Shown piece by piece: positions 1 to 64,000 of a stretch of 64,000 nt of DNA; the stretch's first letter is position 1, and the number at the start of each line of letters is the position of its first letter. Source of the DNA: an uncultured Actinomycetes bacterium. GTDB lineage: Bacteria > Actinomycetota > Thermoleophilia > UBA2241. The DNA lies in contig CAVRZA010000006.1 of the NCBI GenBank assembly GCA_963725665.1, forward strand, positions 288,001-352,000, given 5' to 3'. The notes beneath the pieces were generated by a model. That model was not told the DNA's origin. It ran no database searches and worked only from the letters and a program-made list of their open reading frames with translations. The position numbers were made by a program, and so were the translations under genes.

Positions 1-1467
1 CAGAGCAAGACCCCCTACGTCGATGCCTTGCTGCGCTACCGCGAGCGCGGATATACCCCCTTTCACACCCCGGGACACAAGCGGGGGAAGGGCGCCCCGG
101 CCAAGCTGCGCGAGGCGCTCGGCGCCGAGGTCCTCGCCGTCGACGTGGCGATGGCCGGCGGGGTCGAGGACACGCGCGAGTCGACGAACCTCGTGCACCA
201 GGCCGAAGAGCTCGCCGCCGAGGCCTGGGGAGCAGAGCGCGCCTGGTTCCTGATCAACGGCTCGACAAGCGGGCTGCACGCGCTCATCCTCACCCTCGCC
301 GGGCCGGACGAGGCCATCATCCTGCCGCGCAACTCGCACAAGGCGGTCATCGCCGCCCTCGTCTTCTCGGGAGCGATGCCCCACTACATCGAGCCCACCA
401 TGGACGACGAGTGGCACATACCGCGTGTCATGCGTCCCGAGGCCGTCGCGCGGGCGGTCAAGGAGCGGCCCGACGCCAAGGCGGTGCTCACGATCTCGCC
501 CAACTACTACGGCATCGGCGCCGACTTGCCGGCGATCAGCGCCGCCGCTCATGGTGCCGGCATGGCCTTCGTCGTCGATCAGGCCTGGGGGCCCCACCTG
601 CGCTTTTGCAGCCATCTCCCCGAGGACGCCATGAGCGCCGGCGCCGACGGAGCGGTGGTCAGCGTGCACAAGCTGATCAGCGGCGTGACGCAATCCTCGC
701 TCCTCCTGGCGCGCAGCGGGCGGCTCAGCCTAGCCCGCCTGGCCAGCGTCGTGAAGATGACCCAGAGCACGAGCCCCCAGGTCCTCATGCTCGTCTCCAT
801 CGACGCCGCGCGCCAGCAGATGGCGACGCAGGGCGAGCGTCTGTGGCACAGCGCGATCGAGCTCGCCGACTGGGTGCGCGGCGAGATACGCGCCATCCCC
901 GGGCTGCGCGTGCTGGGCCGCGAGATCCTCGAGAAAGAAGGGGCGTGGTCGTTCGATCCCACGAGGGTGACCGTGAGCGCCACGGACATCGGCGTGTCGG
1001 GCTACCAGCTCGAGACCGTCCTGCGCGAGGACTACCGCGTCGCGGTCGAGATGGCCGATCCGCTGAACGTGGTCCTCAACGTGACCTACGGCGATTCGCG
1101 CGCTGATGTGCGCCTGCTCGTCGGCGCACTGCGCGACCTCGCCATGCGCTACGTACAGAAGCCGACCGACGCCGAGGCGCTGCGACAGGCTCAGGCGCTG
1201 CGCTTGCCCGCCTTCACGCGGCAGGCCCTCACGCCGCGCGAGGCGTTCTTCGCCCCCAGCGTCGCCCTGCCCGTGACGGAATGCGCCGGCCGCATCTCGG
1301 CCGAGATGGTGACCCCCTACCCGCCGGGGATCCCCGTGCTGGGCCCGGGCGAGGAGATCTCGCAGGAGATCGTGGACTATCTGTCGCTGGGCGCACGCAT
1401 GGGGTTGCACGTGCACGGACCCGAGGACCCGAGCCTGCGCACGCTGCGCGTCGTCGACGGATCCTGA
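1..1467 (+). CDS. Fold-type I PLP-dependent Orn/Lys/Arg decarboxylase (5' end outside window)
   Basis: FHTPGHK, NGSTSG, PRNSHK, SVHK (PLP Lys) and PYPPGIP motifs; frame open from base 1. Confidence 0.9.
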   Translation, partial: QSKTPYVDALLRYRERGYTPFHTPGHKRGKGAPAKLREALGAEVLAVDVAMAGGVEDTRESTNLVHQAEELAAEAWGAERAWFLINGSTSGLHALILTLAGPDEAIILPRNSHKAVIAALVFSGAMPHYIEPTMDDEWHIPRVMRPEAVARAVKERPDAKAVLTISPNYYGIGADLPAISAAAHGAGMAFVVDQAWGPHLRFCSHLPEDAMSAGADGAVVSVHKLISGVTQSSLLLARSGRLSLARLASVVKMTQSTSPQVLMLVSIDAARQQMATQGERLWHSAIELADWVRGEIRAIPGLRVLGREILEKEGAWSFDPTRVTVSATDIGVSGYQLETVLREDYRVAVEMADPLNVVLNVTYGDSRADVRLLVGALRDLAMRYVQKPTDAEALRQAQALRLPAFTRQALTPREAFFAPSVALPVTECAGRISAEMVTPYPPGIPVLGPGEEISQEIVDYLSLGARMGLHVHGPEDPSLRTLRVVDGS

Positions 1468-1534
1468 CGGGTGCGGCGCCGGCCGCCCGGCGCGAGCGGC
1501 CGCTCGCGCCGGGCGGCCGGCGCCGCACCCGTCA
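1465..1534. terminator. Perfect 70-bp palindrome between convergent genes, probable bidirectional terminator
   Basis: 35-bp arms are exact reverse complements with no spacer; begins and ends at the two TGA stop codons. Confidence 0.75.
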
Positions 1535-2068
1535 TCCTTCGATCTTGACCTTGATACCCAACTGTGTGGCGGTGAACAGCGGATCCAGGCCGATCCCCTC
1601 CGCGGTCAGCAGGTCGGCGCCACCCTGCTCGCGATCGACCACGCAGAGGAGACCCTTCACCTCGAGACCGGCCTCGCCGAGACTGCGGATGGCATTCGCG
1701 GCTTGACCGCCCGACGTGACCACATCCTCCACCGCGACGACGCTCTGCCCGCGCTCGAAGCGTCCTTCGAGCAGACGCCTGGTACCGTAGCCCTTCTCCT
1801 CTTTGCGCACGATCACGAAGCGCTTGCCGCACTCGAGCGACATGGCGGCGACCAGCGACACCGCGCCCAACTCAGGCCCGGCGAGCAGGTCGAACGGCTC
1901 GTAGGCCGGCAGCTTGGCGACCAGCGCCCGCGCGATGTCGCGCAAGAGGTCAGGTGCGGTCTCGAAGAGGTACTTGTCGAGGTAGAACTTGCTGCGGCGG
2001 CCGGAGCTCAAGATGAAGTCACCCTCGAGGTAGCTCTCGTCGAGCAGACGTTGCGCCAAGTCGGTCAC
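1532..2068 (-). CDS. pyrE: Orotate phosphoribosyltransferase
   Basis: FILSSGRRSKFYLDK, RKEEKGYG, VEDVVTSG PRPP-binding motif. Confidence 0.93.
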   Translation of the reverse strand: MTDLAQRLLDESYLEGDFILSSGRRSKFYLDKYLFETAPDLLRDIARALVAKLPAYEPFDLLAGPELGAVSLVAAMSLECGKRFVIVRKEEKGYGTRRLLEGRFERGQSVVAVEDVVTSGGQAANAIRSLGEAGLEVKGLLCVVDREQGGADLLTAEGIGLDPLFTATQLGIKVKIEG

Positions 2069-2253
2069 TGCAGGCTCCTTGAGCGTCGTGTCGAAAGCAG
2101 CGGACTGCCGGGGAGGCAGTGCACAGGTCCCCTCACGCCGCCGGCGGCGCGCCCGCCCTTGCTCCTTGCGTCACCCGATGGGCTCGCGCCTACAGCCTAC
2201 CACGGGCAGGATGCCGCCGGAGCGGACGAAAGGTCGTGCGATCGGCGGCGCCT

Positions 2254-3594
2254 TCAGGCGCCGCCGATCGCCAGGCCCTCCATGACGACCGAGGGCGTGA
2301 GGATGCTCCCGCTCGGGATCCAGCGGGCGTCGTCCCCAAGCGCCACGATCCCCCTGAGCATCCCCAGCAGGTCACCGGCGAGCGTCACCTCGCGCACGCC
2401 GCCGGCCAGCCGGCCGTCCTCGATCAGCCGGCCGTTGATGCCCACCGAGAACTCCCCCGAGATGGGGTTCGCTCCCGAGTGCACACCGACGGCGTTGGTG
2501 ACGAGCACGCCGCGTTCGATGCCGGCCACGATGTCCGCGACCGGCGTCGTCGGGCCGGCGACGACCAGGTTGGTGGGGCGCACGGCGGGTAGCGAGGCGT
2601 AGGATCCCCGCACGCCGTTGCCGGTCGAGGGACGGCCGGCCTTGTTGCCCGTGTAGGTGTCGTAGAGGAATCCTTGGAGCACGCCGTTCTCGATCAGCGG
2701 CGTGCGCTGGCTCGGCGTGCCCTCGCCGTCGAACGGGGCGCTGGCGAGACCGTCGGGGCGGAGCGCGTCGTCGACGAGGCCGAAGGCCTCGCCCGCGACG
2801 CGCTCCCCCTCCAGGGAGGCGAACAGCGACCTTCCCTTCTGCACGGCCTCGGCGGTCAGCGCGGAGCTGAGCACGCCCAGGAACGACGCGGCCACGAACG
2901 GGTCGAGCACCACGGTCGCTTTCATCGAAGGGCACTTGCGCGCGCCGAGCAGGTCGACGGCACGCTGCGCCGCTTCACGACCGCACCCTTGCGCATCGAG
3001 CTGGGCCAGGTCGCGGCCGACCGAGAAGGAGAGGCCGGTTTCGACCTGCCCGTCCTGCTCCGCGAGGACGTAGGCGAACACATAGGCGTCGTTTTCGCGG
3101 TAGCTCCCGTGCACGCCGCTCGAGCTGGCGAGAAATATCTCGGCCTCGCCGTCGGCGTAGACGGTGTCCTCGACGAGCTTCACGCGCGGGTCGAAGTCGA
3201 GGGCCGCCTTCTCGACGCGCAGCGCAAGGTCGATCTTCTCGTCCTCGCTGCGCCCCTCGAGCCGTGGGTCGTGCACCGAGACGGCGGGCGGCGCCTCTTG
3301 GGGCTCGGGCAGGCGTGCGAAAGGGTCGCTGTCAGTGACGGAGGCGTTGCCGACGGCACGCTCGACCAGCTCCTCCAGGGCGCGCGGCGACGTGTCCGAA
3401 GAGTAAGCGTGCCCGACCTTCCCCTCCTGGAAGACGCGCAGGCCGACGCCCTTGCGGCTCGCCGCCGTGAGCTCCTCCACCTCCTGCTTGAACACCTTGA
3501 TGCGGCGCGTCGTGGCGCGTTCGGCGAACGCCTCGGCGCCCTGCGCGCCACGTCGCGCCGCCTTGCGCAGGACCTCATCGACGACGTCGAACAT
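2254..3594 (-). CDS. pmbA: PmbA/TldE family protein
   Basis: FDGEG and STGNG motifs, adjacent to tldD; ATG overlaps the tldD stop. Confidence 0.88.
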   Translation of the reverse strand: MFDVVDEVLRKAARRGAQGAEAFAERATTRRIKVFKQEVEELTAASRKGVGLRVFQEGKVGHAYSSDTSPRALEELVERAVGNASVTDSDPFARLPEPQEAPPAVSVHDPRLEGRSEDEKIDLALRVEKAALDFDPRVKLVEDTVYADGEAEIFLASSSGVHGSYRENDAYVFAYVLAEQDGQVETGLSFSVGRDLAQLDAQGCGREAAQRAVDLLGARKCPSMKATVVLDPFVAASFLGVLSSALTAEAVQKGRSLFASLEGERVAGEAFGLVDDALRPDGLASAPFDGEGTPSQRTPLIENGVLQGFLYDTYTGNKAGRPSTGNGVRGSYASLPAVRPTNLVVAGPTTPVADIVAGIERGVLVTNAVGVHSGANPISGEFSVGINGRLIEDGRLAGGVREVTLAGDLLGMLRGIVALGDDARWIPSGSILTPSVVMEGLAIGGA

Positions 3595-5000
3595 CAGCCC
3601 GTGCCCCCCACCGTCATGCGCTTGATCCGCAGCGTGGGCTGCCCCGTGCCTACGGGCACCGACTGGCCGTCCTTGCCGCACATGCCCGATTTCACCAAGA
3701 AGTCGTCGCCGGCGATCATGTCGATGTTCTGCAGCACCTCGATGCCGTTGCCGACAAGGGTCGCGCCCCGCAGCGGCTTCGTCACGACGCCGTTCTCGAT
3801 CAGGTACCCCTCGGCCACGCCGAAGACGAAGTTGCCGCTTGCCGGCTCGACCTGGCCGCCGGCGAGGCTCTTCGCGTAGAAGCCGCGCTCGGTCTCGGCG
3901 ATGATCTCCTGCTCGCTGGAGGAGCCCTCGGCGATGAAGGTCGTCGTCATGCGCGGGATGGGGACGTGGCGGAACGACTGGCGACGGCCGTTGCCCGTCG
4001 AGGCTGCTCCGGCTTGGCGCGCGCGCAGCCTGTCGTAGAGATACTGGCGCAGGCGGCCCTCCTCGATAAGGAGCGTCCTCTGCGTCGGCACCCCTTCGTC
4101 GTCGAAAGCGCCCGAGCCCCACTCGTTGGTGATGCTGCCGTCGTCGTAGGCGCTCACGATCGGGGCGGCGACGACGTCGCCGAGGCGGCCGGAATAGATG
4201 CTCGCCCCTTTGGCTATAGCGTCGGCCTCGAGGCCGTGCCCGCAGGCCTCGTGGAAGAGCGTGCCACCGAAGCCGTTCGCCATGACGACCGGCATCGGGC
4301 CGGCAGGCGACGGCTCGGCGGCGAGCATGACCAGCGCCTTCTCGGCGGCCCGCCGGCCGATCTCCTGCGCGATGCGCTCGTCGACGAGCTCGAAGCCCAT
4401 GCTCTTGCCGAGGCTCTCGTACCCGGTCTGGATGATACCGTCACGGCGAGCCACGACGGTGGCGACGAGGCGCAGCCGCGTGCGGTCGTCGCGCACCAGC
4501 TCGCCCTCCGAGTTCGCTATGAGAATGACCTGGCGACCTTCACTGTACCCGACGATGACCTGGGTCACCTCGTCGCCCTGGGCGCGCGCGCCTTCGTCAC
4601 CAGCGCGCAGCAGCTCGCTCTTGGTCTTGATGGTGACGGTCTCGGGGGGCACCTTCAGAGGGTGCCGGCCGGTGTCGCGCCGCACGTCGCCGAGCGGCGC
4701 GATACCGGCCGTCACCCCGCCTCCGTCACGCATGGCGGCGGCGACGGAGTCGGCGGCGGCCAGCAGGTTCTGCTCGTTCACCTCGTCGGTATGCGCGTAG
4801 TAGGTACGCTCGCCGCTGTTGAGACGCACGGCGGCGCCGAACTCGTGACCCCCCGAGGCGTCCTCGACCTTGCCGTCCTCGAGCCGCAGGCCCAGGCTTG
4901 TGCGGTCCTCGACGAACACCTCGGCGAAGTCGCCGCCCCGTCTCAGCGCCCGCGCGACGGTCGCCCGCAGGAGTCCTATGTCTACCTCATCGACGCCCAT
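3594..5000 (-). CDS. tldD: TldD metalloprotease
   Basis: HEACGHGLEAD, FDDEG, PRMT, CGKDGQSVPV. Confidence 0.93.
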   Translation of the reverse strand: MGVDEVDIGLLRATVARALRRGGDFAEVFVEDRTSLGLRLEDGKVEDASGGHEFGAAVRLNSGERTYYAHTDEVNEQNLLAAADSVAAAMRDGGGVTAGIAPLGDVRRDTGRHPLKVPPETVTIKTKSELLRAGDEGARAQGDEVTQVIVGYSEGRQVILIANSEGELVRDDRTRLRLVATVVARRDGIIQTGYESLGKSMGFELVDERIAQEIGRRAAEKALVMLAAEPSPAGPMPVVMANGFGGTLFHEACGHGLEADAIAKGASIYSGRLGDVVAAPIVSAYDDGSITNEWGSGAFDDEGVPTQRTLLIEEGRLRQYLYDRLRARQAGAASTGNGRRQSFRHVPIPRMTTTFIAEGSSSEQEIIAETERGFYAKSLAGGQVEPASGNFVFGVAEGYLIENGVVTKPLRGATLVGNGIEVLQNIDMIAGDDFLVKSGMCGKDGQSVPVGTGQPTLRIKRMTVGGTG

Positions 5001-5163
5001 GCTCACCGTCCAGCTAGTCCGCCGGGCGCGCCCCCACGCCGGCCACACAGACGGGAGCAAAGGTCGTCGGCGGAGGCGCAGGGCAGCCCGCAGGCAACTG
5101 TATCACCTGCCTCGGGGGGTCTCGGGTCGCCCGCCGTTGGCCGTGATCGGCGGCCGCAGAAGG

Positions 5164-5859
5164 TCAGCCGACGGTGAAGCTCAGACGACAGGCGGATGCG
5201 CCGCGGCTGATCGAGGCATCGTCGACGACGTGCACGTCACGCACCCGGCCGACGACCGCGTCGACCAGGCCCTCGAAGAAGGCGTGATGCATCGGGCACA
5301 CCAAGTCGGGACGCAGCGCCGCGATCTCCTTGAAGACGCAGTTGCGCACCCGCACGTCGAGCTCGTCGCCATCCCAGCGGACCTCGGGCAGAAGACCCTG
5401 CTGCTCGGCCACCCTGCGCACGAGGTCGGCTGAGCTCTTCTTGCCGGAGCCTTTCGGCTTGCCCTGCTCCGCGACATAACGGCGACCTTCGGCGCGTCCG
5501 GCGTCGCGGCAGATGCCCAGCACGTCGTCGTCCGAGCCTCGCTGCGCGAGCGCCGTCAGCGCGAGGCTGGAGAGGAGGTCGTACCGCCGCGGAGGCACGT
5601 CGAAGGACGAGACCTGGCCACTCAGCCTGTAGAGGCGAGCCGGCCGGCCGCCGCCCTTCGTCTTGCGCAGACCCGTCGCCAGCAATCCGGCCTGTTCGAG
5701 CTTGCCCAAGTGCATGCGCGCCACGTTGGGATGCAGGCCGAACTGCTGCGCCACCTCGGCGACTGTGACGACGTCGTGCGGCTGCTCCGCGATCGAGCGG
5801 TAGATCCTATAGCGGGTCTCGTCGGCGAGAACGACCGACAACTGATGCTCGCGCTCCAC
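5164..5859 (-). CDS. ArsR/SufR-like HTH regulator with C-terminal Cys motif
   Basis: HPNVARMHL..L, GRP..LY, NCVF...LVC..H. Confidence 0.8.
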   Translation of the reverse strand: MEREHQLSVVLADETRYRIYRSIAEQPHDVVTVAEVAQQFGLHPNVARMHLGKLEQAGLLATGLRKTKGGGRPARLYRLSGQVSSFDVPPRRYDLLSSLALTALAQRGSDDDVLGICRDAGRAEGRRYVAEQGKPKGSGKKSSADLVRRVAEQQGLLPEVRWDGDELDVRVRNCVFKEIAALRPDLVCPMHHAFFEGLVDAVVGRVRDVHVVDDASISRGASACRLSFTVG

Positions 5860-6061
5860 AGTACCTCCCTGCGACGATCATAGAACAGGGGCTGGCGCGG
5901 TGTAAACATCGTTCTCCTAGTGCGAAAACACTAAAGGCCCTGATAGACTGCGTGATCGGCGCGGCGGCTCCGAGCCGTCACGCGAGACCGAGAGTGCTGA
6001 TGATCGACACATCCACTCGCCCCGCTCACCGGCCGCAGGCCGCGACCGGTAGCGAACCACG

Positions 6062-6910
6062 ATGACGGTCCTCCAGGCGATCATCCTGGGCATCGTGCAG
6101 GGCGTCACGGAGTTCGTGCCCATCTCGAGCTCCGGCCATCTGATCGTCGTCCCCTGGGCCTTCGGGTGGACGTTCTTCCTCGACCACCCCGACCTCAACA
6201 AGACCTTCGACGTGGCCCTCCACCTGGGCACCTTCATCGCCGTACTCGCCTTCTTCTGGCGCGACGTACTGCGCCTTCTGGCCGCCTTCTTCCGCAGCCT
6301 CGCCAGGCGTCGCGCAGAGACGGCCGAGGAGAGGCTCGCCTGGCTTCTCCTCCTCAGCACCATCCCGGCGGGCCTCGTCGGCGTGGCCTTCGAGGGGTTC
6401 ATCGAGGAACGGCTGGGCAAGCCGCTGCTCATCGCCTTCCTCATCATCGGCTTCGGAGTCGTCATGTGGCTGGTCGACATGCGCGCCGCGCAGACTCGTC
6501 ACCTCGACGGGTTGCGCTGGCTCGATGCGCTGCTGATCGGCGTCGCTCAGGCCGTCGCCCTGGCCCCCGGTGTCTCGCGGTCGGGCATCACCATGATCAC
6601 CGCCCGTGCCCTGTCGGTCGACCGCGAGTCCTCGGCGCGTTACTCGTTCCTCATGTCGATCCCCGTGATCGGCGGCGCCGCCCTCTACAAGGCGCTCGAG
6701 GTGGCGCGCGACGGCCTGCCAGCCGGTACGGCGCAGCCCTTCTTCTGGGGCATGGTGAGCGCCGCCATCTCGGGCTTCGCCGCCGTGTGGTTCATGCTCG
6801 CCTACCTGCGCAGCCACGACTTCCGGCCCTTCGCCGTCTACCGCTTCGTCGTCGGTGCGGCGATCATCGTCGTTGTCATAGCTGGGCTGCGACACGCCGG
6901 CGGCATCTAG
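6062..6910 (+). CDS. uppP: Undecaprenyl-diphosphate phosphatase
   Basis: QGVTEFVPISSSGHL and PGVSRSG motifs; hydrophobic. Confidence 0.95.
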   Translation: MTVLQAIILGIVQGVTEFVPISSSGHLIVVPWAFGWTFFLDHPDLNKTFDVALHLGTFIAVLAFFWRDVLRLLAAFFRSLARRRAETAEERLAWLLLLSTIPAGLVGVAFEGFIEERLGKPLLIAFLIIGFGVVMWLVDMRAAQTRHLDGLRWLDALLIGVAQAVALAPGVSRSGITMITARALSVDRESSARYSFLMSIPVIGGAALYKALEVARDGLPAGTAQPFFWGMVSAAISGFAAVWFMLAYLRSHDFRPFAVYRFVVGAAIIVVVIAGLRHAGGI

Positions 6911-7134
6911 CCGCACGGGGATCCCGCCCGCGACAGTGACACCGCCACGGCCGCCGTCGCGTGCGCGAGCGTGACGGCCGACCGCACCGGAGCCTGCCGC
7001 TGAGAGTCCACCTCCGACCGTCTCACCGGCGCTGCTATTACCCCCCGTAAGGCGACGTAACAAGACCGCTCACCTTCAGGCGAAGCGGGCTTATACTGAC
7101 GGCCTGCGAGCACGCCCGAGGGAAGCTGGTCTTC

Positions 7135-8199
7135 ATGCGCACGCTCAAGCTGGGAGATCGCGGCAAAGAGGTCGCCGACGTGCAGACCCGCCTGCACGGG
7201 CTCGGCTTCGAGCTCGGGGGCGAGGGAGCCGACGGCTATCTCGGGCCCAAGACGGTGGCCGCTCTGAAGGCCTTCCAGCAGCAGCGGCTGCTCCTGGTCG
7301 ACGGCGTGCTGGGAGCGAACACCTGGAGAGAGCTCGTCGAAGCGGGCTACGGCTTGGGCGAACGGCTGCTGTACCTGCGCGTGCCCAACTTCCGCGGCGA
7401 TGACGTGCTGGCGTTGCAGGTCAAGCTCAACCTGCTCGGCTTCAACGCCGGTCCCGAGCGCGGTATCTTCGACGACGAGGTCGAGCACGCGGTCATCGAG
7501 TTCCAGCGCAACGCCGGGCTGCCGCCCGACGGTTCCGTTGGTGAGAACACGTTGCGCACCCTGGACGTGCTGCGCAAGGGCGAGAGGGGCCGTGAGGGCA
7601 AGAAGATCCCCGACCGCGATGAGGGCTACGTCCCCCGGGGCGTCTTGGCCGGCAAGCTCGTGGTGCTCGATGCGGGACACGGCGGGCGGGACGAGGGGGC
7701 GGTCTCGCCCTCAGGGCTCAGGGAGAAGGACATCACACTCGCGCTCGCCCTGAGACTGACAGAGCTCCTGCGGGCCGAGGGCTGCCGGGTAGTGCTGACT
7801 CGCACCACGGACGAGTGGGTGCCGATGTACGACCGCCCCGAGAAGGCCGACGCGGTTGGAGCGGAGTACTTCATCTCCCTGCACGCGAACGCGAACGTCG
7901 CTCCCGAGGCGGCCGGCGCCGCCTGTTACTTCTTCCAGCGCAACCACTACTATTCGGAGAAGGGTGAGCGCCTGGCCGACTACCTGGGCGACCGTCTCTC
8001 GGAGGCCGGCGTGCGCTTCCTGGGCAGCTTCGGACGCAACTACGCCATGCTGCGCGAGCCGCAGGCGATCGCGGTGCTCGTAGAGCCGCTCTTCCTCACC
8101 AACCGCGAGGAGGAGGCGGCCGCTAAGCGCCCAGACGGCATCGAGCGCCTGGCGGTCGCGCTCCTGGCCGGCCTCGAGGGCTACGTAGGCCGCGCCTGA
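7135..8199 (+). CDS. N-acetylmuramoyl-L-alanine amidase with two peptidoglycan-binding domains (CwlM-like)
   Basis: Two PG_binding_1-type repeats (GD.G..V..Q..L; FQ...GL..DG), then LDAGHGG, EKD, SLHAN. Confidence 0.88.
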   Translation: MRTLKLGDRGKEVADVQTRLHGLGFELGGEGADGYLGPKTVAALKAFQQQRLLLVDGVLGANTWRELVEAGYGLGERLLYLRVPNFRGDDVLALQVKLNLLGFNAGPERGIFDDEVEHAVIEFQRNAGLPPDGSVGENTLRTLDVLRKGERGREGKKIPDRDEGYVPRGVLAGKLVVLDAGHGGRDEGAVSPSGLREKDITLALALRLTELLRAEGCRVVLTRTTDEWVPMYDRPEKADAVGAEYFISLHANANVAPEAAGAACYFFQRNHYYSEKGERLADYLGDRLSEAGVRFLGSFGRNYAMLREPQAIAVLVEPLFLTNREEEAAAKRPDGIERLAVALLAGLEGYVGRA

Positions 8200-8211
8200 G
8201 CCTCCGTCGCT

Positions 8212-9084
8212 GTGAACGACCAGACCGAAGAGCAGGGACGCGGCGTCGGCTTCACCGTCACGCAGGCGCAGCGGCTGCGCGAGCTGGGGGCCGGCGAAGC
8301 GCAGCTTTCGCTGCGCTTCGCCGGCCCGCCCGACCGCGACGCCGCCTTCAAAGCGCTCGAGAACGAGCTCACGCGGGCGGGGCGCCGGCGGCTCGCCGCG
8401 CTGCGCGAGGCGGGGCGCCGGCGCCCCGCCCTGTCGGAGCTCGCAGAGACGCTCGCCGCGCGCGTGCGCGAACTCGGCTTCGTGCAGGTGGTCACACCGG
8501 CGATCATCACGCGCGACGCCCTGCGGCGCATGGGCATCGGCGCCGGGCATCCTCTCGCCGAGCAGGTCTTCTGGCTCGAGGGCGAGCGCTGCTTGAGGCC
8601 CATGCTGGCGCCCAACCTCTACACACTCTGGCGCCGCCTCGCGCGCGTGTGGCCGCTGCCGTTCGGGATCTTTGAGATCGGCTCTTGCTTCCGCATGGAC
8701 ACGAAGGGCAGCACGCATCTGAACGAGTTCACGATGATGAACCTGGCCGAGCTAGGCACGCCGCTCGCGCGCCGTCAGGAGCGCATCCGCGAGCTGGCCC
8801 ACGCCGTGATGCAGGCGGCGGCCGTCGGCGACTACGACCTCGTCGAGAAGGAGTCGGAGGTCTACGGCGACACCCTCGACGTGCTCGCCGGGTCGGCCCG
8901 GCTCGAGGTCTGCTCGGCGGCGATGGGGCCGCACCCACTCGACGAGGCGTGGGGCATCGTCGATCCCTGGGTCGGACTCGGCTTCGGTCTCGAGCGCTTG
9001 CTCCTCGCGCGCGAGGACGAGACCACGATCGAGCGCGTAGGGCGCAGCCTGAGCTACCTCGACGGCGTGCGCCTCAACCTGTAG
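8212..9084 (+). CDS. pylSc: Pyrrolysyl-tRNA synthetase catalytic subunit (bacterial split type)
   Basis: TQAQRLREL N-terminus, CLRPMLAPNLY, HLNEFTMMN, YGDTLD, WVGLGFGLERLL, SLSYLDGVRLN. Confidence 0.96.
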   Translation: MNDQTEEQGRGVGFTVTQAQRLRELGAGEAQLSLRFAGPPDRDAAFKALENELTRAGRRRLAALREAGRRRPALSELAETLAARVRELGFVQVVTPAIITRDALRRMGIGAGHPLAEQVFWLEGERCLRPMLAPNLYTLWRRLARVWPLPFGIFEIGSCFRMDTKGSTHLNEFTMMNLAELGTPLARRQERIRELAHAVMQAAAVGDYDLVEKESEVYGDTLDVLAGSARLEVCSAAMGPHPLDEAWGIVDPWVGLGFGLERLLLAREDETTIERVGRSLSYLDGVRLNL

Positions 9085-9085
9085 C

Positions 9086-9124
9086 GCGAGCGGGCGGCCC
9101 GCCTGCGGCGGGCCGCCCGCTCGC
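9086..9124. terminator. 18-bp inverted repeat between convergent pylSc and corrinoid gene
   Basis: gcgagcgggcggcccgcc-tgc-ggcgggccgcccgctcgc. Confidence 0.7.
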
Positions 9125-9143
9125 CTGTCTCGACGAAGCTTCC

Positions 9144-9788
9144 CTACGCGCCGACGAGCTCCGTAATCTTCTTGACGCCGTCGTTGGCGTCCTCGGCGTA
9201 GGCGTCGGCGCCGATCTGGTCCGCCCACCGCTGCGTTGCCGGGGCTCCACCGACGACGACCTTGTACTTGTCGCGCAAGCCGCGCTCGAGCAGGACCTTG
9301 ATGAGCTTCTTCTGTTCCTCCATGGTGGTGGTGAGAAGCGCGCTCATGCCGATCACGTTTGCGCCGGTCTCCTCGGCCTTGCCGATGAAGGTGTCGATCG
9401 ATGCGTCGCGACCGACGTCGAAGACCTCGTAGCCGTGCGCCTTGAGGTAGGCGATGACGATCGCCTTGCCGATGTCGTGCACGTCGCCCTGCACGGTGCC
9501 GATCACGACCCTGCCCTTGGCCGCACCCGAAGCGCTCCCGAGAGCCTCGTTGCAGATGCGTGTGGCCGCGTCCATGGCCTGGGCGGAGAGCATGAGCTCG
9601 GGAAGGAACATCTCGCCGCTCTCGAACATCTCGCCGACCTCGCTGATGCCGGCGATGAAGCCGTCGTTCATGACCTCGGCGGGCGCCATACCGGCGGCGA
9701 TGGCGTCCTTCGCCACCTGAGCCGCCTTGTCGGCATCGGCGTTGACGATCGCATCGATCGCCTCGCGGACCATCTCGTCCTTCGTCAT
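9144..9788 (-). CDS. Methyltransferase cognate corrinoid protein (MttC/MtbC-like)
   Basis: Cap domain FLPELM, GTVQGDVHDIGK cobamide motif, SALLTTT, VGGAP. Confidence 0.93.
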   Translation of the reverse strand: MTKDEMVREAIDAIVNADADKAAQVAKDAIAAGMAPAEVMNDGFIAGISEVGEMFESGEMFLPELMLSAQAMDAATRICNEALGSASGAAKGRVVIGTVQGDVHDIGKAIVIAYLKAHGYEVFDVGRDASIDTFIGKAEETGANVIGMSALLTTTMEEQKKLIKVLLERGLRDKYKVVVGGAPATQRWADQIGADAYAEDANDGVKKITELVGA

Positions 9789-9995
9789 CCTTCGACTCCT
9801 TCTCGACGTCGACCTCGGTCCCCCTACCGCAGGGCCGGCCGGACGCGCCTGTGACGCGTCGCCGGCGACGATCCTCCCACCGGACGACCAGGCAGGATCT
9901 GCTGCTGGAAGATCCCGCCTAGTATACCGAACGGCTCGCCCCAAGAACGACAGCGGTCGGAGCCCGACTCGAGCCTGTGGTAGAGTCTCCGAGCC

Positions 9996-10874
9996 ATGCG
10001 CTACGTCGGCTCCGTCATCCGCCCCCCCAGCGAAGCATCAAGCCTCATCGTGCAGGTCACCTACGGTTGCTCCAACGCGACCTGCGACTTCTGCGCCACC
10101 TACCTCGACAAGCCCTTCGGCATCCGGCCCTTCGCCGAGATCGCCGCAGACGTCCGCGGTCTGACACCTGGGGTCAAGGAGAGGACGCGGCGCGTCTTCC
10201 TCGCCGACGGCGATGCCGTCGCGCTCTCGCCGCGCCGCCTGCACGAGATCCTCGAGCTGCTGCATGCCGAGCTGCCGCGGCTCGAGCGCGTAAGCTCCTA
10301 CGCCAACGCCCGGAACCTCCTGCGCAAGAGCGTCGGGGAGCTGCGCTCACTGCGCGAGGCTGGGCTGCAGCTCGTCTACCTGGGTCTGGAGTCGGGAGAC
10401 GACGAGACCCTGCGGGCGATCCACAAGGGCGTGACTGTGGCCGAACAGATAGAGGGCTGTCGCAGAGCGACGGAGGCGGGCATAGGGTTATCCATCACCG
10501 CCATCCTCGGGCTCGCCGGCGCCGAGCGCTCACTGATCCACGCACGCGCCACCGGCGAGGCGCTCTCGGCCATCGACCCCGAGTTCATCGGCGTGCTCAC
10601 CCTCATGGTCGTGCGCGGCACGGGCATGGCCTCCCGAGTCGCAAGCGGCGAGTTCGCCGCCCCCGACGTGCTCGGCATGCTGCGCGAGCTACGCGAGATC
10701 GTCGCGTCCACCGAGGTCAGCGACTGCCTCTTCCGCTCGAACCACGCCTCGAACTACCTGCCCGTCGGTGGCCGGCTCCCCGACGACAAGCGGGCCATGC
10801 TCGCCGCCCTCGACGCCGCCCTGGCGACCCCCGAAGCGGCCGCCCTGCGACCCGAGGCTTGGCGGCTGCTCTAG
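9996..10874 (+). CDS. Radical SAM protein, function unknown
   Basis: IRPPSEA.S, GCSNATCDFC, FLADGDA, GLESG, FRSNHASNY. Confidence 0.9.
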   Translation: MRYVGSVIRPPSEASSLIVQVTYGCSNATCDFCATYLDKPFGIRPFAEIAADVRGLTPGVKERTRRVFLADGDAVALSPRRLHEILELLHAELPRLERVSSYANARNLLRKSVGELRSLREAGLQLVYLGLESGDDETLRAIHKGVTVAEQIEGCRRATEAGIGLSITAILGLAGAERSLIHARATGEALSAIDPEFIGVLTLMVVRGTGMASRVASGEFAAPDVLGMLRELREIVASTEVSDCLFRSNHASNYLPVGGRLPDDKRAMLAALDAALATPEAAALRPEAWRLL

Positions 10875-10889
10875 CAGTCTCCGCGAACG

Positions 10890-11234
10890 CTAGGCGCTGG
10901 AGTCGTCGCGGTCGAGCAGGTGTGAGCCGTACCCGCGGTTGAAGCGGGTGGCGGCGTACTTGCGCTGCTTCCACTCGGGGATGCTGCACTGGGGGCAGGC
11001 GGCGAAGAACCACTTGTTGCGCAGCCAGCGTGCGGCACGGCTGTTCTTAGAGTCGTGGATGACCATGCGCTTGTTGCAGTGCGTCGTGACGTGAGCGTAG
11101 GAGCCGTGCACCTCGAACTCGCGCACGCCGTGCAGTACCCCACGGCGCGAGGGCCAGAGCTTCATCTTCGCGACGAGCCTGAACAGGGGGACTTGCTTTC
11201 GGTAGTAGACGCGCTTGTCGGGGTCTGTGGGCAT
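10890..11234 (-). CDS. pylSn: Pyrrolysyl-tRNA synthetase N-terminal subunit
   Basis: KMKLWPSRRGVLHG, THC, SKNSRAARWLRNKW, CPQC.IPEWK. Confidence 0.95.
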   Translation of the reverse strand: MPTDPDKRVYYRKQVPLFRLVAKMKLWPSRRGVLHGVREFEVHGSYAHVTTHCNKRMVIHDSKNSRAARWLRNKWFFAACPQCSIPEWKQRKYAATRFNRGYGSHLLDRDDSSA

Positions 11235-11433
11235 CGCCTGTCGTCCGCCGGCTGGTAGTGCGTGATCACGCTTGATTCTAGCAGGCGGCACGAGCGGAAG
11301 GCAGGGACCGGTTCGGCGGTCAAACGGCTGCGAGATCGGATCCGGCCATCACCTCACATCGCGGCGATCGCCGGCCGAAGAGGAGCTACCCGGGACCCCG
11401 CGAACTGGTGAGCGGGCGGATTGGAGGTCGACG

Positions 11434-12339
11434 ATGAAGAGAGTCCACTGGTTGATCGTGACCGCGGCGATGATCATGGCGGTCGGGCTGGTCGCCGGCT
11501 GCGGCGGCTCATCGCCAGGCGCCACGCCGAGCGGCGCCGAGACGACGAGCGCCCCGGCGACGAGCGAGCCGCCGCAGACGACCAGCCCGACCACGACCGC
11601 CACGCAATCCCCCTCCCCCTCGTCCACTAGGACGCTGACGGTGGCGCTCTACTTCCTGCGCGGCGAGTATGTGGGAGTGGCGCACCGCACGATCCCGCAC
11701 ACGCTGGCCACCGGCAGCGCGGCGATGAAGCTGCTCGTCGCGGGACCGAACGCCGCCGAGAAGTCGGCCGGCCTGGGAACGACGATCCCCGCCGGGACCG
11801 AGTTCCTGGGACTCGTCGTCAAGAACGGCATCGCCACCGTCGATCTGTCGAGCACCTTCGCCAGCGGCGGCGGCAGCTTGTCGATGTTCACGCGGCTGGC
11901 TGAGGTCGTCTACACGCTCACCCAGTTCCCGTCTGTGAAGGGAGTCAACTTCAAGCTCGACGGCGAGAAGGTGACCGTCTTCAGCGCCGAGGGGATCGCC
12001 CTCGACCACCCGCAGACGCGCGCCGACTACGAGGAGCAGACCCCGGCGATCCTCGTCGAGAACCCGGCCGTCGGTGACACGGTCTCGAGTCCCATGCGCC
12101 TCAGCGGGACGGCCAACGTGTTCGAGGCGGTCTTCCAGATGAAGCTCGTCGACGCCAACGGCAAGATCCTCGCCAAGGGCATGGTCCAGGCGACCTCGGG
12201 GACCGGCACCAGGGGCACCTTCTCGACGCCCGTGCTCTTCGCCCCCACCACGCCGACTGGCAAGCTGATCGTCTACGAGGTCTCGATGAAGGACGGTTCG
12301 GCCATGAACGTGGTGAGGATCCCGCTGGCGTTCAAGTAA
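11434..12339 (+). CDS. GerMN + Gmad2 domain lipoprotein
   Basis: Lipobox VAGC, Ser/Thr/Pro linker, LVAGP..E..G, GGGS, VYTLTQF, GTANVFEA. Confidence 0.85.
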   Translation: MKRVHWLIVTAAMIMAVGLVAGCGGSSPGATPSGAETTSAPATSEPPQTTSPTTTATQSPSPSSTRTLTVALYFLRGEYVGVAHRTIPHTLATGSAAMKLLVAGPNAAEKSAGLGTTIPAGTEFLGLVVKNGIATVDLSSTFASGGGSLSMFTRLAEVVYTLTQFPSVKGVNFKLDGEKVTVFSAEGIALDHPQTRADYEEQTPAILVENPAVGDTVSSPMRLSGTANVFEAVFQMKLVDANGKILAKGMVQATSGTGTRGTFSTPVLFAPTTPTGKLIVYEVSMKDGSAMNVVRIPLAFK

Positions 12340-12362
12340 GACGAGGAACGCCCGCGGCAACG

Positions 12363-12399
12363 CGCGAGGGCCCCGGGAGCGACGCTCCCGGGGCCTTCG
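12363..12399. terminator. Hairpin between convergent genes
   Basis: gcgagggccccgggagc-gac-gctcccggggccttcgc. Confidence 0.6.
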
Positions 12400-12430
12400 C
12401 TCACCCGCCCTGGACCCGGCGCTCGCCCCC

Positions 12431-13625
12431 TCAGGCGCTCTTCACCTTCGTCCAGCACTGCGTGTAGTAGTCCATGAACGCACCGACGTCGTTCACGACC
12501 TCGCCGTACGAGAGCTGAGCCCCGGTCGGGTAGGCCTTGATCAGGATCTTGCTCTTCACGTGCTCGTAGGCCTTGGGCACGGGTGAGAGATACCACACGT
12601 AGTCAACCAGGTCGGCAGCATTCTTCGGCTCGAAAAGGAAGTTCATCAACAGGTGGGCGCCGTAGGGGCTGTTCGCCCCCTTCGGGATGCAGAGGTTGTC
12701 GATCCAGATGGTGTAGCGGGGCTTCGGCATGACGAAGGCCAGCTTGTCGAAGCCGATCTGGTCCTGCACGATGAGCGTGTCGGCGTTGAAGGCGTGCACC
12801 AGCGCGACGCCCTGTGTCATGTAGCGCTTCATGCTGTTGGTGTCGTAGGCGTTCACCAGGGGCTTCTGCTTGATCAGCTTCTTGGTCGCCGCATCGAGCT
12901 GCGCCGTGTCGGTCGAGTTCAATGAGTAGCCGAGGACAGCCAGCCCGGCACCCATCGTCTCGCGCATCTCGTTGTCCATGTTGATCTGGCCCTTCCAGGC
13001 CGGGTCCCACATGATCGTCCAGTCGGTCACAGGCTGCTTCACCTTGTCGAGGCGCACGCCGATGCCGGTCGTGCCCCACTGGTAGGGCACGCTGTACTTG
13101 AGGCCGCCGTTTTCCGTCTTGTTGTCGTACACCGGGTCCTGCAGCTTGGCTTCCACGTTCGAGAAGTTGGGGATGTAGCTCATGTTCAAGGGCTCAAGGA
13201 GGCCTGTCTTGATCATGATGTGAACCATGTAGTCAGACGGGCAGATGAGGTCGTAGCCCACCGCACCCGCCTTGAGCTTGGAGAGCAGCGCCTCGTTGTC
13301 GTCGAAGTAGGTCTCGACCAGCGTGATGCCCGTCTCCTTCTTGAAGTTCTTCACGGTCGCGGGAGCCAGATAGTCGGACCAGTTGAAGAAGTTGAGCTTG
13401 GTCGGCACCGTGGTGTCCATCGCCGACGGCGACGTGGGCGTGCTCGACGTCGACGAGGACCCGCAGGCGGAGAGCACTGCAGCCACCCCCGTGACCGAAA
13501 GGCCCATGACCAGGGCTCGCTCGATGAACGTATGCCTGGCTGATGCGCCCGTGCTTGACCTCGTCGATCAGCCCCGTGAGGTCCTTCCCACTGCAGACGT
13601 TCGCGGGCTCGGTCGAATCAGCCAT
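12431..13625 (-). CDS. PotD/PotF-like polyamine-binding lipoprotein (apparent 1-nt frameshift near 13537)
   Basis: FNWSDY, SVPYQWGTTG, WIDNLCIPK; upstream frame (LIDEVKHGRIS) matches the N-terminus of the paralog at 62716-63885. Confidence 0.85.
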
Positions 13626-13893
13626 ATCCCCCACTCCCCCTCACAGGTCCCTTCGCCAGGCTCGCTCGCCGCCCCGAACATACTACACAACAGAGACCGG
13701 CGCGGGGGCACCCGCGGACGAGGTGTGACAGCGCGCAGGCAGGTGCCCGCCCTGCTTGTCGCTTCGGGCACTAGGCGGAGTTGCGACCGACCCACTTCTC
13801 GCAGTTGGCGCGGCAGATCGTCACGAGAACGGCCTCATTCTTGGCGTTGGAGCACGAATACCGTACTCTCGTCTACGTCAGGAAGGAGGACGG

Positions 13894-14358
13894 ATGGCTC
13901 GCGCGCCGCTCGACGACACCGACCGACGCATCATCATGCATCTTCAAGAGGATGGCAGACGGCCCTATACGACCATCGCCGCCGATCTGGGCCTTTCTGA
14001 GGCCAGCATCCGCCAGCGTGTTGCCCGGCTGGTGCAGCGCAAGGTGATCCAGATCGTGGCCGCCAGCAACCCCCTGGATCTCGGCCTGCAGAAAGCCGAG
14101 CTGGGAATAGCGGTGATCGACGCCTCACCCACACGGCTCGCGGAGGAGATCGCAGCCTTCCCTGAGGTCGACTTCGTCGCCATCTGCGCCGGCTCGTTCG
14201 ACCTTATCGTCGGGGTCATCTTCCGCGACCGTGAGGAGCTGTTCGAGGTCCTGGTCAACAAGGTACGCGGCCTGTCCGGCGTCGCGCGCGTCGACGTCTT
14301 CCTCCATCTCAGAGTCGTGAAGGACACCTACGAATGGCCACCTGCCGCCGTGTCCTGA
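13894..14358 (+). CDS. Lrp/AsnC family regulator
   Basis: LDDTDRRII..LQEDGR...IA..LGLSE; SD aaggagg. Confidence 0.92.
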   Translation: MARAPLDDTDRRIIMHLQEDGRRPYTTIAADLGLSEASIRQRVARLVQRKVIQIVAASNPLDLGLQKAELGIAVIDASPTRLAEEIAAFPEVDFVAICAGSFDLIVGVIFRDREELFEVLVNKVRGLSGVARVDVFLHLRVVKDTYEWPPAAVS

Positions 14359-14653
14359 TGCGAGGACGGCGGCAGAAGCGTTAGACCACTGGTCATTCAA
14401 GACCCATCCTTATCGTCGCCCTATCCTGGCGAGCGACACGAATAGTGATGTCTTGCCTGGCCACCATACACGAATATCGTGTCGTTCTGCTGTTGACACT
14501 CCCGCTGCTTCGGAACAGAGTTCAGGCCGAGGGGCGGATGTCATTTGCGCTCCCGCGAGAAGCGCGACCGTGGCACACCGAACCGCGTCCGTAAGCGGTG
14601 AGGACAGCAGACTGGCGAGCTTCGCGAGTGCCTGGATCATGGAGGAGGGTGGG

Positions 14654-16435
14654 GTGCACTTCTACACAGGCAACGTGCTCAGGATCGATCTCAGCGCAGG
14701 CATCAGCAGGGTGGAGCCGCTCAAGATGGAGTACGCGCGGCTCTATATCGGCGGCAAGGGCCTCCTGCTCCGCTACATGTGGGACGAGGTCGAGCCGGGG
14801 CTCGACCCCTGGTCGCCCGAGAACCCTCTCTACCTTGTGACCGGCCCCTTCGCCGGGACGAACGTGACCACGTCGTCACGACTCGTAGTGGGCTGTAAGA
14901 GTCCGAAGACCGGCCTCTTCAACGACAGCTACGTCGGCGGCTCCTTTGCCCCTGAGATGAAGTTTGCCGGCTACGACATGATCGTCGTCACGGGAAAGGC
15001 ACCAGAACCCATCCTCGTCACCGTTCGCGACGACGTGGTGGAGTTTCAGACGGCAGGACAGTACTGGGGCATGAAGACATCCGAGATCGAGGAAGCGGTG
15101 CGGCGCGACTTCGACGCGGACGCGAAGGTGCTGTCGATCGGACCGGCGGGCGAGAACCTGATCACCTATTCGTGCATCTCGACCGACCAGTACCACAAGG
15201 CTGGCCGGGCCGGGCCGGGCGCAGTGATGGGGGCCAAGAACCTGAAGGCGATCGCGATCCGAGGCACGGGCAGGGTCACCGTGGGCAACGCGCGTGCCTT
15301 CCTGGAAGACATCCGGCGCATCCACAAGGAGTACATCCTCACCGACGACAACTTGTGGGCCCACGAGGAAGGCACCCCGATCCTCGTCGACATCATCAAT
15401 GGCGGCGGCGCTCTCCCCACCCGCCACTACTCGACGGGATCGTTCGAGGGCGCTACGAAGCTCAACTCTGAGTCGTTCCAGAAGATCCGCGTCAAAAAGC
15501 GCGCCTGCTACCAGTGCGCCATCGCGTGTCGCAACTTTCACGCCGTGCCGGGCGCGCGTGGTGAGGGCCCCGAGTACGAGACCATCGCGCTAGGCGGTGC
15601 GAACTGCGGCATCGATGACATCGGGGCCCTGATGAAGTTCAACGCCGACTGCGACGAGTACGGGCTCGACACGATCTCGACCGGGGCGTGCATCGCCTTG
15701 GCCATGGAGATGACCGAGAAGGGCATCCACGACTTCAGCCTGCGCTTCGGCGAGGTCGACGGCTATGTGAAGGCGGTGCCCCTAATAGCGAAGCGCACGG
15801 GTATCGGTGTCGACCTCTCCCTCGGCGAACGGGCCCTCGCGACGAAGTACGGCCATCCGGAGCTGGCGATGGAGGTCAAGGACCTGGAGTTGCCGGGCTA
15901 CGATCCGCGAGGCGCCTTCGGCATGAGCGTGACATACGCCACCTCCGACCGGGGCGGCTGTCACATGCGATCTTTCCCGGTGGGCCAGGAGATCGTCGCC
16001 GGCACGCTGCCCGCCGACACACTCGAGGGGAAGGCAGACTGGATCATCCGCTCCGGCACCGGGGGACAGGACTTCTTCGCCCTCAAGTTCAGCGGCATCT
16101 GGTGTGACTTCTGGGCCATCGACGTCAATCAGATCTCGCAACTCATGAAGCACGTCTGGGAGCGCGAGGTGAGCGAGGACGAGCTCATGCGCACCGGCGA
16201 GCGCATCTGGAACCTGGGCCGTCTCTTCAACCTGCGCGAAGGGGTGGACGACGACGACCTGCCGGAGCGCATCTTGAGTGAGCCTCACCCCTCGGGCGCG
16301 GCCGCCGGACGCGTGATCGGACGCGAGGCATTCGCAGCTGCCCTGCAGGAGTACTACAGCCTGCGCGGGTGGGACGAGAAGGGCGTGCCGGGCGAGGCCA
16401 AGCTGGCCGCGCTCGGCGTCGACGTCCGCCTCTAG
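14654..16435 (+). CDS. aor: Aldehyde:ferredoxin oxidoreductase (W/Mo-pterin), copy 1
   Basis: KSP.TG, IGPAGEN, MGAKNLKAI, CYQCAIAC, GPEYET, DEYGLDTIS, PGYDPRG, RGGCH. Confidence 0.93.
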   Translation: MHFYTGNVLRIDLSAGISRVEPLKMEYARLYIGGKGLLLRYMWDEVEPGLDPWSPENPLYLVTGPFAGTNVTTSSRLVVGCKSPKTGLFNDSYVGGSFAPEMKFAGYDMIVVTGKAPEPILVTVRDDVVEFQTAGQYWGMKTSEIEEAVRRDFDADAKVLSIGPAGENLITYSCISTDQYHKAGRAGPGAVMGAKNLKAIAIRGTGRVTVGNARAFLEDIRRIHKEYILTDDNLWAHEEGTPILVDIINGGGALPTRHYSTGSFEGATKLNSESFQKIRVKKRACYQCAIACRNFHAVPGARGEGPEYETIALGGANCGIDDIGALMKFNADCDEYGLDTISTGACIALAMEMTEKGIHDFSLRFGEVDGYVKAVPLIAKRTGIGVDLSLGERALATKYGHPELAMEVKDLELPGYDPRGAFGMSVTYATSDRGGCHMRSFPVGQEIVAGTLPADTLEGKADWIIRSGTGGQDFFALKFSGIWCDFWAIDVNQISQLMKHVWEREVSEDELMRTGERIWNLGRLFNLREGVDDDDLPERILSEPHPSGAAAGRVIGREAFAAALQEYYSLRGWDEKGVPGEAKLAALGVDVRL

Positions 16436-16900
16436 GCCCGGCTCGCGAGGGAAAGGGAGAACCAATGCCGCATGTGTTGATCTCGAAGAAGAAGTGCACC
16501 GGCTGCCACATGTGCGAGCTCGCCTGCTCGGCCTGGCACGAGGGTGTCTATCAGCCGTCGCTGGCCCGCCTCAACGTGATCGTCAATCCGACGACGGGCG
16601 TGATCAAGGGCCAGACCTGCGTGCAGACGGCCTGTCATAAGTGCCAGGACGTCTGCCCGCACGAGGCCATCTTCACCAGGGGCGGCGTGCTCTACGTCGA
16701 CGAGGCCAAGTGCAACGCCTGCGCCGACATCGCCGAGGGGCCGCAGTGCGTGCCCGTCTGTCCCTGGGACGTGATGCATATCCACCCGCAGAGCAACAAG
16801 GCCTTCAAGTGCGACCTCTGCGACGGCGATCCGCAGTGCGTCGCCTTCTGCCAGAACCCACACGTGCTGGCCGTCACGCAGAAGGCCGACAAGGCCGACG
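16340..16900 (+). repeat. Left copy of ~560-bp inverted repeat (AOR 3' end + ferredoxin)
   Basis: Reverse complement of 60151-60710; about four differences by eye. Confidence 0.93.
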
Positions 16901-16914
16901 CGGCAGCCGTCTGA
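16465..16914 (+). CDS. 4Fe-4S dicluster electron-transfer subunit of AOR, copy 1
   Basis: CTGCHMCELAC, C...C..C...CP, CNAC...CVPVCP, KCDLC.GDP.C..FC. Confidence 0.92.
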   Translation: MPHVLISKKKCTGCHMCELACSAWHEGVYQPSLARLNVIVNPTTGVIKGQTCVQTACHKCQDVCPHEAIFTRGGVLYVDEAKCNACADIAEGPQCVPVCPWDVMHIHPQSNKAFKCDLCDGDPQCVAFCQNPHVLAVTQKADKADAAAV

Positions 16915-16973
16915 CGGTCGACCGCAGACGCAGATCCAGGAGCACGAAGGAAGAGACCCCCGAAAGGACGACC

Positions 16974-18209
16974 ATGAAGGTACTCGTAGTTGGAGCGGGA
17001 GCCCAAGGCCACGTAGTCACGTGGAACCTGGCGCGGTGTCCGGAGATCAGCGAGATCGTGCTCGGCGACATCGACGAGGCGCGCGCCCGGGCGGTCGCCG
17101 ATCAGGTCGGCGGCGGCAAGACGAGGGCAGTCGCACTCGACGCGTCGAGCGTCGAGGCGGTGAAGAAGGCCGCCGCGGGTGCCAAGCTCGTTATGAACGC
17201 GACCATCCCCGAGTTCAACATGGCGATCCTAGAAGCCTGTCTGGCAGTCGGTGTCGACTACCAGGACATGGCGACCGGTACCCTCGTCGATAAGACCATC
17301 GACGAGGCGACCCTCATGCAGATGGAGCTCGACGAGGACTTCAGGAGGGCCGGCCTTACGATGTTGACGTGCACGGGCATGGACCCCGGTGTCTCGAGCA
17401 CCTTCGCCGGCAACTGCTATGAGGACCTCGACGTCTGCACCGACATCCACATCAGGGACTACGCCGTGCTCGAGAGCCCCGTGGCGCTGCAGATGTGGTC
17501 GGTGTGGACCTACTACACCGACTGCGCCACGCCGCCCCTCACGTTTCAGGACGGCAACTACGTGCGGGCAGAGCCGTTCGGGCTGCGCGAGTTCTACCAG
17601 TTCCCCGAGCCGTTCGGGCGTGGTTGCGTCGTCGCCCACGACCACGAGGAACTGTCGACGATACCGCGCTTCCTGCCCAAGCACTTCGGCGACAAGGGGC
17701 TGAGGAACGTCACCTTCAAGCTCGGTTTCGACGAGGCCGCACTCAATGCCGACGAGGCGTTCGTGGCCAGCGGGATGGCCAGCAAAGAGCCCGTCGTGGT
17801 CAACGGTGTCGAGGTGAGGCCGATCGATGTCTATTGCGCCACGCTGAAGCCCAATCCCTCTCCTGAAGAGATGAGGCGGCTCGTCGAGGCTGGCGAGATC
17901 AAGGACTACGGAATCATCCTGGTCGACGCCTGGGGCCAAAAGGACGGCAAGCCGGCAAAGTGGAACTACAGCGTCTTCACGCCGACCATCCAGTGGATCA
18001 CCGAGCGCATCCCCGGCGCGACGTCGGTGTCGTACGGCACATCGACACCCGCGGCCGTCTACTCGGAGTTCCTCGTGAAGGACATGATCACGCAGAAGGG
18101 ATGCGTCGTGCCGGAGGTCCTGGAGCGGCCGGTACGCGACGCCTTCATCAAGGAGCTGGGCGACCGCGGCTTGCGCGTGACGCGCAGCTTCGAGACGGAG
18201 ATCAACTAA
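16974..18209 (+). CDS. Saccharopine dehydrogenase-like oxidoreductase (carboxyspermidine dehydrogenase family)
   Basis: VVGAGAQG Rossmann motif, GMDPGV, HEE, VVPE. Confidence 0.82.
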   Translation: MKVLVVGAGAQGHVVTWNLARCPEISEIVLGDIDEARARAVADQVGGGKTRAVALDASSVEAVKKAAAGAKLVMNATIPEFNMAILEACLAVGVDYQDMATGTLVDKTIDEATLMQMELDEDFRRAGLTMLTCTGMDPGVSSTFAGNCYEDLDVCTDIHIRDYAVLESPVALQMWSVWTYYTDCATPPLTFQDGNYVRAEPFGLREFYQFPEPFGRGCVVAHDHEELSTIPRFLPKHFGDKGLRNVTFKLGFDEAALNADEAFVASGMASKEPVVVNGVEVRPIDVYCATLKPNPSPEEMRRLVEAGEIKDYGIILVDAWGQKDGKPAKWNYSVFTPTIQWITERIPGATSVSYGTSTPAAVYSEFLVKDMITQKGCVVPEVLERPVRDAFIKELGDRGLRVTRSFETEIN

Positions 18210-18336
18210 CCCCGCCCACGTGGGCCGAGGCGCTTCGTCGCCGGCTACGAGTCCAAGAAGAAGAAGCGAGGCGGGGACGGCCCATATGGGCCGCCCCCGC
18301 TCACGTCGTCACCCGTGGATGCTTGGGGTCACAACC

Positions 18337-19930
18337 CTACTGCACGTCGACGAAGATCGGGTTCGAGTAGAACCACAGGTCGGCCCACGCCTTGGCGGCG
18401 GTGTTCGTGCCCATCCTCATGTCGAGGCGCGGGTTGCCGGCGGCGGTGGTCTGGTTCTTGACGTCCAGGCCGAGGTTCGTGCCACGCAGACGGAAGTACA
18501 TGTCGCTGGTCACATTGTCGGCGGTCGTGGTGATGACGTTGAAGCCCTCGCCGTCGACGGTCCAGTCGGCGGACGTGAAGCGTTGCACCACGTGCGTCGA
18601 CGGGTTGGTCTTGTTGCTCTTGAACTCGGGGCTCGACGGGTCGATCAGGCCCGTCACGTTGCCGGCGATGAGGTCGACGTGATCGACGACCGGCACAGTC
18701 ACCGTGGTAGTTGGTCGCCGGGCTCTTGAAACGGATGGTGATCGTCACGGTCGAACCCGAGCTGACGGCGAGCGTGCCGCCCATCTCGGCCGGCTCACTC
18801 CCCGACGCGGCGGTGAAGTCGAGCTCGTTGATGAGTCCACCCATGGCCGAGAAGGACTTGCCGGCGCGCAGGCCATCGACGATGCCCTGCTGGGTGAACT
18901 CGGCCACCCAGGTGTGGTCCTGGTTGTACTCGCCGGGCCAGAACTCCTCTTCGGGGTTGTGGAAGTCGGAGTCGGCGAAGATCCAGAAGTGGCGGCCTTC
19001 GCCGAGCAGCGCATCCCACACGCCGCCGATCTTGGCTGTGTAGAGGTCCGCCCCGCCGTAGGTGCGCGCCGTGTTGGTGACCGCCCAGCTCACCTTCTTC
19101 ATCTCGGCAGGGCTGTCCTCGTCGAGCGCGCGCCCGTTCTTGTCGAAGAACGAGTCGTAGCCGCCGCGGAACGGCTCCTTCTGGGAGCCGGGGACGCCGG
19201 CCATGCCGAAGCAGACCGTGGGCGCCGCGTTGTTGAAGGTGCGGATCGCTGCGACCGGCCAGCGCAGGTCACGCGAGGGGTGGCTGATGACGCTGTAGGC
19301 GCTGTCGGGGTAGGTGTCTTTGAGAAAGGTCGCACCCGCGACGTACCCCGTCGGGCCTTGGTTCTGCTTGGTCACGCCGAGTACCGCGCGTGAGATGTCG
19401 GGCTCTGGAAGTCGAACTTGTAGATGAAGTCGCTGAGCGAGATCGGCATGTCCTCGATGATCGCCGTCTTGGCCTCAGCGTCCTCCTCACCCTTCGTCAC
19501 GGGGACGCCCCACTCGACGCCCTCGATGATGATCTTGCCGGGGTAGCTCGGCCTGAGCTGCTCAAGGAGCGGCCACTCCAGATCCTTGAGGCTCAGCCAG
19601 ACGTCCATCGACACCTTCACGGGATCCCAATCGACGTTCATGCCCGCGCAGGCGCTTGCCCAGCGGATCGAACGTGGACGGCGCGCCGTGGTCTGCCGTC
19701 CCGATCCAGTCGAGGCCGAACTGCGAGAGGGCGTGCTCCAAAACGGCGGCCTCGGTCTCTTCGCCATCGCTCAGCCAGGTGTGGTTGTGCATGTCGCCGG
19801 CTACCCACTGCCCCGGAAGGGGGGCGGCGCCGGCGGTCCCGCCTTTGACAAGAACGGCGCCGGCCACGACGGCCAGGCCGACGGCAACGATCACCGCCAC
19901 GGCAACGACGGTCTTTCGTGACGAGAACAT
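18337..19930 (-). pseudogene. Secreted PHP-family metallophosphoesterase split by three frameshifts (pseudogene or sequencing error)
   Basis: Signal peptide, GDMHNHTWLSDG, TADHG, GVEW, SHPSR, DSDFH, WFYSNPIFV across four consecutive ORF pieces. Confidence 0.75.
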
Positions 19931-20092
19931 GGTGCCCCTTTCTCGCGGGATGCATGACGGATGAGAAGCCCCTCATTGGGGATGTGCAGTCCCCGAGCTT
20001 CACCGATCGGTAGCGCGGAACCCCTCACCTCCTCCCCCACGAGACGACGCGCGTACCCCGCTCAGGCTTCGCTGCCATCTCGAGTGCCGATT

Positions 20093-20192
20093 GTAGACTG
20101 TCAACTGGGTGTCTGTCGAGGGTCCGACCGAGGACTCGGGCACGGAGACGTTGCCCACTCGCAGCGCTCCTGATAGATTGTCGACTGTCGAC
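20093..20192. promoter_or_regulatory. Two copies of the putative GntR operator
   Basis: GTAGACTGTCAAC 20093-20105; GTCGACTGTCGAC 20180-20192. Confidence 0.65.
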
Positions 20193-20262
20193 TTAGCGAG
20201 GCCCAGGCGGCGCACGATCGGCGGCGCCGCGGCCGGACCAACGGCTACGAGGAGTCCTCCCC

Positions 20263-21699
20263 ATGACGACTGATGCTGCTCCCCAACCCCGCACTCTCAC
20301 CCCGCGTGTCCGGACCAAGCTGCCCGGTCCCAGGAGCCGAGAGCTGCTGGCCGTGAAGGACAGGGTCTTCTGCGGCCCCTTGCGCGAGGGCGTCGACGTC
20401 CCTTTCGTCATGGCGCGCAAGTCTGACTGGATCATCGAGGACGTCGACGGCAACACGTACGCGGACCACGTCTCGGCTTGGGGCTCCACTCCGCTTGGGG
20501 CCAAGCCTGAGGTCGTCCTCACTGCCACGGCAGAAGCCATGCAGCGCTACGGTATGGAGATCACCGACTACGTGATGAGCGAGCCGCCGCTGGCGCTCGC
20601 CGAACGCCTGCTCGACATCGCGCCGCCCGGGATCGCGCGCGTCGGGCCGAGCATCAGCGGTACGGAGGCCGTCGAGGCCGGCGTGAAGCTCGCCCGCGAA
20701 GCGACAGGCCGCCCCATGATTCTCGGCTTCCACGGTCAGTATCACGGAGAGTCGACCTATCTGACGGCGGCCGCCAGCACCGACCTCTCCGAGGTGAGCA
20801 GCAACAACGCGCAATACGTATCGGGCTTCGTGTTCACTCCGTACCCCAACCGGTTCCGCGCTCCCTTCCATCGTGGGCCCGGACCCTATGACGACACGAT
20901 GTACGTGGATTTCATCGAGGAATGGCTCCTCGTCCACCAGGTTGACCCTGAGCAGATCGCCGGCGTCCTCATCGAGCCAGTGCTCGGCGAGGGAGGCATC
21001 CTCATCCCCTCTCAGGCATTCTGGGACCGGCTGACGGGCCTCTGTCGACGCTTCGGATGGAAGCTGGTCCTCGACGAGGTGCAGACCTGTCTGGGGCGCT
21101 GTGGGACCATGTTCGCCGCCGAGATCTGGGGCCTCGAGCCTGACGTCGTCCTCATGGGCAAGGCCATCGCCGGCGGAGGTCAGCCGATCGCCGCCGTGCT
21201 GGGCACCGAAGAGGTCATGAGCGAGACCGACGTGCAGCCGGGTGGCACCTTCGCGTGGACGCCGGCAGCCTGCGCCGGGGCCTTGGCGAGCATCGACGCG
21301 ATCGTTCGCGATCAGGCCTTGGAGAACGCCCAACGGCTCGAGCAGATCGCTCGCGAGACGCTCGAGCCGCTCGTCGAGCGGTTCGAGCAGGTGGGCGACG
21401 TGCGCGCCATCGGCGCGTGGGTCGGCGTGGAGTTCGTGACAGACAAGGAGAGCATCAGGCCCGCGCCGGCCTTCCACAGCGCCGTGCACCAGGCCCTGGT
21501 GCGACGCGGCGTCCTCGGCATCACCCAGTGGGGCAAATGGGTCTACCGGATGCAGCCGGCGATCAACATGCCGGCGGAGCTCTTCCGCTGGTCGTGTCTG
21601 CAGGTGGCCGATGCCGTCGACGAAGTGTCGAAGGCCCCCCCGCGGGAACCGGGACTGCTCGACCGCTACGTCGGCGGCGAGCGGCGGCGCACCGGCTAG
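20263..21699 (+). CDS. Class III PLP aminotransferase (GabT/PatA-like)
   Basis: LPGPRS, SGTEAVE, YHG, EPVLGEGG, DEVQT.LGR.G, MGKAIAGG, GGTF. Confidence 0.92.
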   Translation: MTTDAAPQPRTLTPRVRTKLPGPRSRELLAVKDRVFCGPLREGVDVPFVMARKSDWIIEDVDGNTYADHVSAWGSTPLGAKPEVVLTATAEAMQRYGMEITDYVMSEPPLALAERLLDIAPPGIARVGPSISGTEAVEAGVKLAREATGRPMILGFHGQYHGESTYLTAAASTDLSEVSSNNAQYVSGFVFTPYPNRFRAPFHRGPGPYDDTMYVDFIEEWLLVHQVDPEQIAGVLIEPVLGEGGILIPSQAFWDRLTGLCRRFGWKLVLDEVQTCLGRCGTMFAAEIWGLEPDVVLMGKAIAGGGQPIAAVLGTEEVMSETDVQPGGTFAWTPAACAGALASIDAIVRDQALENAQRLEQIARETLEPLVERFEQVGDVRAIGAWVGVEFVTDKESIRPAPAFHSAVHQALVRRGVLGITQWGKWVYRMQPAINMPAELFRWSCLQVADAVDEVSKAPPREPGLLDRYVGGERRRTG

Positions 21700-21791
21700 G
21701 CCACCCCGCGATGCGCCTCGCCGGACGCCTCGCGGGCGGCTCACGGCGAAGGCCAGACCCCGCCCATGATAGCCCGGGATCAAAATGGACC

Positions 21792-21830
21792 GAGCCGCGG
21801 CGGGGCGCCTGCGGCGCCCCGCCGCGGCTC
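21792..21830. terminator. Inverted repeat between convergent genes
   Basis: gagccgcggcggggcgcc-tgc-ggcgccccgccgcggctc. Confidence 0.65.
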
Positions 21831-21859
21831 TCGTCACTCACCGTAAGCGGTGCTGCCTG

Positions 21860-23935
21860 CTAGTGCATCGCCCCGATCTGCTCCGGCAGGAGTTCGAGGA
21901 CCGCGGCCATCGCGTTGAGCCGCACGTCGAGCTCGCTCGCCTGCCGATCGCGCTCTTCTTGCAGGTCGTCGATCGCCTGGCTCAGATCGCCGGCCTCGAT
22001 CGCCCGGTACTCGGGCAGCACGTCGATCGGCTGCGGCAGGTGTCCCTGCCCGGCCCAGTTGATCGCCCAGTAGTCGGGGTCGTGGCGGTTCAGCTCGTGG
22101 TAGTACACCACGGGGCTGAAGGTGAGCCCGTACCAGGTGAAGCCGATGCCGGCCAGCGTCTCGAGCGCCGCTGCGGTGTCGGGCGACGGCGCCTGCAACG
22201 CCGCCAGCGCGCTGTTCACGGCCTGCAGGTCCCAGAGTACCTGCTGGTGCGGATAGACAGTGTTGTCGCCCCAGTCGAGGGCGGTGAAGTTGCGGTTGAT
22301 CGCCTTGGCCACCTTCATCAGCAGGCGGCTCGCGTCGGCTCGCGCCCCAGGTGAGATGCTCGCCGCCCGGGCGTCGTACGCGGCCGCTGCATCCTTGAAC
22401 GCCTGCACGGCGCCGGCCAGGCGTGTCGCGGCGGCCGACGATGCGCCCGCCGCTTCCAGCTCGGCGGGGTTGACGGTGCTCTCGATCTGCACGGCGCGCG
22501 CCGTCAAGTTGTACGGCAGCAGCCGCCTGTCGAGCGCGACGCCCACCTTCTGCAGCATCTTCACGCAGGAGGCGAAGTACCGCCAATCGACCTTGGTGAC
22601 ACTGTCGTTGGGCGTGTGGTAGTTCCACGGGTACCACGAGTCGGCAGACGCCCAGAGCGACACAGCGGGGATACCGGCGGCGTTGAAGGGCCAATGGTCG
22701 CTGCCGCAGTCGACGTTGTCGAAGACGTCGGTGGGCCCGTCCGGGCCGACCAAGCTGGGGTTGTTCTCGATGATCTTCTGCATGAGCGGCAGGACTTCGG
22801 AGCTGACGCCGAAGTACATCTGCCCGTCGGGGCTGCCGGCGCCTTCCACGTTGAGCACGCCGGCGACCTTGCCCGGCCAGCTCGCATGGACTTTCGTCGC
22901 CGAGTACCAGGCCCCGTAGCACCAGTCGTACCAGGTGTCTACCTGGCCTCCCTCCTCGCCCGTGGTCGAGAGGAAGACGATCGTGCGCCGCGGCACGTAG
23001 CCCGCCATCTTCATCGCCCTGGCGATGACGAGCTGCGCGACGTCGGCTGTCGTGTTGTCGACGGCGCCCTGGAAGAAGGCGTCGTGGTGAGCGACGAAGA
23101 GGATCTTCTCGCCGTTCTTCACACGGCCGGGGATGACACCAATGACGTTGTAGCCGGTGCCGCCCTCGGTCCCCAACGTGAGCGTGGCGTTCAGCTTCAC
23201 GGTGGCAGTCGTCGGCCCCGCGGCGATCTTCGCCTTCAGCCAGTCGCCCTTAGCGCGCCCGATGTAGACGAGCGGCGCCCAAGAGGGATCGTGCTCGCCG
23301 TCATTGCTGCCAAGGGTGTTCGGGTCCTCGAAGAACGCCGTGTTGTCGATTGACGTCGTGAAGATCAGCGCCTTGGCGCCGCGGATCGTCGCCTCGTGCG
23401 AGGGACAGTTGCTCCAGCAGTCCTGGCTGCCGGGTGAGTGGTCGTCGGTGAAATCCATGAGCACGATCTTGCCCGAGACGTCGCCCAGGGCGTCGAACTC
23501 CGCCGCCGTGCCGCGCCCCGCGTAGACGACCTCGCCGGTGATGCCGCCCTTCGGCGTACCGGCGATGCAGGTGAACGAGGAGGCCTGCATGAGGCGGGTG
23601 CCGACCTTGACGCTGGCGCCCCGAAACTCCCAGGCATCCATGGTGATGGGCTCCAGGTGCACGTTCCTGAGCCCGGCGAGCTGCATCTGTGAGGCCAGAT
23701 AGAGCGAGCACTGGAAATCGGCCCTGCTGCCGCCGGTACGAAAGCCGAGCGGGCTGTCGCCCAGACTGCAGATATAGCGCTCTACCCGCTGTGGGAAGCC
23801 TCGCTGCAACAGGATGTCGACCGCACGGTCGAGGCTCGGCCTCGACGATGCCAGGGTCGGCGGCGGCGCTGCGAGGAGTGTCGTGAAGATCAGTAGGAAC
23901 ACCGTGATCGGCAGGGTTGTGCGGGATCGGCCCAT
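21860..23935 (-). CDS. Secreted M28-family peptidase with PA domain
   Basis: Signal peptide, VAHHD, GAVDN, GEE, LNVE, SDHWPF, YHTPND. Confidence 0.87.
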   Translation of the reverse strand: MGRSRTTLPITVFLLIFTTLLAAPPPTLASSRPSLDRAVDILLQRGFPQRVERYICSLGDSPLGFRTGGSRADFQCSLYLASQMQLAGLRNVHLEPITMDAWEFRGASVKVGTRLMQASSFTCIAGTPKGGITGEVVYAGRGTAAEFDALGDVSGKIVLMDFTDDHSPGSQDCWSNCPSHEATIRGAKALIFTTSIDNTAFFEDPNTLGSNDGEHDPSWAPLVYIGRAKGDWLKAKIAAGPTTATVKLNATLTLGTEGGTGYNVIGVIPGRVKNGEKILFVAHHDAFFQGAVDNTTADVAQLVIARAMKMAGYVPRRTIVFLSTTGEEGGQVDTWYDWCYGAWYSATKVHASWPGKVAGVLNVEGAGSPDGQMYFGVSSEVLPLMQKIIENNPSLVGPDGPTDVFDNVDCGSDHWPFNAAGIPAVSLWASADSWYPWNYHTPNDSVTKVDWRYFASCVKMLQKVGVALDRRLLPYNLTARAVQIESTVNPAELEAAGASSAAATRLAGAVQAFKDAAAAYDARAASISPGARADASRLLMKVAKAINRNFTALDWGDNTVYPHQQVLWDLQAVNSALAALQAPSPDTAAALETLAGIGFTWYGLTFSPVVYYHELNRHDPDYWAINWAGQGHLPQPIDVLPEYRAIEAGDLSQAIDDLQEERDRQASELDVRLNAMAAVLELLPEQIGAMH

Positions 23936-23956
23936 GGCTACCTCCCGAGTAGGGTT

Positions 23957-24010
23957 GGTCGGGCGGGGCCGTCGCGAGCGGCGCGCCGCTCGCGACGGCC
24001 CCGCCCGACC
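23957..24010. repeat. Perfect 54-bp palindrome upstream of the M28 peptidase gene
   Basis: 27-bp arms with no spacer, between the operator motif at 24045 and the SD. Confidence 0.8.
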
Positions 24011-24044
24011 GTCACCCTATCTCCGCGCCACGTCGTCGTCAACG

Positions 24045-24057
24045 ATAGACTGTCGAC
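24045..24057. promoter_or_regulatory. Putative GntR operator
   Basis: ATAGACTGTCGAC. Confidence 0.55.
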
Positions 24058-24131
24058 AATCGTTTTGAGCAGCTCGGCGCCACAGGATCATCAGCCGGGA
24101 CAGGCCCGCCGACCCCTCTCGAGGTCCCACC

Positions 24132-25175
24132 CTAGGCCATAGGCCGCGTCATGACGGCGGCGAGCGCGGCAGCCGCTTCCTCGACGGCGTCATCATCGAT
24201 GTGCAGATGGGTGACGAACCTAATGCCGTACGGGTTCGGGTCGCCGAGCACGCCGCGTTCGGCAAGTCGCTCGGTGATCTCTTCGGCGGAACGGCCAGAC
24301 GGTGTGGTGTCGGCCAACACCATGTTCGTCTGCACCCGCTCCGGCTCCACCGCCAGGCCATCGATGCGAGCCAGCAGCGTAGCGAGACGGCGCGCGCGCC
24401 GGTGGTCGTCGGCAAGCCGGTCGATGTTGTGTTCGAGAGCGAAAAGCCCGGCTGCGGCAACGATGCCCGCCTGGCGCATCGCCCCGCCGAACTGCGCTCG
24501 ATACCGCAGCGCGCGCCGCAGGACTGTCGAGTCGCCGACGAGTAGCGAACCGACCGGCGCCCCCAGCCCTTTCGAGAGGCAGAAGCTCACCGTGTCGCAG
24601 AGAGCGGCGATCTCCGCTACCGGCGTCCCGGTGGCGACCGACGCGTTGAAGATGCGCGCGCCGTCGAGGTGGAGCCTCATCCCGTGACTGTCGCAGAAGG
24701 CGCGCACTTGGCGCATCCTTTCCAGCGGGTAGACCAACCCCCCGCACGCGTTGTGGGTGTTCTCCAGCACCACGGCGCGCGTAACGGCGTCGGTCTCGTC
24801 CTCGTCGGTCTGCACCCAGGGCTCCATCTCCACCGGATCGAGCGTGCCGTCAGGCGAGTCGAAGCAGTGAGCCTGGAGGCCGCAGAGGGCGGCCGAGGCT
24901 CCCATGGAGTACAGCTCTATGTACGAGCGGGCGTGCAGGAAGATGACCTCGCTGGGGTTCGTCAGAGCGCGAAGGCCCACGTGGTTTGCCATCGTGCCGG
25001 TAGGAAAGAAGACGGCGGCCTCCTTGCCGAACAGGTCCGCGGAGTACTCCTGCAGCCGGTTGACGGTCGGGTCCTCACCCGACTCGTCGTCGCCGACCTC
25101 AGCTTCGAACATGGCCCTCCGCATCTCTTGGCTGGGCAGGGTCTTGGTGTCGCTTCGCAGATCGATGGGGCGCAT
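24132..25175 (-). CDS. ltaE: Low-specificity L-threonine aldolase
   Basis: DLRSDT, GTMAN, ENTHN, HLDGARIFNA, CLSKGLGAPVG, GGAMRQAG. Confidence 0.93.
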   Translation of the reverse strand: MRPIDLRSDTKTLPSQEMRRAMFEAEVGDDESGEDPTVNRLQEYSADLFGKEAAVFFPTGTMANHVGLRALTNPSEVIFLHARSYIELYSMGASAALCGLQAHCFDSPDGTLDPVEMEPWVQTDEDETDAVTRAVVLENTHNACGGLVYPLERMRQVRAFCDSHGMRLHLDGARIFNASVATGTPVAEIAALCDTVSFCLSKGLGAPVGSLLVGDSTVLRRALRYRAQFGGAMRQAGIVAAAGLFALEHNIDRLADDHRRARRLATLLARIDGLAVEPERVQTNMVLADTTPSGRSAEEITERLAERGVLGDPNPYGIRFVTHLHIDDDAVEEAAAALAAVMTRPMA

Positions 25176-25261
25176 CCTTCGCTCCTCGGTCGAGACCGGC
25201 TCGGGGGCCGAATCACCTCACATCCGGCGCCTCCTGAATGCTCTCGGGTATGATGTCGTCA

Positions 25262-25274
25262 GTCAACAGTCAAC
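25262..25274. promoter_or_regulatory. Putative GntR operator between divergent ltaE and SDR
   Basis: GTCAACAGTCAAC. Confidence 0.5.
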
Positions 25275-25293
25275 TGGCATGAGGAGTCGGTCG

Positions 25294-26055
25294 ATGGCAA
25301 GGTTCACGGACAAGGTGGCGCTGATCACGGGCGGCACGCGGGGCATTGGGTATGCGACCGCCGCACTCTTCGCCCGAGAGGGCGCGGGAGTAGTCATCTG
25401 CGGCCGTGATGAAAGGCGCCTGACAACGGCCACGGCGGAGCTCGAGACACAGGGCGGGCCTGTAGCCGGCGTCCGTTGCGACGTCGGTTCCGAGCAGGAC
25501 GTCGAGCGACTCTTCTCGGAAGTCCTGGACCTCTTTGGAGGCCTCGACGTTTGCGTCTGCAACGCCGGAATCGAGACGGACGAAGAGTTCACGATCTTCG
25601 ACCTGCCGCCGGCGGTCTTCGACGAGAACATGCGGACCAACGTGCGCGGCGTCTACCTGACATCCCAGGGCGCGGCGAGGACGATGAAGGGCACCGGAGG
25701 CGCCATCGTCATCGTCGGTTCGTCGAGCGGCATCATCGCCGATGTCACCGCCCCCTCTCCCACGTACGATGCGACCAAGGCCGCCGTGCACATGTTCGCG
25801 AAGGCCCTCGCCCTCGAGCTGGCGCCGTACGGCATCAGGGTGAACGCGGTCGCCCCAGGCTGGATCGAGACCGACATGACGGCCGTCGAGGCGGACGACC
25901 CCGAAGTGGTCGCAAGCTGGCTCGAGCGCATCCCGCTCCGCCGTCTAGGGCAGCCCGATGAGGTCGCCGAGGTCATCGCCTTCCTGGCGAGCGAGCGGGC
26001 TTCGTACATGACGGGCTCGGTTGTCACCGTCGACGGCGGCGAGACCGTCATCTGA
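25294..26055 (+). CDS. Short-chain dehydrogenase/reductase
   Basis: TGGTRGIG, CNAG, YDATK, NAVAPG, VDGG. Confidence 0.92.
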   Translation: MARFTDKVALITGGTRGIGYATAALFAREGAGVVICGRDERRLTTATAELETQGGPVAGVRCDVGSEQDVERLFSEVLDLFGGLDVCVCNAGIETDEEFTIFDLPPAVFDENMRTNVRGVYLTSQGAARTMKGTGGAIVIVGSSSGIIADVTAPSPTYDATKAAVHMFAKALALELAPYGIRVNAVAPGWIETDMTAVEADDPEVVASWLERIPLRRLGQPDEVAEVIAFLASERASYMTGSVVTVDGGETVI

Positions 26056-26057
26056 AG

Positions 26058-26112
26058 GACCGGACCCTCGTCGCGGGTGGCTCCTGAGCCACCCGCCGCC
26101 GAGGGTCCGGTC
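26058..26112. terminator. Long imperfect inverted repeat between convergent genes
   Basis: gaccggaccctcg...gcgggtggctc/gagccacccgc...cgagggtccggtc. Confidence 0.6.
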
Positions 26113-26145
26113 TACAGCATGACCCACGTCGGGGACTCTGTCGTT

Positions 26146-27279
26146 CTAGCCCTTCTTGAACGCCTGCCAGACACGCAGCCACTCGTCGTAGTTGTCGGGG
26201 ATCACGAGCGGGATCGCCTGCTGCAACTGCTCGGGCTTGTCGAGGCCGATGCTCTTGACGAGCTTCGGCGAGAGCAAGGCGGGTGCGTCGGTGTTGAACA
26301 CCCAGTACGTGTAGTTCTTCGCGTACCAAGCTTCCGGCGGCGCCGAGTTGTAGTAGTTGATCAGACCGTACGCGTTGTCGAGGTTGGCGCTCTCGGAGCT
26401 GACACCGAAACCGCAGATCCAGGCGAGGGCTCCCTCCTCCGGAATGACGTACTTGGCCGGCAGACCCTCGCGGGCGAGGGTGACACCGTAGTCGTGCCAG
26501 GCGAACCCCGCCACGATCTCGCCCGTCTTGTAAAGGTTGACGAAGTTGGCGTCGCCGCTGAAGAAGGTGCGGAGCTGGCTCTTGTGGGCGATGAGGTAGT
26601 CCTGCACCTTCTGCAGGTCGGCGTCGGTCAGGTGGAACGGGTCCTTGTATCCGAGGGCGAGAGCGGCGATGGGGATGCCCGTCGCCGGCGTGTCCTCGAT
26701 CGTTATCTTGCCTTTGAGCGCGGGGTCCTCGAACAGAGCCTTCCACGAGGTCACGCCGCCCGGGATCACCTCAGGGTTGTAGAGCACACCCCCCGTCCCG
26801 CCCGTCGTCGGCACCATGTAGACCTTGCCGTCGATGACCACCCCGCCGAGCTCGCGAACACTCGGTATCACCTTGCCCCATTCGGCGATGCGGCTCGTGT
26901 CGATGGGTTGCAGCAGGCCAAGCCTCACCATGCGCGGCGTCTCCTCGACGCAGACGTGCAGCACGTCGGCCTTGAAGCCGGCGCGCAGCTTGGCAACAGC
27001 CTCGTCGTTGGTGCTGAAGGCGGCCTTGCGCACCGTCAGGTCGGGGTTGGCCTTCTGGAAGGGCCCGAGGATCTGGGGGATGAGCGCGTCTTCGTAGGCG
27101 AACACACCGACGGTACCTCCGAGGGGACCCGTCGGAGCGGCAGAGGGTGAGGTCGATGGCGAAGGCGTCGAGGTCGTGCCGCCGCAGCTCGTCAGAGCGA
27201 GGGCGGCGAGGAGACCCACACAGAAGGCAAGAGGAAGTGGCAACACACGCGCTGGCGTGACTCGCTTCGAGACGTCCAT
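26146..27279 (-). CDS. PotD-like ABC substrate-binding lipoprotein
   Basis: Lipobox LTSC, SWKALF.DP..KG, PEEG..AW, AY..INY. Confidence 0.87.
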   Translation of the reverse strand: MDVSKRVTPARVLPLPLAFCVGLLAALALTSCGGTTSTPSPSTSPSAAPTGPLGGTVGVFAYEDALIPQILGPFQKANPDLTVRKAAFSTNDEAVAKLRAGFKADVLHVCVEETPRMVRLGLLQPIDTSRIAEWGKVIPSVRELGGVVIDGKVYMVPTTGGTGGVLYNPEVIPGGVTSWKALFEDPALKGKITIEDTPATGIPIAALALGYKDPFHLTDADLQKVQDYLIAHKSQLRTFFSGDANFVNLYKTGEIVAGFAWHDYGVTLAREGLPAKYVIPEEGALAWICGFGVSSESANLDNAYGLINYYNSAPPEAWYAKNYTYWVFNTDAPALLSPKLVKSIGLDKPEQLQQAIPLVIPDNYDEWLRVWQAFKKG

Positions 27280-27327
27280 GGGCTGGCCTCCTCGTAGGGC
27301 TGCGTTTGCTGGGTACTCAGGGACCGG

Positions 27328-28134
27328 TCAACCGCCTCCTCCCCGTCGCCGTGACAGGTAATCGTCGACCATGCGCACGAGCCGGGCGCGGCCGAAGCTC
27401 GCGTAGTGCCCCGGGTGCACCGCCCGCACTGGCAGGTCGCGAAGGCGCTCCATGGTCGTCACGTAGGCCTCCGCGTCCGACCCGGGGAGATCGTCGAGGA
27501 GCGGACCCTGGTAGACGGCATCCCCCGAGAACAGTCTGCCCGTCTGCTCCTCCCAGAGGCCGATGCTCCCCGGCGAGTGACCGGGGAAGTGAAGGACGAC
27601 GAACCAGCGGTCACCGAGGTCGATCGCGTCTCCTTCGTCCAGGAGTCGCGTCGGCGGAGCCGGCGTGATCTTGTACGACGCCGGCTCGAACGACACCGTG
27701 GGGAGAGCGCTCAAGAGTACCTCCGGAAGCCTGTAGCCGGCCTCCTCCATGCCGCGCAGGAACTCCTCGCCGAAGGCCGACCTGACCAGCGCAGCGTCGT
27801 CACTCGCCAGCGCGAGCTCGGATGCTTCCGCCCGGTGGACCAGCCGGTCCTCGAACTCGTGCGCGCCGCCCATGTGGTCGGAGTGGGTGTGGGTGGCGAC
27901 AGCGATCACCGGTCTGCCGCGCCCGCCGGCGAGGTCTTCGATCGTGGGCCGCAGCGGCGCGATGCCGTTGCCGGTATCGACCAGGAGATCGGCGTCACGC
28001 CCGCGCACGTGCCAGATGTTGGCGCGCAGGAACTCGTCGACGTGCGGTTCGGTGATGAGCGTGACGCCGTCGCCGACCGCTACCGCGGAGAACCAGGTGC
28101 CGGCGACAGGAAGCCGATGCGGCGGCCGGCTCAC
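27328..28134 (-). CDS. Metallo-beta-lactamase-fold hydrolase
   Basis: VDTG, THTHSDHMG, PGHSPG, SGD, PGH. Confidence 0.9.
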   Translation of the reverse strand: MSRPPHRLPVAGTWFSAVAVGDGVTLITEPHVDEFLRANIWHVRGRDADLLVDTGNGIAPLRPTIEDLAGGRGRPVIAVATHTHSDHMGGAHEFEDRLVHRAEASELALASDDAALVRSAFGEEFLRGMEEAGYRLPEVLLSALPTVSFEPASYKITPAPPTRLLDEGDAIDLGDRWFVVLHFPGHSPGSIGLWEEQTGRLFSGDAVYQGPLLDDLPGSDAEAYVTTMERLRDLPVRAVHPGHYASFGRARLVRMVDDYLSRRRGGGG

Positions 28135-28176
28135 GAGCGCTGCGACCCATCGGCGCGGACGGAGCCCATCAACGTA

Positions 28177-28977
28177 CTACGGCTCCGGAACCGGCGGGTT
28201 GTCGGCCGGGTCGAACCACTCGCCGGTGAGCTCGCCGCCGTCGACAAGGATCGTCTCGCCGTTGATGTAGGACGCCTCATCCGAGGCCAGGAAGAGCACC
28301 ACGCTCGCCTGTTCCTCGGGGCGGGCGGGCCGACGAAGGGGCACCCGGCTGCAGTACTCGACGAATTCGCGGTGGTACTCCTCGCTCGTGAGCTCCTCCT
28401 CCGCCTCGGGCGTCCAGGTCTGTCCCGGCGCGACGCAGTTCGCGCGCACGCCTAGATGGCCTAGCTCGTGGGCGAAGCAGCGAGTCATCATCACGAGGGC
28501 CGCCTTGGACGAGTTGTAGTTGGCGGCCGGAGACTCGACGCGGAACGCGTTGGCGGAGGCGATGTTGATGATGATGCCGCCGCCGCTCTCGGCCATGTGA
28601 CGCGCCGCTACCTGGCTCGCGTAGAAGGGCCCGTCGAGGTTCACCGCGTAGGTGTCGCGCCAAGTCTGCTCGGTGATCTCCAACACCGGCCCGTAGGGCA
28701 TGATGGCGGCGTTGTTGACGAGAGCGTGCACGCGGCCCATGGCGGCGACCGCGTCGCGGACCATCTGCCGGGCCTGCTCGGGGACGCCGACATCGACGAC
28801 CGCCACCCGGACTCTCTCCGGGGCGGAGGACGAGGTGCGCATACGGTCTAGTCGCTCGCCCCGGCGAGCGACTGCATACACCTGCGCGCCCTCGTCGACG
28901 AAGGCGTGAGCGATGGCCCAGCCGATGCCGCTCGAAGCCCCGGTAACGATGACGTTCTTGTCTTCGAATCGCCGCAT
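28177..28977 (-). CDS. Short-chain dehydrogenase/reductase
   Basis: TGASSGIG, NNA, YNSSK, VAPG, VDGG. Confidence 0.92.
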   Translation of the reverse strand: MRRFEDKNVIVTGASSGIGWAIAHAFVDEGAQVYAVARRGERLDRMRTSSSAPERVRVAVVDVGVPEQARQMVRDAVAAMGRVHALVNNAAIMPYGPVLEITEQTWRDTYAVNLDGPFYASQVAARHMAESGGGIIINIASANAFRVESPAANYNSSKAALVMMTRCFAHELGHLGVRANCVAPGQTWTPEAEEELTSEEYHREFVEYCSRVPLRRPARPEEQASVVLFLASDEASYINGETILVDGGELTGEWFDPADNPPVPEP

Positions 28978-29053
28978 GCTCAGCCTCCTTACCGTCGCCA
29001 GCGACCAGTCTCGTCGCGCTACGTCGTCCGACTCGTGCGTCGCCGCCGCGTTC

Positions 29054-29897
29054 TCAGCCCACCTCAGGATAGTGAAGCGGCAGACCTGCGACGCCGACGT
29101 CGCCGACGAGCAGGTGCACTTCGCCGACGTTGGCAACCACCATGCAGCCGCAGGTCGGGCCCGGCGAACGCCATATTCGTGGGGGCGTTCAGAGCGATGC
29201 CCTGGGGATCGTCGGCGAGGATCTCAGCCCGTCCGTCCGGCGACACGCGATAGATGCGGTCGGGTCGGTAGCAGGCGACGTAGAGGTTGCCCTCGTCGTC
29301 GAGCGCAAGACCGTCGGGGACGGTGCCCGGCAGCTCCACGACGAGCTCTGGCCGGCCGGCCGAGCCGTCCGGAAGGATAGGGATGCGCGACACGCCCGGC
29401 AGGTACGACTCAGCCACGAGGAGCGCCCGGCCATCGGCGCTCAGGCAGCAGCCGTTGGGGTAGCGCGGCAGGTCGCGCGACCACACCACCGTCTCGCCGC
29501 CGGGAGCGACGCGCAGAATGCAGCCGTTGTCTTCCTGCGTCTCGCCGGAATCGGTCACGTACAGGTTGCCGCCGGCATCGAAGGCCGCGTAGTTGGGCTC
29601 GATCATCGCCTGTCCCGGCGCGCCCGCGGAGTACGCCTCCACCGTTCCCGTCCGAGGGTCGACGCGCACGACCTCGCAACGCCCGCAGTCGCAGGCGTAC
29701 ACGCGCCCCAAGCCGTCGAGCGTCACACCCAGGAGCTCGCCGCCGGTGTCGCCCACCTGCTCGACCTCTCCATCGAGTGCGACAGCGTAGATCTGGCCCG
29801 CCTCACCGCCCGCGTAGAGGCACCCGGCGACCGGGCTCCAGGCAACACCCTCGGGGTGGTCGAGGTCCTCGGCGAGGAGGGTGAACGGCTGCGGCAT
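29054..29897 (-). CDS. SMP-30/gluconolactonase family protein (frameshift near 29145)
   Basis: PEG, PN..F, PNG, PDGL.LD..GNLY, PTN.AFAG; C-terminus VVANVG...LHYPEVG continues in another frame. Confidence 0.83.
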
Positions 29898-29938
29898 AGC
29901 GCTCGCCTGCCTTTCTCGGTCGGGTTTGCGCGAGGCCG

Positions 29939-30395
29939 TCAGGCCTCGCCGCGCAGCCGCTTCATGGCCTTCTTGACCGCGTCGCTGTCGACCGCCATCT
30001 CGACGAGGCCGACCTGCTCCTCGTAGACGGCCGGGTCGACCTGTGCGCGAACGTCGTTCTCGAAGATGTGCACGACTGGGAGTCCCAACTGGACTCCTGC
30101 CAATGGACCCACGTAGGCGGGATCGCCCTCGGTCACTGTCTCGGTCACCATCTCGATCCCGTCGAGTCGGCCGCTCCGAGCACGACGACGAGATCGTCGC
30201 CGCCGTGCCGCTCGACCGTGCTCTTGATGCGGCCCTGGTTCTCGGGGTCCATCGCGCCGGCCGCCGTTCAGACGAAGCACTCCGTCTCGATCATCACGAC
30301 GTCGGCACCGGCCGTGCGCAAGCAGTCGGCGATCGCCTCGCCCGAGACGCTGTCCCGTTCGCCCAGGGCGATCACCTTCTTGCCTTGAGTTCCAT
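29939..30395 (-). CDS. grdA: Glycine/sarcosine/betaine reductase selenoprotein A; Sec at TGA 30268-30270; two 1-nt deletions
   Basis: Reconstructed KKVIALGERD..SG.AI..C...ETECFV-U-TAAGAMD.ENQ..IK...GDPAYVGPLAGVQLGL; CxxU motif; deletions near 30383 and 30165. Confidence 0.9.
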
Positions 30396-30720
30396 CTAGT
30401 CACCTCCCTCCACGAGCTCGGTGACGGCTGCGCTCGATCTCGACGGCAGTCGGACTGCCGGTCAGGCGCTTCACTTCCTCACCGTCACGATAGAGCACAA
30501 AAGTCGGCAGGCCGAAGACCTTCAGGTCGCGGCAGATCTGCCGGTTCTCGTTCGCGTTGACCTTGACGAGCCTGATACGGCCCGCGAGCCGTTCCTCGAG
30601 CTGCTCGACGGCCGGCATGAGCGCCAGACACGGCGCACAGCGCGGGCCCCAGAAGTCCACCAGCACGACGCCGTCGGCGACGAGCCCCCGGTAGGTGTCG
30701 ACGGTTGCCTCGGTTGCCAT
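30396..30720 (-). CDS. trxA: Thioredoxin (probable frameshift near 30433)
   Basis: VDFWGPRCAPC, GLPTF; corrected C-terminus EIEAAVTELVEGD-like ending at TAG 30396-30398. Confidence 0.88.
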
Positions 30721-32035
30721 TCACACCTCCACGATCACGGATACAGCGTCCCACATCTGCGTCATGCGGCCCAGGAACAGGCTCCCCTTAGCCATCAGCA
30801 TCGTCGAGCGGAGCTCCCCGTTCTCAAATCGCACCAAGGCGTGCGGAAGCCACGGCACGGCCGAGGCGATGTGTCCCTGCGTGGGTGAAAACCCGGGAAG
30901 GCCACGACGTCGGCAGAACTCGTCGATCTCGACTCCGCTCAAGCTGCCCGTCCATCACCGCAAGCGCGCCGAGCAGGCGGTAGTTGCGCAGGGGCACGTC
31001 GTACCCTCCGGCCGGCTCGGTGATCTCGGGATTGTGCAGCTCGGTCGAGTAGACGTCGATCGCGTCGACACGCTTGCCCAGCCGTTCTAGCGGCCGCAGC
31101 ACGACCTCGCGCAGGAGCGACTGCTGGGAGGAGTCGCACCCCGTGCGATGCTGACCCACGGAGTCGAGCCGGACGACGGGGGCACCCGCTTCGGCGGCGC
31201 CGACGAGGACGGCCATCCCCGCCAGCTCGTCTTCGAGCACGGGGACACCGTGGTCTTCGCTGCCCTTGAACTTCATGCCGAGCTTGGCCAGCGACCCACC
31301 GGCCACGACCACGACACGATCGTAGACGCCCGATTCCACGAGTGCCCCGGCCATGACGATGGCGTGCACGGGACTCGTGCAAAAGGCCTTCACATCGCTG
31401 CCGTTGGCGTTCACGAGACCGCACGTCTCGGCGATGGCCTTGGCCATCGCACCCCCGCCCCGGTTGTAGCGATCGCCCACGGCTTCCTCTCCAGCCCCGA
31501 TGGCGTACTGGATCGAAGCGGGATCGATATCGTTGGCGGAGAGGAGGAAGCGCAGGGCGTGCACACCGCCGGCTTTGCAGGCGAGGTTCTCCAACAGCAC
31601 ATGGGCGCTCAGCGCCTGGTCCTCCTCGTGGCCTCGTGCGAAGGCGCCCACGACACGCCCGTCGGCGTACAGGGGCAGATCGCCATTGGCCTCGTCCGGC
31701 TCCTCGCCCAGGCGAACGAGCTCGAAGAGATCGACCGCCGCCATGAGCTCGTAGAATCGCCGCTCGTCCATGATCTCGCCGAACGGTCCCCCCGCGCTGC
31801 TCCCGTCGTCGTGCCGCCACCAGGGGCGCGCCGTGTCCCAGAGCGCCTCGGGGCGACAATTGCCGATGAAGACTTGATTCGGGGGGTAGGCGACCGCCTC
31901 GGGGAAGCTGCGCAAAAGGCTGCTTACCTTCGCAAAGCGCTCCGCTTCGCGGGCCGGCTTCGACCCGTAACGCACCAAATCGGGGACGTGCTGAAGCACG
32001 AACGTCGCCGCCTGGATGCCCGCCCGCCGTTTCAC
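30721..32035 (-). CDS. grdC: Glycine reductase component C beta subunit (FabH-like); frameshift near 30931
   Basis: HVPDLVRYGS, YPPNQVFIGN, ENLACKA, EEAVGD.Y.RGGG, TELHNPEITEPAG, PGFSPTQGHIAS, KGSLFLGRMT. Confidence 0.88.
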
Positions 32036-32072
32036 GTCGGCCCTTCCACCATTCCGAGGACGTGCGCACGCA

Positions 32073-33350
32073 TCATGACTCCCCCCACACAGTTCGCGGG
32101 TCCACCGCCGTCTCGAGCATCGTAAGGGCGCGCTCGACCAGGCGGCGGCGCAGCGCCACCTCGTCGGCCCGGTTCTGCTCCGGATCACCCACGGGATTGG
32201 TGATGGCCACGCCGCGCACGATGCGGTTGGCGCCGACCATGACGGCTATCGTCGGCAGGGCCGTGATGATCACTGTCGGTATCCCGGCTCGTTCCAGCTC
32301 TTTGGCCAGCGTTGCCCCGCAACGCGTCCCCGTTCCTCAGGTTCCTGTGAGCAGCACAGCGTTGATGTGCGCCTCGTGCAGCTCCTGGGCGATCTCCTGC
32401 CCGAACTTGGCCGCCGTGGCCACCGGCGTCGAGTTGCCGGTCGTCGTGTAGAAGACGTCGTGCAGCCGTCCGATGCGACCCTCGCGCTCCAGCACCCGCA
32501 CAACATCAAGCGGCACGAGCCGGTTGGGATCGGCGTTCGCGACGCCGACATCGTAACCGCCGTGCACCGACTCGAACTCGCCCGCGCGCAGAGAGTCGAC
32601 GTCCCTCAGCGAGTAGCGCAGCCACTTGTGCGCGCGGTTCGACTCGAGATGGTCCGGATTGCCCTGCGGGACGCACCCGGCCTCGCTCACCAGCGCCAGC
32701 ATAGCAGTGCTCAGATCGGCCACAGGGGCCGGCGGCGGCACGAGGTCTCGCGGTGCTTCGACCTCCGTGTATGTCTTCCCCTCGAGCTTCGCCAGGAGCA
32801 TCTCGACGGCGCGGGCTGCGCCGGGCAGCTCGCAGAGCTCGTTGCGGCGCAGCCCGCGCGGCAGGTAGCCCTCCTCGGCCGGTCCGCCGACCGGTTCGCG
32901 GGTTCCGAGGCGGCGAGCCAGTGACGCCATCTTGGGCAGTGTGTCGCGCATGGCTGCCACGCGCGACCCGGTCGGCACGACGTACGCGGCGCCCTCGGCG
33001 GCGAGTACTCCCGGGCTCTCCGGCTCCATGCCGCAGACCGCAGGGATGCCGCGACGCGCCGCCTCACGGGCCAAGACGCCGCAGGCGTAGCCGTAGCGCC
33101 CGGAGCCGAACGAGGGTCCGCAGACGAGCACGTCGGGGCGCTCGGCCTCGAGGTGGCGCAGCAGCGTCGCCAGGGCCGTCTCTTCGTGCTCGCCGAAGTA
33201 ATCGTCGCCGCAGGCAAGCGTGGCCGCCACCTCAAGGCCGAGCGCCCGGCCTGGCCCAACGGCACCCTCGAGTCGCAACGGCGCCATACCGGCAGAGTCC
33301 TCACCGCCGAAGCCGGCGAAGAACTGGTTGAGGTAGTGAACGACTCTCAC
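32073..33350 (-). CDS. grdB: Glycine/betaine reductase selenoprotein B; Sec at TGA 32337-32339
   Basis: VHYLNQFFAG, CGD.YF, GRYG, HGGYD, GN.T; frame continues through TGA as LTGT-U-GTGTRCGATLAKELERAGIP...GANRIV. Confidence 0.94.
32309..32325 (-). promoter_or_regulatory. SECIS-like hairpin 11 nt downstream of the grdB UGA
   Basis: mRNA GCGUUGC-GGG-GCAACGC. Confidence 0.65.
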
Positions 33351-33359
33351 GATGCGACC

Positions 33360-34655
33360 TTACGCCGGAGCCGCGCGCACGCGCATGTCGCCCGTCTGAG
33401 ACAGTGAGCCCAGATAGCTCACCAGTGGCAGCGGCCGGGGTTCGCGTGCCGGCTGCGCGTCGAGCATGACATCTCCCCCGATGACCTCGACGGGCTCCCA
33501 TTCGGCTACCAGTTCCTCCTCGTTGCCCACGCTCACGATGGCGTCGGCCTCAGGTACGTGGTCGGTGAGACCGGCGTTGGTCTCGGCTACCAGCATGACC
33601 GTGCGGATTCCGAGACGCTCACAGGCGCGGCAGGTCAGCATCGTATCGGTGTGCGAATTGCCCGACGAGAACGTCGTGAGGATCGCCCCTTCGGCGCCCA
33701 GCTGCTGGCCCAGCTTGGCCGCCATCATGGCCATACGTTCCTTCTCGAAGGCCGAGGGCAGGTAGGCCAGCGTGAGCACCACTCCGCGAAGATCGACATA
33801 GGATCCGTGCGCCCGCAGAAGCCTCAGAAGGAGATCGCTGCGCTGGTAGAAGTGCGTTGGGTTGCGTACGCCTGCCCAATCGTACTGGCCGGCCGTCAGC
33901 GCCCCATCGAGGACCTCCCGGGGATCTAGCACAGTCGCGACAGCGCCCTTGAGCGAAGCTCCATAGAAGTAGGTGTCCACCAGGGGGCCCTCGGCCGCGA
34001 CCTGAAGGATCACGCACACCCGGGGCATCTCGCCCGACACGTCACCCCAGTGCAGCACCTCGACATCGCCGGGAACCACCTCCGCCGGCACCTCCGCCGC
34101 CAGGGCTCGCGCGAACGCAAGCGTCACCCGTCGCAAGGAGCGGTCGACGTCTGCTAGCTGCACTGTCGGATCACAGCGGAACGAGAGGACGACGTTCTGC
34201 GTCGCCGACCAGTGCGAGAAGGCCGCCCCCGGGCCGCCCATGTCGACGATAGAGTCTCCGTCGGGAACGACGTCGAGGGCTGTGACATCGTGACTTGCCC
34301 GCAAATCGGCCGTTGCGAGCACCGCCACCCCCGAGAGACGCCGAGTCGGTCCGATGCCGACGGGCTTCAACGTTCCCAGAGCGCCGGGAAACGTGGCCTC
34401 TGGCTCCGCGGTCTTGAGCGCAGGCTCCACTGCATCGAGCACGTTGAGCAGACGGACTGGGTCTCCTGGTCGAACGACGCTCAGACGCACCTCGAGGATC
34501 CCGGGCAGGCCCAACCAGAGCGGCTCGAGCGAGGCTTCGCTCACCGTCAGACGGCCGTCTTCCCAGGCCGTGCTTGACCCCTGGACGAGCCCTCCCACGG
34601 CGTGCGAGCTTATCTCGAGAACGGAAAGTCGGTCTTGAGTCACGGTCTGTCGCAT
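33360..34655 (-). CDS. Glycine/sarcosine/betaine reductase component B proprotein (GrdE/GrdI-like)
   Basis: RPG..VR..NV.D.VEP..K, DMGGPGA, P.EVLDGA, K.R.A, GN...D, ADAIVSVGN; directly upstream of grdB. Confidence 0.82.
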   Translation of the reverse strand: MRQTVTQDRLSVLEISSHAVGGLVQGSSTAWEDGRLTVSEASLEPLWLGLPGILEVRLSVVRPGDPVRLLNVLDAVEPALKTAEPEATFPGALGTLKPVGIGPTRRLSGVAVLATADLRASHDVTALDVVPDGDSIVDMGGPGAAFSHWSATQNVVLSFRCDPTVQLADVDRSLRRVTLAFARALAAEVPAEVVPGDVEVLHWGDVSGEMPRVCVILQVAAEGPLVDTYFYGASLKGAVATVLDPREVLDGALTAGQYDWAGVRNPTHFYQRSDLLLRLLRAHGSYVDLRGVVLTLAYLPSAFEKERMAMMAAKLGQQLGAEGAILTTFSSGNSHTDTMLTCRACERLGIRTVMLVAETNAGLTDHVPEADAIVSVGNEEELVAEWEPVEVIGGDVMLDAQPAREPRPLPLVSYLGSLSQTGDMRVRAAPA

Positions 34656-34660
34656 TCCAT

Positions 34661-34761
34661 GTCGATAGTCGACAGTTTACAGACTATGGCCTTTGGCGAG
34701 CAGGGTCAACGGACTTCTTGCAGACCGAGGATAGAGTCGCTGCCGACGGTTGACTGTCGAC
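34661..34761. promoter_or_regulatory. Putative GntR operators upstream of the grd operon and the truncated potD
   Basis: GTCGATAGTCGACAGTTTAC 34661-34680; GTTGACTGTCGAC 34749-34761. Confidence 0.65.
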
Positions 34762-34816
34762 CGAAGCGGCCGTAGCGTACGCACCGAACAGCATCGAGGA
34801 CCGTCAGGAGGCGTCG

Positions 34817-35245
34817 ATGGACAAGTGCCGGAGTCTGTACGCCGCGATGGCAAAGCTGCGCGCCGGCTTCAAGGCCGACGTGGTGAACATGTGCGTCGAG
34901 GAGAACGCTCAACAGCGCGACGGGTATCCCGTCGAGTACACGCTGGCCGGGGAGGGGCAGCTCTTGTGGACGTGCGGCTACGGGATCACGTCGACCTGTC
35001 GGAATCTCGACGCCGCCCACGCGCTGCTGAACTACTACCTAAGCCCCCAAGCGGAAGCCTTCGAGGCCAAGCAGTGGAACTACATGGTGACCAACGAGGA
35101 GACCCTCAAGGTAGTGAGCGACGAGGTGCGCAAGAAGGCGCGCCTGGATCAGGCATACGACCTGGGGAACGCCCTGCCCGCCGCGCCGCCGGCGCAGGGG
35201 TACCCCAACTGGGTCCGCGCCTGGGAGGACTTCAAGCGCTACTAG
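34817..35245 (+). pseudogene. Internally deleted PotD-like gene
   Basis: AKLRAGFKADVVNMCVEE joined in frame to EGQLLWTCGYGIT...NALPAAPP, both matching 41561-42691; signal peptide and middle region missing. Confidence 0.82.
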
Positions 35246-35255
35246 GAAGGTCGGC

Positions 35256-35723
35256 GTGAGGGCCAGCCTGCTCGCGACGATCGGGTCGGCCCTCGCCATC
35301 GTCGCCGCCTCGGTGGCGCTCGGCCTGCTGACAAACGCGGCGTCGTCGAGCGGGCTGCCTCTCCGTGCCGAGCGAACGGAGCCGATCGGCGTCGTCACAC
35401 TCGGCGAGGCGCGGGCAGCCTTCCTCGACGACGCCGCCCAATTCGTCGACGCCCGCTCCGCCGAAGCGTTCGCCGAGAAGCACATCGGCGGGGCACTCAG
35501 CGTGCCCTTCCTGCAACGCGAGCGTCTCCGCCCGCGGTTGGCCGGAGCGGTGCCCCGCACCCGCCGCCTCATCGTCTATTGTGATGGTCCTGCGTGCGGG
35601 CAGGCCTCCGAGCTCGCGACCTGGCTGCGCAGCCAGGGGTGGCGCCACGTCGGGGTGTTCCTCGACGGTCTGCCCGCGTGGCGCCAGGCAGACTACCCCA
35701 TGGCGACGGGCGGCGAGCCGTGA
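35256..35723 (+). CDS. Membrane-anchored rhodanese-domain protein
   Basis: N-terminal TM segment, VDAR, HI.GA, YCDGPAC, G..AW. Confidence 0.85.
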   Translation: MRASLLATIGSALAIVAASVALGLLTNAASSSGLPLRAERTEPIGVVTLGEARAAFLDDAAQFVDARSAEAFAEKHIGGALSVPFLQRERLRPRLAGAVPRTRRLIVYCDGPACGQASELATWLRSQGWRHVGVFLDGLPAWRQADYPMATGGEP

Positions 35724-36181
35724 AACGGCTTCTCGGCAGCAGGCACGTTCCCCTGGTGGCGAGGCTCATCCTCGGCGCGCTCTTCATATACGCCGCCTAC
35801 GACAAGGTGCTCGACCCGCGCGCCTTCGCCGACGCGATAGACAACTACCGCCTCGTGCCTGATGGCCTCGTGAACACGGTGGCCGTCGCCCTCCCCTGGA
35901 TCGAGGTCGCAGTGGGCGCCTGCCTCCTGCTCGGTGTCCTTGCGCCCGGCGCCGGGCTGCTCGCAGGGTGCCTGCTCGCAGTCTTCACGTTCGCCTTGGT
36001 CAGCGCCCTCGTGCGCGGCCTCGACATCCGCTGCGGCTGTTTCGGCCTCGAGGGCGGCGCGGCGATCTCGTGGGTCGACGTAGCCGTGCGTATCGCGCTC
36101 CTGGCGCTGTGCGTCGAGGTGGTCACGGCGAGTCACACCATCGACTGGCCGACGGCCGTGCTCGAGCGCCGGCGCAGCTAA
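35720..36181 (+). CDS. MauE/DoxX family membrane protein
   Basis: RL.LG..F..A..K, LPWIE, RGLDI.CGCFG. Confidence 0.87.
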   Translation: MKRLLGSRHVPLVARLILGALFIYAAYDKVLDPRAFADAIDNYRLVPDGLVNTVAVALPWIEVAVGACLLLGVLAPGAGLLAGCLLAVFTFALVSALVRGLDIRCGCFGLEGGAAISWVDVAVRIALLALCVEVVTASHTIDWPTAVLERRRS

Positions 36182-36245
36182 GTACGGCGACCGCCGGGGA
36201 CCGGCGGCCTGCGAGGGCCGCGGCTTCGGCCGACGCTGGCACGCG

Positions 36246-37394
36246 TCAACCGGGCGCCGCGATCCTCGTCCGCGAGACCTGCTGCTCGGCGACGGCGTCC
36301 TCGTCGAGCTCCACCCCCAACCCCGGCTTCTCGGGGATGCGCAGTAGCGACACGCCGTCGATCGTCTCTGTCTCGAGGCCCGTGGCAAGATCGCGCGCGA
36401 AGTCCCCTCCCCTCCACGGCGGGTCTGTGTCGCTCGATATCGCGTTGGCCAGGGCGGCGTGCAGGTGGACGACAGGCGCTGTGCCGACGGTGGCGTGACC
36501 CATGTTGCCGACGTGGACTCCCACTCCGGCCGCCTCGGCGATCGCGTTCACCTTGAGAGCGCCGAGGATGCCGCCAGTCTTCATCAGCTTCACGCTGATC
36601 AGGTCGCAGGCTTCGGCACGCACTGCGGCGAGCGCCTCACGTGGACCGCGCACGCTCTCGTCGAGGCACAGAGGGACTTCCACACGCGTCCGTACTCTCC
36701 GGGCGCCCTCCAGGTCCCCGGCGCGCAGCGGTTCCTCTACGAACGCCACCCCATGACGCTCCAGTCTCTTGATGCCCGCCACGGCGCGATGGACGGTTCT
36801 CCATCCCTGATTGGCATCGACGCGTATCTCGGCGCCGGCGCCGACAGCGTCGCGCAGCACGGCCACGAGCTCCAGCCGCTCGTCGCGGAGCTCGCGCTCA
36901 TCGCCTGGGCACAGGTAGAGCTTGAAGACCCGAATCCCAGCGCGCCGAAGCGCGGCGGCTCGGGAGGCAAGAGCCTCCGCCGGCTCGTCGCGGTCGAGTG
37001 GGCAGGCTTCGTGGATCACCCTCCCGTAGAGACCGCCCAGGAGCTCGTACAAGGGCCGCCCGAGAGCCTTTCCCTTGACGTCCCACAGGGCCATCTCGAG
37101 AGCACCGCGCGCGGCCTCGTTCCCGACTCCGGTCTCCTCCCATCGACGGGCGACGGCCTCGATGGCTAAGGGATCTCGCCCGATCAGAGCGGGAGCGAGG
37201 TGGGAGGCGATGACGGCCGTGACGGTCGCCGCCGTTTCGCCGGTGTAGGCGTAACCCGGACACGCCTCCCCGAGGCCTACGACGCCCTCATCGGTCTCCA
37301 CGCGAACCAGGACGAGCTGGCTCCAGCGCCACGCCGAGGTCTCCCGCCGCATCCTCATGCGTAGCGTGTCTGTCTCGACGCAAGTGATCTTCAT
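36246..37394 (-). CDS. Mandelate racemase/muconate cycloisomerase (enolase superfamily) enzyme
   Basis: TDEG..G.GE, ALWD..GK, DANQGW, EEP, DES, KLMKTGG. Confidence 0.88.
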   Translation of the reverse strand: MKITCVETDTLRMRMRRETSAWRWSQLVLVRVETDEGVVGLGEACPGYAYTGETAATVTAVIASHLAPALIGRDPLAIEAVARRWEETGVGNEAARGALEMALWDVKGKALGRPLYELLGGLYGRVIHEACPLDRDEPAEALASRAAALRRAGIRVFKLYLCPGDERELRDERLELVAVLRDAVGAGAEIRVDANQGWRTVHRAVAGIKRLERHGVAFVEEPLRAGDLEGARRVRTRVEVPLCLDESVRGPREALAAVRAEACDLISVKLMKTGGILGALKVNAIAEAAGVGVHVGNMGHATVGTAPVVHLHAALANAISSDTDPPWRGGDFARDLATGLETETIDGVSLLRIPEKPGLGVELDEDAVAEQQVSRTRIAAPG

Positions 37395-37506
37395 CGCACA
37401 CGACGCATCGATCAGCATCCCTCAAGCGTGCGCCTGCGGGGCGTTATGTCACGCACGCGCCGGAGCGACCGTCCGAGCCCAGGCCGGCCGGCCCCGACCC
37501 CACCCG

Positions 37507-39153
37507 TCAGAGCGAGGTCCTGCGCCGGCGCCTGTCACGCAGGACCTCACGCACGCAGTTCGTGCCGTTGGCGCCGCTGATGCCGCCTCCGGGGTGCGTG
37601 CCGGCTCCGCAAAGGTACAGTCCGGAGATCGGCGTGCGGTAGTCGGCGTAGCCGCGTACGGGACGCAGGAAGAAGAGCTGATGGTCGCCCATGTCGCCGT
37701 GCAGCGCGTGCCCGCCGGTCACGTTCCACAGCCTTTCCATGTCGAGCGGCGAGAGTACCTGTCGGTGCTCGATGGCGCCGGGAAGGTTGGGGAAGTAGCG
37801 GGCGATCTGGGCGATGGCGCGGTCGGCGACCTCGTCCTTGATGTCGTCCCAGCTCGAGCCGTCGCGCAGCGTGTAGGGCTGCGAATTCATGTCGATCGTG
37901 ACGATGTGCTTGCCCGGCGGCGCCAGTGAGGGATCGAACACGGTCGGGCAGCACAACTCCACGTGCGGGTTCTCGATGGCGGGGATGCCGGCACGCGCCT
38001 GGGCCTGGTTCAGGTCCATCTCGGTCACGGTCGAGTTGCACTCGACGATGCAGCGGTGGTACGGCTGCACGTCGCCCGGGACCTCGTTGAGCTCGTCCCA
38101 GGCCGCACGCGGCAGCTCACCGACGGCCAGGTTCACCTTAATGCTCGTGCCCTCACAGATGAAGGCGCGCAGGGCGTTGACGTAGTCCTCCGGGAGCTCC
38201 CGCTCGTCGACCATGGCGAGCATCGTGCGCTTGGGGTCGGCGTTCGACACCACGACGGGCGCCCGCACCTCATCACCGCCCTCGAGCACGACACCGACGA
38301 CGCGTCCGCACTCAACGAGAATGCGCTCGACCGTCGCCCCCGTGCGGATCTCGGCGCCGGCCTCGCAAACCGCATCGGCCATCAGGGCAGTGAGCGTCCC
38401 GATCCCGCCGCGCACGAACCCCCACTTGCGCACGCCTCCTCCGGCCTCGGAGGAGGCGAACTCGTGCAGCAGCACGTATGCGGTGCCAGGCGTCGAGGGC
38501 CCGGAGACGCTGTCGTTGATGGCGAACCACGACAGCGCGCCCTTGATGACGTCGCTCTCGAAACGCTCGTCGAGGTACTGGGCACAAGAGGCGGCGAAGA
38601 GGTGAGCGGCGCCGAGGAGCTGCTTGCGGTGACGGATGGCCGGCAGCCCGACGCGTGCGAGCCGCTCGAGGTCGGCCCAGCCGCGAATGCGAGGGTCGAA
38701 GGGCGTCACACTGAACAACGGACCGAACCAGCCGGCAAGTTCCTCCAGCTCGTCAGAGAAGCGCTGGTAGGCGCGTGCGTCTTTGCAAGACAGGGGCGCG
38801 ATCTCGCGCCGCATGTCGGCCGGGTCCTCGTGCAGGTAGAGGTGCTCGCCGCCGGCGAACAGATTGAGGCTCGGGCCGGTGGGATCCACCCGAAGCCCGC
38901 GCTCGGCCAAGCGCATGTCGCGCCAGATCGCCTCGCGTAGCATGGCGAGCACATAGGCCCCCGTCGACGCCCGGTAGCCGGGCGCGAACTCCTCGGTGAC
39001 GGCCATGCCACCGACGAACGGACGGCGCTCGAGGATCAGCACCCGCAGACCCGAACGGGCGAGGTAGAACGCCGACACCATACCGTTATGGCCCCCGCCC
39101 ACGACTATCGCGTCGTAGCCCGCTGGTGGCTGTACGCTCAGAGTCGGCTCCAT
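37507..39153 (-). CDS. Phytoene desaturase-like FAD oxidoreductase (PYROXD2-like)
   Basis: GGGHNG, GGMAVTEE..PG, GGIG, DPSLAPPGKH, SPLD.E, LCGAGTHPGGG. Confidence 0.88.
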   Translation of the reverse strand: MEPTLSVQPPAGYDAIVVGGGHNGMVSAFYLARSGLRVLILERRPFVGGMAVTEEFAPGYRASTGAYVLAMLREAIWRDMRLAERGLRVDPTGPSLNLFAGGEHLYLHEDPADMRREIAPLSCKDARAYQRFSDELEELAGWFGPLFSVTPFDPRIRGWADLERLARVGLPAIRHRKQLLGAAHLFAASCAQYLDERFESDVIKGALSWFAINDSVSGPSTPGTAYVLLHEFASSEAGGGVRKWGFVRGGIGTLTALMADAVCEAGAEIRTGATVERILVECGRVVGVVLEGGDEVRAPVVVSNADPKRTMLAMVDERELPEDYVNALRAFICEGTSIKVNLAVGELPRAAWDELNEVPGDVQPYHRCIVECNSTVTEMDLNQAQARAGIPAIENPHVELCCPTVFDPSLAPPGKHIVTIDMNSQPYTLRDGSSWDDIKDEVADRAIAQIARYFPNLPGAIEHRQVLSPLDMERLWNVTGGHALHGDMGDHQLFFLRPVRGYADYRTPISGLYLCGAGTHPGGGISGANGTNCVREVLRDRRRRRTSL

Positions 39154-39501
39154 CTCCCCCCGCTGGCACGTCGCCTGAGTCCGGTGTGCCGCCGGCGCTC
39201 CGCGGAGCGGCGGCGGCACACCCTTCGCGCGGCCACGCTAGCCGAGGGCGACGGTCCTGTCAACGCGGTGATGCAACGATATTCGTGGCGGAACCCGCGG
39301 AGAAGGGAGGCATGACGCATAAAGATGGCAGCCGTGTGGACGATTACCGTATCCTCGTACTCCGAACCAGGGCGAGGCCGGCCTCCCATCAGAGCGACGG
39401 GCCTCCCTGCACCCAGAAGCGACGGCTCGGCCCCCCGCTACGCATCTCGCGTCTTCTCCCACCCCGCCCTCTGCATTGCGCAAACGGTGGCCCGGTCTGT
39501 G

Positions 39502-39514
39502 GTAGACTGTCAAC
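39502..39514. promoter_or_regulatory. Putative operator 3 nt upstream of the gntR start (autoregulation)
   Basis: GTAGACTGTCAAC, identical to 20093-20105. Confidence 0.7.
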
Positions 39515-39517
39515 ATC

Positions 39518-40192
39518 ATGAAGCCCCTGCAGACAAGAAGATCGCTGGCCGAAGACGCAGCCGACCGCGTGCGTGAGGAGATCCTTACCGGGGGGTTCAA
39601 GCAGGGCGAGCGTCTGGTCGAGGCGCGCATCGCTCAGGAGCTCGGCATCAGTCGGGGGCCGTTGCGCGAGGCCTTCAAGCTCTTGCGCGCCGAGGGCCTG
39701 GTGAAAGAAGAACCCAATCGCGGGACCTTCGTCGTGCGGCTCTCGGGCACCGACGTGCGTGACATCTTCGAGCTCCGCGAGGCTTTGGAGACCATGGCCG
39801 TTCGCCTGCTCGTCGACCGCGGCCGGGAATCAGGGCTGCGCGAGCTGCGCAAGCTCCTCGATCAGCTGGAGAAGGCGGCGGGCAACGGGGACGTGCGAGC
39901 CGTCTCTCGGGCCGACCTCACTCTGCACGAGGCGATCTGCCGGCTCAGCAGCAATGCGCGCCTGCACGCGGCTTACACGCGCGACTTTCCGACCATGCTC
40001 GCGCTGATCCACATCGACGACCAGCTGTACCCTTCACTTGAGGCCATGGCGCGTGAACACAGGCCCATCCTGGATGCCATCGGCGAAGGCGATGCCGATC
40101 TGGCGGTCACGCACCTCCAGAAGCACATCCGCGAGGCATCAGACCTCGTGGCGGCCTACATCGAAGCTATGCCCGAGAACAGTCCCGCCTAA
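39518..40192 (+). CDS. GntR family (FadR/FCD) regulator
   Basis: GERL.E..IA.ELG.SR.P.REA, PNRG..V, FCD His motifs. Confidence 0.93.
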   Translation: MKPLQTRRSLAEDAADRVREEILTGGFKQGERLVEARIAQELGISRGPLREAFKLLRAEGLVKEEPNRGTFVVRLSGTDVRDIFELREALETMAVRLLVDRGRESGLRELRKLLDQLEKAAGNGDVRAVSRADLTLHEAICRLSSNARLHAAYTRDFPTMLALIHIDDQLYPSLEAMAREHRPILDAIGEGDADLAVTHLQKHIREASDLVAAYIEAMPENSPA

Positions 40193-40241
40193 CTGGCCCG
40201 TCCTAGCACGGTCGCCCGAGGAGCTGCAAAGGGGGGTGCAG

Positions 40242-41351
40242 GTGGATGACCGCAAGCGTCCGGGGCGCTCTCTCGCAGAGCTTGTGACTGGCCTCACCGC
40301 CGTCCTGCTCGTCCTCATGGCCTCGGGCTGCACCGACACGACACGCGAGACTGCGACCGCAGCCAACGACAGGGTCATCGCCGGCGCCATCACGGTGATC
40401 GCTCCCCGGGGAAGCGTCGACGCGTCGCTGATGCGCGCGTTCCGGCGCGCCTATCCGAAGGTGACGCTCAGGATAGTCACCTGCGACGGCGACCAGATCG
40501 CGCCGCGACTCGAAGGCGGTCTCGCGGCCGACGTCGTCGCCGTCTCGTCGGAGGACACGCTGCCGCTCCTCGTCTCGCTCCGACTCGTGCAAGCCATTGA
40601 TGCCGAGCGGTTGACCGAGTGGGGGTCGATAGTTCCCTCAGCAAGACGCTTCCCCGCCTTCCTGAGCGGTGGACGCACGTACGCTGTTCCCACTGGGGTG
40701 AATCTCGTCGGCATCGCCCTTGCCGCCGGGCGGGGTCCGGACGTCGACTCACTCGCGGACCTCTTCTCGCCCCGGCTGAACGGCAAGGCAGCCATGCCCG
40801 ACCGCGCCGTTCTGGGCATTGACATAGGGGCGCTCGCGCTGGGCTACGACGTGTCTTCTTCGCTCTCAGACGATCAGCTCCTGAACGTCAAGGCACTCTA
40901 CGGCGACAACGAGGACAACTTCAGGCGATTCTGGTCGCGACCGACAGAGCTCGCCCGTCTGTTCAGGTCCGGAGCTCTGCTCGCCAGCCCGTGTGACCTT
41001 GCTCAGGCGACCCGGCTCCAACGCGAGGGGCTCGCAGTGCGCTTCGTGCAACCCTCGGAGGGTATGCTCGCCTCCCTCCGCGGTTTCGCCCTCGCGGCGC
41101 ACGCTCCCAACGCAGCGGCCGCCTACGCCTTCCTCGACTGCGCTCTCTCGCGCCCCGTCCAGAAGCAGGCCGCGAGGGATGCTCTGGCGATCCCGGTGAG
41201 GAGCGATGTGGAACTCCTCGTCCCGCCCGCACCGCTGGGAACGGTCAACATCGAGGGTCTGCTAAGGACCGTCCGTCCCGTGCTCCGACCTGAACGGTAC
41301 GACATGTGGATCGTTGCCTGGGCACAGGCCAAGAAGAAGGGCCGTGGCTGA
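40242..41351 (+). CDS. Divergent PotD-like substrate-binding lipoprotein
   Basis: Lipobox ASGC, S..DLF.P...GK, ALALGY, PSEG, AAYAF. Confidence 0.75.
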   Translation: MDDRKRPGRSLAELVTGLTAVLLVLMASGCTDTTRETATAANDRVIAGAITVIAPRGSVDASLMRAFRRAYPKVTLRIVTCDGDQIAPRLEGGLAADVVAVSSEDTLPLLVSLRLVQAIDAERLTEWGSIVPSARRFPAFLSGGRTYAVPTGVNLVGIALAAGRGPDVDSLADLFSPRLNGKAAMPDRAVLGIDIGALALGYDVSSSLSDDQLLNVKALYGDNEDNFRRFWSRPTELARLFRSGALLASPCDLAQATRLQREGLAVRFVQPSEGMLASLRGFALAAHAPNAAAAYAFLDCALSRPVQKQAARDALAIPVRSDVELLVPPAPLGTVNIEGLLRTVRPVLRPERYDMWIVAWAQAKKKGRG

Positions 41352-41488
41352 TGCAACTGAGGGAGCCGCCGGGCGCGGCTCGAGCGCCGGGGACCGGCAA
41401 CCGGACAGCGTTACGAATGCTTCTCGATCGCCGTCTCAGGGCCGCTTCCGCGGGACCCGCTCCAGGCTTCTTGCAGGGTCGACTGACG

Positions 41489-41501
41489 GTTGACTGTCGA
41501 C
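41489..41501. promoter_or_regulatory. Putative GntR operator upstream of the ABC operon
   Basis: GTTGACTGTCGAC; flanking gacg shared with the site at 34749. Confidence 0.65.
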
Positions 41502-41560
41502 ACTTGGTTACGTAGCATGGCGGGAGATGCGCCATGGGCATCGGGTGAAAAGGGGGGATC

Positions 41561-42691
41561 ATGATGGCACGCAGGTCCGCACGTATTCTGCCTTCTCTGG
41601 CCATCCTGTGTCTGGTGGTGCTCGGCGCCGCTTGCGGTGGTGGTGGCGGCGGCGAGTCGGCTGCGCCCACTGCCGCCACGACAGCGGCCACGACCCCCGC
41701 GGAGATCGCCGGCGACCTCGAACTCTTCGCCTACGAGGACGGCTTCACGCCGGGCTACATCGGGCCGTTCAAGAAGATGTATCCGAACCTCAATCTCCGC
41801 GCTACCGCCTACGACAGCGGCGACGCCGCGATCGCCAAGATGCGCGCCGGGTTCCATCCCGATGTGATCAACCTATGTGTCGAAGAGGACGCGGAGCTCG
41901 CCATGCGTCTCGGCTTCATCCAGCCTATCGACGTCTCGCGCGTCAAGGAGTGGAACAACATGTTTCCCGTCTTCCAGAAGCTGCACGGCGTGGAGATGGA
42001 GGGCAAGGTCTGGATGGTGCCCGTCGACGCCGGCGTGACGGGCATGGTCTACAACACCAAGGCGATCACGCCGGCGCCGACGTCGTTCAAGGACCTGTTC
42101 GACCCGAAGTACAAGGGCCAGGTGGCCATGATCGACTACCCCGTGACCGCTATCCAGGTAGGAGCGCTGGCGCTGGGCTTCAGTGATCCGCTGAACCTCA
42201 CGGACGAGCAGCTCGAGGCAGTCAAGAACCTGTACGTCGACGCGAAGAAAAGCGGCCAGTTCCGCACCTTCTTCCAGAACGACTCCGAGCTCGCGAACCT
42301 CTTCAGGACGCACGAGATCACCTTCGCCATGGGGTATCCGAGCAACGCCCAAGACGCGAAGCGAGCTGGCGAGCCGGTGAAGTTCACGCTCGCCAGCGAG
42401 GGTCAGATCCTCTGGACGTGCGGCTACGGCATCACCACGTGGTGCAAGAACGTCGACGCCGCCTACGCCCTCATCAACTACTACCTCTCCACGAAGGCCG
42501 AGGCCTACGAGGCCAAGACCTGGAACTACATGGTCACCAACGCCAAGACGCTCGACGTCGTTACGCCGCAGGTGAAGCGGGACGCCAATCTCGAGCGGCC
42601 CGCCAACATGGGGAACGCGCTCCCGGCTGCACCTCCCGTGAAGGGCTACAGCAAGTGGGTGCGGCTCTGGCAGGAGGTCAAGAGGAGCTAG
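41561..42691 (+). CDS. PotD-like ABC substrate-binding lipoprotein
   Basis: Lipobox GAAC, SFKDLFDPKYKG, EG...W. Confidence 0.9.
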   Translation: MMARRSARILPSLAILCLVVLGAACGGGGGGESAAPTAATTAATTPAEIAGDLELFAYEDGFTPGYIGPFKKMYPNLNLRATAYDSGDAAIAKMRAGFHPDVINLCVEEDAELAMRLGFIQPIDVSRVKEWNNMFPVFQKLHGVEMEGKVWMVPVDAGVTGMVYNTKAITPAPTSFKDLFDPKYKGQVAMIDYPVTAIQVGALALGFSDPLNLTDEQLEAVKNLYVDAKKSGQFRTFFQNDSELANLFRTHEITFAMGYPSNAQDAKRAGEPVKFTLASEGQILWTCGYGITTWCKNVDAAYALINYYLSTKAEAYEAKTWNYMVTNAKTLDVVTPQVKRDANLERPANMGNALPAAPPVKGYSKWVRLWQEVKRS

Positions 42692-43627
42692 ATGGCGGTC
42701 TCGACCGAGACTGGGATGCCGGCGGAGGCCGGCACCATCGTTCCCTACGCCAGTGCCACCGCCGAGGAAGTACGGCTGCCCCTGAGCCTGCGGCTCAAGC
42801 GGGCAGCCCCTCACGTCGGCGGCGCGACGATCGCGCTGATCATCCTTCTTGCCCTCTACGGCCCGATCACCGTGCTCGCCGTCTTCTCCTTCAACGACTC
42901 CATCGTGCTCTCGCTTCCCTGGGCGGGCTTCACGACGCGCTGGTACCACGAAGCCCTCGGTAACACCAACCTCCAGGCGGCGTTGCGCAACTCGTTCATG
43001 GTGGCATGTGTCGTAGCCCCCCTCAGCCTGGCGCTCGGGACGCTGGGCGCCTTCTGTATCACAAGGATGCGGTTCTGGGGCCGCGGGCCAGCGGCGATGT
43101 TGATGGCCGCGCCGCTGGTCGTGCCGTGGCTGATTGTCGGCGTCAGCGCCGTGATCTTCTTCAGCAAACTCAACGTCGGTCTGTCGTGGCGAACGGTAAT
43201 CGCCGTGCAGACGGTCGTTACCTTTCCGCTGGTCACAGTCATCGTCTCGGCCCGGCTGGCGCGCTTCGACCGCACACAGGAGGAAGCCGCCGTCGATCTC
43301 GGCGCATCGCAACTGCAGGTGCTGCGACATGTGATCCTGCCGCATCTCGTGCCGGCGCTCGCCGCTTCGGCGATCCTGGCGTTCATGTGGTCGTTCAACA
43401 ACTTCGAGATCAGCTACTTCGTCGGCGGCTTCGACGAGCTCTTCCCCGTGTGGGTGTACTCGACGCTGCGCCACGCCTCGAACCTACCGGTCGTGAACGC
43501 GATCGCCAGTCTCGTCGCCGTGACCGAGGTGATCGTCGTGTACTTCGCCTATCGAGCGATGACGTGGCGCTCCAACGCGCGTACTGCGCGCGAGAAAGCC
43601 GACACCCTAGCGGGAGCGTGGCGCTGA
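42692..43627 (+). CDS. ABC permease, PotC-like
   Basis: FSFN, FT.RWY, EEAAVDLGA. Confidence 0.9.
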   Translation: MAVSTETGMPAEAGTIVPYASATAEEVRLPLSLRLKRAAPHVGGATIALIILLALYGPITVLAVFSFNDSIVLSLPWAGFTTRWYHEALGNTNLQAALRNSFMVACVVAPLSLALGTLGAFCITRMRFWGRGPAAMLMAAPLVVPWLIVGVSAVIFFSKLNVGLSWRTVIAVQTVVTFPLVTVIVSARLARFDRTQEEAAVDLGASQLQVLRHVILPHLVPALAASAILAFMWSFNNFEISYFVGGFDELFPVWVYSTLRHASNLPVVNAIASLVAVTEVIVVYFAYRAMTWRSNARTAREKADTLAGAWR

Positions 43628-44520
43628 TGGCCGACGTCGTCGTCGAGCAACGTGGCCGCCCCTTGAGGCGACAGGCGGCACGCAGACTGCGCCCGTTTGC
43701 GTTCCTCTTCGGTCCCATCGGCATACTGCTCGCATTCTTCGTGGCGCCGCTGGTCATCATGATCGTCATCAGCTTCCGCTACGCGTCTCTGTTCGGTTTC
43801 GAGAGCGGCTGGACGATGAGCAACTACGTCAACGTGCTCACCGACCCCATCTACTGGGACGTCGCCAAGGACACGGTCGAGATGGCCACCATCGCCATGG
43901 CCGTGCAGCTCCTTGTCGGGTTTCCGCTCGCGTACTGGATCGCCTTCAAGGCAGGACGCTTCGAGCTCATTTACCTGCTCCTCCTCGTGCTCGCCGACGA
44001 GCTCAACCCAATCATCCGGATCTACGCCTGGCGCATGATCCTCGGACGCGAGGGCATGATCAACCACGTGCTGCAGAGCATCGGCGCGATAGACCATCCC
44101 CTCGACTGGCTGCTCTTCACCAAGTTCTCGGTGATCACTGTGCTCACGACGAGCTGGGTCACCTACACCGTGCTGCCCATCTACGCGGCGATGAAGGCCA
44201 TCGACCCGAGCCTCTTCGAAGCGGCCATTGACTTGGGCGCAAGGTGGACGACACGCTGGCGACGCATACTGATCCCCCTCGCCGCGCCGGGCATCTTCGT
44301 CGCCATCATCCTCGTATACATCCCGCTGTTCACCGACTTCGCCACCCCGGCCCTGGTCGGAGGGGCGTCCTCCTACATGCTAGGCAACTCGGTGGCCGAT
44401 CTGATGATCGCCACCGGAGACTGGGGGATGGGCGCCGCCCTGAGTCTGCTGCTGCTCGCCGCAGTGGCCGGAGTCGCAGTGGTGGCCTACTTCCTCTCCA
44501 AGCTGAACCAACTCGATTGA
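43627..44520 (+). CDS. ABC permease, PotB-like
   Basis: R.YAW, G.IN, EAAIDLGA, P.L.GG. Confidence 0.9.
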   Translation: MADVVVEQRGRPLRRQAARRLRPFAFLFGPIGILLAFFVAPLVIMIVISFRYASLFGFESGWTMSNYVNVLTDPIYWDVAKDTVEMATIAMAVQLLVGFPLAYWIAFKAGRFELIYLLLLVLADELNPIIRIYAWRMILGREGMINHVLQSIGAIDHPLDWLLFTKFSVITVLTTSWVTYTVLPIYAAMKAIDPSLFEAAIDLGARWTTRWRRILIPLAAPGIFVAIILVYIPLFTDFATPALVGGASSYMLGNSVADLMIATGDWGMGAALSLLLLAAVAGVAVVAYFLSKLNQLD

Positions 44521-44589
44521 GGTCCGAGAGACGGAACGAAGGGACCAGTTCATGAGACGAGGCTTGGTCGACAGGCAAGGGAGTGCGTG

Positions 44590-45750
<1,161 letters not shown>

Positions 45751-45874
45751 GGCGGCGGAGACCGACCGCAGGGATAGCAGTTCTGCCGTCTCCCGCGGCA
45801 GCCAGGCGTAGAGCGATGCCAGTGAGGCGACGCGTGATGCGGACGAGCCAGCCGCCGGCAGGGGGAGCTGCTGC

Positions 45875-47152
45875 ATGGTGACCGCAGCAGACAGCGCTCG
45901 GCTGTTCTGGGTGCGGCCGGGCATGGAGATCGACCACGGTCGGCTCACCCTGGCCGGCCGCGACGCCGAGCAGCTCGCGAGGGAGCACGGCACACCACTC
46001 TACGCATACGACCTGACCCGCATCGAGGAGCAGGTGCGCGCCTTGCAGGGAGCCCTGGACGATGCTGGACTGCGCTACCGGACGAGGCTGGCGATGAAGG
46101 CACAGCGAGAGCCGGAGGTCCTGGCGTACGTGCGACGCCTCGGCGGGTCGGGCAGCCCCGAGAGCGTGGGGCTCGACGTCTGCTCGCCCGGCGAGGCCCT
46201 GCACGCGCTCTCCCATGGATGGTTGCCCGAGGAGATCAGCTACACGGGCACCAATGTGTCGGAGCGCGACTTAGATGTGATTCTCGCGCACCCTATCCAC
46301 CTGAATGTCGACCTCATCAGTCAGCTCGCCCGAGTCGGCCGTCGCGCGCCCGGCCGGGCCATCGGGATACGCGTCAACCCTAGAGGGGGCGCCGCCTGGG
46401 GAGGCGAGGAGAGCTCACTCTACAGCGGAACGAGACCGACGAAATTCGGTCTCTACGGGGAGCAACTCGACGAGGCACTCGCCCTGGCTCGCCGATACCA
46501 TCTCACCATAGACACCGTCCATTTTCACGTGGGCGACGGCTTCCTCGACGACGGCCTACCGGCTTTTGCCGAGGCCGTCGGCCGCGCCACGTTGATGGTG
46601 CGAGACCTCCTCGACGCCGGCTGCCCCATCACGGAGGTCAACACGGGCGGAGGCCTCGGTGTGCCACAGCTTCCTGGGGAGAGGCCGCTCGACCTCGACG
46701 CCTACGCCGGTATCCTGGCCGCTCACCTGGGTCCGTTGGACGTCGTCGTCGGGGTCGAGCCGGGTGATTTCCTCTGCAAGGAGAGCGCCATCCTCCTGGC
46801 CGAGGTCGTCACCGTTGAGGATCGCCTCGGGGTGCCCTTTGTCGGGCTCGATGTGGGCTGGAACGTTATGAACGACCGCTTCATCTATGACGTGCCCTTT
46901 GAGGTCGCCCTTTGCCGAGCCGCGGACACGCCCAGGACCCAGACGGTAGTGGTCTCCGGGCACATCAATGAGGGCGATGACCTGTTCGCCGAGGACTACC
47001 CCTTCCCTGAGGTCGATGAGGGCGACATCGTCGCCATCATCAACGTCGGCGGCTACAACCAGGCGATGACGATGGCCCACTGCATGAGACCGGCCGCAAA
47101 TGCGGTCTACTTCGAGGACAGGGTCGCGCCGGCTGTGGAGGACGGCGAGTGA
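45875..47152 (+). CDS. Fold-type III PLP decarboxylase (LysA-like)
   Basis: GTPLY, AMKA, S.GE, KFG, HFHVG, GGG, EPG, G.Y. Confidence 0.85.
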   Translation: MVTAADSARLFWVRPGMEIDHGRLTLAGRDAEQLAREHGTPLYAYDLTRIEEQVRALQGALDDAGLRYRTRLAMKAQREPEVLAYVRRLGGSGSPESVGLDVCSPGEALHALSHGWLPEEISYTGTNVSERDLDVILAHPIHLNVDLISQLARVGRRAPGRAIGIRVNPRGGAAWGGEESSLYSGTRPTKFGLYGEQLDEALALARRYHLTIDTVHFHVGDGFLDDGLPAFAEAVGRATLMVRDLLDAGCPITEVNTGGGLGVPQLPGERPLDLDAYAGILAAHLGPLDVVVGVEPGDFLCKESAILLAEVVTVEDRLGVPFVGLDVGWNVMNDRFIYDVPFEVALCRAADTPRTQTVVVSGHINEGDDLFAEDYPFPEVDEGDIVAIINVGGYNQAMTMAHCMRPAANAVYFEDRVAPAVEDGE

Positions 47153-47225
47153 GCCACAGACAACCGCGGGGTGCGACCCTCAGATGCATGACCTCACCGG
47201 AGGCGATCGAGGCGGGGGGAGGTCA

Positions 47226-48883
<1,658 letters not shown>

Positions 48884-48929
48884 GACGAGTGGGTGGTGAC
48901 TGGCAGGCAGAGCGCTGCTGCGTTGCTGA

Positions 48930-48953
48930 TTGTCGACAGATAATTGTCGACAA
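48930..48953. promoter_or_regulatory. Tandem TTGTCGACA boxes, putative GntR operator
   Basis: TTGTCGACAGATAATTGTCGACAA. Confidence 0.6.
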
Positions 48954-49059
48954 GATAGCATGGAGCGTGTGACTTGGCAGTCGGGTATTACGGACGAGAC
49001 CGCCAACATGGCCGGTGAGCAGCGCGAGCACGGACACAAGAGCGCGAGATAGGAGAGCG

Positions 49060-50220
49060 ATGGCGATGGAGAAGCGAAGTAGATTTCTCTACCTATCTGA
49101 GCCGGACATGATCGAGGCCGGAGTGCTCAATGCAGCGCAGTGCATCGACGTCTGTGAGGATGTCTTTAGGCTCCTCGCCACCGGCGACTACCTGATGGGT
49201 GGCCCTAACCACAATAGCCACGGCCTGGGCATCGACTTCCCCAAGGAGTCGCCGTTCCCCAGCATGCCCTTGGCGGGACCCGACCGCCGCTTCGTTGCGA
49301 TGCCGGCGTACCTGGGCGGGAAGTACGACGTCTGCGGCAACAAGTGGTATGGCTCCAACCCCGCCAACACTTCGCGAGGTCTGCCGCGCTCGGTTCTGAC
49401 CGTGATGCTAAACGACAAGGACACCGGCGAGCCCCTGTGTCTCATGTCAGCGAACCTCCTGAGTTCTGCTCGAACAGGCGCCATCCCCGCTGTAGCCTCC
49501 CGCTTTCTCGCGCGCCAGGACTCCGAGATCTGCGCTGTGATCGGATGCGGCCCGATCAACAAGGCATGCTTCCGGGCCGTTCTCTCGCAGATGCCAAGCC
49601 TCAAGAAAGCTATCTGCCACGACCTCACCGAGGCGACTGCCCAGGCCTTCGCGGATTGGTCAAGGACGAAGTTCGGGATAGACAGTGTCGTTTCTACCTC
49701 CCTTGAGGATGCCCTCGGGGACGCCGATGTCGTGACCGTCGCGGCATCGCGGCTGAAGACGCTCTACGTGCAGGACGCATGGTTCAAGAGTGGGGCAACC
49801 GTGCTACTCACTGGCCCGATGAAGGCGGAGGACTCCTTCTGGATCAACAGCACCATCGTCTACGACAACATCCACCTACAGAAGGCCTACGTTCTGGAAG
49901 CACTTGCCGCCCCCGACAAACTCAAGTACTACGACGGCGTCATTGGCGGACCGCTCTACAAGTTGATCGACGACGGGAAGATGCCGTCTCTGGCTGACTC
50001 CACTGACCTGGGAAATGTCATCCTTGGCAATAAGAGTCGTCGTCAGAGCGACGAGGAACGTATCGTCTTTGTTGCCTGTGGAATGGCCGTCTTCGACATT
50101 GCCTGGGGATTTGAACTCTACCAGTCTGCCCTCAAGCAAGGACTCGGCCAGTGGCTTGTGCTTTGGGATGAGCCCTACCGCGAAGAAGCATCTGCGTCGG
50201 CCATCCCGGCTGGACTCTGA
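49060..50220 (+). CDS. Ornithine cyclodeaminase/mu-crystallin family protein
   Basis: AMPAYLGG, KWYGSN, LS.ARTGA, IGCG.I, GM...DIAW. Confidence 0.87.
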   Translation: MAMEKRSRFLYLSEPDMIEAGVLNAAQCIDVCEDVFRLLATGDYLMGGPNHNSHGLGIDFPKESPFPSMPLAGPDRRFVAMPAYLGGKYDVCGNKWYGSNPANTSRGLPRSVLTVMLNDKDTGEPLCLMSANLLSSARTGAIPAVASRFLARQDSEICAVIGCGPINKACFRAVLSQMPSLKKAICHDLTEATAQAFADWSRTKFGIDSVVSTSLEDALGDADVVTVAASRLKTLYVQDAWFKSGATVLLTGPMKAEDSFWINSTIVYDNIHLQKAYVLEALAAPDKLKYYDGVIGGPLYKLIDDGKMPSLADSTDLGNVILGNKSRRQSDEERIVFVACGMAVFDIAWGFELYQSALKQGLGQWLVLWDEPYREEASASAIPAGL

Positions 50221-50492
50221 CGGGTCGGGGACTAGAAGGTTCTATTCTCCCAGCATCGACGTAGGCGTCCGTCTAGTGGTTCGAGGTGGGGGACAGTCTT
50301 CATAGCTGCGGCTGGAGAGACAGGCGTCATGGCCGTCCGTTCGAGGTCGTCTCTTCCACCCTTGGGGACCAGAGCGGTCGGGTGCATCATCGGCTCGAGC
50401 AAGGCGCAGCGCCCCGCGAAACGGCCGCATGTGGATGCCGATGCCAACGCGGCGAAGGAGCTTGTCGGCCGGAAATGGGAGTGTGGTAGGGG

Positions 50493-51896
50493 ATGCTGAA
50501 GATACGCAACTTCGAAGCACTGATCTCGCACGGAGAGACACATTCCAGGAGGGTGGTGCTGGAGATTGCCGACAAGACGCTGCGACGGCTGGACGCATAC
50601 AGCAGGATAGGGAGCATCGCGCACCTAGACGGGTCTTCCCTGCACATCGGGACACGGACTTGGGACCTCTCGAAAAAGAGGCATGTGTACCTCGTCGGCG
50701 CCGGAAAGGCATGCAACGCGATGGCTGCCGCGCTCGACGAGATCCTCGGCGACAATCTCAGCAAGGGGATCGTGATCGTCAAGGTCGCGGAGGAGGCAGA
50801 CGTCTTCAGGCACACAGACGTCTACGTGGGTGGGCACCCACTGCCCAACCGGACGGGCTACGAGGCCTCTCTGAAGATCCTGGAACTCGCGGACCAAGCG
50901 GGGCCCGAGGACCTATTCATTGCAGTGATCAGCGGGGGGAGCTCAGCTCTGATGAGCTGTCCGGTCCAGGGAATCTCAACACAGGACGAGATAGACGCAA
51001 CAGATGTTCTGCTGAAGTCCGGGGCCGGCATCTATGAGATCAACGCGATTCGACGCCACATATCGCAGACGAACGGCGGCATGCTGGCTAAGAGAATCCA
51101 AGCTTCCGGTGCTGAGCTGATCGGCTTTGGTATCTCCGACGCTGTCGGGAACCCGCCGACGGGCGACATCGGAATCCCGTGCCGGAACTACGCAAGCACG
51201 CCGATCGGTCCCGATAGGACTACCATTGCTGAGGCCCGGCGCGTCATCGCCGACTATGACTTGGCTGATCGGCTGCCCCCCAACGTAGTCCGGTACCTCA
51301 TGGAGGCAGGTGAGGCTTGCGAGACGCCCAAGGCATTCCCGGACAACACCTATTATCTGCTTAACACCGTGCCCGATTCGTGCATCTACGCAAGAGAGGT
51401 GGCGGAGGAGATGGGGATCCCTGCCTACATCCTGACTTCCTTCCTCGAGGGTGAAGGCAAGGATGCCGGCACCCTCTTCGCCTCGCTTGCCCGTGAGGTA
51501 CAGGCCTACGGAAACCCCTTCCCCGCACCGTGCGTTATCCTCAGCAGCGGGGAGACGACGACGAGGATCCTGGAGAACTCCGCTGTTGAAGGGCACGGGG
51601 GACCATCGCAAGAGCTCACCGCGAGCTTCGCGATCAGCGCCACGAAGGCTCCCGGGGTGTGCATGTTGTCGGTGGACTCGGAGGGAACTGACGGGACCAC
51701 AACCGTGGCCGGCGGGCTCACTGACTCAAGCAGCTACGAGGCGGCCATGAAGAATGGTGTAAGCCTGCATGCCGCGTTGCGGGGTCACTTCTGCTACGAA
51801 GCATTGGAGGCTATCGGCGACACCGTGATCACTGGCAACACGGGAACGAATCTCTGCGATTTCAACATTCTCTACGTCCCGACTCTTGAGAACTAG
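50493..51896 (+). CDS. Glycerate 2-kinase (MOFRL/TtuD type)
   Basis: GAGKA, GHPLP, ISGGSSAL, GETT, SEGTDG, TG.TGTN. Confidence 0.9.
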   Translation: MLKIRNFEALISHGETHSRRVVLEIADKTLRRLDAYSRIGSIAHLDGSSLHIGTRTWDLSKKRHVYLVGAGKACNAMAAALDEILGDNLSKGIVIVKVAEEADVFRHTDVYVGGHPLPNRTGYEASLKILELADQAGPEDLFIAVISGGSSALMSCPVQGISTQDEIDATDVLLKSGAGIYEINAIRRHISQTNGGMLAKRIQASGAELIGFGISDAVGNPPTGDIGIPCRNYASTPIGPDRTTIAEARRVIADYDLADRLPPNVVRYLMEAGEACETPKAFPDNTYYLLNTVPDSCIYAREVAEEMGIPAYILTSFLEGEGKDAGTLFASLAREVQAYGNPFPAPCVILSSGETTTRILENSAVEGHGGPSQELTASFAISATKAPGVCMLSVDSEGTDGTTTVAGGLTDSSSYEAAMKNGVSLHAALRGHFCYEALEAIGDTVITGNTGTNLCDFNILYVPTLEN

Positions 51897-51947
51897 CCAC
51901 AGGCAGGCTTCAAGGCCAGGCCGCTCCAGGGAGGAGCAGGGTCCCAC

Positions 51948-53216
51948 ATGAAGATCGAATCTCTGCGGGCACGGCAGCTTATCGACTGCATGTGCCGGCC
52001 AATGGTCGAGGTCGAGGTCGTGACGGAAGGAGGATTCGTCGGCAGAGGCGCAGCGCCTACCGGCCAGTCCGTGGGGATGCACGAGGCCTTCGTGCTGCGG
52101 GATAACGATCCTGACGTGTACAACGGGCTCAGCGTTCACCGGGCGGTAGAGAACGTCCGGCACGTAATCGCGCCGGCCCTGATCGGGATGCCGGTCGACG
52201 ACCAACGCGCCCTCGACGACCTGATGATCGCCCTCGATGGGACAGAGAACAAGAGCAACCTGGGCGGTAACGCCATCTACTCGACCTCGATCGCCTGCCT
52301 CAGGGCTGCTGCTGCCGCCGCCGGTCTGCCCCTCTATCAATATCTCGGGCGGGAGCGTCTCAAGACGGTTCCAGTACCAAGTTTCAACATGGTGAACGGG
52401 GGACGATACCGCGACTTCGTACAACCGTTCAATGAGTTCATCGTCATGCCCTACAAGGCAGAGTCCATCTTTGAAGCGGTGGAGATGGCGGTCGATCTCT
52501 TCGACGTGATGTCTGGCGTTCTAGAGGAGCACCTCGGATCGTCTCCGAAGGTGGCGCGCTCCTATGGCTACGTTGCGCCGTCTGAGGATCCTGAAGTCGT
52601 CCTTTCGTTGATGCAGGAGGCGATCGATCGCTGCGGGTACGCGGACAAGATGGCCTTCGCCCTCGACTGCGCCTCGAGTGAGATGTACGACAGCGCGACC
52701 GCGACCTACTACCTCAAGGGGGGGCGGGTTGGCACTGACGAGCTGATTTCCTACGTCAAGGACCTGACCGAGACGTTCAACTTGGTGTTCGTGGAGGACC
52801 TCCTGGACGAGAACGACTGGGACGGCTATCCACGTGCCGTGAGGCAGATTCCCCGCACCATCATTCTTGGAGACGACCTCATCGCTACGAACCTGGCGCG
52901 TCTTCGGAAGGCGACAGCCATGGGGGCGATCGAGGGATTTGTCTTCAAGCCCAATCAGATCGGGACGATCTCGGAGGCCTTGGAGACCTATGAATACGGG
53001 GTCGCACACAACCTCGTCGCAGTCCCCTCTGGGCGCTCGGGCGGTGTTGTCGATGACGTGGTCATGGACCTATCGGTCGGACTCCAGGTTGCATTTCAGA
53101 AGAACGGCGCGCCACGGTCGGGAGAGCGGATCGAGAAGCTCAACTTCCTCATGCGTGCTGCTGACTCAATTCCTGACTGCTCCCTGGCAGATGTAGTCAG
53201 CATCGTGAAGTTCTAG
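51948..53216 (+). CDS. Divergent enolase homolog
   Basis: LGGNA, PVP.FN..NGG, LDCASSE, VED, GDDL, KPNQIG, RSG; several canonical catalytic residues changed. Confidence 0.88.
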   Translation: MKIESLRARQLIDCMCRPMVEVEVVTEGGFVGRGAAPTGQSVGMHEAFVLRDNDPDVYNGLSVHRAVENVRHVIAPALIGMPVDDQRALDDLMIALDGTENKSNLGGNAIYSTSIACLRAAAAAAGLPLYQYLGRERLKTVPVPSFNMVNGGRYRDFVQPFNEFIVMPYKAESIFEAVEMAVDLFDVMSGVLEEHLGSSPKVARSYGYVAPSEDPEVVLSLMQEAIDRCGYADKMAFALDCASSEMYDSATATYYLKGGRVGTDELISYVKDLTETFNLVFVEDLLDENDWDGYPRAVRQIPRTIILGDDLIATNLARLRKATAMGAIEGFVFKPNQIGTISEALETYEYGVAHNLVAVPSGRSGGVVDDVVMDLSVGLQVAFQKNGAPRSGERIEKLNFLMRAADSIPDCSLADVVSIVKF

Positions 53217-53280
53217 TGCCGCGACTAGATCTCGTGCCCCCCGCGCAGCGTACCCACCCTGTGGCGCAAACGCCTGGCTT

Positions 53281-53502
53281 GGCTTCTCCGACAGGGGAGC
53301 CGTCCTCGCCGATCGGGTGGTGGCCGCCGCCATCCTGAACTGCCTCTTGCACCACGCCACCGCGGTGAACACCAAGGGCAAGAGCTTCCGCATGGGGCGG
53401 CTTCAAGATCAAATCGACAAGGAGAGAGGCGGCGCTGCTGTGGTCCAAGGGAGCTCTGCACTCTTCATGAGCGGCTCACTGCACTTCTCGTGATCGCCTG
53501 CA
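53281..53502 (+). mobile_element. IS21-family remnant (istB 3' end and right end)
   Basis: Translates FSDRGAVLADRVVAAAILNCLLHHATAVNTKGKSFRM (IstB C-terminal AILDRLLHH...GESYR type); repeated ctgcact motif, ending in CA. Confidence 0.75.
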
Positions 53503-53530
53503 GCCGCGGCTCTGGTACTCGGCGCAGCCA

Positions 53531-53821
53531 GTGGAGAGTGGTCAGCGCCACCTGGCCCACCAGGCCGCTCGCACACAACGGGCCTGCGCGCTCTTCACCG
53601 ACTCGGATGGTATCGACGGCGCGACCGACGCGGCGGGGGGCCTGGTCGACGACCTCACCGTGCGCGAGGCGGGCGAGCGCGGCGTCGATATCGGCGCGGC
53701 CCTGGCCGCGCACACCTCGAAAGACGCGCTCGCCCGCCTCGCCGATCTCGTCCTCACCGGCCCCACCGGCACCAACGTCAACGATATGAAGATCCTGCTG
53801 AAGGCCGCGGCAGCGCGTTGA
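53531..53821 (+). pseudogene. C-terminal (MOFRL) fragment of a glycerate kinase
   Basis: DSDGIDGATDAAGG...LVLTGPTGTNVND; N-terminus missing. Confidence 0.82.
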
Positions 53822-53863
53822 TGCCCGGGATCGGGCAGGCCGACAGCTTCGCCGAGCCGCGGA

Positions 53864-54268
53864 TCAGCCGAATCCGAACGGTCCCCACAGGTAGAAGACG
53901 ACCGCGTTCCCGACGCCCGCGGCCAGCGTCATCAGCAGCGCCACGCCTGTGATCCACGCCGATGAAGAGTGCGGCCGTCCGCGCCGGCCCGCAGCGAGCG
54001 CAAGAAGCACCAGCGCCACCGCGTCGGCGGCGCCGACGACGATGTAGATCGCCGGCGTCCAGAGGGTCCGCACCGCCTCATCCGGGTGAGCGAGGAACGC
54101 CCACAGCACGAACGCGAGCGAGGCCATGAGGATGACCAGCGCAGCCACGATGGAACCTCGGCGTGTGCGGCCGACGCGCAGGTTGTGCACGAACAGTTCG
54201 AGCGTCAGCAGCGGCCCCAGCCCGATGAGAAGCACAAGCGCGATGACGAGCACTGCGTTGCGTGGCAC
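53864..54268 (-). CDS. Hypothetical membrane protein (about 4 TM segments)
   Basis: Four hydrophobic stretches; plausible codon usage. Confidence 0.6.
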   Translation of the reverse strand: MPRNAVLVIALVLLIGLGPLLTLELFVHNLRVGRTRRGSIVAALVILMASLAFVLWAFLAHPDEAVRTLWTPAIYIVVGAADAVALVLLALAAGRRGRPHSSSAWITGVALLMTLAAGVGNAVVFYLWGPFGFG

Positions 54269-54468
54269 GGTACCCCCGTCGGTAGCCTGCGGTCGTCGGA
54301 CCCGCGAGCACTGACGCAATACTACAGGAGGCCGGCAGGGGCGACGCGAGGTTCCCCGGCCCGCGGAACGTTGGCGCCTCATGGCCCCAAGCGCCGTCCC
54401 TCGTCGCCACATGACGCAGACCGCTTATGCAGCGATGGGCACGACGTCGCCGCGCGCGCAGTGAAGAG

Positions 54469-55733
54469 GTGGCGGGCAGTGCGGGAGTTACACCCGCCTA
54501 CGTGATCCAGAATCCTCCTAAACTCATAAGAGATACGGTGAGCGGGTCTTTTCGAGCCTAGAAGCGCAGATTAGGGGAGGCAAACCGGCCTGCGCTGAGC
54601 CTACTGTCAAACACCTCGTCAAACACCTAGACGCGCTACGCGCGGCCAGTCCGTCCCTCCGCAACGGGCAGCGGCGCTTCATCAGGGCAAGCGGCTATGC
54701 CCCGTCGAGTCCCTTAGGGGCGGCGGGAGGCTCGGCCGGGCGGCCTTGCTCGTCAGCGGGAGGTCGTCAGACGACTGGACGCTCACCTGTGTTGTCGCGG
54801 CGGGGCGTCTATGCAGTTGGAGGCGGCGTCGTCGTGACTGGCAGTCACCTGCGATTCTGCGCCCTTAGGACCAGCAGGCCTATGCCAAGCATGACCACGA
54901 GGGCGACCAGAATGATGAGGGGTCCTATGATTCCGCCTCCTATGTCCGTCGTCTTGGTCAGCTTAGCAGACGGTGGGTCATGACCGGATTGGCCCCCTAC
55001 CCGCCCGCGCCCTGGCCCCTGCGCTCACCCGTGCCGTCGTGGCGGTCGCCTGCTGGAGCCGGAGGCGGGCCGATGGTGGTGGCTATCTTCGCCGCTTCCT
55101 ATCGAGCGCGACCACGGCAGCGATGCCGGTACACAGGAGAGCCGAGAAACCAGTCGAGCCAGCCGGAGAAGACCACAGACGCCCACAGGGACAGCGCCAC
55201 GCACGGGTCCCCCTAGAGCTGCCGCCGGAGCCACGCGGGGTCAGTCTCTTTCCTGAGTAGCGACCTCGGCCCACTTGGCGTCGGAGATGACGCCCGAGGT
55301 GTCGAGTTCGCGTCGGTCCAGTTCACGCTGTTCGTCCATGTCACCTCCCTCGCGCGATGAAGCCGAGCGCGCCGCCCGCAGCGAAGGCGAGGACGCCGAA
55401 GAACGGGAGGGCGAAGATGGTCATGAGGCTATTCCACTGGGTCGTCGTTCGATGGTCATGGGGCTATTCCTCTAGGTCGCGGTTGGCATCGTCGGGCGGC
55501 GGCACGATGGGGAGCTGGATGCGGAGCCTCACGCCCACCGGGGCTACGGGACAGCGGCACCGAGGCAATCGGCGTCGGCCTGAAGATGAAGAGCTACGAG
55601 GGTTGGCCGAAGACAGCGCCGGACGAGTGGTGTCTTGAGTTCGTCGAGCAGGCGACCTGACAAAGGTAGGAGGGCGGCTGTCTATCCGCGGAGTAAGAAA
55701 GTGGCGGGGAGTGCGGGAGTTACACCCGCCTAC
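54469..55733. mobile_element. ~1.2-kb remnant of an element integrated at the tRNA-Pyl 3' end
   Basis: 33-bp direct repeat 54469-54501 vs 55701-55733 (one mismatch); tandem GTCAAACACCT; only tiny ORFs (55241-55339, 55341-55424); no integrase. Confidence 0.8.
54606..54628 (+). repeat. Tandem 11-bp direct repeat, possible integrase arm-type sites
   Basis: GTCAAACACCT-c-GTCAAACACCT about 105 bp inside the att-like repeat. Confidence 0.55.
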
Positions 55734-55774
55734 ATGGATTTAGAGTCCATGCTGATCTTTCCGATCGACCCCCC
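55702..55774 (-). tRNA. pylT: tRNA-Pyl (anticodon CUA)
   Basis: GGGGGGU C GAUC GGAAA GAUC AG CAUGGA CUCUAAA UCCAUG UAG GCGGG UGUAACU CCCGC ACUCCCC G CCA: one base between acceptor and D stems, small D loop, 6-bp anticodon stem, 3-nt variable loop, no UUC; follows pylD. Confidence 0.97.
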
Positions 55775-55828
55775 GCGGTGCTCCATTGTACGCCTCAAAG
55801 CAGTGACGGCCGCCATGGCGCCCCTCTG

Positions 55829-56638
55829 CTACCGCAACCCCTCGAGTGCCATGGTCACAACGCCCAGGGCGAGCGGCTCGTGTATGTGGCGCTCGCCGAG
55901 AGCGGCGGCCGTTTCCAGACCCGCCGCCGGCGGGATCCCGGGGGCCGATACGATGCTGTCCGGAGTCACCCACTCTGCGGGGATGAGGTCGCCCACGGGG
56001 GCGGCGTCGAGGACCAGGTGACTGCGGGCGAGACCCTCGGCGAGTTCTACGGGTTGCAGACCGAGCTCCCGCGACACTCGCGCGAGCCGCGCGCGGTCGG
56101 GGTCGGCGGCGAGGGCGGTGGCGCCAAGCGCCACCGCCCTCGCCGCCGCGGTGCTGCCGACCGGACCGAGGCCGAGAATCAGAACCTCCTTGCCTCGCAG
56201 GCCCCCCGCTGCGGCGTCGAGCGCGGCGAGGAAGGCGCGCCCCGTCGCCTCACCGTTGTCGGAGCACACGCCGGTCGTGATATTGAGTGCGATGAAGCGC
56301 TCCTCGTCGGCCGCGAACACAAGCCGGGCGCCAGCCTCGGCGGCCTCGGCGAGGCCGGAAATGTCCGGATGCGCGGTCACCCAGGCATCGCAGCCCACGT
56401 GTCGGCAGATGCTGGCCACCGACTCAGAGAACCCTGAGATGAAGCCCTGGCCAGCGGAGATCGGCAGAGCGACCACCGGGGCATCCCTGAGGCGTTCGTC
56501 GGCCTCGTCCGACCGCAGATCCAGCGCGTGCGCGGCGATGGCCGCCAGACCGAGCCCGGTGGCACGCGCGAGCCGCTCATCGAGCCCAGCGACGCCGTCG
56601 GGCAGCCAGCGCACGTCGTCCTCCGTCAACCTCGTCAT
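55829..56638 (-). CDS. pylD: Pyrrolysine synthase
   Basis: MTRLT, P.SAGQG.I.GF, D..G, ADE.RF, NGEATG, GLGPVG, PG.P, HEPLALGV. Confidence 0.93.
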   Translation of the reverse strand: MTRLTEDDVRWLPDGVAGLDERLARATGLGLAAIAAHALDLRSDEADERLRDAPVVALPISAGQGFISGFSESVASICRHVGCDAWVTAHPDISGLAEAAEAGARLVFAADEERFIALNITTGVCSDNGEATGRAFLAALDAAAGGLRGKEVLILGLGPVGSTAAARAVALGATALAADPDRARLARVSRELGLQPVELAEGLARSHLVLDAAPVGDLIPAEWVTPDSIVSAPGIPPAAGLETAAALGERHIHEPLALGVVTMALEGLR

Positions 56639-56696
56639 CCGACGCCCCCCGCTCCTTTCGCGGTCCCTGCTCGAGCCGTGGACGATCCCCTGCGGG

Positions 56697-57914
56697 TCAT
56701 GGCTGTCCACCGCTCGCCACAGTCGCTGACCGAACCCCATGGGGGTTGACCTCAGGAAGCAGCCGCAACCCGCACTCCTCCGCGATGCGCGCCTCGACGT
56801 CGTGGGTGCGGCGGCGCGCCTCTGCGACATCGCCGCCGCGCACGATCAGGGTCGCCACCCACTCCCGCTCGCCCCCGTCGAAGTCCGTCATCGCCTCGTC
56901 GGCGCCGAAGAAGCCTTTGACAAGCTGCAAAGGCGGCGCGGAACCCATGACGTGCTCCCCCACCACCTGCAGCGCGTCTTCGCGGGCGCGCACGTGCTCG
57001 TAGACGACCCCGCGCAGTACGCGCCGGTTCGGTTCCGGTACGGCGCCGGTCGCGAAGGCCGCGACCAGCAGTTCGAGGAGATTGACGTCGTAAGCGTGCA
57101 GCACCGCGGCCGGCGTCTGGCTGGGAAGCCGGGCGTCGATCTCGATGACCTTCGCCTCACGTCCGGCGATCATCACCTCGACGTCCATGATGCCGCTCAG
57201 CCGCAGCTTCGCCGCAAGCCGTTCGCCGCTGTCGGCGAGCGACGCCAGCGCCTCCTCGACGACGTCCGCGTAGAACGCGTCCCCGGCAACCGGAGCCGTG
57301 ACACGCTTGCAGTCGAAGGCGTCGTCGAACTCGAGACCCGTGACCAGACACGGCACCGACCTGCCCTCGAGCGCCAGCACCTCGATGGAGAGCGAGGGGC
57401 CGGCCACGAACTCCTCGACGACGACCTCGTGGCCGGCCCGCTCGAGGTCGAGCCGGGCCTCCTCGAGCTCGCGCTCACTTGCCGCCACGCGCACTCCCTC
57501 GCTGCCGCTGGCGGCGCTCGGCTTGACCACCGCCGGCAGGCCGCACACCGGCCAGGGCAAAGGGGCCGGCACACCTAGCTCGCGCATGAGGTCGTTGGAG
57601 GCCGCCTTCGACGAGGTCACGCGATACGCCGACAGATCGAAAAGCAGCGGTACGCCGAGGTCTGGAGCGAGCCGCGCCAGCCTCTCGAGCGCCGCGTCGT
57701 CCTCACAGGCCGGCAAGACGGCGTCGCAGGAAGCCAGGAGCTCACGCGCCAGCGCCTCGTCACGCGTGACGTCGAGGAGGTGGCTCTCGGTGGCGAGGCC
57801 GGTGGCGGGACGTCCCTCGCGACGGTCGATCAGGACGGTCTCAAAGCCGGCCTTCAGGCCGAGGTAGCAGGCCTCCGTGCCCTGAAGCTTGCCACCGACT
57901 ACTCCGAGACGCAT
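56697..57914 (-). CDS. pylC: 3-methylornithine--L-lysine ligase (ATP-grasp)
   Basis: VGGKLQG.EA.YL, PA.E, AY...SSK, KP...SGS.GV, DCKRV, EIDARLPSQTP. Confidence 0.95.
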   Translation of the reverse strand: MRLGVVGGKLQGTEACYLGLKAGFETVLIDRREGRPATGLATESHLLDVTRDEALARELLASCDAVLPACEDDAALERLARLAPDLGVPLLFDLSAYRVTSSKAASNDLMRELGVPAPLPWPVCGLPAVVKPSAASGSEGVRVAASERELEEARLDLERAGHEVVVEEFVAGPSLSIEVLALEGRSVPCLVTGLEFDDAFDCKRVTAPVAGDAFYADVVEEALASLADSGERLAAKLRLSGIMDVEVMIAGREAKVIEIDARLPSQTPAAVLHAYDVNLLELLVAAFATGAVPEPNRRVLRGVVYEHVRAREDALQVVGEHVMGSAPPLQLVKGFFGADEAMTDFDGGEREWVATLIVRGGDVAEARRRTHDVEARIAEECGLRLLPEVNPHGVRSATVASGGQP

Positions 57915-57936
57915 GGACCTGCCTTTCGCGGCCGCC

Positions 57937-59028
57937 TCAGACCGCGATCGAGGCCATCTGGCGCGCTTTGGTGGCGTCCACCCACTCGCCGTACTCGGCG
58001 GCGTCGGCGGCCTCGAGCCCTAGAGCCGGCAGGTGCTCGGTGACGCCGGCGACGCTACGCAGACCGGCGTCGATGTCGAGCTCCGACTGCGAGACGCCGC
58101 ACAGGCCCGACGAGGGCGGCACGAGCGAGGTGACGACGCTGGCGCCGGCCTCGAGGCGCGCCTCGAGGCCGGCGATGCCCTCGACGTCGAGCGAGGCCGG
58201 GATAAGGCGTTCGGGCATCACGAGGCGCATGCATGCGATCACGAGCTGCTCCTCGAGCACACCGACGCTCGTGAGCCCCGCGAGCGGCGTGCCCGGCTGG
58301 GGCACGAAGCTCATGACCCGCACCTGGGCGAGCGGCTGGCGGCGCATCTCGAGGATCGAGTTGGCGCGGTCGGCGAAGGTCTCACCGACGCCGATGAGGA
58401 TGCCGTCTTCGACGAGGAGGCCCGAGCGCGCCGCCGCGCTGCGCGCGGCGGCGCGCTCGTCGTAATCCTGCCGTAGCCGAAGGCGCGCGTAGAGGTCGCG
58501 CGTGTGCGTCTCCTGGTAGCATGCGTACCAATCGGCGCCGACGGCCGCCAGCTGGGCGAGGACGTCGTCGGGGACGACGCCCGGAGAGACCATGACCGGC
58601 AGGCCGACCTCGCGCCTCACCGTCGCCACGAGGTCGACGAGAGCGCTGAAATCGCGCGCATCGTGGATCAGGGGATCCTCGCCCATGGTGAGGTCGAGGA
58701 GGTGCACACCCGAGTCCGCCAGATCGCGGCATACGGCGACCACCTCAGCGACCGACTTGCGGTAGCGCGGGCTCTCGGTGTTGTCGCGGCGGTAGAAGCA
58801 GAACGTGCACCAGTTGCGGCAGTACGTCGAGAAGTAGACGAAGCCGTAGAGGAAGACGCGGTGGCCGAAGTTCTCCTCACGCGCCGCGCGCGCGGCCGAG
58901 AACACCGCCTCGGCATCCTCACGCGAATCGATGCCCAGCAGACGCTCGAGCTCGCGAGGTGCGAGATCCTGGCCGCAACGAGCGCGCTCGAGGATGTGAA
59001 CGATCTCGGGGGAGGCCGACCGGGTCAT
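57937..59028 (-). CDS. pylB: Methylornithine synthase (radical SAM)
   Basis: YGFVYFSTYCRNWCTFCFYR, SGVHL.DLTMGEDP, YQET, MSFVPQ.GTP, IPASLDVEG. Confidence 0.96.
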   Translation of the reverse strand: MTRSASPEIVHILERARCGQDLAPRELERLLGIDSREDAEAVFSAARAAREENFGHRVFLYGFVYFSTYCRNWCTFCFYRRDNTESPRYRKSVAEVVAVCRDLADSGVHLLDLTMGEDPLIHDARDFSALVDLVATVRREVGLPVMVSPGVVPDDVLAQLAAVGADWYACYQETHTRDLYARLRLRQDYDERAAARSAAARSGLLVEDGILIGVGETFADRANSILEMRRQPLAQVRVMSFVPQPGTPLAGLTSVGVLEEQLVIACMRLVMPERLIPASLDVEGIAGLEARLEAGASVVTSLVPPSSGLCGVSQSELDIDAGLRSVAGVTEHLPALGLEAADAAEYGEWVDATKARQMASIAV

Positions 59029-59040
59029 CGTCCGGCCACT

Positions 59041-59667
59041 TTACCTGAACTCGAGCACGTCGTCGATGGGCAGACGCTTGCTGCGGCGGAGCGGACCGGC
59101 GGGACGCCCGAGCGGCACTAGAGCCACGATCTGGGCGGGCGGCTCGACGCCGAGGAGCTGCTCGAGCTCCGGCGCGGCGATGACGGGCGCCGTCATCCAG
59201 CAGGTGCCGTAGCCCATCGTGTGCGCGGCCGTGCAGAGGAGCTGCACGGCCGCGCCGATGCTCTGCAGGTCCGGCCGCGCGCGCAGCCGGTCGCGCTCCT
59301 CAGCCGTGTAGCCGGCCTTCAGCAGCAGCTCATCGCCGCGGGAGATGTACGGCAGGCCGAGCACGACGACGGTCATCGGCGCCTCGGCGAAGAACGTGGA
59401 GTAGCCCCTCATGCCGTGCGTCTTGGCAGCCTCGCCGCGGAGCGAGGGCCAGGCGGCGATCTCGTCGAGCTTGGCGGCCACGGTCTCACCCATGCGGTGC
59501 AGGAGGTCGCGGTCGTCGACGGCGATGAAACGCCACACCTGCTTGTTGCCGGCGTTGGCCGCTCGCGTAGCGAGCGATATCATCCGGCGCACGTCCTCAC
59601 GAGGAACCGGATCGCTCGTGAAGCGACGCACGCTGCGCCGACCCTCGACCGCGTCCGCGAAGGTCAT
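59041..59667 (-). CDS. Nitroreductase family flavoprotein
   Basis: RRSVRRF, A.NAGNKQ.WRF, G.GTCW; ends 12 nt before pylB. Confidence 0.88.
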   Translation of the reverse strand: MTFADAVEGRRSVRRFTSDPVPREDVRRMISLATRAANAGNKQVWRFIAVDDRDLLHRMGETVAAKLDEIAAWPSLRGEAAKTHGMRGYSTFFAEAPMTVVVLGLPYISRGDELLLKAGYTAEERDRLRARPDLQSIGAAVQLLCTAAHTMGYGTCWMTAPVIAAPELEQLLGVEPPAQIVALVPLGRPAGPLRRSKRLPIDDVLEFR

Positions 59668-59783
59668 GGCGTCGGATGTCTTTGCGCGTCGGAGCATGGC
59701 GAGGTGTGCCCTCCCGATGGATGGTAGCAGAGTCGGGCGTCGGCCTGCGCGCCGCTAGCGCGGTCCGTCACGTACCGCAACCT

Positions 59784-59829
59784 GCGGGGGGCGGGTGGGC
59801 GCCGCTCACGGCGCCCACCCGCCCCCCGC
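59784..59829. terminator. 20-bp inverted repeat after moaD
   Basis: gcggggggcgggtgggcgcc-gctcac-ggcgcccacccgccccccgc. Confidence 0.65.
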
Positions 59830-59865
59830 CCCCCGGCAGCGCCACTGAGGGTCACGTGCCGCCGA

Positions 59866-60132
59866 TCAGCCTCCGGAGATCGGCGGCACGATGTTCAGCT
59901 TGTCGCCGTCGTTCAGCGGCGTGTCGAGCCCCTGCAGGGCGCGGATGTTCTTGCCGTTGAGGAAGACGCCGACCCACATCTTGTCGTCCTTGAAGATGCG
60001 CGGGCCGAGCCGGGGCTCACGGCGGATGAGGTCATCGAGGGCCTCGCGCACCGTCGCGCCCTCGCACTCCAGTTCCTTCTGCCCCTCGGGATAGGTGAGC
60101 CCGATGGGCAGCTTGAGCAGCGCCTTCGCCAT
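59866..60132 (-). CDS. MoaD/ThiS-like sulfur carrier
   Basis: Beta-grasp size, NG.NI..L.GLDT.L..GD, C-terminal PPISGG. Confidence 0.9.
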   Translation of the reverse strand: MAKALLKLPIGLTYPEGQKELECEGATVREALDDLIRREPRLGPRIFKDDKMWVGVFLNGKNIRALQGLDTPLNDGDKLNIVPPISGG

Positions 60133-60133
60133 G

Positions 60134-60586
60134 TCAGACGGTCACCGCCTCGTCGGCCTTGTCGGCCTTCTGCGTGACGGCCAGCACGTGCGGGTTCTGG
60201 CAGAAGGCGACGCACTGCGGATCGCCGTCGCAGAGGTCGCACTTGAAGGCCTTGTTGCTCTGCGGGTGGATATGCATGACGTCCCAGGGACAGACGGGCA
60301 CGCACTGCGGCCCCTCGGCGATGTCGGCGCAGGCGTTGCACTTGGCCTCGTCGACGTAGAGCACGCCGCCCCTGGTGAAGATGGCCTCGTGCGGGCAGAC
60401 GTCCTGGCACTTATGGCAGGCCGTCTGCACGCAGGTCTGGCCCTTGATCACGCCCGTCGTCGGATTGACGATCACGTTGAGGCGGGCCAGCGACGGCTGA
60501 TAGACACCCTCGTGCCAGGCCGAGCAGGCGAGCTCGCACATGTGGCAGCCGGTGCACTTCTTCTTCGAGATCAACACATGCGGCAT
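60134..60586 (-). CDS. 4Fe-4S dicluster subunit of AOR, copy 2
   Basis: Protein identical to 16465-16914 except the last few residues. Confidence 0.92.
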   Translation of the reverse strand: MPHVLISKKKCTGCHMCELACSAWHEGVYQPSLARLNVIVNPTTGVIKGQTCVQTACHKCQDVCPHEAIFTRGGVLYVDEAKCNACADIAEGPQCVPVCPWDVMHIHPQSNKAFKCDLCDGDPQCVAFCQNPHVLAVTQKADKADEAVTV

Positions 60587-60710
60587 GGTTCTCCCTTTCC
60601 CTCGCGAGCCGGGCCTAGAGGCGGACGTCGACGCCGAGCGCGGCCAGCTTGGCCTCGCTCGGCACGCCCTTCTCGTCCCACCCGCGCAGGCTGTAGTACT
60701 CCTGCAGGGC
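60151..60710 (-). repeat. Right copy of ~560-bp inverted repeat
   Basis: Reverse complement of 16340-16900. Confidence 0.93.
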
Positions 60711-62408
60711 CTCACTGAAGCCGGCGCTGGTCTGGGCCTTGCCGGCTGACGGGCCGTCGGCGAACGGCTGGTCAAGCAGCTTCGCCGGCACCGTGTCGGC
60801 CTCGACGCCCTCGCGCAGGTTGAAGAGGCGGCCGAGGTTCCAGATGCGCTCGCCGATCTTCAGGAGCTCCTCCTCCTTGAACTCGCGCGGCCAAACATGC
60901 TTGAGGACCTGCCCCGCCTGATCCGGGTTGATGGCCCAGAAGTCGCACCAGATCCCGCTGAACTTGACCGAGCTGAAGTTCTGGCCGATGTAGCCGTCGT
61001 CGACGTGGCCGTTGATGCACATCTCGGGCTTCTTCTCCAGCGAATCGGGCGGCAGGTTGCCGCTCAGCACCTCGTCGGCGATGGGGTAGGTGCGCATGTG
61101 ACAGCCGCCGCGATCGGAGGTCGCGTACGACAGGCTCATACCGAAGGCGCCACGCGGGTCGTAGCCGGGCAGCTCGAGGTTCTTGGCCTCCATGGCCAGC
61201 TCGGGGTGTCCGTACTTCGTCGCGAGACCGCGGGCGCCGAGCGCCAGCTCGGCGCCGATACCCGTGCGCGTGGCGATCTGCTCCGGCGCCTTGACGTAGC
61301 TCTCGATCTCGCCGAAGCGCAGACCGAAGTCTTTGACGCCGCGCTCCGTAAGGTCCATCGCCAGAGCGACGACGTCGCCGCACGACATGGTGTCGAGCGC
61401 GTACTCGTCGCACTCGGCGTTGAACTTCATGAGTGCGGCGATATCGCCCACGCCGCAGTTCGCGCCGCAGAGGGCGATCGTCTCGTACTCCGGGCCCTCG
61501 CCCTTTACGTCATCGACCTCGTGCCACTGGCGACAGGCGATAGCGCACTGGTAGCAGGCCCTGTTCCTGGTCTTGATCTTCTGGAAGGCGTCCGAGTTGA
61601 TGTTCTCCATCTCCTCGAACGAGCCCGCCGTCCAGTTACGGGTGGGGATGCAGCCGGCATCGCTCATGAGCTGGGAGAGGACGGGCGTGCCCTCCTCGTT
61701 GGCCCATAGGTTGTCGTCGGTCAGCACGTACTCGGCGTGCATGCGACGCATGTCGGCGAGGAAGGCCTTGGCGTCTCCCACCGAGACGGTGCCCGTGCCG
61801 CGGACGGCGATGGCTTTGAGGTTCTTGCTCCCCATGAGCCAGCCGTGACCGCCGCGTCCCGCTTTGTGGTACTGGTCGGTGGAGACGCAGGCCCACGGCA
61901 CGCCGTTCTCGCCGGCAGGCCCGATCGAGGCGACCTTGGCGCCGGCGTCGAAGTCGGCACGCAGCGCAGCCTCGATCTCGGAGGTCTTCATGCCCCAGTA
62001 CTTGGCGGCCGGCCTGAGCTCCACCACGTCGTCCTTGATGCAGACGACCGTCGGCTCGGGTGCGCGACCGATGACGACGATCATGTCGTAGCCGGCGAAC
62101 TTCATCTCGGGCGCGAAGGAGCCGCCCACGTAGCTGTCGTTCAGCATCCCGGTCACGGGGCTCTTGGCACCGATGACCAGGCGCGAGGCCGTGCTGACGT
62201 TGGTCCCCGCTAGCGGGCCGGTCACGAAGAGCATCGGGTTCTCCGGCGCCAGCGGGTCGATGCCGGGCTTGACCTCGTCCCACAGGTAGCGGATAAGGAG
62301 CCCCTTGCCGCCGATGTAGCGCTCCGCCCACTCCATGTTGAGCGGCTCGACCTTGGAGGTACCCGCGCTCAGATCGATCCTGAGCACGTTGCCGGTGTAG
62401 AAATCCAA
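60615..62408 (-). CDS. aor: Aldehyde:ferredoxin oxidoreductase, copy 2
   Basis: Same motifs as copy 1; clearly diverged except the final ~30 codons. Confidence 0.93.
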   Translation of the reverse strand: MDFYTGNVLRIDLSAGTSKVEPLNMEWAERYIGGKGLLIRYLWDEVKPGIDPLAPENPMLFVTGPLAGTNVSTASRLVIGAKSPVTGMLNDSYVGGSFAPEMKFAGYDMIVVIGRAPEPTVVCIKDDVVELRPAAKYWGMKTSEIEAALRADFDAGAKVASIGPAGENGVPWACVSTDQYHKAGRGGHGWLMGSKNLKAIAVRGTGTVSVGDAKAFLADMRRMHAEYVLTDDNLWANEEGTPVLSQLMSDAGCIPTRNWTAGSFEEMENINSDAFQKIKTRNRACYQCAIACRQWHEVDDVKGEGPEYETIALCGANCGVGDIAALMKFNAECDEYALDTMSCGDVVALAMDLTERGVKDFGLRFGEIESYVKAPEQIATRTGIGAELALGARGLATKYGHPELAMEAKNLELPGYDPRGAFGMSLSYATSDRGGCHMRTYPIADEVLSGNLPPDSLEKKPEMCINGHVDDGYIGQNFSSVKFSGIWCDFWAINPDQAGQVLKHVWPREFKEEELLKIGERIWNLGRLFNLREGVEADTVPAKLLDQPFADGPSAGKAQTSAGFSEALQEYYSLRGWDEKGVPSEAKLAALGVDVRL

Positions 62409-62636
62409 GATGCCCTCCTCGTCCTTCGCCCTGGCTCCGTTCGCCCCACGTCGTCGTCGAGACGGTGTGGGAGCGCTGGTTGGTAGGTGTCGCCATTCTA
62501 GCTAAGTGGCCGGTGAGCAGGCAACACGACGGAAATAGGAGCTACGCAGGATGTTCTGCGCCCGCGACGGCGGTGGCCCGCCCGCCCCTCCGCTGGTCGC
62601 GGAGGGCTCGCCAGGCGCGGCGATGCCGGGCCTCGC

Positions 62637-62683
62637 GGGCGCGGGGCGGGGCGGGCCTGTCGGGCTCGCCCCGCCCCGCGCCC
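62637..62683. terminator. GC-rich hairpin after the potD-like gene
   Basis: gggcgcggggcggggcgggcc...ggctcgccccgccccgcgccc. Confidence 0.5.
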
Positions 62684-62715
62684 TCACGACCGCCGTGACG
62701 GCAGCGGCGATGGCG

Positions 62716-63885
62716 TCAGGCGCTCTTCACCTTCGCCCACGCCTGCACGTAGTACGTTTCGAACTCGCCCAGGTCCATGGCGATCTCGCCCTGAGCCCAC
62801 TGCGCGTCGGTCGGTCGCAACGAACGCACGATCGGGTCGTCAATCAAGGCAAATGCCTGCTCGTTGGGCGTCTGGTAGCCGATCCAGGTGCTGTTCTGGG
62901 CCGAGTTCTCGGCTTTGGTCAGGAACTCGATGAAGAGGTGCGCCCCGTAGGGGCTGGCCGCGCTCTTGGGTATGGCCAGGTTGTCGACCCAGAAGTAGGC
63001 GCCCTCGCTGGGCAGCACGTAGTCGAGCTTCTTGGCCCCGATGTCGCGCTTGGCGATGGCGGCGTCGCCGTCGTAGCAGTTCACAAGCGGGACGCCCGAC
63101 GCCATGGTACGCGGCAGGCCCGAGGCCTCGTACTTGAGCACCAGCGGCTTCTGCTCGATCAGCTTCGCCGTCGCCTCGTCGACCTGCTTCGGGTCGGTGG
63201 TGTTGAGCGAGTAGCCGAGGTACAGGAGGGTCTGCCCGATGCAGGTCCGCTCGGCGTTCAGCATCGTGATCTTGCCCTTGTTCGCCGGGTCCCACATGGT
63301 GTCCCAACTCGTGACCGGCGTGCTGATGACGTCGGTGCGCACGCCGATGCCGGCGGTGCCGTACATGTAGGGCACCGAGTACTTGAGACCGTCCTGCTGG
63401 GAGGGGTCGTCGAAGACCGGCTTCTGCAGCGGGGTGAGGATCTGCGAGAAGCTCGGGATGTGCTCCATGTGGAGCGGTTGCAGCATGTCCGACTTGCGGA
63501 AGATCGAGACGAGGTAGCCGCCCGGACAGATGAGGTCGTAGCCTCCCTGCCCCGCCTTGAGCTTGCCGAACAGGTCGTCGTTCGAGTCGAAGAACGAGTC
63601 GACGACCGTGATGCCCGTCTCCTGCTTGAACTTCTTCTTGAGGGCGGGATCGATGTAGTCGGCCCAGTTGAAGAAATAGATCTTGTCGGGCGTCGTCGTG
63701 TCCAAGGCGGCCGGCGAAGCCGACGCCGACGCGGTGGTCGTGGTGCCGCTCGTGCTACCGCATGCGGCCAGCACGGTGCCGATCACCGACGCCGAGAGCC
63801 CCAGCGCCAGTGCCCGCTCCATGAACTGGCGCCGGCTCAGGCGCCCGTCTCGCAGCTCCGCGACGAGCCCTTCGAGGTCGTTCAT
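62716..63885 (-). CDS. PotD/PotF-like lipoprotein with Tat-like signal
   Basis: SRRQFM, LAAC, FNWADY, SVPY.YG..G, WVDNLAIPK. Confidence 0.92.
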   Translation of the reverse strand: MNDLEGLVAELRDGRLSRRQFMERALALGLSASVIGTVLAACGSTSGTTTTASASASPAALDTTTPDKIYFFNWADYIDPALKKKFKQETGITVVDSFFDSNDDLFGKLKAGQGGYDLICPGGYLVSIFRKSDMLQPLHMEHIPSFSQILTPLQKPVFDDPSQQDGLKYSVPYMYGTAGIGVRTDVISTPVTSWDTMWDPANKGKITMLNAERTCIGQTLLYLGYSLNTTDPKQVDEATAKLIEQKPLVLKYEASGLPRTMASGVPLVNCYDGDAAIAKRDIGAKKLDYVLPSEGAYFWVDNLAIPKSAASPYGAHLFIEFLTKAENSAQNSTWIGYQTPNEQAFALIDDPIVRSLRPTDAQWAQGEIAMDLGEFETYYVQAWAKVKSA

Positions 63886-64000
63886 CGTGGCCCCTTTCTT
63901 CCCCCAGTGTGATCTGCCGGCAGGACTCGGTCCCAGCCGGCCCGGTCTCGGGTCCTTCGGGGCAGCCTCCGTCGACGGTCACCCCTCGCCCCGTCATCGC

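Follow-up and report, generated by a model that had tools for sequence, protein, structure and literature searches.

A functional-looking pyrrolysine cassette divided by a block of catabolic genes in an uncultured Thermoleophilia-type actinobacterium

Pyrrolysine genes and their neighbours

The window, that is, the whole 64-kb stretch of DNA that was analysed, contains five protein-coding pyl genes and a tRNA-Pyl gene, together with a long run of catabolic genes (Table 1). The Pyl proteins were called with NCBIfam equivalog models, and all five scored above the cut-off with an end-to-end profile match. PylSc matched D. hafniense PylSc (3DSQ/2ZNI) over its full length with 337 bits, covering 3DSQ residues 14-290, and the motifs HLNEFTM.N, VYGDT.DV and DPWVGLGFGLERLL were seen in the alignment to 3DSQ. 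PylSn was aligned to the N-terminal domain of M. mazei PylRS (5UD5) with 45 bits. Both parts of the split PylRS class (PylSn+PylSc), a full-length catalytic class-II core and a separate PylSn gene, are present, and the PylBCD biosynthesis set is complete. Judging from their families, PylB, PylC and PylD would convert two lysines into pyrrolysine, while PylSc and the separate tRNA-binding PylSn would charge tRNA-Pyl(CUA).

The sole tRNA called by ARAGORN within the window was tRNA-Pyl(CUA), which has the anticodon CUA and the compact build typical of tRNA-Pyl. In an alignment of 12 pylT genes (10 distinct), the cloverleaf was 100% paired and 10 of the 22 pairs were changed on both sides, a result that none of 500 shuffles reached. 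These findings bear out the initial annotation, which had described intact pylSc, pylSn, pylB, pylC and pylD and a canonical tRNA-Pyl, with pylSc following an amidase gene, pylSn on the opposite strand and pylT after pylBCD; pylT lies 44.4 kb from pylSn.

The adjacency of bacA and the amidase gene to pylSc was kept in 9 of 9 same-family loci. Orthologues of the radical-SAM gene between pylSc and pylSn were found at 70-75% identity in seven of nine same-family loci (those named are L023, L026, L030, L031, L034 and L035, the match in L031 being partial), and the atlas matches of its product were generic radical-SAM clusters only. By synteny, the 3' end of the Germane gene faces pylT in relatives, and the nitroreductase gene adjoining pylB is a conserved neighbour; the latter scored 59 bits against TIGR02476, below the cut-off of 150.

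Table 1. Features of the window, with positions counted from its first nucleotide.
Feature	Position	Strand	Basis
bacA	6062-6910	+	Pfam BacA 6e-82
N-acetylmuramoyl-L-alanine amidase, directly upstream of pylSc	7135-8199	+	Amidase_3 1e-40; PG_binding_1
pylSc	8212-9084	+	TIGR02367 314 bits (cut-off 178), profile 1-242 of 242
Methylamine-type corrinoid protein (MttC/MtbC-like)	9144-9944	-	TIGR02370 223 bits (cut-off 215); B12-binding domains
Uncharacterised radical-SAM protein	9996-10874	+	Pfam Radical_SAM 2e-15
pylSn, tRNA-binding PylRS subunit	10890-11291	-	TIGR03912 119 bits (cut-off 51)
Germane/Gmad2 protein	11272-12339	+	Pfam; synteny
Amine/amino-acid catabolism block, ~42-43 kb	12431-54469		Pfam; not at that position in 8/10 family loci
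grdA, selenoprotein A	29942-30399	-	PF04723 in two frames; translation; Sec TGA 30268-30270
Thioredoxin	30400-30720	-	Pfam; NCBIfam
grdC-like (component C beta)	30781-32188	-	NF040746 413 bits, below cut-off 450; frame break near 30930
grdB-type selenoprotein B	32073-33350	-	PF07355 2e-117; TIGR01918 321 bits (cut-off 65)
grdE/grdG-type proprotein subunit	33360-34655	-	PF09338 2e-72
Partial pylT 3'-half copy, att-like direct repeat	54470-54500	-	31 nt, one mismatch
pylT, tRNA-Pyl(CUA), G73 and CCA encoded	55702-55774	-	ARAGORN
pylD	55829-56830	-	TIGR03911 211 bits (cut-off 150)
pylC	56697-57914	-	TIGR03909 339 bits (cut-off 248)
pylB	57937-59028	-	TIGR03910 448 bits (cut-off 348)
Nitroreductase-family gene, weakly BluB-like, directly upstream of pylB	59041-59697	-	Pfam 2e-34

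Family layout and the catabolic block

The closest named relatives of the host are 'uncultured Actinomycetes bacterium' and 'uncultured Thermoleophilia bacterium' MAGs, in agreement with the actinobacterial host proposed at the outset. Sequencing runs with parts of the window carried sediment, soil, wetland and peat labels, all in small shares. The host is an uncultured, high-GC member of a Thermoleophilia-type actinobacterial family from soil or wetland. Of 24 same-family genomes, 21 had a PylSc that scored above the cut-off, but only one of the 16 genomes that represent other families of the class did; the corresponding counts for PylSn were 22/24 and 1/16. PylB was found in 19 of the 24 same-family genomes, selA in 22, and PylSc together with selA in 19 of these 24 sampled relatives, while pylT was present in 69 of 88 among relatives. 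The dual Pyl and Sec gene complement is a trait of the whole family, not just of one genome.

The family order spans ~8-10 kb: bacA, the amidase gene and pylSc run forward, followed by the corrinoid gene (reverse), the radical-SAM gene (forward), pylSn (reverse) and the Germane gene (forward), and then by pylT, pylD, pylC, pylB and the nitroreductase gene, all reverse. Both the amidase-pylSc pair and the pylB-C-D-T run were present in all nine same-family loci compared. Bacterial orders given in the literature are pylTScBCDSn and pylSnScBCD (Borrel 2014); such a contiguous one-strand order was seen neither here nor in the nine family loci, and G032, a genome of the class but of a different family, has the order pylT-Sn-Sc-B-C-D. 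The unusual order claimed for this locus does differ from the published ones, but it is shared by 9/9 same-family loci and is not specific to this one. By this comparison the gene order is that of the whole family and would be its ancestral layout. Special to the locus is the 44-kb gap only. The distance between pylSn and pylD was 1.2-4.0 kb in 8 of 10 family loci, ~44.5 kb in G000 (the source genome of the window) and, as a second gap, ~36 kb in G022.

The pyl genes appear split because the catabolic block sits between the Germane gene and pylT. The block encodes SBP/ABC transporters, AFOR, an aminotransferase, an M28 peptidase, a beta-eliminating lyase, SDRs and the grd cluster, as well as an amine oxidase, an Orn/DAP decarboxylase, LarA, OCD, glycerate kinase and enolase, and includes fragments of genes at 34817-35245 and 53471-53821. 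Synteny with G003:C1 and G023:C16 extends over a 16-kb sub-block, with amino-acid identities of 60-83%, and a 15-gene block recurs in both genomes apart from their pyl loci. The tetranucleotide correlation of the catabolic block is 0.991, against a mean of 0.995 and a 5th percentile of 0.989 for random chunks, and its GC content is 0.663, against a 5th percentile of 0.657; the composition falls inside the range of the genome. The block is, by these comparisons, judged native to the family, and ~43 kb of such genes, among them the Sec-dependent grd genes, would have been placed just past the 3' end of pylT.

The 31-nt partial copy of pylT covers the variable loop, T arm, 3' acceptor strand and GCCA. 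It lies 1.2 kb downstream of pylT and is the only extra pylT copy in the genome. In G022, 109 nt separate the end of a 454-aa tyrosine integrase from the 3' end of pylT, and the gap holds terminase-like and IS3 genes. G011 has a 45-nt stretch identical to the 3' end of its own pylT, 2.8 kb from a homologue of the G022 integrase. Because of the copy described here and the integrases at pylT or its partial copy in these two relatives, pylT appears to be a site of repeated integration. A search of G022 for att repeats of at least 12 nt found none, and the G022 gap is less trustworthy because its contig has an artefactual T272/A2502 run. At least part of the insertion may have occurred by site-specific integration into pylT, for which the odds are at best even.

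An ordinary intragenomic rearrangement or recombination, with the pylT copy left behind by a small element that has no link to the block or produced by a chance local duplication, is a serious alternative whose chance falls only a little short of one half. It is consistent with the lack of mobility genes in the block (no integrase, transposase or phage gene was found in the 64-kb window, nor any integrase remnant by tblastn) and with gene sets that are native to the family and differ in arrangement from those of G003 and G023. The att-like repeats, furthermore, enclose just 1.2 kb of non-coding-looking DNA and not the 42-kb block, and a third copy of the repeat was not found near 12.4 kb, at the far end of the block. 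However, the insertion lies exactly at the tRNA 3' end, two relatives have integrase-bearing DNA at pylT or at a copy of its 3' end, and homologous integrases in the genome of the window adjoin other tRNA genes. These are the integrases at C8:229876-230738 (tRNA at C8:229729), C8:58950-59442 (tRNA at C8:58775), C2:516442-517047 (tRNA at C2:517158) and C1:467459-468484 (tRNA at C1:468624).

Selenoprotein genes, in-frame TAG codons and the assembly

Within the grd cluster, grdB reads through one TGA at residue 338 (32337-32339), which is kept in four orthologues of relatives, and the TGA of grdA lies within the motif ECFV-U-TAAG. The initial annotation had reported in-frame UGA at the conserved Sec positions of grdA and grdB; this was found for both, but grdA is not intact as assembled, with one base missing at 30163-30166 between the codons for LGAAD and DGIEM. 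Models for GrdF, GrdH and glycine all scored far below their cut-offs for the substrate type of Grd. Of the two breaks, the environmental short-read contigs covered the one in grdC: a single contig of 200 nt, with 3 mismatches and a depth of 2.8, is without one base at 30930, and this puts grdC in frame. The two frame breaks are most likely single-base assembly errors.

It is unlikely that the reductase is truly dead, with grdA and grdC as pseudogenes and the Sec part of the locus as a relic. Such a reading would fit two frame breaks inside 1 kb, neither of them in a homopolymer, the gene fragments close by, and the fact that no grdD was recognised within the window by Pfam and NCBIfam. Yet the near-identical environmental contig has grdC in frame, the grd orthologues of G003 and G023 are intact (grdA in a single frame in both), and a similar single-base break splits one mtbB elsewhere in the assembly (C2:503975-505331). 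The Sec machinery is intact as well: the search for selABCD recovered all four genes in the genome, with selD, selA and selB at C11:541083-545907 and tRNA-Sec (selC) at C11:550041, and selD holds an in-frame TGA, i.e., is itself a selenoprotein.

Single-base frame errors of this kind, a source genome that is a MAG with 5.04% estimated contamination, and the fact that no environmental contig examined spans the junctions of the block could suggest that the 44-kb separation is an artefact of a chimeric or mis-joined contig. This is very improbable. Each flank is one half of the same conserved family locus, and therefore two precise mis-joins would be needed. The block genes, moreover, resemble their family orthologues as closely as the flanking core genes do, the composition matches that of the genome, and a long-read assembler would not be misled by a repeat as short as 31 nt.

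The search for TAG-interrupted methyltransferase genes yielded 14 with a single in-frame TAG each: five mttB, eight mtbB and one mtmB. The alignment of TAG columns was made for mttB, and the mtbB and mtmB TAGs were counted per gene. The five mttB TAGs share one alignment column (..AG[A/L]-O-GDSK..), where the six TAG-free paralogues compared have ordinary residues. Charged tRNA-Pyl would read the UAG of these 14 genes, as predicted from their families. TAG is also the stop of 646 of 1637 (39%) confident long ORFs, and back-up stops are no closer after TAG (median 50 codons) than after TGA (48). That the cassette is a relic without function and that the genes interrupted by TAG are pseudogenes can practically be dismissed: suppression would be costly with so common a stop, but the six Pyl components are intact and conserved over 11 genera, the mttB TAGs keep to a single column, and Pyl-encoding mttB and mtbB of Actinobacteriota MAGs are reported to be expressed in peat (PMC10805028).

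We therefore consider, with a probability of about 0.85, that the window carries a complete, functional-looking Pyl cassette of a Thermoleophilia-type, Sec-decoding actinobacterium, whose family layout is probably split by a native block of ~43 kb.

Comparison with known systems

As in Desulfitobacterium hafniense, PylRS is split into PylSc and PylSn genes, and PylSc aligns with its counterpart over the full length. D. hafniense reportedly uses Sec as well. The tRNA-Pyl resembles that of D. hafniense in its compact features, as listed in PMC11764691: a single base separates the acceptor stem from the D stem, the D loop has 5 nt, the anticodon stem 6 bp and the variable loop 3 nt. The gene order is different: pylT-pylSc-pylB-pylC-pylD-pylSn in D. 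hafniense, whereas here pylSc lies behind the amidase gene and is convergent with pylSn, and pylT follows pylD. The corrinoid and radical-SAM genes inside the cluster, the 43-kb insert and the high-GC actinobacterial host are further differences.

Genomic islands targeted to tRNA genes, such as those associated with selC, carry a duplicated tRNA 3' end. The locus is like them in that an intact tRNA gene is followed downstream by a direct repeat of its 3' half, and in that relatives have a tyrosine integrase beside the tRNA. Unlike them, it has no integrase in the window, and its repeats enclose 1.2 kb only.

Pyl in Actinobacteria is not new. The supplement of Guo et al. 2022 (PMC9630628) has PylSc entries named 'Thermoleophilia_bacterium' and 'Actinobacteria_bacterium_ADurb.BinA094', which belong to the same phylum, class and PylSn+PylSc class as the present case. 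Both entries have a blank PylSn column there, whereas PylSn is present here, as in 22 of 24 family genomes, and the entries come there without a description of locus layout. The NCBI annotation likewise holds a 'pyrrolysine--tRNA(Pyl) ligase large subunit [Thermoleophilia bacterium]', and the best 120 PylSc homologues listed were 61-79% identical, with the single exception of a 200-aa fragment at 96%. The Actinobacteriota MAGs from peat that express mttB and mtbB encoding Pyl (Ellenbogen et al. 2023, PMC10805028) are, like this host, soil or wetland actinobacterial methylamine demethylators with Pyl methyltransferases; that account covers the methyltransferases, and pylS, pylBCD, pylT, Sec and gene order are given here.

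The host was described initially as a probable 22-amino-acid bacterium. Both recoding gene sets are indeed in the genome, but the combination is not new: the delta-1 symbiont of Olavius algarvensis decodes both Sec and Pyl and has numerous Pyl genes (Zhang & Gladyshev 2007, PMC1976440). That symbiont, as described there, is deltaproteobacterial and marine and has a much larger selenoproteome. Pyl in Actinobacteria and Thermoleophilia is already known, and the present locus is a real but ordinary case of it.

Pyrrolysine and selenocysteine genes

The genome under study (G000, GCA_963725665.1) is 3.73 Mb long, in 12 contigs with 68% GC, and its completeness and contamination were estimated as 97.5% and 5.0%; the window corresponds to C6:288001-352000. 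Its nearest named contigs belong to MAGs named "uncultured Actinomycetes bacterium" and "uncultured Thermoleophilia bacterium", and the actinobacterial host proposed in the initial annotation is thus right. All five Pyl protein genes were called with NCBIfam equivalog models, matched end to end and above the curated cut-offs. Residues 14-290 of PylSc align to the solved PylSc of Desulfitobacterium hafniense with 337 bits, and the N-terminal domain of Methanosarcina mazei PylRS is the alignable counterpart of PylSn. In the cloverleaf of tRNA-Pyl, one base links the 7-bp acceptor stem to a 4-bp D stem, whose loop is 5 nt; the anticodon stem has 6 bp, the variable loop 3 nt and the T stem 5 bp. 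In an alignment with 11 pylT genes of related loci, all 220 cells were paired and 10 of the 22 pairs had changes on both sides, a result that was not approached in any of 500 shuffles or in any slid register. The model matches, the ARAGORN call, the two protein alignments and the cloverleaf pairing together confirm in full the Pyl gene set (pylSc, pylSn, pylB, pylC, pylD and tRNA-Pyl) read earlier from the sequence. Elsewhere in the genome ARAGORN called three overlong tRNAs; they could be tRNAs with a long variable arm, tRNA-Sec-like tRNAs or false predictions.

Coordinates of the features discussed (positions without a contig refer to the window)
Feature	Position	Strand	Remark
pylSc	8212-9084	+	NCBIfam equivalog
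Methylamine-type corrinoid protein and uncharacterised 292-aa radical-SAM protein	9144-10874		between pylSc and pylSn
pylSn	10890-11291	-	NCBIfam equivalog
Aldehyde:ferredoxin oxidoreductase (AFOR) paralogue 1	14453-16435		inside the island
grdB	32073-33350	-	
Fragment, C-terminal piece of PotF/PotD-type binding protein	34817-35245		
Fragment, C-terminal MOFRL piece	53471-53821		shares 43% identity with the end of the glycerate kinase (50493-51896)
50-nt direct repeat	54455-54504 and 55687-55736		repeat scan
Two adjacent 34-nt direct repeats	55416-55484		85% alike; between pylT and its partial copy
pylT, tRNA-Pyl(CUA)	55702-55774	-	ARAGORN; sole tRNA called in the window
pylD	55829-56830	-	NCBIfam equivalog
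pylC	56697-57914	-	NCBIfam equivalog
pylB	57937-59028	-	NCBIfam equivalog
Nitroreductase-family gene	59041-59697		directly upstream of pylB; TIGR02476 59 bits, cut-off 150
AFOR paralogue 2	60615-62408		conserved flank beyond pylB; relatives also have one there
selD (in-frame TGA), selA, selB	G000:C11:541083-545907		
tRNA-Sec	G000:C11:550041-550138		
EF-Tu-like GTPase gene	G000:C2:97783-98992		adjoins an EF-G-like gene
Broken-up mtbB	G000:C2:503975-505331		
tRNA-Cys(GCA), 98 nt	G000:C11:172357-172454		ARAGORN
tRNA-Glu(CTC), 102 nt	G000:C3:15504-15605		ARAGORN
tRNA-Arg(GCG), 88 nt	G000:C2:328696-328783		ARAGORN

A search for the Sec machinery found selD, selA, selB and tRNA-Sec, all on one contig. 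The MttB family has 31 matches in the genome, six of them with one TAG, and these six were aligned with five TAG-free paralogues. In five of the mttB genes the TAG shares one conserved column (..AG[A/L]-O-GDSK..DAQ); the sixth match (C1:36714) was rejected as a Pyl gene, since its TAG, at codon 12, precedes the conserved domain. A single TAG was also found in eight mtbB matches and one mtmB match. The sel genes, tRNA-Sec and the TAG-bearing mttB, mtbB and mtmB genes indicate that this genome holds both machineries and their client genes, as the proposed 22-amino-acid bacterium should.

Both codes are the rule in this lineage, the Pyl system being of the standard split-PylRS type and the Sec system also standard. 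We counted 40 relatives, 24 of the same family and 16 of other families of the class. PylSc above the cut-off was present in 21/24 and 1/16 of them, respectively, PylSn in 22/24 and 1/16, PylB in 19/24 and 1/16, and selA in 22/24 and 10/16; PylSc and selA occurred together in 19 of the 24 same-family relatives, with selA in two pieces in one. When another 88 genomes of the family were searched with the 73-nt pylT, 69 had the gene, and all 11 genera were represented among them; of the 89 family genomes in this search, G000 was the sole member of its genus. No PylSc or pylT was found in two members of the family, G009 and G018. At E<=1e-30 the protein collection held at least 1886 PylSc clusters (90% identity); NCBI labels some of these as PylRS large subunit from MAGs of Thermoleophilia or Actinobacteria.

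UAG is also an ordinary stop codon here. Among the 1637 confidently called ORFs with 200 or more codons, the stop is TAG in 646 cases (39%), TGA in 902 and TAA in 89. The next in-frame stop is not closer after TAG, at a median distance of 50 codons vs 48 after TGA. The EF-Tu-like gene, a highly expressed gene in a Pyl decoder, has a TAG stop, and the coding-looking in-frame stretch after it is probably the next gene.

The initial annotation had also read in-frame UGA at the Sec positions of grdA and grdB. Both codons were seen. In grdB one TGA is read through at residue 338, and a TGA is kept at this site in orthologues of 4/24 same-family relatives; the TGA of grdA lies within ECFV-U-TAAG, as in its orthologues. 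However, grdA as assembled is not intact, its PF04723 match being split over two frames; between its LGAAD and DGIEM codons the window has two bases where two relatives (G003 and G023) have a full codon. Similarly, grdC shifts frame near 30930, and an mtbB gene on another contig is broken up in the same manner. We aligned Logan contigs from four runs to 12301-32300. Most were short and 90-95% alike, and so come from relatives. Only one, an environmental short-read contig of 200 nt (3 mismatches, depth 2.8), bears on the grdC break; it lacks one base at 30930, and by calculation deleting that base unites both grdC frames. In the same region and runs, no contig bridges the left junction of the island or covers the grdA break (30163-30166). 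The breaks in grdA and grdC are quite likely artefacts, though the grdA site has no such cover and neither site is a homopolymer.

Layout of the pyl locus in the family

We used tblastn to compare proteins of the window with the pyl locus in each of nine genomes from the same family (G003, G008, G012, G014, G019, G021, G022, G024 and L024). All nine have one layout: HTH, bacA, amidase> pylSc>, <corrinoid protein, radical-SAM>, <pylSn, germane>, <pylT <pylD <pylC <pylB <nitroreductase, with AFOR beyond; accessory genes are absent from some of them. The gap between pylSn and pylD is 1.2-4.0 kb in 8 of the 10 loci including that of G000, where it is 44.5 kb; in G022 it is about 36 kb. G014 (L029:6056-9833) departs slightly from this layout: it lacks the corrinoid and radical-SAM genes, and its pylT lies 2.9 kb from pylD, directly behind germane.

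According to Borrel et al. (2014), bacterial clusters usually have the order pylTScBCDSn or pylSnScBCD, unlike the family's pylSc> ... <pylSn ... <pylT <pylD <pylC <pylB. They also describe interrupted clusters, with pylB 0.7 Mb distant in one archaeon. A genome of another family of the class (G032), whose PylSc shares only 49% identity with that of G000, has a compact single-strand pylT-Sn-Sc-B-C-D cluster, and a Eubacteriales MAG has the order Sc-D-T-B-C-Sn. These comparisons make the order a family-level variant. The gene order noted earlier is therefore unusual against the published ones, but it is shared by the whole family, and what sets G000 apart is the large gap alone.

The corrinoid protein was found in 8/9 and the radical-SAM protein in 7/9 of the same-family loci. 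The latter matches B12-radical-SAM methyltransferases only weakly and has no B12 domain of its own, and an Atlas search with it returned generic radical-SAM clusters only. No methyltransferase adjoins the pair. The nitroreductase-family gene, recovered by tblastn in 6/9 same-family loci (L023, L024, L028, L031, L035) and in L044, scores as weakly BluB-like, below the TIGR02476 cut-off, and could be tied to corrinoid lower-ligand supply.

pylT and the 42-kb island

Sequence comparison suggests that pylT is probably a recurrent integration site in this family (about 0.6). In G000 the 31-nt core of the 50-nt direct repeat duplicates the pylT 3′ half with a single mismatch, in pylT orientation and 1.2 kb past the pylT 3′ end; it is the sole extra pylT copy in the genome. 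In G022, 109 nt separate the end of a 454-aa tyrosine integrase from the pylT 3′ end, and the gap carries a terminase-like gene, an IS3 transposase and a fragment of a second integrase; no att repeats of at least 12 nt were found there. The reading of this 36-kb gap is weakened by a homopolymer stretch (272 T, then 2502 A) on the same contig (C8; L027:9629-12402), which is an assembly or storage artefact. In a further relative, G011, 45 nt of the pylT 3′ end recur without mismatch at a distance of 2.8 kb from a protein homologous to the G022 integrase (44% identity over 440 residues), and homologous integrases adjoin several other tRNA genes in G000. Partial pylT matches in G096 and G010 (position 1-41) are tRNAs cut by contig ends rather than att copies, and were not counted. 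Two adjacent 34-nt repeats were also seen between pylT and its partial copy.

The island (12.4-54.5 kb) encodes solute-binding proteins and an ABC transporter, aldehyde:ferredoxin oxidoreductase, saccharopine dehydrogenase, an aminotransferase, an M28 peptidase, a beta-eliminating lyase and SDRs, a grdE-grdB-grdC-trx-grdA cluster, amine oxidase, Orn/DAP decarboxylase, LarA, ornithine cyclodeaminase, glycerate kinase and enolase, together with two gene fragments. It is possible, if doubtful, that this block arrived or was assembled by integration at pylT. No integrase or remnant was found in the window (PF00589 genome-wide, Pfam on unannotated ORFs, tblastn with the G022 integrases), and there is no third pylT copy at the far end of the island. 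Ordinary rearrangement is at least as likely an origin. Both gene fragments point to rearrangement or decay within the island. No repeated element emerged when 53200-55700 was searched against the genome by blastn. Fifteen island genes form a syntenic 16-kb block in G003 (C1) and G023 (C16), away from the pyl loci, at 60-83% amino-acid identity, like the flanking core genes, and in tetranucleotide profile and GC the island does not stand out from 42-kb segments drawn at random from the genome, lying within their range. By synteny, identity and composition, the island is family-native DNA relocated or exchanged within the family, neither foreign nor an obvious chimera. Mis-assembly, considered earlier as a chimeric contig, is unlikely because both flanks are halves of one conserved locus.

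Taken jointly, tRNA-Pyl would be a recurrent tyrosine-integrase attachment site in an abundant soil and wetland Thermoleophilia family uniformly using 22 amino acids, one or more such events in G000 would have put a Sec-dependent amine-reductase island beside the Pyl operon, and the family may separate stop-UAG from Pyl-UAG in a way undescribed for bacteria. The last part is suggested by the 39% of genes ended by UAG and by pylSc lying in a cell-wall operon. We consider the combination as a whole unlikely. If true, a possible trimethylamine- or methylamine-yielding reductase would be physically linked to Pyl-dependent methylamine demethylation.

Significance and comparison with published systems

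A whole environmentally abundant actinobacterial family thus has both code expansions and a large Pyl enzyme set. This is relevant to how methylamines are turned over in soils and wetlands, where the same substrates are contested with methylotrophic methanogens. The locus is also a natural test case for how an amber suppressor is tolerated by a bacterium with 39% UAG stops. The signs of integration at pylT add a small point on the evolution of the neighbourhood of the cassette, and the understanding of how Pyl or Sec systems work is unchanged by this locus.

A literature search pairing pyrrolysine with Thermoleophilia returned nothing relevant, and no publication was found on the locus layout of the family or on pylT as an attachment site, in a search that was not aimed at tRNA-Pyl integration. 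The present analysis adds the layout across the family, the finding of PylSn, the signs of integration at pylT, and the extent of the Pyl gene set, 14 genes, beside 39% TAG stops. Sec and Pyl in one bacterium have been known since Zhang & Gladyshev 2007 (PMC1976440), and peat Actinobacteriota MAGs were reported to express Pyl-encoding mttB and mtbB (Ellenbogen et al. 2023, PMC10805028). Guo et al. 2022 (PMC9630628) count two Actinobacteria among 81 bacterial PylRS genomes. Their supplement lists these as a Thermoleophilia bacterium and an Actinobacteria bin with the PylSn column empty for both, whereas PylSn is present here; our analysis fills this gap in the published catalogue and supplies the layout of the family.

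Follow-up and report, generated by a model that had tools for sequence, protein, structure and literature searches.

A 565-bp inverted repeat brackets 43,242 nt of the window (the whole 64,000-nt stretch analysed here), and its arms lie in two aldehyde:ferredoxin oxidoreductase loci on one contig, aor1-fdx1 on the forward strand and aor2-fdx2 on the reverse strand (Table 1). We consider that the map is probably the joint outcome of a gene conversion tract between ancient paralogs, copied from operon P to operon Q, and the relocation of a 43-kb block to a site between the Gmad2 gene and pylT. Operon P (aor2-fdx2-moaD-nitroreductase-pylBCD-pylT) would be the conserved pyl-side operon of the family, in its ancestral placement relative to pylSc and pylSn, and operon Q (aor1-fdx1) would be part of a ~43-kb amino-acid/amine catabolic block. 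In this lineage the block may have come to rest between Gmad2 and pylT, parting pylS from pylBCD-pylT. A stretch of P of about 565 bp, from the aor 3' end through the spacer to the ferredoxin gene, would have overwritten, or joined, the matching part of Q, presumably by RecA-type ectopic recombination; this copying would have rendered the partner ferredoxins identical and, as a by-product, left an inverted repeat with arms 43.2 kb apart. The earlier note had proposed both gene conversion between the diverged aor-ferredoxin loci and an inversion splitting the pyl region; the former part is retained here and the latter is not.

Table 1. Positions of the genes, repeat arms, and other features in the window.
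Feature	Position	Strand	Remarks
pylSc	8212..9084	+	TIGR02367, 314 bits
Methylamine-type corrinoid protein gene (MtbC-like)	9144..9944	-	Profile search
pylSn	10890..11291	-	TIGR03912, 119 bits
Germane/Gmad2 gene	11272..12339	+	Last gene of the ancestral pylS side; adjoins pylT-pylD in relatives
Catabolic block (~43 kb) between Gmad2 and pylT	12340..55701		Homologous to blocks elsewhere in G003 and G012
aor1, tungsten-type aldehyde:ferredoxin oxidoreductase	14654..16435	+	Pfam AFOR_N and AFOR_C
Left arm	16340..16904	+	Last 32 aor1 codons, spacer, ferredoxin codons 1-145/146
fdx1	16465..16914	+	149 aa, 16 Cys; Fe-S partner subunit of AOR-family enzymes (PDB sequence matches 6x1o_B, 6x6u_B, 8c0z_C, 4z3w_E)
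Saccharopine-dehydrogenase-like gene (sacDH)	16974..18209	+	First gene after the left arm; Pfam
Partial pylT copy	54470..54501	-	3' 32 nt, 1 mismatch; 1.2 kb downstream of pylT
pylT, tRNA-Pyl (CUA)	55702..55774	-	ARAGORN; after pylD in relatives too
pylD	55829..56830	-	TIGR03911, 211 bits; family match from ORF residue 66
pylC	56697..57914	-	TIGR03909, 339 bits
pylB	57937..59028	-	TIGR03910, 448 bits
Nitroreductase-family gene (NTR)	59041..59697	-	Profile search
G+C hairpin, perfect 21 bp, between moaD and NTR	59784..59829	-	Folding; possible terminator or attenuator
MoaD/ThiS-family gene (moaD)	59866..60132	-	Profile search
fdx2	60134..60586	-	150 aa; identical to fdx1 over residues 1-145
Right arm	60147..60710	-	Last 32 aor2 codons, spacer, ferredoxin codons 1-145/146
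aor2	60615..62408	-	Positional ortholog of the moaD/pyl-linked aor of relatives (Pfam, synteny, tree)

A near-identical tract in two diverged aor-ferredoxin loci

The repeat search returned two adjoining inverted pairs (16450-16904/60147-60601, 455 nt, 98%; 16340-16464/60586-60710, 125 nt, 99%), which pairwise alignment and blastn merged into a single tract with five substitutions and one single-base indel (98.9% identity). Exactly two copies were found by blastn in the 3.73-Mb, 12-contig assembly. The tract contains the last 32 aor codons with one non-synonymous difference, a spacer of 29 or 28 nt, and ferredoxin codons 1-145 with three differences, all synonymous. The earlier note had described a ~560-bp inverted repeat around 43 kb, in which diverged aor genes become near-identical over about their last 30 codons, the intergenic region, and the ferredoxin gene in opposite orientation; the alignments bear out this description. 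Outside the tract, the DNA of aor1 and aor2 is only 73-77% alike over the remaining ~1.7 kb (blastn over the whole 2297-nt homology gives 79.4%). The ends are sharp: similarity switches at 16340, and the other end falls inside the last five ferredoxin codons. The arms differ at six positions and in the last four to five ferredoxin codons, including a 3-nt in-frame indel. These differences, together with the exclusively synonymous ferredoxin substitutions, mark the ferredoxin genes as distinct and each under selection, and not as a single sequence that was assembled two times.

Both copies consist of an AFOR_N plus AFOR_C catalytic gene beside a gene for a subunit with four [4Fe-4S] clusters (Pfam; 16 Cys), the arrangement of AORs of the AorAB / WOR5 type. 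The best PDB matches of fdx1 are other Fe-S subunits (9mqx_E and 6x1o_B/6x6u_B, 'Oxidoreductase, Fe-S subunit'). In aorABCDE of Aromatoleum aromaticum, an operon for a multi-subunit tungsten aldehyde oxidoreductase, the catalytic AOR, a small subunit with four [4Fe-4S] clusters, and MoaD-like genes are encoded together, according to the portion of PMC6365974 on this operon. The same three components are found here, and fdx1 matches the Fe-S subunit 8c0z_C (E 8e-15). Unlike the A. aromaticum operon, the order here is aor-fdx-moaD, and a Pfam scan of the neighbours detected no gene for an AorC-like FAD subunit adjoining either copy. The aor1 ORF is open from 14453, and homology to aor2 starts at ~14642.

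The AOR1 and AOR2 proteins are 68% identical; with the ABC-transporter-linked aors of two related genomes (G012 C1 and G003 C1), aor1 shares 71% identity. In the aor tree, aor2 is nested in starred clades (96 and 98) of moaD-linked aors from which aor1 is excluded; aor1 stands at a fork that the tree does not resolve, and the moaD-linked aors are not a single clade. A sister grouping of aor1 and aor2, a group chosen after the tree had been seen, was rejected by the AU test (p 0.005). In the ferredoxin tree, fdx1 and fdx2 are sisters (support 97/100, starred). The tract thus groups by genome and the aor flanks by ortholog. This conflict, the AU test, and a 99% tract within ~76% homology uphold the gene conversion that the earlier note had proposed.

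A comparable pair is formed by tufA and tufB of Salmonella enterica, inverted paralogs on one chromosome that are kept near-identical by RecA-type gene conversion with an average walk of ~500 nt, as described in the relevant parts of PMC6735719 and PMC5485169. The present pair is likewise inverted and homologous on one replicon, its 565-nt tract is close to the tuf walk, and the tract is near-identical and sharp-ended within diverged homology. In contrast to tufA/tufB, homogenisation here is confined to the 3' quarter of the homology, the rest being ~76% identical; the loci are accessory metabolic operons rather than essential genes; the host is an uncultured high-G+C anaerobe; and no inversion product was seen in the assembled public contigs, none of which bridges the repeat. 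The proximity of the paralogs (within 44 kb) was dropped as a factor favouring conversion, since in Salmonella the rates of intrachromosomal recombination are reported to be uncorrelated with distance (PMC8262849). Among other genomes carrying both loci, none shows a comparable tract: the longest identical run in G012, G003, and G001 is 31-35 nt, and in G012 similarity climbs just mildly (80-91%) across the ferredoxin part.

The direction of transfer was likely from P to Q, with the pyl-side copy as the donor. The closest metagenome ferredoxins (L063, 93%; L064, 88%; L065, 83%; L066, 82%) all follow an aor2-like gene, and moaD follows the ferredoxin in the three of these four contigs that extend past it. 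The nucleotide similarity between P and L063 (91-96%) continues through the right tract end into moaD, whereas that of Q vanishes there. The block-linked ferredoxins of relatives are only 55-57% identical. The ferredoxin tree places the pair of this genome on a long branch and does not resolve the donor. Similarity between P and L063 also rises, from ~78% to ~90%, at the same left boundary, suggesting a hypervariable aor segment or additional recombination as part of the cause of this boundary.

Public runs were also compared with the window. There were 24, as Logan assembled contigs with a best word share of 0.32, and four were compared with positions 9000-21000. The listed pieces are 151-1454 nt long and mostly 90-95% alike; among those listed from the four runs, none spans 16340-16904 with unique sequence on both sides. 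In one of them (run X4, record 31, 1454 nt), 16331-16435 is joined to 16967-18211 via 57 other letters, with no ferredoxin gene, and its sacDH part has 81 mismatches over 1245 nt (~93% identity). This contig indicates that the event may have been an addition to Q instead of a replacement. The aor1 locus, having lost its own ferredoxin gene, would then have received the aor2 3' end and fdx2 through aor-side homology and an illegitimate join after the stop codon. The coincidence of the tract end with the end of the ferredoxin gene, where the last four to five codons are altered, would fit such a duplicative event. We nevertheless regard it as unlikely. The evidence is a single low-depth contig (8.5) from another organism, and the block-linked aors of G003, G012, L100, L107, and L141 do have a ferredoxin gene, so that the contig is no less well accounted for by a deletion in the X4 organism.

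The same contig could be taken to favour an assembly artefact, namely a misoriented inter-arm segment or a ferredoxin copy wrongly threaded into the aor1 locus. Short reads cannot span a 565-bp repeat, and the 12 contigs and 5% marker contamination suggest that the genome may be a binned assembly. However, each arm, with its own differences and in-frame indel, enters unique sequence, the contig (C6) contains no N, and the junctions aor2-fdx-moaD and aor1-fdx-block genes are both as expected from relatives. An artefact is thus very unlikely. GC skew is weak over the whole contig (~-0.01) and the 43-kb segment is not distinct in it, which makes skew uninformative on orientation.

Gene order around pyl and a probable block relocation

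Bacterial pyl cassettes are usually contiguous. The window holds a complete bacterial split set (pylSn, pylSc, pylB, pylC, pylD, and tRNA-Pyl(CUA)), all proteins of which score above the curated NCBIfam cut-offs. All six parts of the split cassette are therefore present, with the pylS and pylBCD halves 44 kb apart. In contrast to that cassette, this family has pylS and pylBCD not in one operon but side by side and divergent, with aor-fdx-moaD-nitroreductase preceding pylBCD. The genome also contains eight mtbB-type and six mttB-type frames with one in-frame TAG each.

The synteny comparisons were drawn from other genera, with PylB ~57-64% identical. The order pylSc...pylSn-Gmad2-(pylT)-pylD-C-B-NTR-moaD-fdx-aor was found in nine of 14 loci of relatives and in 14 of the 19 metagenome loci that reach pylD; these 14 run on into Gmad2/pylSn. 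In the nine relatives' loci, pylSn lies at most 3.8 kb from pylD, and pylDCB is on the strand opposite pylSc. Upstream of pylB, fdx-moaD is present in eight of the 14, and pylT comes after pylD in relatives. Four loci (G022, G023, G020, and the second G019 copy) carry pylBCD with no pylS within the stretch compared, and one, from another family, has a different collinear order. The ancestral order is thus common, not universal, among relatives. Of 80 metagenome loci, 59 have moaD as the gene after fdx, and none has sacDH there on the same strand. The window keeps the ancestral order and orientation, broken by ~43 kb between Gmad2 and pylT, and its assembled orientation appears to preserve both ancestral operon junctions.

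The intervening block contains binding-protein and ABC transporter genes, aor1-fdx1, grd-type reductase genes, decarboxylases, and others; its sacDH is 87% identical to a gene in the homologous block of G003. G003 carries the block on contig C1, and the sequences flanking it there correspond to C11 of the present genome (G000) at 460950-438722 and 438697-405107, where the two flanks meet at a 12-nt spacer between convergent genes. In G012 the block lies between the equivalents of C11 409287 and 410848. The present genome therefore has empty sites at both places where G003 and G012 carry the block. From these comparisons, a relocated block and not an inversion appears to have separated pylS from pylBCD-pylT, and the block would have changed place at least twice among the three genera.

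A tRNA-targeted integrative island was considered for the block and rejected. Pfam and PHROGs searches found no integrase-family gene at the tRNA end (53.8-55.7 kb) or elsewhere in the block, and the block is not flanked on its two sides by repeats of the tRNA 3' end in direct orientation: the pylT 3' end has only two matches in the window, and the 32-nt copy at 54470-54501 has no counterpart near 12.4 kb. No tRNA gene occurs in 80 kb at the G003 block. The same searches found no mobility gene at the block ends or in unnamed ORFs. One weak PHROG match of unknown function was seen (E 1.7e-4).

Proposed inversion and switching between the arms

The repeat is a plausible substrate for homologous inversion, being long and similar enough for such recombination. 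In the tuf genes, the same recombination that converts can invert the intervening segment, in up to about half of selected events (PMC6735719 and PMC5485169, in passages citing Hughes 2000). The earlier note had suggested that the pyl region was once contiguous and was split when RecA-mediated recombination inverted the segment between the arms; a flip of 16.9-60.15 kb would then restore it. Its geometry is correct: flipping 16905-60146 would put the moaD start ~14 nt past the left arm and pylB ~6.7 kb from pylSn (about 7 kb had been estimated), and sacDH would come to lie behind fdx2/aor2. The earlier note had made no mention of pylSc (8212-9084). The flip would bring pylBCD closer to pylS, yet in opposite orientation and behind aor1. 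The resulting map, Gmad2-SBP-AsnC-aor1-fdx-moaD-NTR-pylB-C-D-pylT, all on the forward strand, matches none of the 14 relatives' loci and none of the 80 metagenome loci and would not bring back the ancestral order; relatives instead show the present order and orientation of the window. It would also couple aor1, which is outside the moaD-linked clade holding aor2, to moaD, and aor2 to block genes. The present map is the ancestral map plus an insertion and, as read from these loci, would need no inversion to explain it. We hold the proposed split by inversion to be highly improbable.

A promoter swap for the distal genes follows logically if a flip occurs. In a reversible switch, both orientations would coexist, directing an aor promoter into moaD (and pyl) or into sacDH. 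Read-through is plausible: the moaD start codon is 1 nt past the fdx2 stop, the 59 nt between fdx1 and sacDH include a ribosome-binding site, and the scans found no terminator-like site directly after either ferredoxin gene. Promoter and terminator counts in these scans were at shuffle level, except for one promoter-like site upstream of aor2 (62524-62495). Against a switch, pylBCD could already be insulated from the aor promoter by the hairpin after moaD (z -3.4; none of 200 shuffles folds as well), neither 60 window ORFs (Pfam) nor 12 small or unnamed ORFs (PHROGs) included a recombinase gene, and tuf inversion in Salmonella costs fitness, as reported in PMC6735719. Such a switch has very little likelihood in our estimation. 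A site-specific invertible switch was rejected, with neither a recombinase gene among those ORFs nor short crossover repeats. In the Hin/Gin, Fim, and shufflon switches the repeats are short, tens of bp, and a dedicated recombinase is encoded beside or inside the segment. The present locus resembles them in having a segment between inverted repeats, the flip of which would change promoter-gene pairing. It differs from them in its arms (565 bp of coding sequence) and in the size of the segment (43 kb), and the Pfam and PHROGs scans detected no recombinase gene.

Meaning of the locus

Two bolder readings, weighed jointly, were given only a slim chance. In one, the block moves as a unit between chromosomal sites with no recognisable mobility gene, as its three sites in three genera and the clean empty sites here might suggest. 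In the other, the repeat is kept for use: RecA inversions of the 43-kb segment, occurring at low frequency, would give rise to subpopulations with moaD and, beyond the hairpin, nitroreductase-pylBCD-pylT under control of the block-side aor1 promoter and with block genes under that of aor2. If true, pyrrolysine supply would be subject to bet-hedging through a switch based on homology, in an organism that has no fewer than 14 methylamine methyltransferase genes containing TAG.

In our preferred account of conversion plus relocation, the event is of an ordinary kind in an interesting locus. As an outcome of ectopic gene conversion the repeat is textbook material, and there is little new in it. 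For users of the assembly, a recombination-competent repeat brackets the 43-kb segment, so its orientation needs long-read support. The literature searched contained no paper combining pylB, pyrrolysine, and aldehyde ferredoxin oxidoreductase. Only the ferredoxin and the last 32 AOR residues are homogenised, which hints at a single electron-transfer subunit sequence common to the two AOR paralogs, both copies presumably being expressed. The pyl genes of the window do not form a scrambled cassette to be flipped back; pylBCD-pylT is the tail of a conserved aor-ferredoxin-moaD-nitroreductase string in the family.

The inverted repeat and the history of its genes

A repeat search of the whole window detected two strong inverted pairs, 16450-16904/60147-60601 (455 nt, 98%) and the adjoining 16340-16464/60586-60710 (125 nt, 99%), together with five weaker pairs (73-77%) spanning 14642-16265 versus 60785-62420. 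Pairwise alignment and blastn merged the two strong pairs into a single 565-nt tract (98.9% identity, five mismatches and one one-base gap), and a blastn search against the whole assembly (3.73 Mb, 12 contigs) found exactly two copies of it. The complete homology between the two aldehyde:ferredoxin oxidoreductase (AOR)-ferredoxin gene pairs (aor-fdx) covers 2297 nt at 79.4%. The tract comprises three parts: the final 32 codons of aor, with one Gly/Ser difference; the aor-fdx spacer, with a one-base indel; and codons 1-145 of the ferredoxin gene, with three differences, each synonymous. The last four to five ferredoxin codons differ between the copies, including a 3-nt in-frame indel. The repeat pairs, the alignment, and the gene map (see the table; genes were identified with Pfam and NCBIfam, and the tRNA with ARAGORN) agree with both the repeat described in the earlier note and the geometry of the 16.9-60.15 kb flip proposed there, which are thus correct.

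Features at the two repeat copies and of the pyl region
Feature	Position	Strand	Assignment
pylSc (left side of window)	8212-9084		NCBIfam
pylSn (left side of window)	10890-11291		NCBIfam
aor1	14453/14654-16435	+	Pfam/NCBIfam
fdx1, ferredoxin (149 aa)	16465-16914	+	Pfam/NCBIfam
Saccharopine-dehydrogenase-like gene (sacDH)	16974-18209	+	Pfam/NCBIfam
pylT, tRNA-Pyl(CUA)	55702-55774		ARAGORN
pylD	55829-56830	-	Pfam/NCBIfam
pylC	56697-57914	-	Pfam/NCBIfam
pylB	57937-59028	-	Pfam/NCBIfam
Nitroreductase-family gene	59041-59697	-	Pfam/NCBIfam
MoaD-family gene	59866-60132	-	Pfam/NCBIfam
fdx2, ferredoxin (150 aa)	60134-60586	-	Pfam/NCBIfam
aor2	60615-62408	-	Pfam/NCBIfam

The ferredoxin possesses 16 cysteines, and its sequence matches four PDB chains that are Fe-S subunits of tungsten oxidoreductases: 6x1o_B, 6x6u_B, the AorA-type 8c0z_C, and the BamC-type 4z3w_E. 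In Aromatoleum, the AOR operon also contains MoaD-like genes and the gene for a small subunit with four clusters (PMC6365974), as in the window. On the basis of the PDB matches and this parallel, the repeat spans the C-terminus of AOR and its electron-transfer partner.

The aor1 and aor2 proteins are 68% identical, and aor1 is 71% identical to the aors on contig C1 of two relatives, G012 and G003. In a 29-row tree, aor2 was placed inside starred clades (96* and 98*) of moaD-linked aors from other genera, and aor1 outside these clades, in an unresolved fork. Grouping aor1 with aor2 was rejected by an AU test with 19 rows (p 0.005, lnL difference 45), for which the group was chosen after tree inspection. 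In the ferredoxin tree, the two window copies were sisters (97/100*) on a long branch. The aor genes are old paralogs. The conflict between the tract and its flanks is typical of gene conversion, as the earlier note had proposed, and not of a recent duplication of the whole aor-fdx unit.

Probable donor and recipient of the conversion

A metagenome scan with the window ferredoxin as the query returned 80 loci. In the four with the closest ferredoxins (L063, 93%; L064, 88%; L065, 83%; and L066, 82%), an aor2-like gene lies upstream, and moaD lies downstream in all three whose contig extends there. Ferredoxins linked to the ~43-kb catabolic block containing aor1-fdx1 are only 55-57% identical in relatives (G003 C1, G012 C1, L100, L107, and L141). 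In 100-column windows, the pyl-side operon P (aor2-fdx2-moaD-nitroreductase-pylBCD-pylT) keeps 91-96% nucleotide identity to L063 past the tract's right end and on into moaD, where all similarity between Q (aor1-fdx1) and L063 is gone. Because the closest ferredoxins are P-type in context and the similarity of P to L063 continues past the right end, we consider it quite probable that P was the donor and Q the recipient.

The identity of P to L063 rises from ~78% to ~90% at the same left boundary as that of the tract, and the segment directly upstream is hypervariable in every sequence compared. The left boundary is therefore probably the point from which homology can be used, and relatives may have undergone additional exchanges. 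A public-run contig from a related organism (run X4 record 31; 1454 nt, ~93% nucleotide identity, aligned to 16331-18211) joins the 3' end of aor to sacDH through a 57-nt junction without a ferredoxin gene, and hence Q may have gained a ferredoxin gene in the event instead of having one replaced. The block-linked (L034, C1) and pyl-linked (L050, C4) copies of G012 are 80-91% identical over their ferredoxin parts, versus ~72% for the aor bodies, and the block-linked ferredoxin groups with the pyl-linked ferredoxins of its own genus. This pair may reflect an earlier conversion of this type.

Ancestral pyl order and position of the 43-kb block

Window proteins were mapped on 14 pylB-containing stretches, each no longer than 20 kb, from 13 relatives, all outside the window's genus (PylB identity, 57-64%). 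In nine of the stretches, pylSn is at most 3.8 kb away from pylD, usually separated from it by a Germane/Gmad2 gene, and the pylD-C-B strand is opposite to that of pylSc. In eight, pylB is followed by (nitroreductase-)moaD-fdx(-aor); one of them, G012, extends beyond aor to a gene orthologous to the binding-protein gene located behind aor2 in the window. Four have no pylS within the stretch compared, and one, from another family, displays a collinear pylSn-pylSc-pylBCD. In relatives, pylT directly follows pylD. Within 600 nt after the ferredoxin gene, 59 of the 80 metagenome loci carry moaD, 12 another gene or nothing, and none a same-strand saccharopine-dehydrogenase-like gene; in the other nine, less than 300 nt of contig is left past the ferredoxin gene. 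Among the 19 loci reaching pylD, Gmad2/pylSn comes next in 14, the contig ends within 1.5 kb in four, and 3.1 kb without a match follows in one. The agreement of the relatives' loci, the metagenome loci, and the pylT position led us to infer the ancestral map pylSc(+) ... pylSn(-) Gmad2(+), followed by pylT, pylD, pylC, pylB, nitroreductase, moaD, fdx, and aor, all on the minus strand.

The window retains exactly this order and orientation, with ~43 kb (12.34-55.70 kb) placed between Gmad2 and pylT. Between pylSc and pylSn are a methylamine-type corrinoid protein gene and a radical-SAM gene. The earlier note had suggested that an inversion between the repeat copies split an ancestral pyl region. 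The flip would produce Gmad2-SBP-AsnC-aor1-fdx-moaD-nitroreductase-pylB-C-D-pylT on the plus strand, an arrangement found in none of the 94 loci (14 from relatives and 80 from metagenomes), and would couple moaD to aor1, which is outside the moaD-linked aor clade containing aor2. Both ancestral junctions are therefore kept by the assembled orientation. Synteny in relatives rejects the inversion as the cause of the split and points instead to an inserted ~43 kb. The string aor-fdx-moaD-nitroreductase-pylB-pylC-pylD-pylT (55702-62408) is conserved in the family of the organism (L014, L016, L021, L024, L025, L063, L065, and others), and a literature search found no paper tying together pylB, pyrrolysine, and aldehyde ferredoxin oxidoreductase.

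Besides aor1-fdx1, the block includes genes for solute-binding proteins, ABC transporters, an aminotransferase, dehydrogenases, and decarboxylases, a LarA-like gene, a grd-type reductase set with thioredoxin, and others. In G003, a rearranged homolog of the block (~37 kb) is on contig C1, and the pyl locus is on C2. The flanks of that block map to contig C11 of the source genome at 460950-438722 and 438697-405107, and meet there at a 12-nt spacer between two convergent genes, an empty site. The G012 block, on contig C1, lies between the equivalents of C11 409287 and 410848, a second place that is also empty in the source genome, and its orientation relative to the backbone is opposite. The block thus sits at three different places in three genera, and its position between Gmad2 and pylT, which separates the pyl genes in the window, is the derived state.

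No integrase or transposase families were found in the block, and no tRNA near the G003 copy. The only scar found was a copy of the pylT 3' end (54470-54501; 32 nt with one mismatch, or 50 nt at 86%), 1.2 kb downstream of pylT and wrongly placed to bracket the block. It resembles an att-type scar left behind by an integrated element that has since been lost; the sequence at 54502-55701, and further to 53.86 kb, gave no family match and has no counterpart in the loci of the relatives.

Several smaller traces of rearrangement were observed. A 96-aa MOFRL fragment (53531-53821) is 80% identical in nucleotides to the 3' end of a G003 glycerate-kinase-like gene and is thus the relic of a deleted gene. 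The adjacent intact OCD/glycerate-kinase-like/enolase trio (49015-53216) has a lower G+C content (62-63%) and 80-85% protein identity to G012, versus 56-70% for most neighbouring block genes, suggesting exchange between genera. The saccharopine-dehydrogenase-like/CehA-like/131-aa trio (16973-19810), inverted relative to the G003 order, is 81.7% identical to G003 in nucleotides (rest of the block, ~72%), and its sacDH protein 87%. A fragment beside grdE (34913-35239) resembles 42360-42561, the 3' end of a binding-protein gene (41561-42691; direct repeat D1, 73%), and that of its G003 ortholog, and is probably a gene remnant from block rearrangement. Right next to the window (C6:352328-353531), a second saccharopine-dehydrogenase-like paralog (48-50% identical) in two overlapping pieces suggests a frameshift or a broken gene.

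Possible effect of flipping and pyrrolysine use

A repeat of 565 bp at 99% identity is a good RecA substrate. In Salmonella, according to the parts of PMC6735719 and PMC5485169 dealing with tufA-tufB, the segment between the genes was also inverted in up to about half of selected recombination events, and the inversion was viable but costly. The 24 public runs contained only short contigs, none of which bridges the repeat. If the segment were flipped, moaD would be read from aor1-fdx, and the saccharopine-dehydrogenase-like gene from aor2-fdx. The spacing is 1 nt between fdx2 and moaD and 59 nt between fdx1 and the next gene, and scans of the window found no terminator-like site after either ferredoxin gene. 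A perfect 21-bp G+C hairpin without a U-run (59784-59829, minus strand), in the 168-nt moaD-nitroreductase gap, may end or attenuate transcription ahead of pylBCD, which makes the effect of a flip on pyrrolysine synthesis uncertain.

In the whole source genome, eight Dimeth_Pyl-family (dimethylamine methyltransferase) and six MTTB-family frames have a single in-frame TAG, and ~24 further MTTB-family frames have none. Judged from these frames, the pyl system is clearly in use, and the organism is a heavy user of both pyrrolysine and non-Pyl MttB homologs. The repeat adds one more case of a known process, the concerted evolution of inverted paralogs, in a locus whose history proper is that a large block of genes was relocated.

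Follow-up and report, generated by a model that had tools for sequence, protein, structure and literature searches.

Gene content of the island

The DNA analysed here, a stretch of 64,000 nucleotides (the window), stems from an uncultured soil actinobacterium. At its centre, a complete glycine reductase-type gene set is encoded on the minus strand. It comprises a grdE-like gene for the alpha subunit of the substrate-specific protein B (33360-34655; PF09338, 244 bits), a grdB-like selenoprotein gene (32073-33350, assigned by Pfam), grdC for the beta subunit of protein C (30721-32245), trxA for a thioredoxin (30400-30720; PF00085, 72 bits) and grdA for selenoprotein A (29939-30395). The preliminary description of the window did not list grdA, trxA and grdC. 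Both selenoprotein genes contain an in-frame TGA, located in grdB at 32337-32339 (LTGTUGTGTRCG) and in grdA at 30268-30270 (ETECFV-U-TAAGAMD, including the CFVU motif). tRNA-Sec and SelB were found in the genome. The match to the GrdA profile PF04723 is split over two frames (98.9 and 82.3 bits), and that to the GrdC model NF040746 is in pieces (2-116, 155-406 and 396-474 of 477). Against NCBIfam models, the GrdE-like protein scores 153 for GrdG (cut-off 780) and 104 for FarE (cut-off 675). The full-length GrdB-like protein scores 447 for GrdF (cut-off 800), 412 for GrdB (602), 388 for GrdH (775) and 433 for TIGR01918 (65).

All gene families named in the preliminary description were recovered in the window by Pfam and NCBIfam profile matches. 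At lower coordinates than the reductase genes lie a class-III aminotransferase gene (20263-21699, plus strand; PF00202, 254 bits; 75-79% identity in the closest loci), a gene for an M28 peptidase with PA domain (21860-23935, minus; Pfam) and one for a GntG-family, threonine aldolase-type PLP aldolase (24132-25175, minus; NF041359, 376 versus a cut-off of 230). Aldolases of the GntG type split beta-hydroxy-alpha-amino acids into glycine and an aldehyde. The short-chain dehydrogenase SDR1 (25300-26055, plus; Pfam, NCBIfam) has counterparts in an equivalent position in the closest loci (62-68% identity). It is followed on the minus strand by the PotD/YdcS-like solute-binding protein SBP2 (26146-27279; Pfam, NCBIfam), a metallo-beta-lactamase-fold (MBL) hydrolase (27328-28134; PF00753), a second short-chain dehydrogenase, SDR2 (28177-28980; NF005559, glucose-1-dehydrogenase subfamily, 225 versus 215), and a putative lactonase of the SMP30/gluconolactonase beta-propeller type (29064-29897; PF08450).

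On the other side of the reductase genes, a mandelate racemase/muconate-lactonizing (MR/MLE) enzyme (36246-37418) and an FAD oxidoreductase of the CrtI/amine oxidase superfamily (37507-39219) are encoded on the minus strand (both Pfam, NCBIfam). The remaining genes up to 53216 are located on the plus strand: a GntR/FCD transcription regulator (39518-40192; PF00392 and PF07729), the genes of a PotABCD-type ABC importer (SBP3, SBP4, two permeases and ATPase; 40300-45750, the importer from 41561), a fold-type III PLP decarboxylase resembling DAP decarboxylase (45875-47152; lysA 201 versus a cut-off of 298), a LarA-like protein of the nickel-pincer 2-hydroxyacid racemase family (47100-48563, under all cut-offs), and an OCD/mu-crystallin family protein, a glycerate-2-kinase-like protein and an enolase paralogue (49015-53216; Pfam, NCBIfam). 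A second enolase is encoded elsewhere in the genome (C2:141236). An outer module (12431-19767) harbors genes for a PotD-like SBP1 (minus), AsnC (plus), AOR1 (14453-16435, plus), a 4Fe-4S ferredoxin-like ORF (16465-16914, plus), a saccharopine dehydrogenase-like protein (up to 18209, plus), a CehA-like protein (minus) and a conserved unknown ORF (minus). AOR2 is encoded at 60615-62408 (minus). Each of the accessory enzymes scores either under an equivalog cut-off or over a broad subfamily cut-off only (NCBIfam).

A conserved palindrome at island promoters

The preliminary description had spoken of motif-linked genes, and the motif meant is probably the palindrome TNGACNGTCNA (TNGAC-N-GTCNA). 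It has seven exact matches in the window versus 1.10 expected, a number reached in none of 100 shuffles, and all but one are in promoter regions. Two precede the aminotransferase gene (20094-20104 and 20181-20191), one lies between the aldolase and M28 genes (24046-24056) and one 95 nt upstream of grdE (34750-34760). The GntR gene is preceded by a match at a distance of 15 nt, in the divergent region shared with the FAD oxidoreductase gene (39503-39513), and SBP4 with the ABC operon by one at 71 nt (41490-41500). The whole genome contains 66 matches (0.018 per kb versus 0.30 per kb here), and the island is the only multi-promoter cluster among them.

The palindrome recurs at equivalent promoters in relatives. 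Across 86 related loci, 122 matches were counted, only four of which are inside recognised genes; they are found upstream of the genes for GntR (29), GrdE (26), the class-III aminotransferase (11), the FAD oxidoreductase (11), SBP4 (10), the DAP decarboxylase-like enzyme (10), the threonine aldolase-type enzyme (4), LarA (4) and the saccharopine dehydrogenase-like protein (2). A conserved operator-like palindrome thus ties the island promoters together, and the GntR/FCD regulator is presumed to bind it.

Co-occurrence in related loci

The preliminary description had made its pathway depend on the genes occurring together elsewhere. In 80 grdE loci from actinobacterial MAGs, compared within 10 kb on either side, the reductase genes grdB (78), grdA (67), grdC (67) and trx (65) were accompanied by genes for SDR2 (46), the aminotransferase (46), the lactonase (45), GntR (41) and the FAD oxidoreductase (36), and by those for SBP2 (42), SBP4 (42), the permeases (25-30) and the ATPase (27). 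Less frequent were the MBL hydrolase (15), the DAP decarboxylase-like enzyme (10) and MR/MLE relatives (10, at 26-30% identity). The M28 peptidase, counted as a member of the cluster before, is motif-linked in this window, yet was found within 10 kb in none of the 80 loci. The TGA of grdB is kept in nearly all loci with a readable frame; one (L016) encodes cysteine instead.

The accessory genes are distributed by GrdE clade. At least three of five scored genes (FAD oxidoreductase, class-III aminotransferase, SMP30-type lactonase, SDR and GntR) are present in 9/9 loci of clade A and 31/39 of clade C (together 40/48), in contrast to 0/25 in the 'bare' clade B; within the GrdE tree, support for the deep node is only 0.47. 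PotD-type ABC genes usually stand alongside the accessory genes in clades A and C. The palindrome density follows the same division (per kb, 0.211 for clade A and 0.086 for clade C against 0.014 for clade B), as do three GrdE positions: residue 222 is E in 49/49 sequences of clades A and C versus L in 24/25 of clade B, residue 259 is D (49/49) versus H (23/25) and residue 329 is F (49/49) versus D (24/25). Three residues before the selenocysteine, GrdB has T in 40/40 sequences of clades A and C versus S in 19/19 of clade B. The island gene set is therefore more than a chance neighbourhood. Since the gene order is shuffled among relatives, part of the set may serve separate pathways.

Outer genes, AOR and pyl genes

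The outer genes (AOR, LarA, OCD, glycerate kinase-like and enolase-like) were checked in three close relatives (G002, G003 and G004). LarA, enolase-like and glycerate kinase-like genes, an AOR1 homologue and a CehA-like gene adjoin the cluster in all three, with AOR1 (70%), CehA and the unknown ORF following the ABC genes. OCD, listed among the pathway genes before, lies by the cluster in only one of the three, as does the saccharopine dehydrogenase-like gene (G002, 86%). The OCD, glycerate-2-kinase-like and enolase genes adjoin the cluster at 81-83% identity in G004, and more distant paralogues from this group do so in G002 and G003. In clade C, none of the outer genes turned up within 10 kb. 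Of the two AORs said to flank the pathway, both are present in the window and AOR1 is retained in the three relatives, but AOR2, like the M28 peptidase, was not seen beside the cluster in the 80 loci (within 10 kb) or in the three extended relatives. The pyl genes were not seen beside it either.

In the source genome, pylBCD and tRNA-Pyl are located 2.5 kb beyond the island, a co-location that had been explained by methylamines released from the substrate. PylB exceeds its cut-off in 34 of 201 genomes of the class; of eight genomes holding the reductase, four lack the pyl genes, and in three of the four with both these are on other contigs. The pyl genes follow the bacterial family, not the reductase, and the proposed link did not hold.

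Interpretation

On balance, we favour a reading of 12431-53216 as a catabolic island, most of which seems to form a single regulon under the GntR/FCD protein operating via TNGAC-N-GTCNA, with a distinct glycine reductase-type selenoenzyme embedded in a multi-step pathway. The preliminary description, which had proposed a Stickland-like pathway for a modified amine or amino acid, is thereby partly supported.

Near-equal scores of the GrdB-like protein against the GrdB, GrdF and GrdH models would also suit an ordinary actinobacterial glycine reductase, surrounded by unrelated catabolic operons on an accessory island. The aldolase gene, a source of free glycine, immediately precedes grdE in the closest loci (7/9 of clade A, plus two frameshifted loci), 25 related lineage loci consist of a bare grdE-B-C-trx-A set, and relatives differ in gene order. 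Such an arrangement is unlikely, however, as the accessory genes and the motif density track the GrdE clades, the motif precedes grdE and accessory operons alike, and the clade-specific charge changes in GrdE are matched by a perfect Thr/Ser split beside the selenocysteine of GrdB. Somewhat more doubtful still is a betaine-type or N-methylglycine reductase, as suggested before, from which methylamines would pass to MttB-family, partly pyrrolysine-containing methyltransferases. The genome has 31 MttB-family matches, six of them with one in-frame TAG, and the pyl genes are close by. ESM Atlas neighbours of the flavoenzyme are automatically named 'pyridine nucleotide-disulfide oxidoreductase domain-containing', after PYROXD2, which occurs together with trimethylamine and dimethylamine in the abstract of PMC3169529. 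Against this stand the GrdH score, which is about half its cut-off, the importer of PotD rather than betaine type, the patchy distribution of PylB and the aminotransferases, lactonase, SDR and aldolase, which have no role in betaine reduction. The lack of a processing cysteine in the GrdE-like protein would suit this second alternative and need not speak against the first (see below).

That the island is a relic with a pseudogene reductase set is highly improbable. Two apparent frameshifts in grdA and a third in grdC, a binding protein fragment (34754-35245) and a MOFRL fragment (53471-53821) would fit decay, but every shift is located at a base run, the codon-position GC bias is undisturbed and the residues on either side of the shifts are conserved. 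Moreover, independent contigs from other sequencing runs differ at two of the sites (an extra base at 30384 in a contig of run X1 and one base fewer at 30930 in contigs of two other runs), which restores both frames, so that at least two of the three frameshifts are probably assembly errors. The third, in grdA near 30165, is outside the coverage of the compared contigs.

For the multi-step pathway we favour, the following course is suggested by the gene set. The PotD-type importer would take up a nitrogen compound, its type and the enzymes pointing to an amine or amino acid derivative; a betaine or glycated amine, as proposed before, is conceivable. Aminotransferases and the DAP decarboxylase-like enzyme might trim it in PLP-dependent steps, with the GntG-type aldolase in this branch yielding glycine and an aldehyde. 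The CrtI/amine oxidase-type flavoenzyme, the two SDRs and the lactonase could then break it down further, leaving a glycyl unit (X-CH2-COO-) together with carbonyl fragments. The C-alpha-X bond of the glycyl unit would be cleaved reductively by the GrdE-like protein and the selenocysteine of the GrdB-like one, transferring the carboxymethyl group to the selenocysteine of GrdA; thioredoxin would re-reduce GrdA and GrdC would work up the acyl group. In the Thermoleophilia branch, the AOR/ferredoxin/saccharopine dehydrogenase-like module probably oxidises aldehyde fragments and returns electrons. An electron feed from AOR to the reductase, part of the earlier proposal, is an inference.

Comparison with known glycine reductases

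An ATP-yielding end of the Stickland reaction is doubtful here because GrdD, AckA (acetate kinase) and Pta (phosphotransacetylase) were not found: none of the 16 genome entries searched has a GrdD match over the cut-off, and neither AckA nor Pta was found in the source genome (97.5% complete, 5% contamination), although a gene missing from MAGs such as these is no proof of absence. Rather than acetyl phosphate for ATP, the end product would therefore more likely be acetate or an acetyl thioester. In the GrdE-like protein, sequence reading and site alignment revealed no cysteine in residues 215-341, the region in which the pyruvoyl-forming Cys242 of the C. difficile GrdE would fall by co-linearity rather than by alignment with a characterised GrdE. 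GrdI and FarE are likewise described without a processing cysteine in PMC10838667, as a betaine-type enzyme would have it. PMC9908766 names GrdB as a possible seat of the Schiff-base carbonyl, so that glycine need not be excluded as substrate by an unprocessed GrdE. The GrdB-like protein itself remains under all substrate-specific NCBIfam cut-offs (GrdF, GrdB and GrdH), and by these cut-offs the reductase falls outside the known substrate classes, in line with the undescribed pathway proposed in the preliminary description.

Gene content of the reductase operon

Genes in the window, whose DNA has a G+C content of 61–71%, were picked by codon-position G+C bias and named with Pfam and NCBIfam models. 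All gene families listed in the preliminary description were recovered at the positions where it had placed them, and its "seleno-reductase" is a whole minus-strand operon for GrdE-like and GrdB-like subunits (hereafter GrdE' and GrdB'), GrdC, thioredoxin and GrdA. The first gene in operon order is grdE-like (33360–34655, minus strand), followed by the grdB-like gene (32073–33350, minus strand) with a TGA codon at 32337–32339. Reading this codon as selenocysteine (Sec) gives ...LLTGTUGTGTRCG... and 87 more conserved residues. The grdC gene (30721–32245, minus strand), recognized by NCBIfam in pieces, precedes trxA (30400–30720, minus strand) and grdA (29939–30395, minus strand; ETECFV-TGA-TAAGAMD), the latter matching PF04723 with 98.9 and 82.3 bits and containing one TGA. 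Thus, GrdA carries Sec in the C-x-x-U motif of selenoprotein A, and GrdB' has the in-frame UGA of selenoprotein B, an identical TGA being found across related loci. The grdA, grdB and grdC genes of the window are the only copies in the 3.73-Mb genome, which also encodes tRNA-Sec and SelB. A 7-bp hairpin begins 12 nt 3' of the grdB UGA; SECIS folds were not better than those of shuffled sequences (grdB, z = −0.58; grdA, z = +0.17), and an Rfam scan of the window gave no hit at or above the gathering score of its family. In one related locus (L016), GrdB (about 11230–12540) has Cys (TGC/TGT) in place of Sec in the GTUGTGTRCG motif, a natural variant that could ease heterologous expression.

Two apparent frame changes are present in grdA and one in grdC, all of them in homopolymer stretches. 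Over 29900–34700, the sequence was compared with contigs from four other public sequencing runs. A near-identical contig of one run (X1) has one extra base at 30384, and at 30930 one base is lacking in the contigs of X1 and a second run (X3). These positions are the sites of two of the three frameshifts, the third (near 30165) being outside the contig coverage. Since the contigs from other runs differ at two of the three frameshift sites, grdA and grdC are read as intact in the organism. With the frame broken by the apparent indel, GrdC reaches 412.8 bits in a single frame (cut-off 450), and three pieces in two frames (330, 88.6 and 80.2 bits) extend over positions 2–474 of 477. With the indel at 30930 corrected, GrdC would probably exceed the cut-off.

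Departure from characterized reductases

GrdB' passed the selenoprotein-B subfamily model for glycine, betaine, sarcosine and D-proline reductases (TIGR01918; 432.6 bits, cut-off 65.45). The scores were below the cut-offs of all three specific models, namely those of glycine GrdB (TIGR01917; 412.1 bits, cut-off 602.2), sarcosine GrdF (447.4, cut-off 800) and betaine GrdH (387.7, cut-off 775). GrdE' likewise scored below the cut-offs for GrdG (153.2, cut-off 780) and FarE (103.9, cut-off 675), and no GrdI model matched in the window at E ≤ 1e-5. The only Cys residues of GrdE' are at positions 161, 214, 342 and 345, with none in the stretch where Cys242 of C. difficile maps; this mapping follows co-linearity with profile coordinates rather than an alignment to a characterized GrdE, so that the exact column is uncertain. 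The candidate pyruvoyl columns 255, 258, 262 and 271 are occupied by A, Y, G and F. The only alpha-subunit models in the NCBIfam library used are those of GrdG and FarE, and when 38 of the 150 listed representatives of the alpha-subunit superfamily were labelled with NCBIfam, none was above a cut-off (best 631, cut-off 780); the pyruvoyl column can therefore not be fixed by means of labelled sequences. Neither GrdE' nor GrdB' had a sequence match among solved structures. PDB relatives of the flavoenzyme, the lactonase and the binding protein SBP4 were too distant to point to a substrate.

GrdD (NF040747), which is the PlsX-like protein C subunit, was not found above cut-off under any of 16 reductase-bearing genome handles, which comprise the source genome of the window and the related genomes G001–G005, G037, G181, G182, G028, G040 and G206–G210, G037 and G002 being evidently the same genome. 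Only residual matches of 24–34 bits were obtained, as in control genomes without Grd. In the source genome, which is 97.5% complete, acetate kinase (TIGR00016) and phosphotransacetylase (TIGR00651) had no match at E ≤ 0.001. As GrdD, AckA and Pta were not found, the classical ATP-yielding end of the pathway is doubtful.

Conservation of the gene neighbourhood

Relatives of the alpha subunit are numerous in metagenomes. Among sequence clusters built at 50% identity, 768 match it at E ≤ 1e-3, 162 still match at E ≤ 1e-30, and only about 13 are above 40% identity. A scan of one genome per species gave 80 loci, all in MAGs according to their record titles, from Thermoleophilia, Actinomycetes, Gaiellales and other Actinomycetota, to which the window proteins were compared by tblastn over 10 kb on each side. 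GrdB was found in 78 of the 80 loci, GrdE in 77, GrdA and GrdC in 67 each and thioredoxin in 65. The accessory genes followed with SDR2 and the class-III aminotransferase (46 each), the SMP30-type lactonase (45), the solute-binding proteins SBP2 and SBP4 (42 each), GntR (41), the FAD oxidoreductase (36), the ABC ATPase (27) and the permeases (25–30). Less frequent were MBL (15), the DAP-decarboxylase-like protein and MLE (10 each), rhodanese and MauE (9 each) and the aldolase (8), and both AORs, SacchDH, CehA, M28, LarA, OCD, GlyK, Eno and PylB/C/D were found within ±10 kb in none of the 80. In many loci, the island genes are densely packed on a single strand, and the order in many is FAD oxidoreductase, aminotransferase, lactonase, SDR, grdE, grdB, grdC, trx, grdA, GntR, SBP, two permeases and ATPase. 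The co-occurrence elsewhere, which the preliminary description had named as a check, is borne out by the locus counts for the reductase and accessory genes and follows the GrdE tree.

This tree (FastTree, 74 sequences) has three groups. At least three of five accessory genes (FAD oxidoreductase, aminotransferase, lactonase, SDR2 and GntR) were present in all nine loci that form group A together with the window and in 31 of the 39 loci of group C, where several of the loci without the set are short contigs. None of the 25 loci of group B has it; these consist of grdE-B-C-trx-A only. The ancestral state is left unclaimed because the support of the deep GrdE node is only 0.47. Several residues separate groups A and C from group B: GrdE position 222 is E in 49 of 49 sequences versus L in 24 of 25, position 259 is D in 49/49 versus H in 23/25, and position 329 is F in 49/49 versus D in 24/25. 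Three residues before Sec, GrdB has Thr in all 40 sequences of groups A and C and Ser in all 19 of group B. A GrdE motif reads T-C-G-E-Y-H-W, with Cys, in seven members of group B, T-A-G-Q-Y-D-W in the window and T-N-G-A-Y-D-W in most of group C.

A palindrome shared by the promoters

A scan for perfect palindromes in the intergenic regions of the window gave nothing in common, while a mismatch-tolerant comparison of these regions revealed the palindrome TNGAC-N-GTCNA. Exact matches numbered seven in the window (1.10 expected), a count reached by none of 100 shuffles. Two copies precede the aminotransferase gene and one precedes M28; others are located 95 nt before grdE, 71 nt before SBP4 and 15 nt before the GntR start, in a region common to the divergent FAD oxidoreductase gene. 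The remaining copy is within the CehA-like ORF. Genome-wide, 66 matches were counted, with only one other cluster, a tandem array on a different contig (G000:C1:489241-490924 in the source genome) with 11 matches to TNGACNGTCNA at a spacing of about 150 nt.

In 86 related loci, 122 matches were found, four of them inside recognized genes and 24 not placed. Sites stood upstream of GntR (29), grdE (26), the aminotransferase and the FAD oxidoreductase (11 each), SBP4 and the DAP-decarboxylase-like gene (10 each), MLE and SDR2 (5 each), threonine aldolase and LarA (4 each) and SacchDH (2). Motif density was 0.211 per kb in group A, 0.086 per kb in group C and 0.014 per kb in group B. The regulator combines a winged-helix GntR domain (PF00392) with an FCD domain (PF07729), and the palindrome is present at its own and at putative target promoters. 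This distribution matches that of an autoregulated GntR/FCD regulon, with the GntR protein as the putative binder of the palindrome.

Outer genes and rearrangement of the island

For the outer genes, three close relatives (G002, G003 and G004) were extended by 20 kb on each side, beyond the reach of the 10-kb flanks. A LarA homologue (50–59% identity) adjoins a DAP-decarboxylase-like gene in all three, beside enolase-like and glycerate-kinase-like genes. The latter two are 81–83% identical to those of the window in G004, where OCD (82%) is found alongside, and 36–39% identical in G002 and G003. An AOR gene (70%), an unknown ORF and a CehA-like gene directly follow the ABC genes in all three relatives, and a SacchDH-like gene (86%) is also present in G002. 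The wider gene list of the preliminary description therefore stands in part: these outer genes are linked to the cluster in the three close relatives, but M28 and the pyl genes were seen neither there nor in the 80 loci (±10 kb). The different order in which the outer genes are linked to the cluster argues for selection on membership over inherited synteny.

The AOR of the relatives could match either copy of the window, AOR1 (14453–16435, plus strand) or AOR2 (60615–62408, minus strand), since AOR2 is 67% identical to AOR1. A 0.57-kb inverted repeat (16340–16904 and 60147–60710; 98–99% identical, 44 kb apart) consists of the last 125 nt of each AOR gene and the following ferredoxin-like ORF, whereas the AOR gene bodies are only 73–77% identical. 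Such a contrast points to a recent gene conversion or to the exchange of a 3' cassette. In total, the source genome has 11 genes of the AOR family. A SacchDH paralogue (49%) is encoded just beyond the window end (G000:C6:352328). A fragment of a PotF-like binding protein (34754–35245) is 73% identical at the DNA level to part of SBP4 (42360–42561), and a lone C-terminal MOFRL piece follows the enolase paralogue at 53471–53821; both fragments are signs of past rearrangement of the island (12431–53216). Upstream of the island, a gene for a B12-binding domain (minus strand) and a radical SAM gene (plus strand) overlap head to head (9144–10874).

Pyrrolysine genes

The genes pylB, pylC and pylD and a tRNA-Pyl are located 2.5 kb beyond the island. 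All three proteins exceed their cut-offs (PylB 448.5 versus 348.2, PylC 338.4 versus 248.3 and PylD 211 versus 150), and the tRNA-Pyl (CUA; 55702–55774, minus strand) directly follows pylD. The 31 MttB-family matches of the source genome, among which six are candidate pyrrolysine enzymes with one in-frame TAG each, indicate the use of methylamine-type chemistry. A functional link to the reductase, by which released methylamines would feed pyrrolysine-dependent methyltransferases, had been put forward to explain the co-location. It is contradicted by the distribution of the genes. Among 201 genomes of the class that were sampled, eight had a strong GrdB match and 34 a PylB above cut-off, mostly in the family of the window. 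Only four of the eight GrdB genomes have PylB, all of this family, and PylB is encoded on a different contig in three genomes (G037, G061 and G181). Because the distributions of PylB and GrdB do not match, the co-location looks incidental. The 3' half of tRNA-Pyl is repeated at 54455–54504 (86% over 50 nt), and the two copies flank a 1.2-kb stretch without an ORF of at least 100 codons (54455–55774 including the repeats), an arrangement resembling the scar left when a small element integrates at a tRNA gene, here that of tRNA-Pyl.

Function and possible substrate

In the safest reading, the unit is a regulated catabolic set that degrades a nitrogen compound taken up from outside and in which a variant Grd enzyme catalyzes the reductive step. 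The interpretation in the preliminary description is partly supported, in that a real, conserved and apparently co-regulated unit surrounds an uncharacterized Grd variant. The transporter is of the PotD type, and the enzymes suit amines, imines and hydroxy- or lactone-type carbons. The preliminary description had proposed an internal Stickland-like pathway, in which electrons would flow from AOR to Grd. In the branch of the window, a GntG-family aldolase (376 bits, cut-off 230), encoded directly before grdE in the relatives of this branch, would yield glycine and an aldehyde, and the AOR/ferredoxin pair could oxidize the latter. This scheme is chemically tidy, yet it cannot hold for group C, which is without the aldolase and, within 10 kb, without AOR.

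For the regulated catabolic set, the missing GrdE Cys, the Thr-for-Ser exchange beside Sec and the acidic residues gained in GrdE argue that the substrate of groups A and C differs from that of the bare group B. Our best guess is an activated or N-substituted glycyl compound. The neighbours of the flavoenzyme in the ESM Atlas bear the automatic name of the PYROXD2 family, and PYROXD2 appears together with trimethylamine and dimethylamine in the abstract of PMC3169529; this naming hints at N-methylated amines but is not evidence for them. A possible alternative to the classical ATP-yielding end is a thiolase-like GrdC handing the acyl group to a thiol. A more far-reaching and rather doubtful proposal is that groups A and C represent a new substrate class of Grd-type selenoenzymes, with no need for a pyruvoyl group in the alpha subunit, a GrdC working without the PlsX-like GrdD and a C2 unit released not as acetyl phosphate but as a thioester or acetyl-CoA; such an enzyme would be the reductive step, in widespread soil Actinomycetota, on an N-alkylated or activated glycyl compound imported by a polyamine-type transporter. 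If true, a Stickland-type reaction would exist beyond the classical anaerobes and without substrate-level phosphorylation.

To our knowledge, the only substrates of the selenoenzyme superfamily are glycine, sarcosine, betaine, D-proline and, recently, fluoroacetate, and nearly all of its biochemistry has been worked out in clostridia and their allies. The clade described here is large and uncharacterized, with at least 48 accessory-linked loci, each from the representative genome of a different species. Partner genes, an operator and a candidate regulator come with it, which makes the substrate and a GrdD-free acyl release directly testable, as well as the use that uncultured Thermoleophilia and their relatives among the Actinomycetes make of selenium- and thioredoxin-driven reductions in wet or anoxic soil. 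No habitat is claimed for the organism, since the best share of words among the runs was 0.23. A literature search on glycine reductase in Thermoleophilia and Actinobacteriota gave no paper on the cluster, as judged by title or abstract. The accessible text of a Grd phylogeny (PMC9751293) does not treat the lineages of the window, and its supplements may bear on the distribution.

Comparison with known systems

The importer has the same four-component layout as the spermidine/putrescine transporter PotABCD of E. coli, and among solved structures PotD and PotF are the best relatives of SBP4. All components score below the equivalog cut-offs (PotA 414 versus 482, PotC 153 versus 326, PotB 149 versus 348 and PotD 74 versus 582) and, unlike in PotABCD, several paralogous binding proteins are encoded in the window. 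D-proline reductase (PrdA/PrdB) belongs to the same superfamily as the reductase and likewise catalyzes a Sec-dependent reductive C-N cleavage. The Prd system is not known to use GrdA or protein C, whereas GrdA and GrdC are both conserved here, and the PrdB model reached 86 bits only (cut-off 300).

The glycine reductase complex of C. sticklandii, Eubacterium acidaminophilum and C. difficile comprises GrdA, GrdB/GrdE, GrdC/GrdD and TrxA/TrxB (roles according to PMC9908766). With this canonical enzyme, the window has in common a CFVU selenoprotein A, a selenoprotein B with in-frame UGA, a GrdE-family partner, GrdC and an adjoining thioredoxin; the chemistry is presumably the same, a selenolate attacking the alpha-carbon to give a carboxymethyl-selenoether on GrdA. 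The pyruvoyl group of C. difficile GrdE is formed from Cys242 (PMC9908766), while GrdE' has no Cys at the position mapped to it, GrdB' is below the GrdB cut-off, and GrdD, AckA and Pta were not detected. Moreover, the genes are part of a putative GntR regulon that also covers a PotD-type importer and enzymes of amine and sugar type, and they occur in a soil actinobacterium rather than a clostridium. The betaine (GrdH/GrdI) and fluoroacetate (FarB/FarE) systems are reported to use the GrdC/GrdD of the host, and their alpha subunits GrdI and FarE have no processing cysteines and are not made as proproteins (PMC10838667). GrdB' and GrdE' are far below the GrdH and FarE cut-offs, and the uptake and accessory genes differ from those of both systems. 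The likeness is in the alpha subunit, as GrdE' is apparently also without pyruvoyl-forming cysteines, a feature compatible with a substrate from which the leaving group can depart without a Schiff base.

Follow-up and report, generated by a model that had tools for sequence, protein, structure and literature searches.

The question raised by this locus is whether a Grd-type selenoprotein reductase operon that lacks grdD is a working system and, if it is, what compound it would cleave and how the product would leave the enzyme. The window, i.e. the whole stretch of DNA that was analysed (64,000 nucleotides of contig CAVRZA010000006.1, from an uncultured Actinomycetes bacterium), holds a single copy of such an operon. 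As the preliminary description had claimed, nine genes follow each other on the minus strand, from a GrdE-like subunit to a PotD-like binding protein:

33360..34655, minus strand: GrdE-like, unprocessed protein B subunit, 431 aa (PF09338, 244 bits)
32073..33350, minus strand: GrdB-like selenoprotein B, 425 aa (PF07355, 393 bits; TIGR01918, 433 bits; in-frame TGA at 32337-32339)
30721..32035, minus strand: GrdC, the protein C beta subunit, in two frames (NF040746, 414 and 89 bits)
30400..30720, minus strand: thioredoxin, 106 aa, with WGPRCAPC (PF00085, 72 bits; clostridial TrxA model, 89 bits)
29939..30403, minus strand: GrdA, selenoprotein A, with CFVUTAAG (NF040748, 108 and 88 bits in two pieces; in-frame TGA at 30268-30270)
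29054..29897, minus strand: SMP-30/gluconolactonase-like beta-propeller, SGL (PF08450, 94 bits)
28177..28977, minus strand: SDR of the glucose 1-dehydrogenase-like subfamily (PF13561, 201 bits; NF005559, 226 bits, cut-off 215)
27328..28134, minus strand: MBL-fold hydrolase of the glyoxalase II/thioesterase-like branch (PF00753, 76 bits)
26146..27279, minus strand: PotD/PotF-like periplasmic binding protein, at the end of the string (PF13416, 83 bits; weak PotD, PotF and YdcS matches)

The thioredoxin start codon abuts the grdC stop codon, and the last five genes of the string are spaced by 41-76 nt. The five-gene core (GrdE-like, GrdB(Sec), GrdC, Trx, GrdA(Sec)) recurs in the same order in 66 of 80 related loci, all from Actinomycetota MAGs, and among these 66 the longest GrdC-Trx gap (108 nt) and the longest GrdB-GrdC gap (199 nt) are too small for grdD. 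Core and gap counts refer to the 80 related loci, neighbourhood counts to the 54 with full flanks, in which GrdC is kept in 51 and the thioredoxin gene in 50. The operon encodes a genuine relative of selenium-dependent glycine reductase that is widely conserved among actinobacteria, and a literature search found no published description of a Grd system without grdD.

Neither GrdD nor thioredoxin reductase was found in the window, in agreement with the preliminary description, and for GrdD the absence extends to the genome. Searches with NF040747, in which a true GrdD scores 580 bits, detected none in the 3.73-Mb genome (97.5% complete) and none above the cut-off in the genomes of 40 relatives (best match 34 bits), although the relatives' absence counts, like those for ackA and pta below, come from possibly incomplete MAGs and are not proof of absence. 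Two canonical GrdD proteins used as tblastn queries likewise produced 0 HSPs, whether against the genome or against the 80 loci, while the GrdC control matched strongly. The PlsX fold is represented by a single gene, on another contig, which TIGR00182 (326 bits) identifies as a true plsX, and a genuine trxB lies on contig C1 (357 bits, above cut-off). The role of GrdD Cys359 assumed here is the one reportedly given by Kohlstock et al. 2001. Neither ackA nor pta is present above cut-off in the genome, and they reach it in just 5/40 and 2/40 relatives, leaving 35 and 38 without, within the completeness of these MAGs. Cytochrome oxidase subunit I is found in 35 of 41 genomes, and the selenocysteine machinery is complete, with selD, selA, selB and tRNA-Sec together on contig C11.

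Both protein B subunits score far below every type-specific equivalog cut-off. GrdB falls within the TIGR01918 subfamily (glycine/betaine/sarcosine/D-proline selenoprotein B; 433 bits against a cut-off of 65) but attains only 412 bits with TIGR01917 (cut-off 602), 447 with GrdF (800) and 388 with GrdH (775). The GrdE-like protein scores 153 bits with the GrdG model (cut-off 780), which gives canonical GrdE 668 and GrdI 345 bits, and 104 with the FarE model (675). Aligned with canonical GrdE, GrdG and GrdI, it lacks the pyruvoyl precursor cysteine: Tyr258 and Gly262 stand at Cys242 and Cys246, a replacement common to the window protein and all 10 related proteins aligned, and a cysteine at position 242 occurs in only 4 of the 122 nearest family representatives. 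In C. difficile GrdE, according to PMC9908766, Cys242 is the pyruvoyl site and the pyruvoyl peptide spans residues 242-266. GrdB carries GTUGTGTRC, that is UxxGxxC rather than the UxxCxxC motif (a name confirmed in PMC13188914), which a motif survey found as UGTCTRC in all three canonical GrdB-type sequences. The glycine at U+3 is present in 66/66 actinobacterial GrdB, the U position being Sec in 65 and Cys in 1, and in the window a hairpin begins 14 nt past the UGA of grdB. Identity to the sarcosine and glycine types is 45%.

The trees, built with FastTree only, separate both subunits from their characterised counterparts: the window GrdE-like protein belongs to a 13-row clade (SH-like 99) apart from an 8-row clade with GrdE, GrdG and GrdI, while a branch with SH-like 94, in a tree where three GrdB-type sequences are characterised and the outgroup, PrdB, is long-branched, divides the 66 actinobacterial GrdB from GrdB, GrdF and GrdH. 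Assignments to glycine reductase GrdB/GrdE (TIGR01917 score, no UxxCxxC, no Cys242), sarcosine reductase GrdF/GrdG, betaine reductase GrdH/GrdI (GrdH score, position outside the GrdI clade, no GrdD), fluoroacetate reductase (FarE score) and D-proline reductase (PrdA 23 bits against 700, PrdB 86 against 300) were each rejected. The preliminary proposal of a different substrate gains indirect support from the missing pyruvoyl cysteine, the UxxGxxC motif, the separate clades and the scores below cut-off.

The remaining core proteins stay closer to type. GrdA is highly conserved; it has the CxxU motif as CFVUTAAG with its in-frame TGA, a stop codon kept in 66/66 related grdA genes, and an intact relative's GrdA reaches 200 bits (cut-off 130). 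An intact relative's GrdC likewise passes (520 bits, NF040746 cut-off 450). The thiolase-type cysteine of GrdC is present in all 54 sequences and the canonical Cys173 and Cys228 in none of them; the protein is about 80 residues shorter than canonical GrdC, which has an internal insert and a C-terminal tail, each of about 35 aa, that are missing here. Its N-terminal half aligns with the active-site region of KAS III, including the acyl-accepting cysteine, a weak match of 22 bits, and its C-terminal half is the GrdC-specific DUF5940 domain.

Around the core, the preliminary description had the operon continuing into the lactonase, SDR and MBL genes. Lactonase and SDR genes genuinely accompany the core in roughly half of the loci, SGL being directly chained to it in 27/54 and an SDR homologue lying within 10 kb in 36/54, but the MBL hydrolase gene is near the core in only 15/54. 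By sequence, beta-propeller lactonases are among the solved proteins nearest to SGL, and the MBL protein has its nearest solved relatives in hydroxyacylglutathione hydrolase-like proteins and the PqsE thioesterase. In about half of the loci (26/54) no accessory gene of the window is chained to the core, so the clade may use several substrates. Further features of the window bear on regulation and supply:

20197-21699, plus strand: class-III aminotransferase gene, preceded by an operator cluster (20092-20193)
24132-25175, minus strand: GntG/threonine-aldolase-like PLP aldolase (NF041359, 376 bits, cut-off 230)
25300-26055, plus strand: second SDR
34661-34674, 34668-34681, 34748-34761: palindrome GTnGACnGTCnAC, three copies upstream of grdE
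36246-37418, minus strand: enolase-superfamily (MR_MLE) gene
37507-39219, minus strand: CrtI/amine-oxidase-family FAD oxidoreductase
39518-40192, plus strand: GntR/FCD regulator gene (PF00392, PF07729), with an operator copy at 39501-39514
41485..45750, plus strand: ABC importer with its operator: PotD-like binding protein (41549-42691), permease (42692-43627), ATPase (44521-45750)

The MR_MLE and FAD oxidoreductase genes are divergent from the GntR gene, and an FAD oxidoreductase homologue lies within 10 kb of the core in 32/54 loci. An exact 17-mer ahead of the importer operon (41485-41501) is found again upstream of grdE, and two operator copies (25255-25275) separate the aldolase and second SDR genes. 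The motif has 24 matches in the window where 7.5 are expected, a number reached in 0/100 shuffles. In relatives a site lies within 250 nt upstream of 31/56 grdE genes, against 5.4% expected by chance, and sites also precede GntR (36/42), binding protein (31/52) and MR_MLE (9/11) genes; the internal-gene controls are nearly devoid of them (GrdB 1/81, GrdC 1/71, Trx 0/66, GrdA 1/66). This is the arrangement of a GntR/FCD catabolic regulon, a palindrome common to the regulator gene and its target promoters and conserved in relatives, and the palindrome looks operator-like, a candidate GntR-type site common to the operon, the GntR gene and the PotD-type importer.

Comparison with known systems shows how far the likeness reaches. 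The glycine reductase operon of Acetoanaerobium noterae (locus L102, trxB-trxA-grdE-grdA-grdB-grdC-grdD) has in common with the window a selenoprotein A with CxxU, a selenoprotein B of the same fold, a GrdE-family partner, a dedicated thioredoxin and a GrdC with the thiolase-type cysteine and PTQGH motif. Unlike it, the window system has no GrdD, Cys242 or Cys246, replaces UxxCxxC by UxxGxxC, has the shortened GrdC without its two canonical cysteines, an unlinked trxB and another gene order, and is hosted by organisms mostly with cytochrome oxidase and without ackA and pta. Of the two components of protein C in glycine reductase (EC 1.21.4.2), GrdC is present and GrdD, the subunit that forms acetyl phosphate, absent. 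In betaine reductase (Enterococcus gilvus, locus L101, trxB-trx-grdA-grdC-grdD-grdI-grdH) the GrdE-family subunit is also unprocessed, position 242 being Phe in GrdI and Tyr in the window protein, so that a good leaving group is predicted to be displaced directly. However, GrdI groups with GrdE and GrdG, GrdH keeps UxxCxxC, and that operon has GrdD and a BCCT carrier, both missing from the window operon, which is accompanied by a PotD-type ABC importer. The fluoroacetate reductase FarACEB of Cloacibacillus porcorum sets a precedent for redirecting a Grd protein B pair to a substrate that is not an amine; according to PMC10838667, its FarE is without the two processing cysteines and its FarB without the CxxC residues. 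The Far operon has an MFS antiporter together with an iron-sulphur oxidoreductase, and GrdA, GrdC and GrdD are borrowed from other loci (PMC10838667), whereas the window operon brings its own GrdA, GrdC and Trx, in a genome entirely without GrdD. For GrdC the comparison extends to the KAS III (FabH)/thiolase superfamily, e.g. ZhuH (PDB 1mzj), a weak likeness in the N-terminal half.

Our favoured reading, which we judge somewhat better than even (about 55%), is that this single-copy operon encodes a separate actinobacterial form of the Grd selenoprotein reductase, shared across its clade, which would act as a thioredoxin-driven selenoenzyme for an imported substrate, with the acyl group leaving GrdC without acetyl phosphate. 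The GntR/FCD regulator would turn on importer and operon together, and electrons would pass from NADPH through TrxB and the operon's thioredoxin to reduce GrdA. The unprocessed GrdE-like/GrdB pair would bind an imported alpha-substituted carboxylate other than glycine, sarcosine or betaine, and the GrdB selenol may displace the alpha substituent directly, by analogy with betaine and fluoroacetate reduction, with no pyruvoyl Schiff base. The carboxyalkyl group would move to the GrdA selenocysteine and on to GrdC, as a thioester on the invariant thiolase-type cysteine. Since GrdD is missing and acetate kinase and phosphotransacetylase mostly are, the acyl group is presumably not released as an acyl phosphate; transfer to CoA, in effect the KAS III priming step run backwards, seems the most likely release, with hydrolysis or self-lactonisation as alternatives. 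The earlier idea of another release route fits these data, as an inference.

A quite different possibility is that the cluster is decayed. The grdC frame breaks near 30931-30935, inside a GACTC site, grdA lacks one nucleotide at 30165, within a GAGTC site, SGL has a 1-nt insertion at 29146, and a fourth break is probable because the sole grdA start codon (GTG, 30401-30403) is in another frame than the GrdA N-terminus. The preliminary description is silent on these breaks. Three, perhaps four, of them inside 2 kb could be true mutations of a pseudogene cluster, but besides the single-base indels there are no stop codons or other decay, and both flanks of each break align with relatives. Relatives' short-read contigs, about 90-97% identical to the window and hence reporting the relatives' own intact frames, differ by exactly one base at the two breaks that they cover, with one base missing at 29146 (three runs) and one extra behind 30165 (two runs), the grdC break being outside their coverage. 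GAGTC/GACTC, which covers <1% of the window, is the site of two of the three breaks, and this suggests systematic base-calling error. The breaks look like assembly errors and, with the core kept in 66/80 loci, a pseudogene is improbable. A standard reductase for glycine, sarcosine or betaine, completed by genes elsewhere in the genome, is largely refuted and scarcely credible. It is true that trxB sits on another contig, that an intact relative has GrdA and GrdC scoring above their equivalog cut-offs and that relatives are annotated by public pipelines as sarcosine or glycine reductase; yet no grdD turns up in the genome or in the 40 relatives' genomes, the only PlsX-fold gene is plsX, and both protein B subunits, lacking the pyruvoyl and U+3 cysteines, fall short of the cut-offs and into separate clades.

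Two further readings accept the system as functional. It might still reduce glycine, supplied on the spot by the neighbouring threonine-aldolase-like enzyme, or a simple methylated glycine, with a minimal GrdC-only protein C, as an electron sink or acetyl route in facultative aerobes. Threonine-aldolase-type enzymes release glycine, and in the nine closest loci grdE is immediately preceded by a threonine-aldolase-like gene, which has the same operator in the window; glycine could therefore be a substrate. The canonical CFVU motif of the conserved GrdA also fits, and PMC9908766 treats the role of the GrdE pyruvoyl group itself as debated. Against this, the pyruvoyl precursor is absent, the aldolase occurs in only 9/54 loci, the protein B clade is separate and of low identity, the GrdG model places the GrdE-like protein farther away than GrdI, and the importer is of PotD type rather than a carrier for amino acids or betaine; we regard this reading as unlikely, if worth keeping in mind. 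Rather less probable still is a purely detoxifying or degradative system in which the MBL thioesterase-like protein, or water, hydrolyses the acyl group and no activated product forms. The MBL gene belongs to the operon both in the window and in the nearest clade, its solved relatives are glyoxalase II-type hydrolases and a CoA thioesterase, and fluoroacetate reduction yields fluoride and acetate, as stated in PMC10838667. However, a gene found so seldom near the core cannot be a general GrdD replacement, and the retention of GrdC with its invariant nucleophilic cysteine argues for a covalent acyl-enzyme step worth keeping.

The distinct actinobacterial reductase thus stands as a grdD-less relative of glycine reductase that probably cleaves a different imported compound and frees its product another way. 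As a long shot, that compound could be a hydroxylated alpha-substituted acid (e.g. a 2-amino-2-deoxy-aldonate) whose own hydroxyl, once the selenoenzyme has taken off the alpha substituent, frees the GrdC acyl thioester as a lactone, to be opened by the SMP-30-type lactonase, with the SDR acting on substrate or product. Release by the molecule's own hydroxyl would make GrdD and phosphate unneeded and would account for the lactonase chained to the core in half of the loci. If true, this would be a new reaction class of the Grd family, in oxygen-respiring soil Actinomycetota.

The nine genes lie closely spaced on the minus strand of the window, and the order and coordinates claimed for them in the preliminary description proved correct.

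Genes of the reductase operon (coordinates in the window, strand, product)
33360-34655, minus, GrdE-like protein
32073-33350, minus, GrdB, in-frame TGA at 32337-32339
30721-32035, minus, GrdC
30400-30720, minus, thioredoxin
29939-30403, minus, GrdA, in-frame TGA at 30268-30270
29054-29897, minus, SMP-30/gluconolactonase-like propeller
28177-28977, minus, SDR
27328-28134, minus, MBL-fold hydrolase
26146-27279, minus, PotD-like binding protein

The absence of grdD, claimed for the window, holds genome-wide. A GrdD model that scores true GrdD at 580 bits found no match in the window's genome (3.73 Mb in 12 contigs, 97.5% complete), and tblastn with the Acetoanaerobium noterae and Enterococcus gilvus proteins gave no HSP either in this genome or across 80 related loci; as the tblastn control, GrdC encoded in the same operon gave strong matches. 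The sole PlsX-fold gene of the genome is a genuine plsX (contig C3), a genuine trxB, also sought genome-wide, is present on contig C1, and there is only one GrdB copy. In annotated replicon records, from which we drew the canonical operons, the order is trxB-trxA-grdE-grdA-grdB-grdC-grdD in A. noterae, trxB-trx-grdA-grdC-grdD-grdI-grdH in E. gilvus and grdX-grdG-grdF in P. acidaminophilum.

The same grdD-less operon is found in other genomes. The 80 loci, recovered with a profile of the GrdE-like protein, all come from Actinomycetota MAGs (labelled Thermoleophilia, Gaiellales, Gaiellaceae, Actinomycetes or Streptosporangiaceae), and 66 have the order GrdE-GrdB-GrdC-Trx-GrdA. The widest gaps in these 66 loci, 199 nt from GrdB to GrdC and 108 nt from GrdC to Trx, are too small for a 385-residue GrdD, and none of the whole genomes behind 40 loci has a GrdD match over the cut-off (best 34 bits, in plsX-sized frames). 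Eleven of the other 14 loci stop at a contig edge, and three with full flanks (L030, L043 and L051) carry genes for the GrdE-like protein and GrdB alone, GrdC, Trx and GrdA being absent from their 10-kb flanks. One of these, L043, shares its MAG with L075, where all five core genes are present, and additional protein B pairs may thus draw on a single set of GrdA, GrdC and Trx. Acetate kinase is over the cut-off in five of the 40 relatives and phosphotransacetylase in two, and neither is in the window's genome. Most hosts would accordingly lack the usual enzymes to consume acetyl phosphate, in line with the loss of GrdD. Genes for cytochrome oxidase subunit I were detected in 35 of 41 genomes, the window's own among these 35. 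The window also holds two genes for aldehyde:ferredoxin oxidoreductases (AFOR_N + AFOR_C; 14321-16432, plus, and 60618-62501, minus), anaerobe-type enzymes that occur here in a genome with cytochrome oxidase; genes for a 4Fe-4S ferredoxin and a saccharopine-dehydrogenase-like protein come after the first of them.

The phylogenetic comparison proposed in the preliminary description places the protein B subunits apart from both GrdE/GrdG/GrdI and GrdB/GrdF/GrdH. In a FastTree analysis of 126 GrdE-family proteins the window's protein falls in a 13-row clade (SH-like support 99), remote from the 8-row clade (99) that contains GrdE, GrdG and GrdI, and in the GrdB tree, with PrdB as the outgroup, a branch divides the 66 actinobacterial proteins (94) from GrdB, GrdF and GrdH (84). 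The protein B subunits score below every equivalog model cut-off, an NCBIfam scan of 57 GrdE-family representatives at E <= 1e-90 gave three matches, all of them weak GrdG, and by sequence search neither the GrdE-like protein nor GrdB has a relative in the PDB. Canonical GrdE and GrdG carry the motif SGN-C242-xxx-C246, whereas the window's GrdE-like protein has Tyr258 and Gly262 at these positions, and Tyr and Gly also occupy these columns in all ten related proteins aligned. Residue 242 of C. difficile GrdE is the pyruvoyl site (PMC9908766), and cysteine is present at this column in just 4 of the 122 nearest family representatives. Annotation pipelines call these genes ‘sarcosine reductase’ or ‘glycine reductase’, yet the defining tests for both fail.

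In GrdB, whose canonical motif is TSTUGTCTRC, Gly occupies U+3 in each of the 66 actinobacterial sequences, and the Sec itself is kept in 65 and replaced by Cys in one. This lone Cys variant (TGTCGTGTRC; locus L018, 11230-12504), a natural Sec-to-Cys change, could ease heterologous expression. GrdC keeps the thiolase-type cysteine in 54 of 54 sequences, together with the PTQGH motif, but differs from canonical GrdC in that Cys173 and Cys228 are present in none of the 54 and an internal insert and a C-terminal tail, each of about 35 residues, are missing; GrdC of an intact relative scores 520 bits against a cut-off of 450, compared with 817 for the canonical protein. GrdA is canonical, with CFVU and the in-frame stop codon kept in all 66 related genes. 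Folds downstream of the two UGA codons were no better than shuffles (SECIS folding, z = -0.7), and conservation of the in-frame stops in relatives is the stronger evidence for Sec. Contig C11 of the window's genome, G000, carries selD, selA, selB and tRNA-Sec as a group. Its selD (C11:541083-541916), which adjoins selA and selB about 4 kb from tRNA-Sec, has an in-frame TGA of its own, which makes selenophosphate synthetase a selenoprotein too.

Three of the operon's genes have one reading-frame change each, in grdC near 30931-30935, in grdA at 30165 and in the lactonase gene at 29146, none of which figured in the preliminary description. The sole grdA start codon, which overlaps the trx stop as GTGA, does not share the frame of the GrdA N-terminus, and one more single-base error, the fourth, is therefore likely. 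We read the breaks as assembly errors; that they are real mutations of a decaying operon appears improbable. Protein on either side of every break aligns with intact relatives. Public short-read contigs aligned over 29000-31100 are mostly 90-97% identical and thus derive from relatives rather than the source organism, with each run covering at most 0.17 of the stretch. In these relatives' contigs position 29146 has one base fewer (three runs) and one extra base follows 30165 (two runs), and the remaining indels are 3-nt changes confined to intergenic sequence; neither the break in grdC nor the start of grdA falls within the contigs listed. Two of the three breaks lie inside GAGTC/GACTC, a motif strongly depleted in the window (105 sites against 240 expected; all 100 shuffles exceeded 105), which suggests a restriction-modification system methylating GAGTC and thereby disturbing base calling. 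Overlapping same-strand ORFs elsewhere in the window, at first suspected of frameshifts, are separate genes.

The neighbourhood of the core was compared by tblastn in those 54 loci whose 10-kb flanks are complete. Homologues of the SDR (36 loci), the lactonase (34), the GntR/FCD regulator (33), the CrtI/amine-oxidase-family flavoprotein and the PotD-like binding protein (32 each) are frequent, those of the MBL hydrolase (15), a PLP decarboxylase (11) and the aldolase (9) less so. In 27 loci the lactonase gene directly continues the core's string of genes on the same strand, and nine loci repeat the window's GrdA-SGL-SDR-MBL arrangement, whether or not the binding protein is included; in 26 loci no accessory gene of the window is chained to the core, and many of these have an IclR gene nearby.

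A shared palindrome, GTnGACnGTCnAC, connects several of these genes. The exact 17-mer stands 90 nt upstream of grdE (34745-34761), and a second such copy precedes the ABC importer genes (41485-41501). Other copies were located beside the start of grdE, at that of the GntR gene, in the interval from the aldolase gene to the second SDR gene, upstream of an M28 peptidase gene and before a class-III aminotransferase gene. The window has 24 motif matches against 7.5 expected, a number reached by none of 100 shuffles. In the 80 loci, sites with up to one mismatch within 250 nt upstream (5.4% expected by chance) precede 36 of 42 GntR, 31 of 56 grdE, 31 of 52 binding-protein and 9 of 11 MR_MLE genes, but scarcely any operon-internal gene (GrdB 1/81, GrdC 1/71, Trx 0/66, GrdA 1/66). 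This distribution ties the reductase to a putative import and catabolism regulon under GntR control, in which the GntR protein would bind the palindrome. Directly after the ABC importer (45812-48563, plus) lie genes for a diaminopimelate-decarboxylase-like PLP enzyme, the decarboxylase counted in 11 of the 54 loci, and then for a homologue of LarA-family nickel-pincer racemases. A 142-residue ORF (34817-35242, plus), flanked by grdE and a MauE/DoxX gene, matches only the C-terminal part of a binding-protein domain and is probably a gene remnant; the closest relatives instead have a whole binding-protein gene and an aldolase gene upstream of grdE.

A reaction course can be proposed from the observed parts and missing parts, the conserved catalytic residues, the Sec machinery and the shared operator. 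A compound imported by the PotD-type system would induce the regulon, and housekeeping TrxB would reduce thioredoxin, which in turn would reduce GrdA. With the unprocessed GrdE-like/GrdB pair, no Schiff base would be needed for Sec to displace the alpha substituent, as is proposed for betaine and fluoroacetate (PMC10838667). The carboxyalkyl group would pass to GrdA and then form a thioester on the GrdC cysteine, from which the acyl group would leave without acyl phosphate, most likely by CoA transfer, or else by hydrolysis or lactonisation. Hints to the substrate point different ways: the PotD-type importer, flavoprotein, aminotransferase and decarboxylase suggest an amine, the SDR, lactonase and enolase-superfamily genes a sugar-acid-like skeleton, and the aldolase of the closest clade glycine or a beta-hydroxy amino acid.

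The window also encodes a complete pyrrolysine system (8200-9081, plus; 55702-55774, minus; 55832-59040, minus), comprising the PylS catalytic subunit (TIGR02367, 314 bits), PylB (448 bits), PylC (338 bits), PylD (212 bits) and, directly after pylD, a tRNA-Pyl with a CUA anticodon. By its gene content, the window's Thermoleophilia-type lineage appears to decode UAG as pyrrolysine. PylD exceeds the cut-off in just 6 of 41 genomes, the window's own and those of its five closest relatives, and a reductase supplying methylamines to pyrrolysine-dependent methyltransferases was on this count rejected as a property of the cluster.

Grd-type selenoenzymes are energy-conserving reductases of strict anaerobes, yielding ATP via acetyl phosphate. 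The Grd machinery described here is conserved in dozens of uncultured Actinomycetota of soils and sediments without the acetyl-phosphate-forming subunit or the pyruvoyl cofactor, in hosts most of which have cytochrome oxidase and lack acetate kinase. We found no account of a GrdD-less actinobacterial Grd system in the literature searched, subscription journals and supplements being outside its scope, and the available portions of PMC9751293, PMC1794560 and PMC13188914 do not mention one. The link between regulator, operator and importer offers a practical way to the substrate: the binding proteins and GntR can serve as targets of ligand screens. If functional, the system would imply a new substrate class for Grd-type enzymes, a second way to resolve the selenoether intermediate, and a selenium requirement in abundant soil bacteria.
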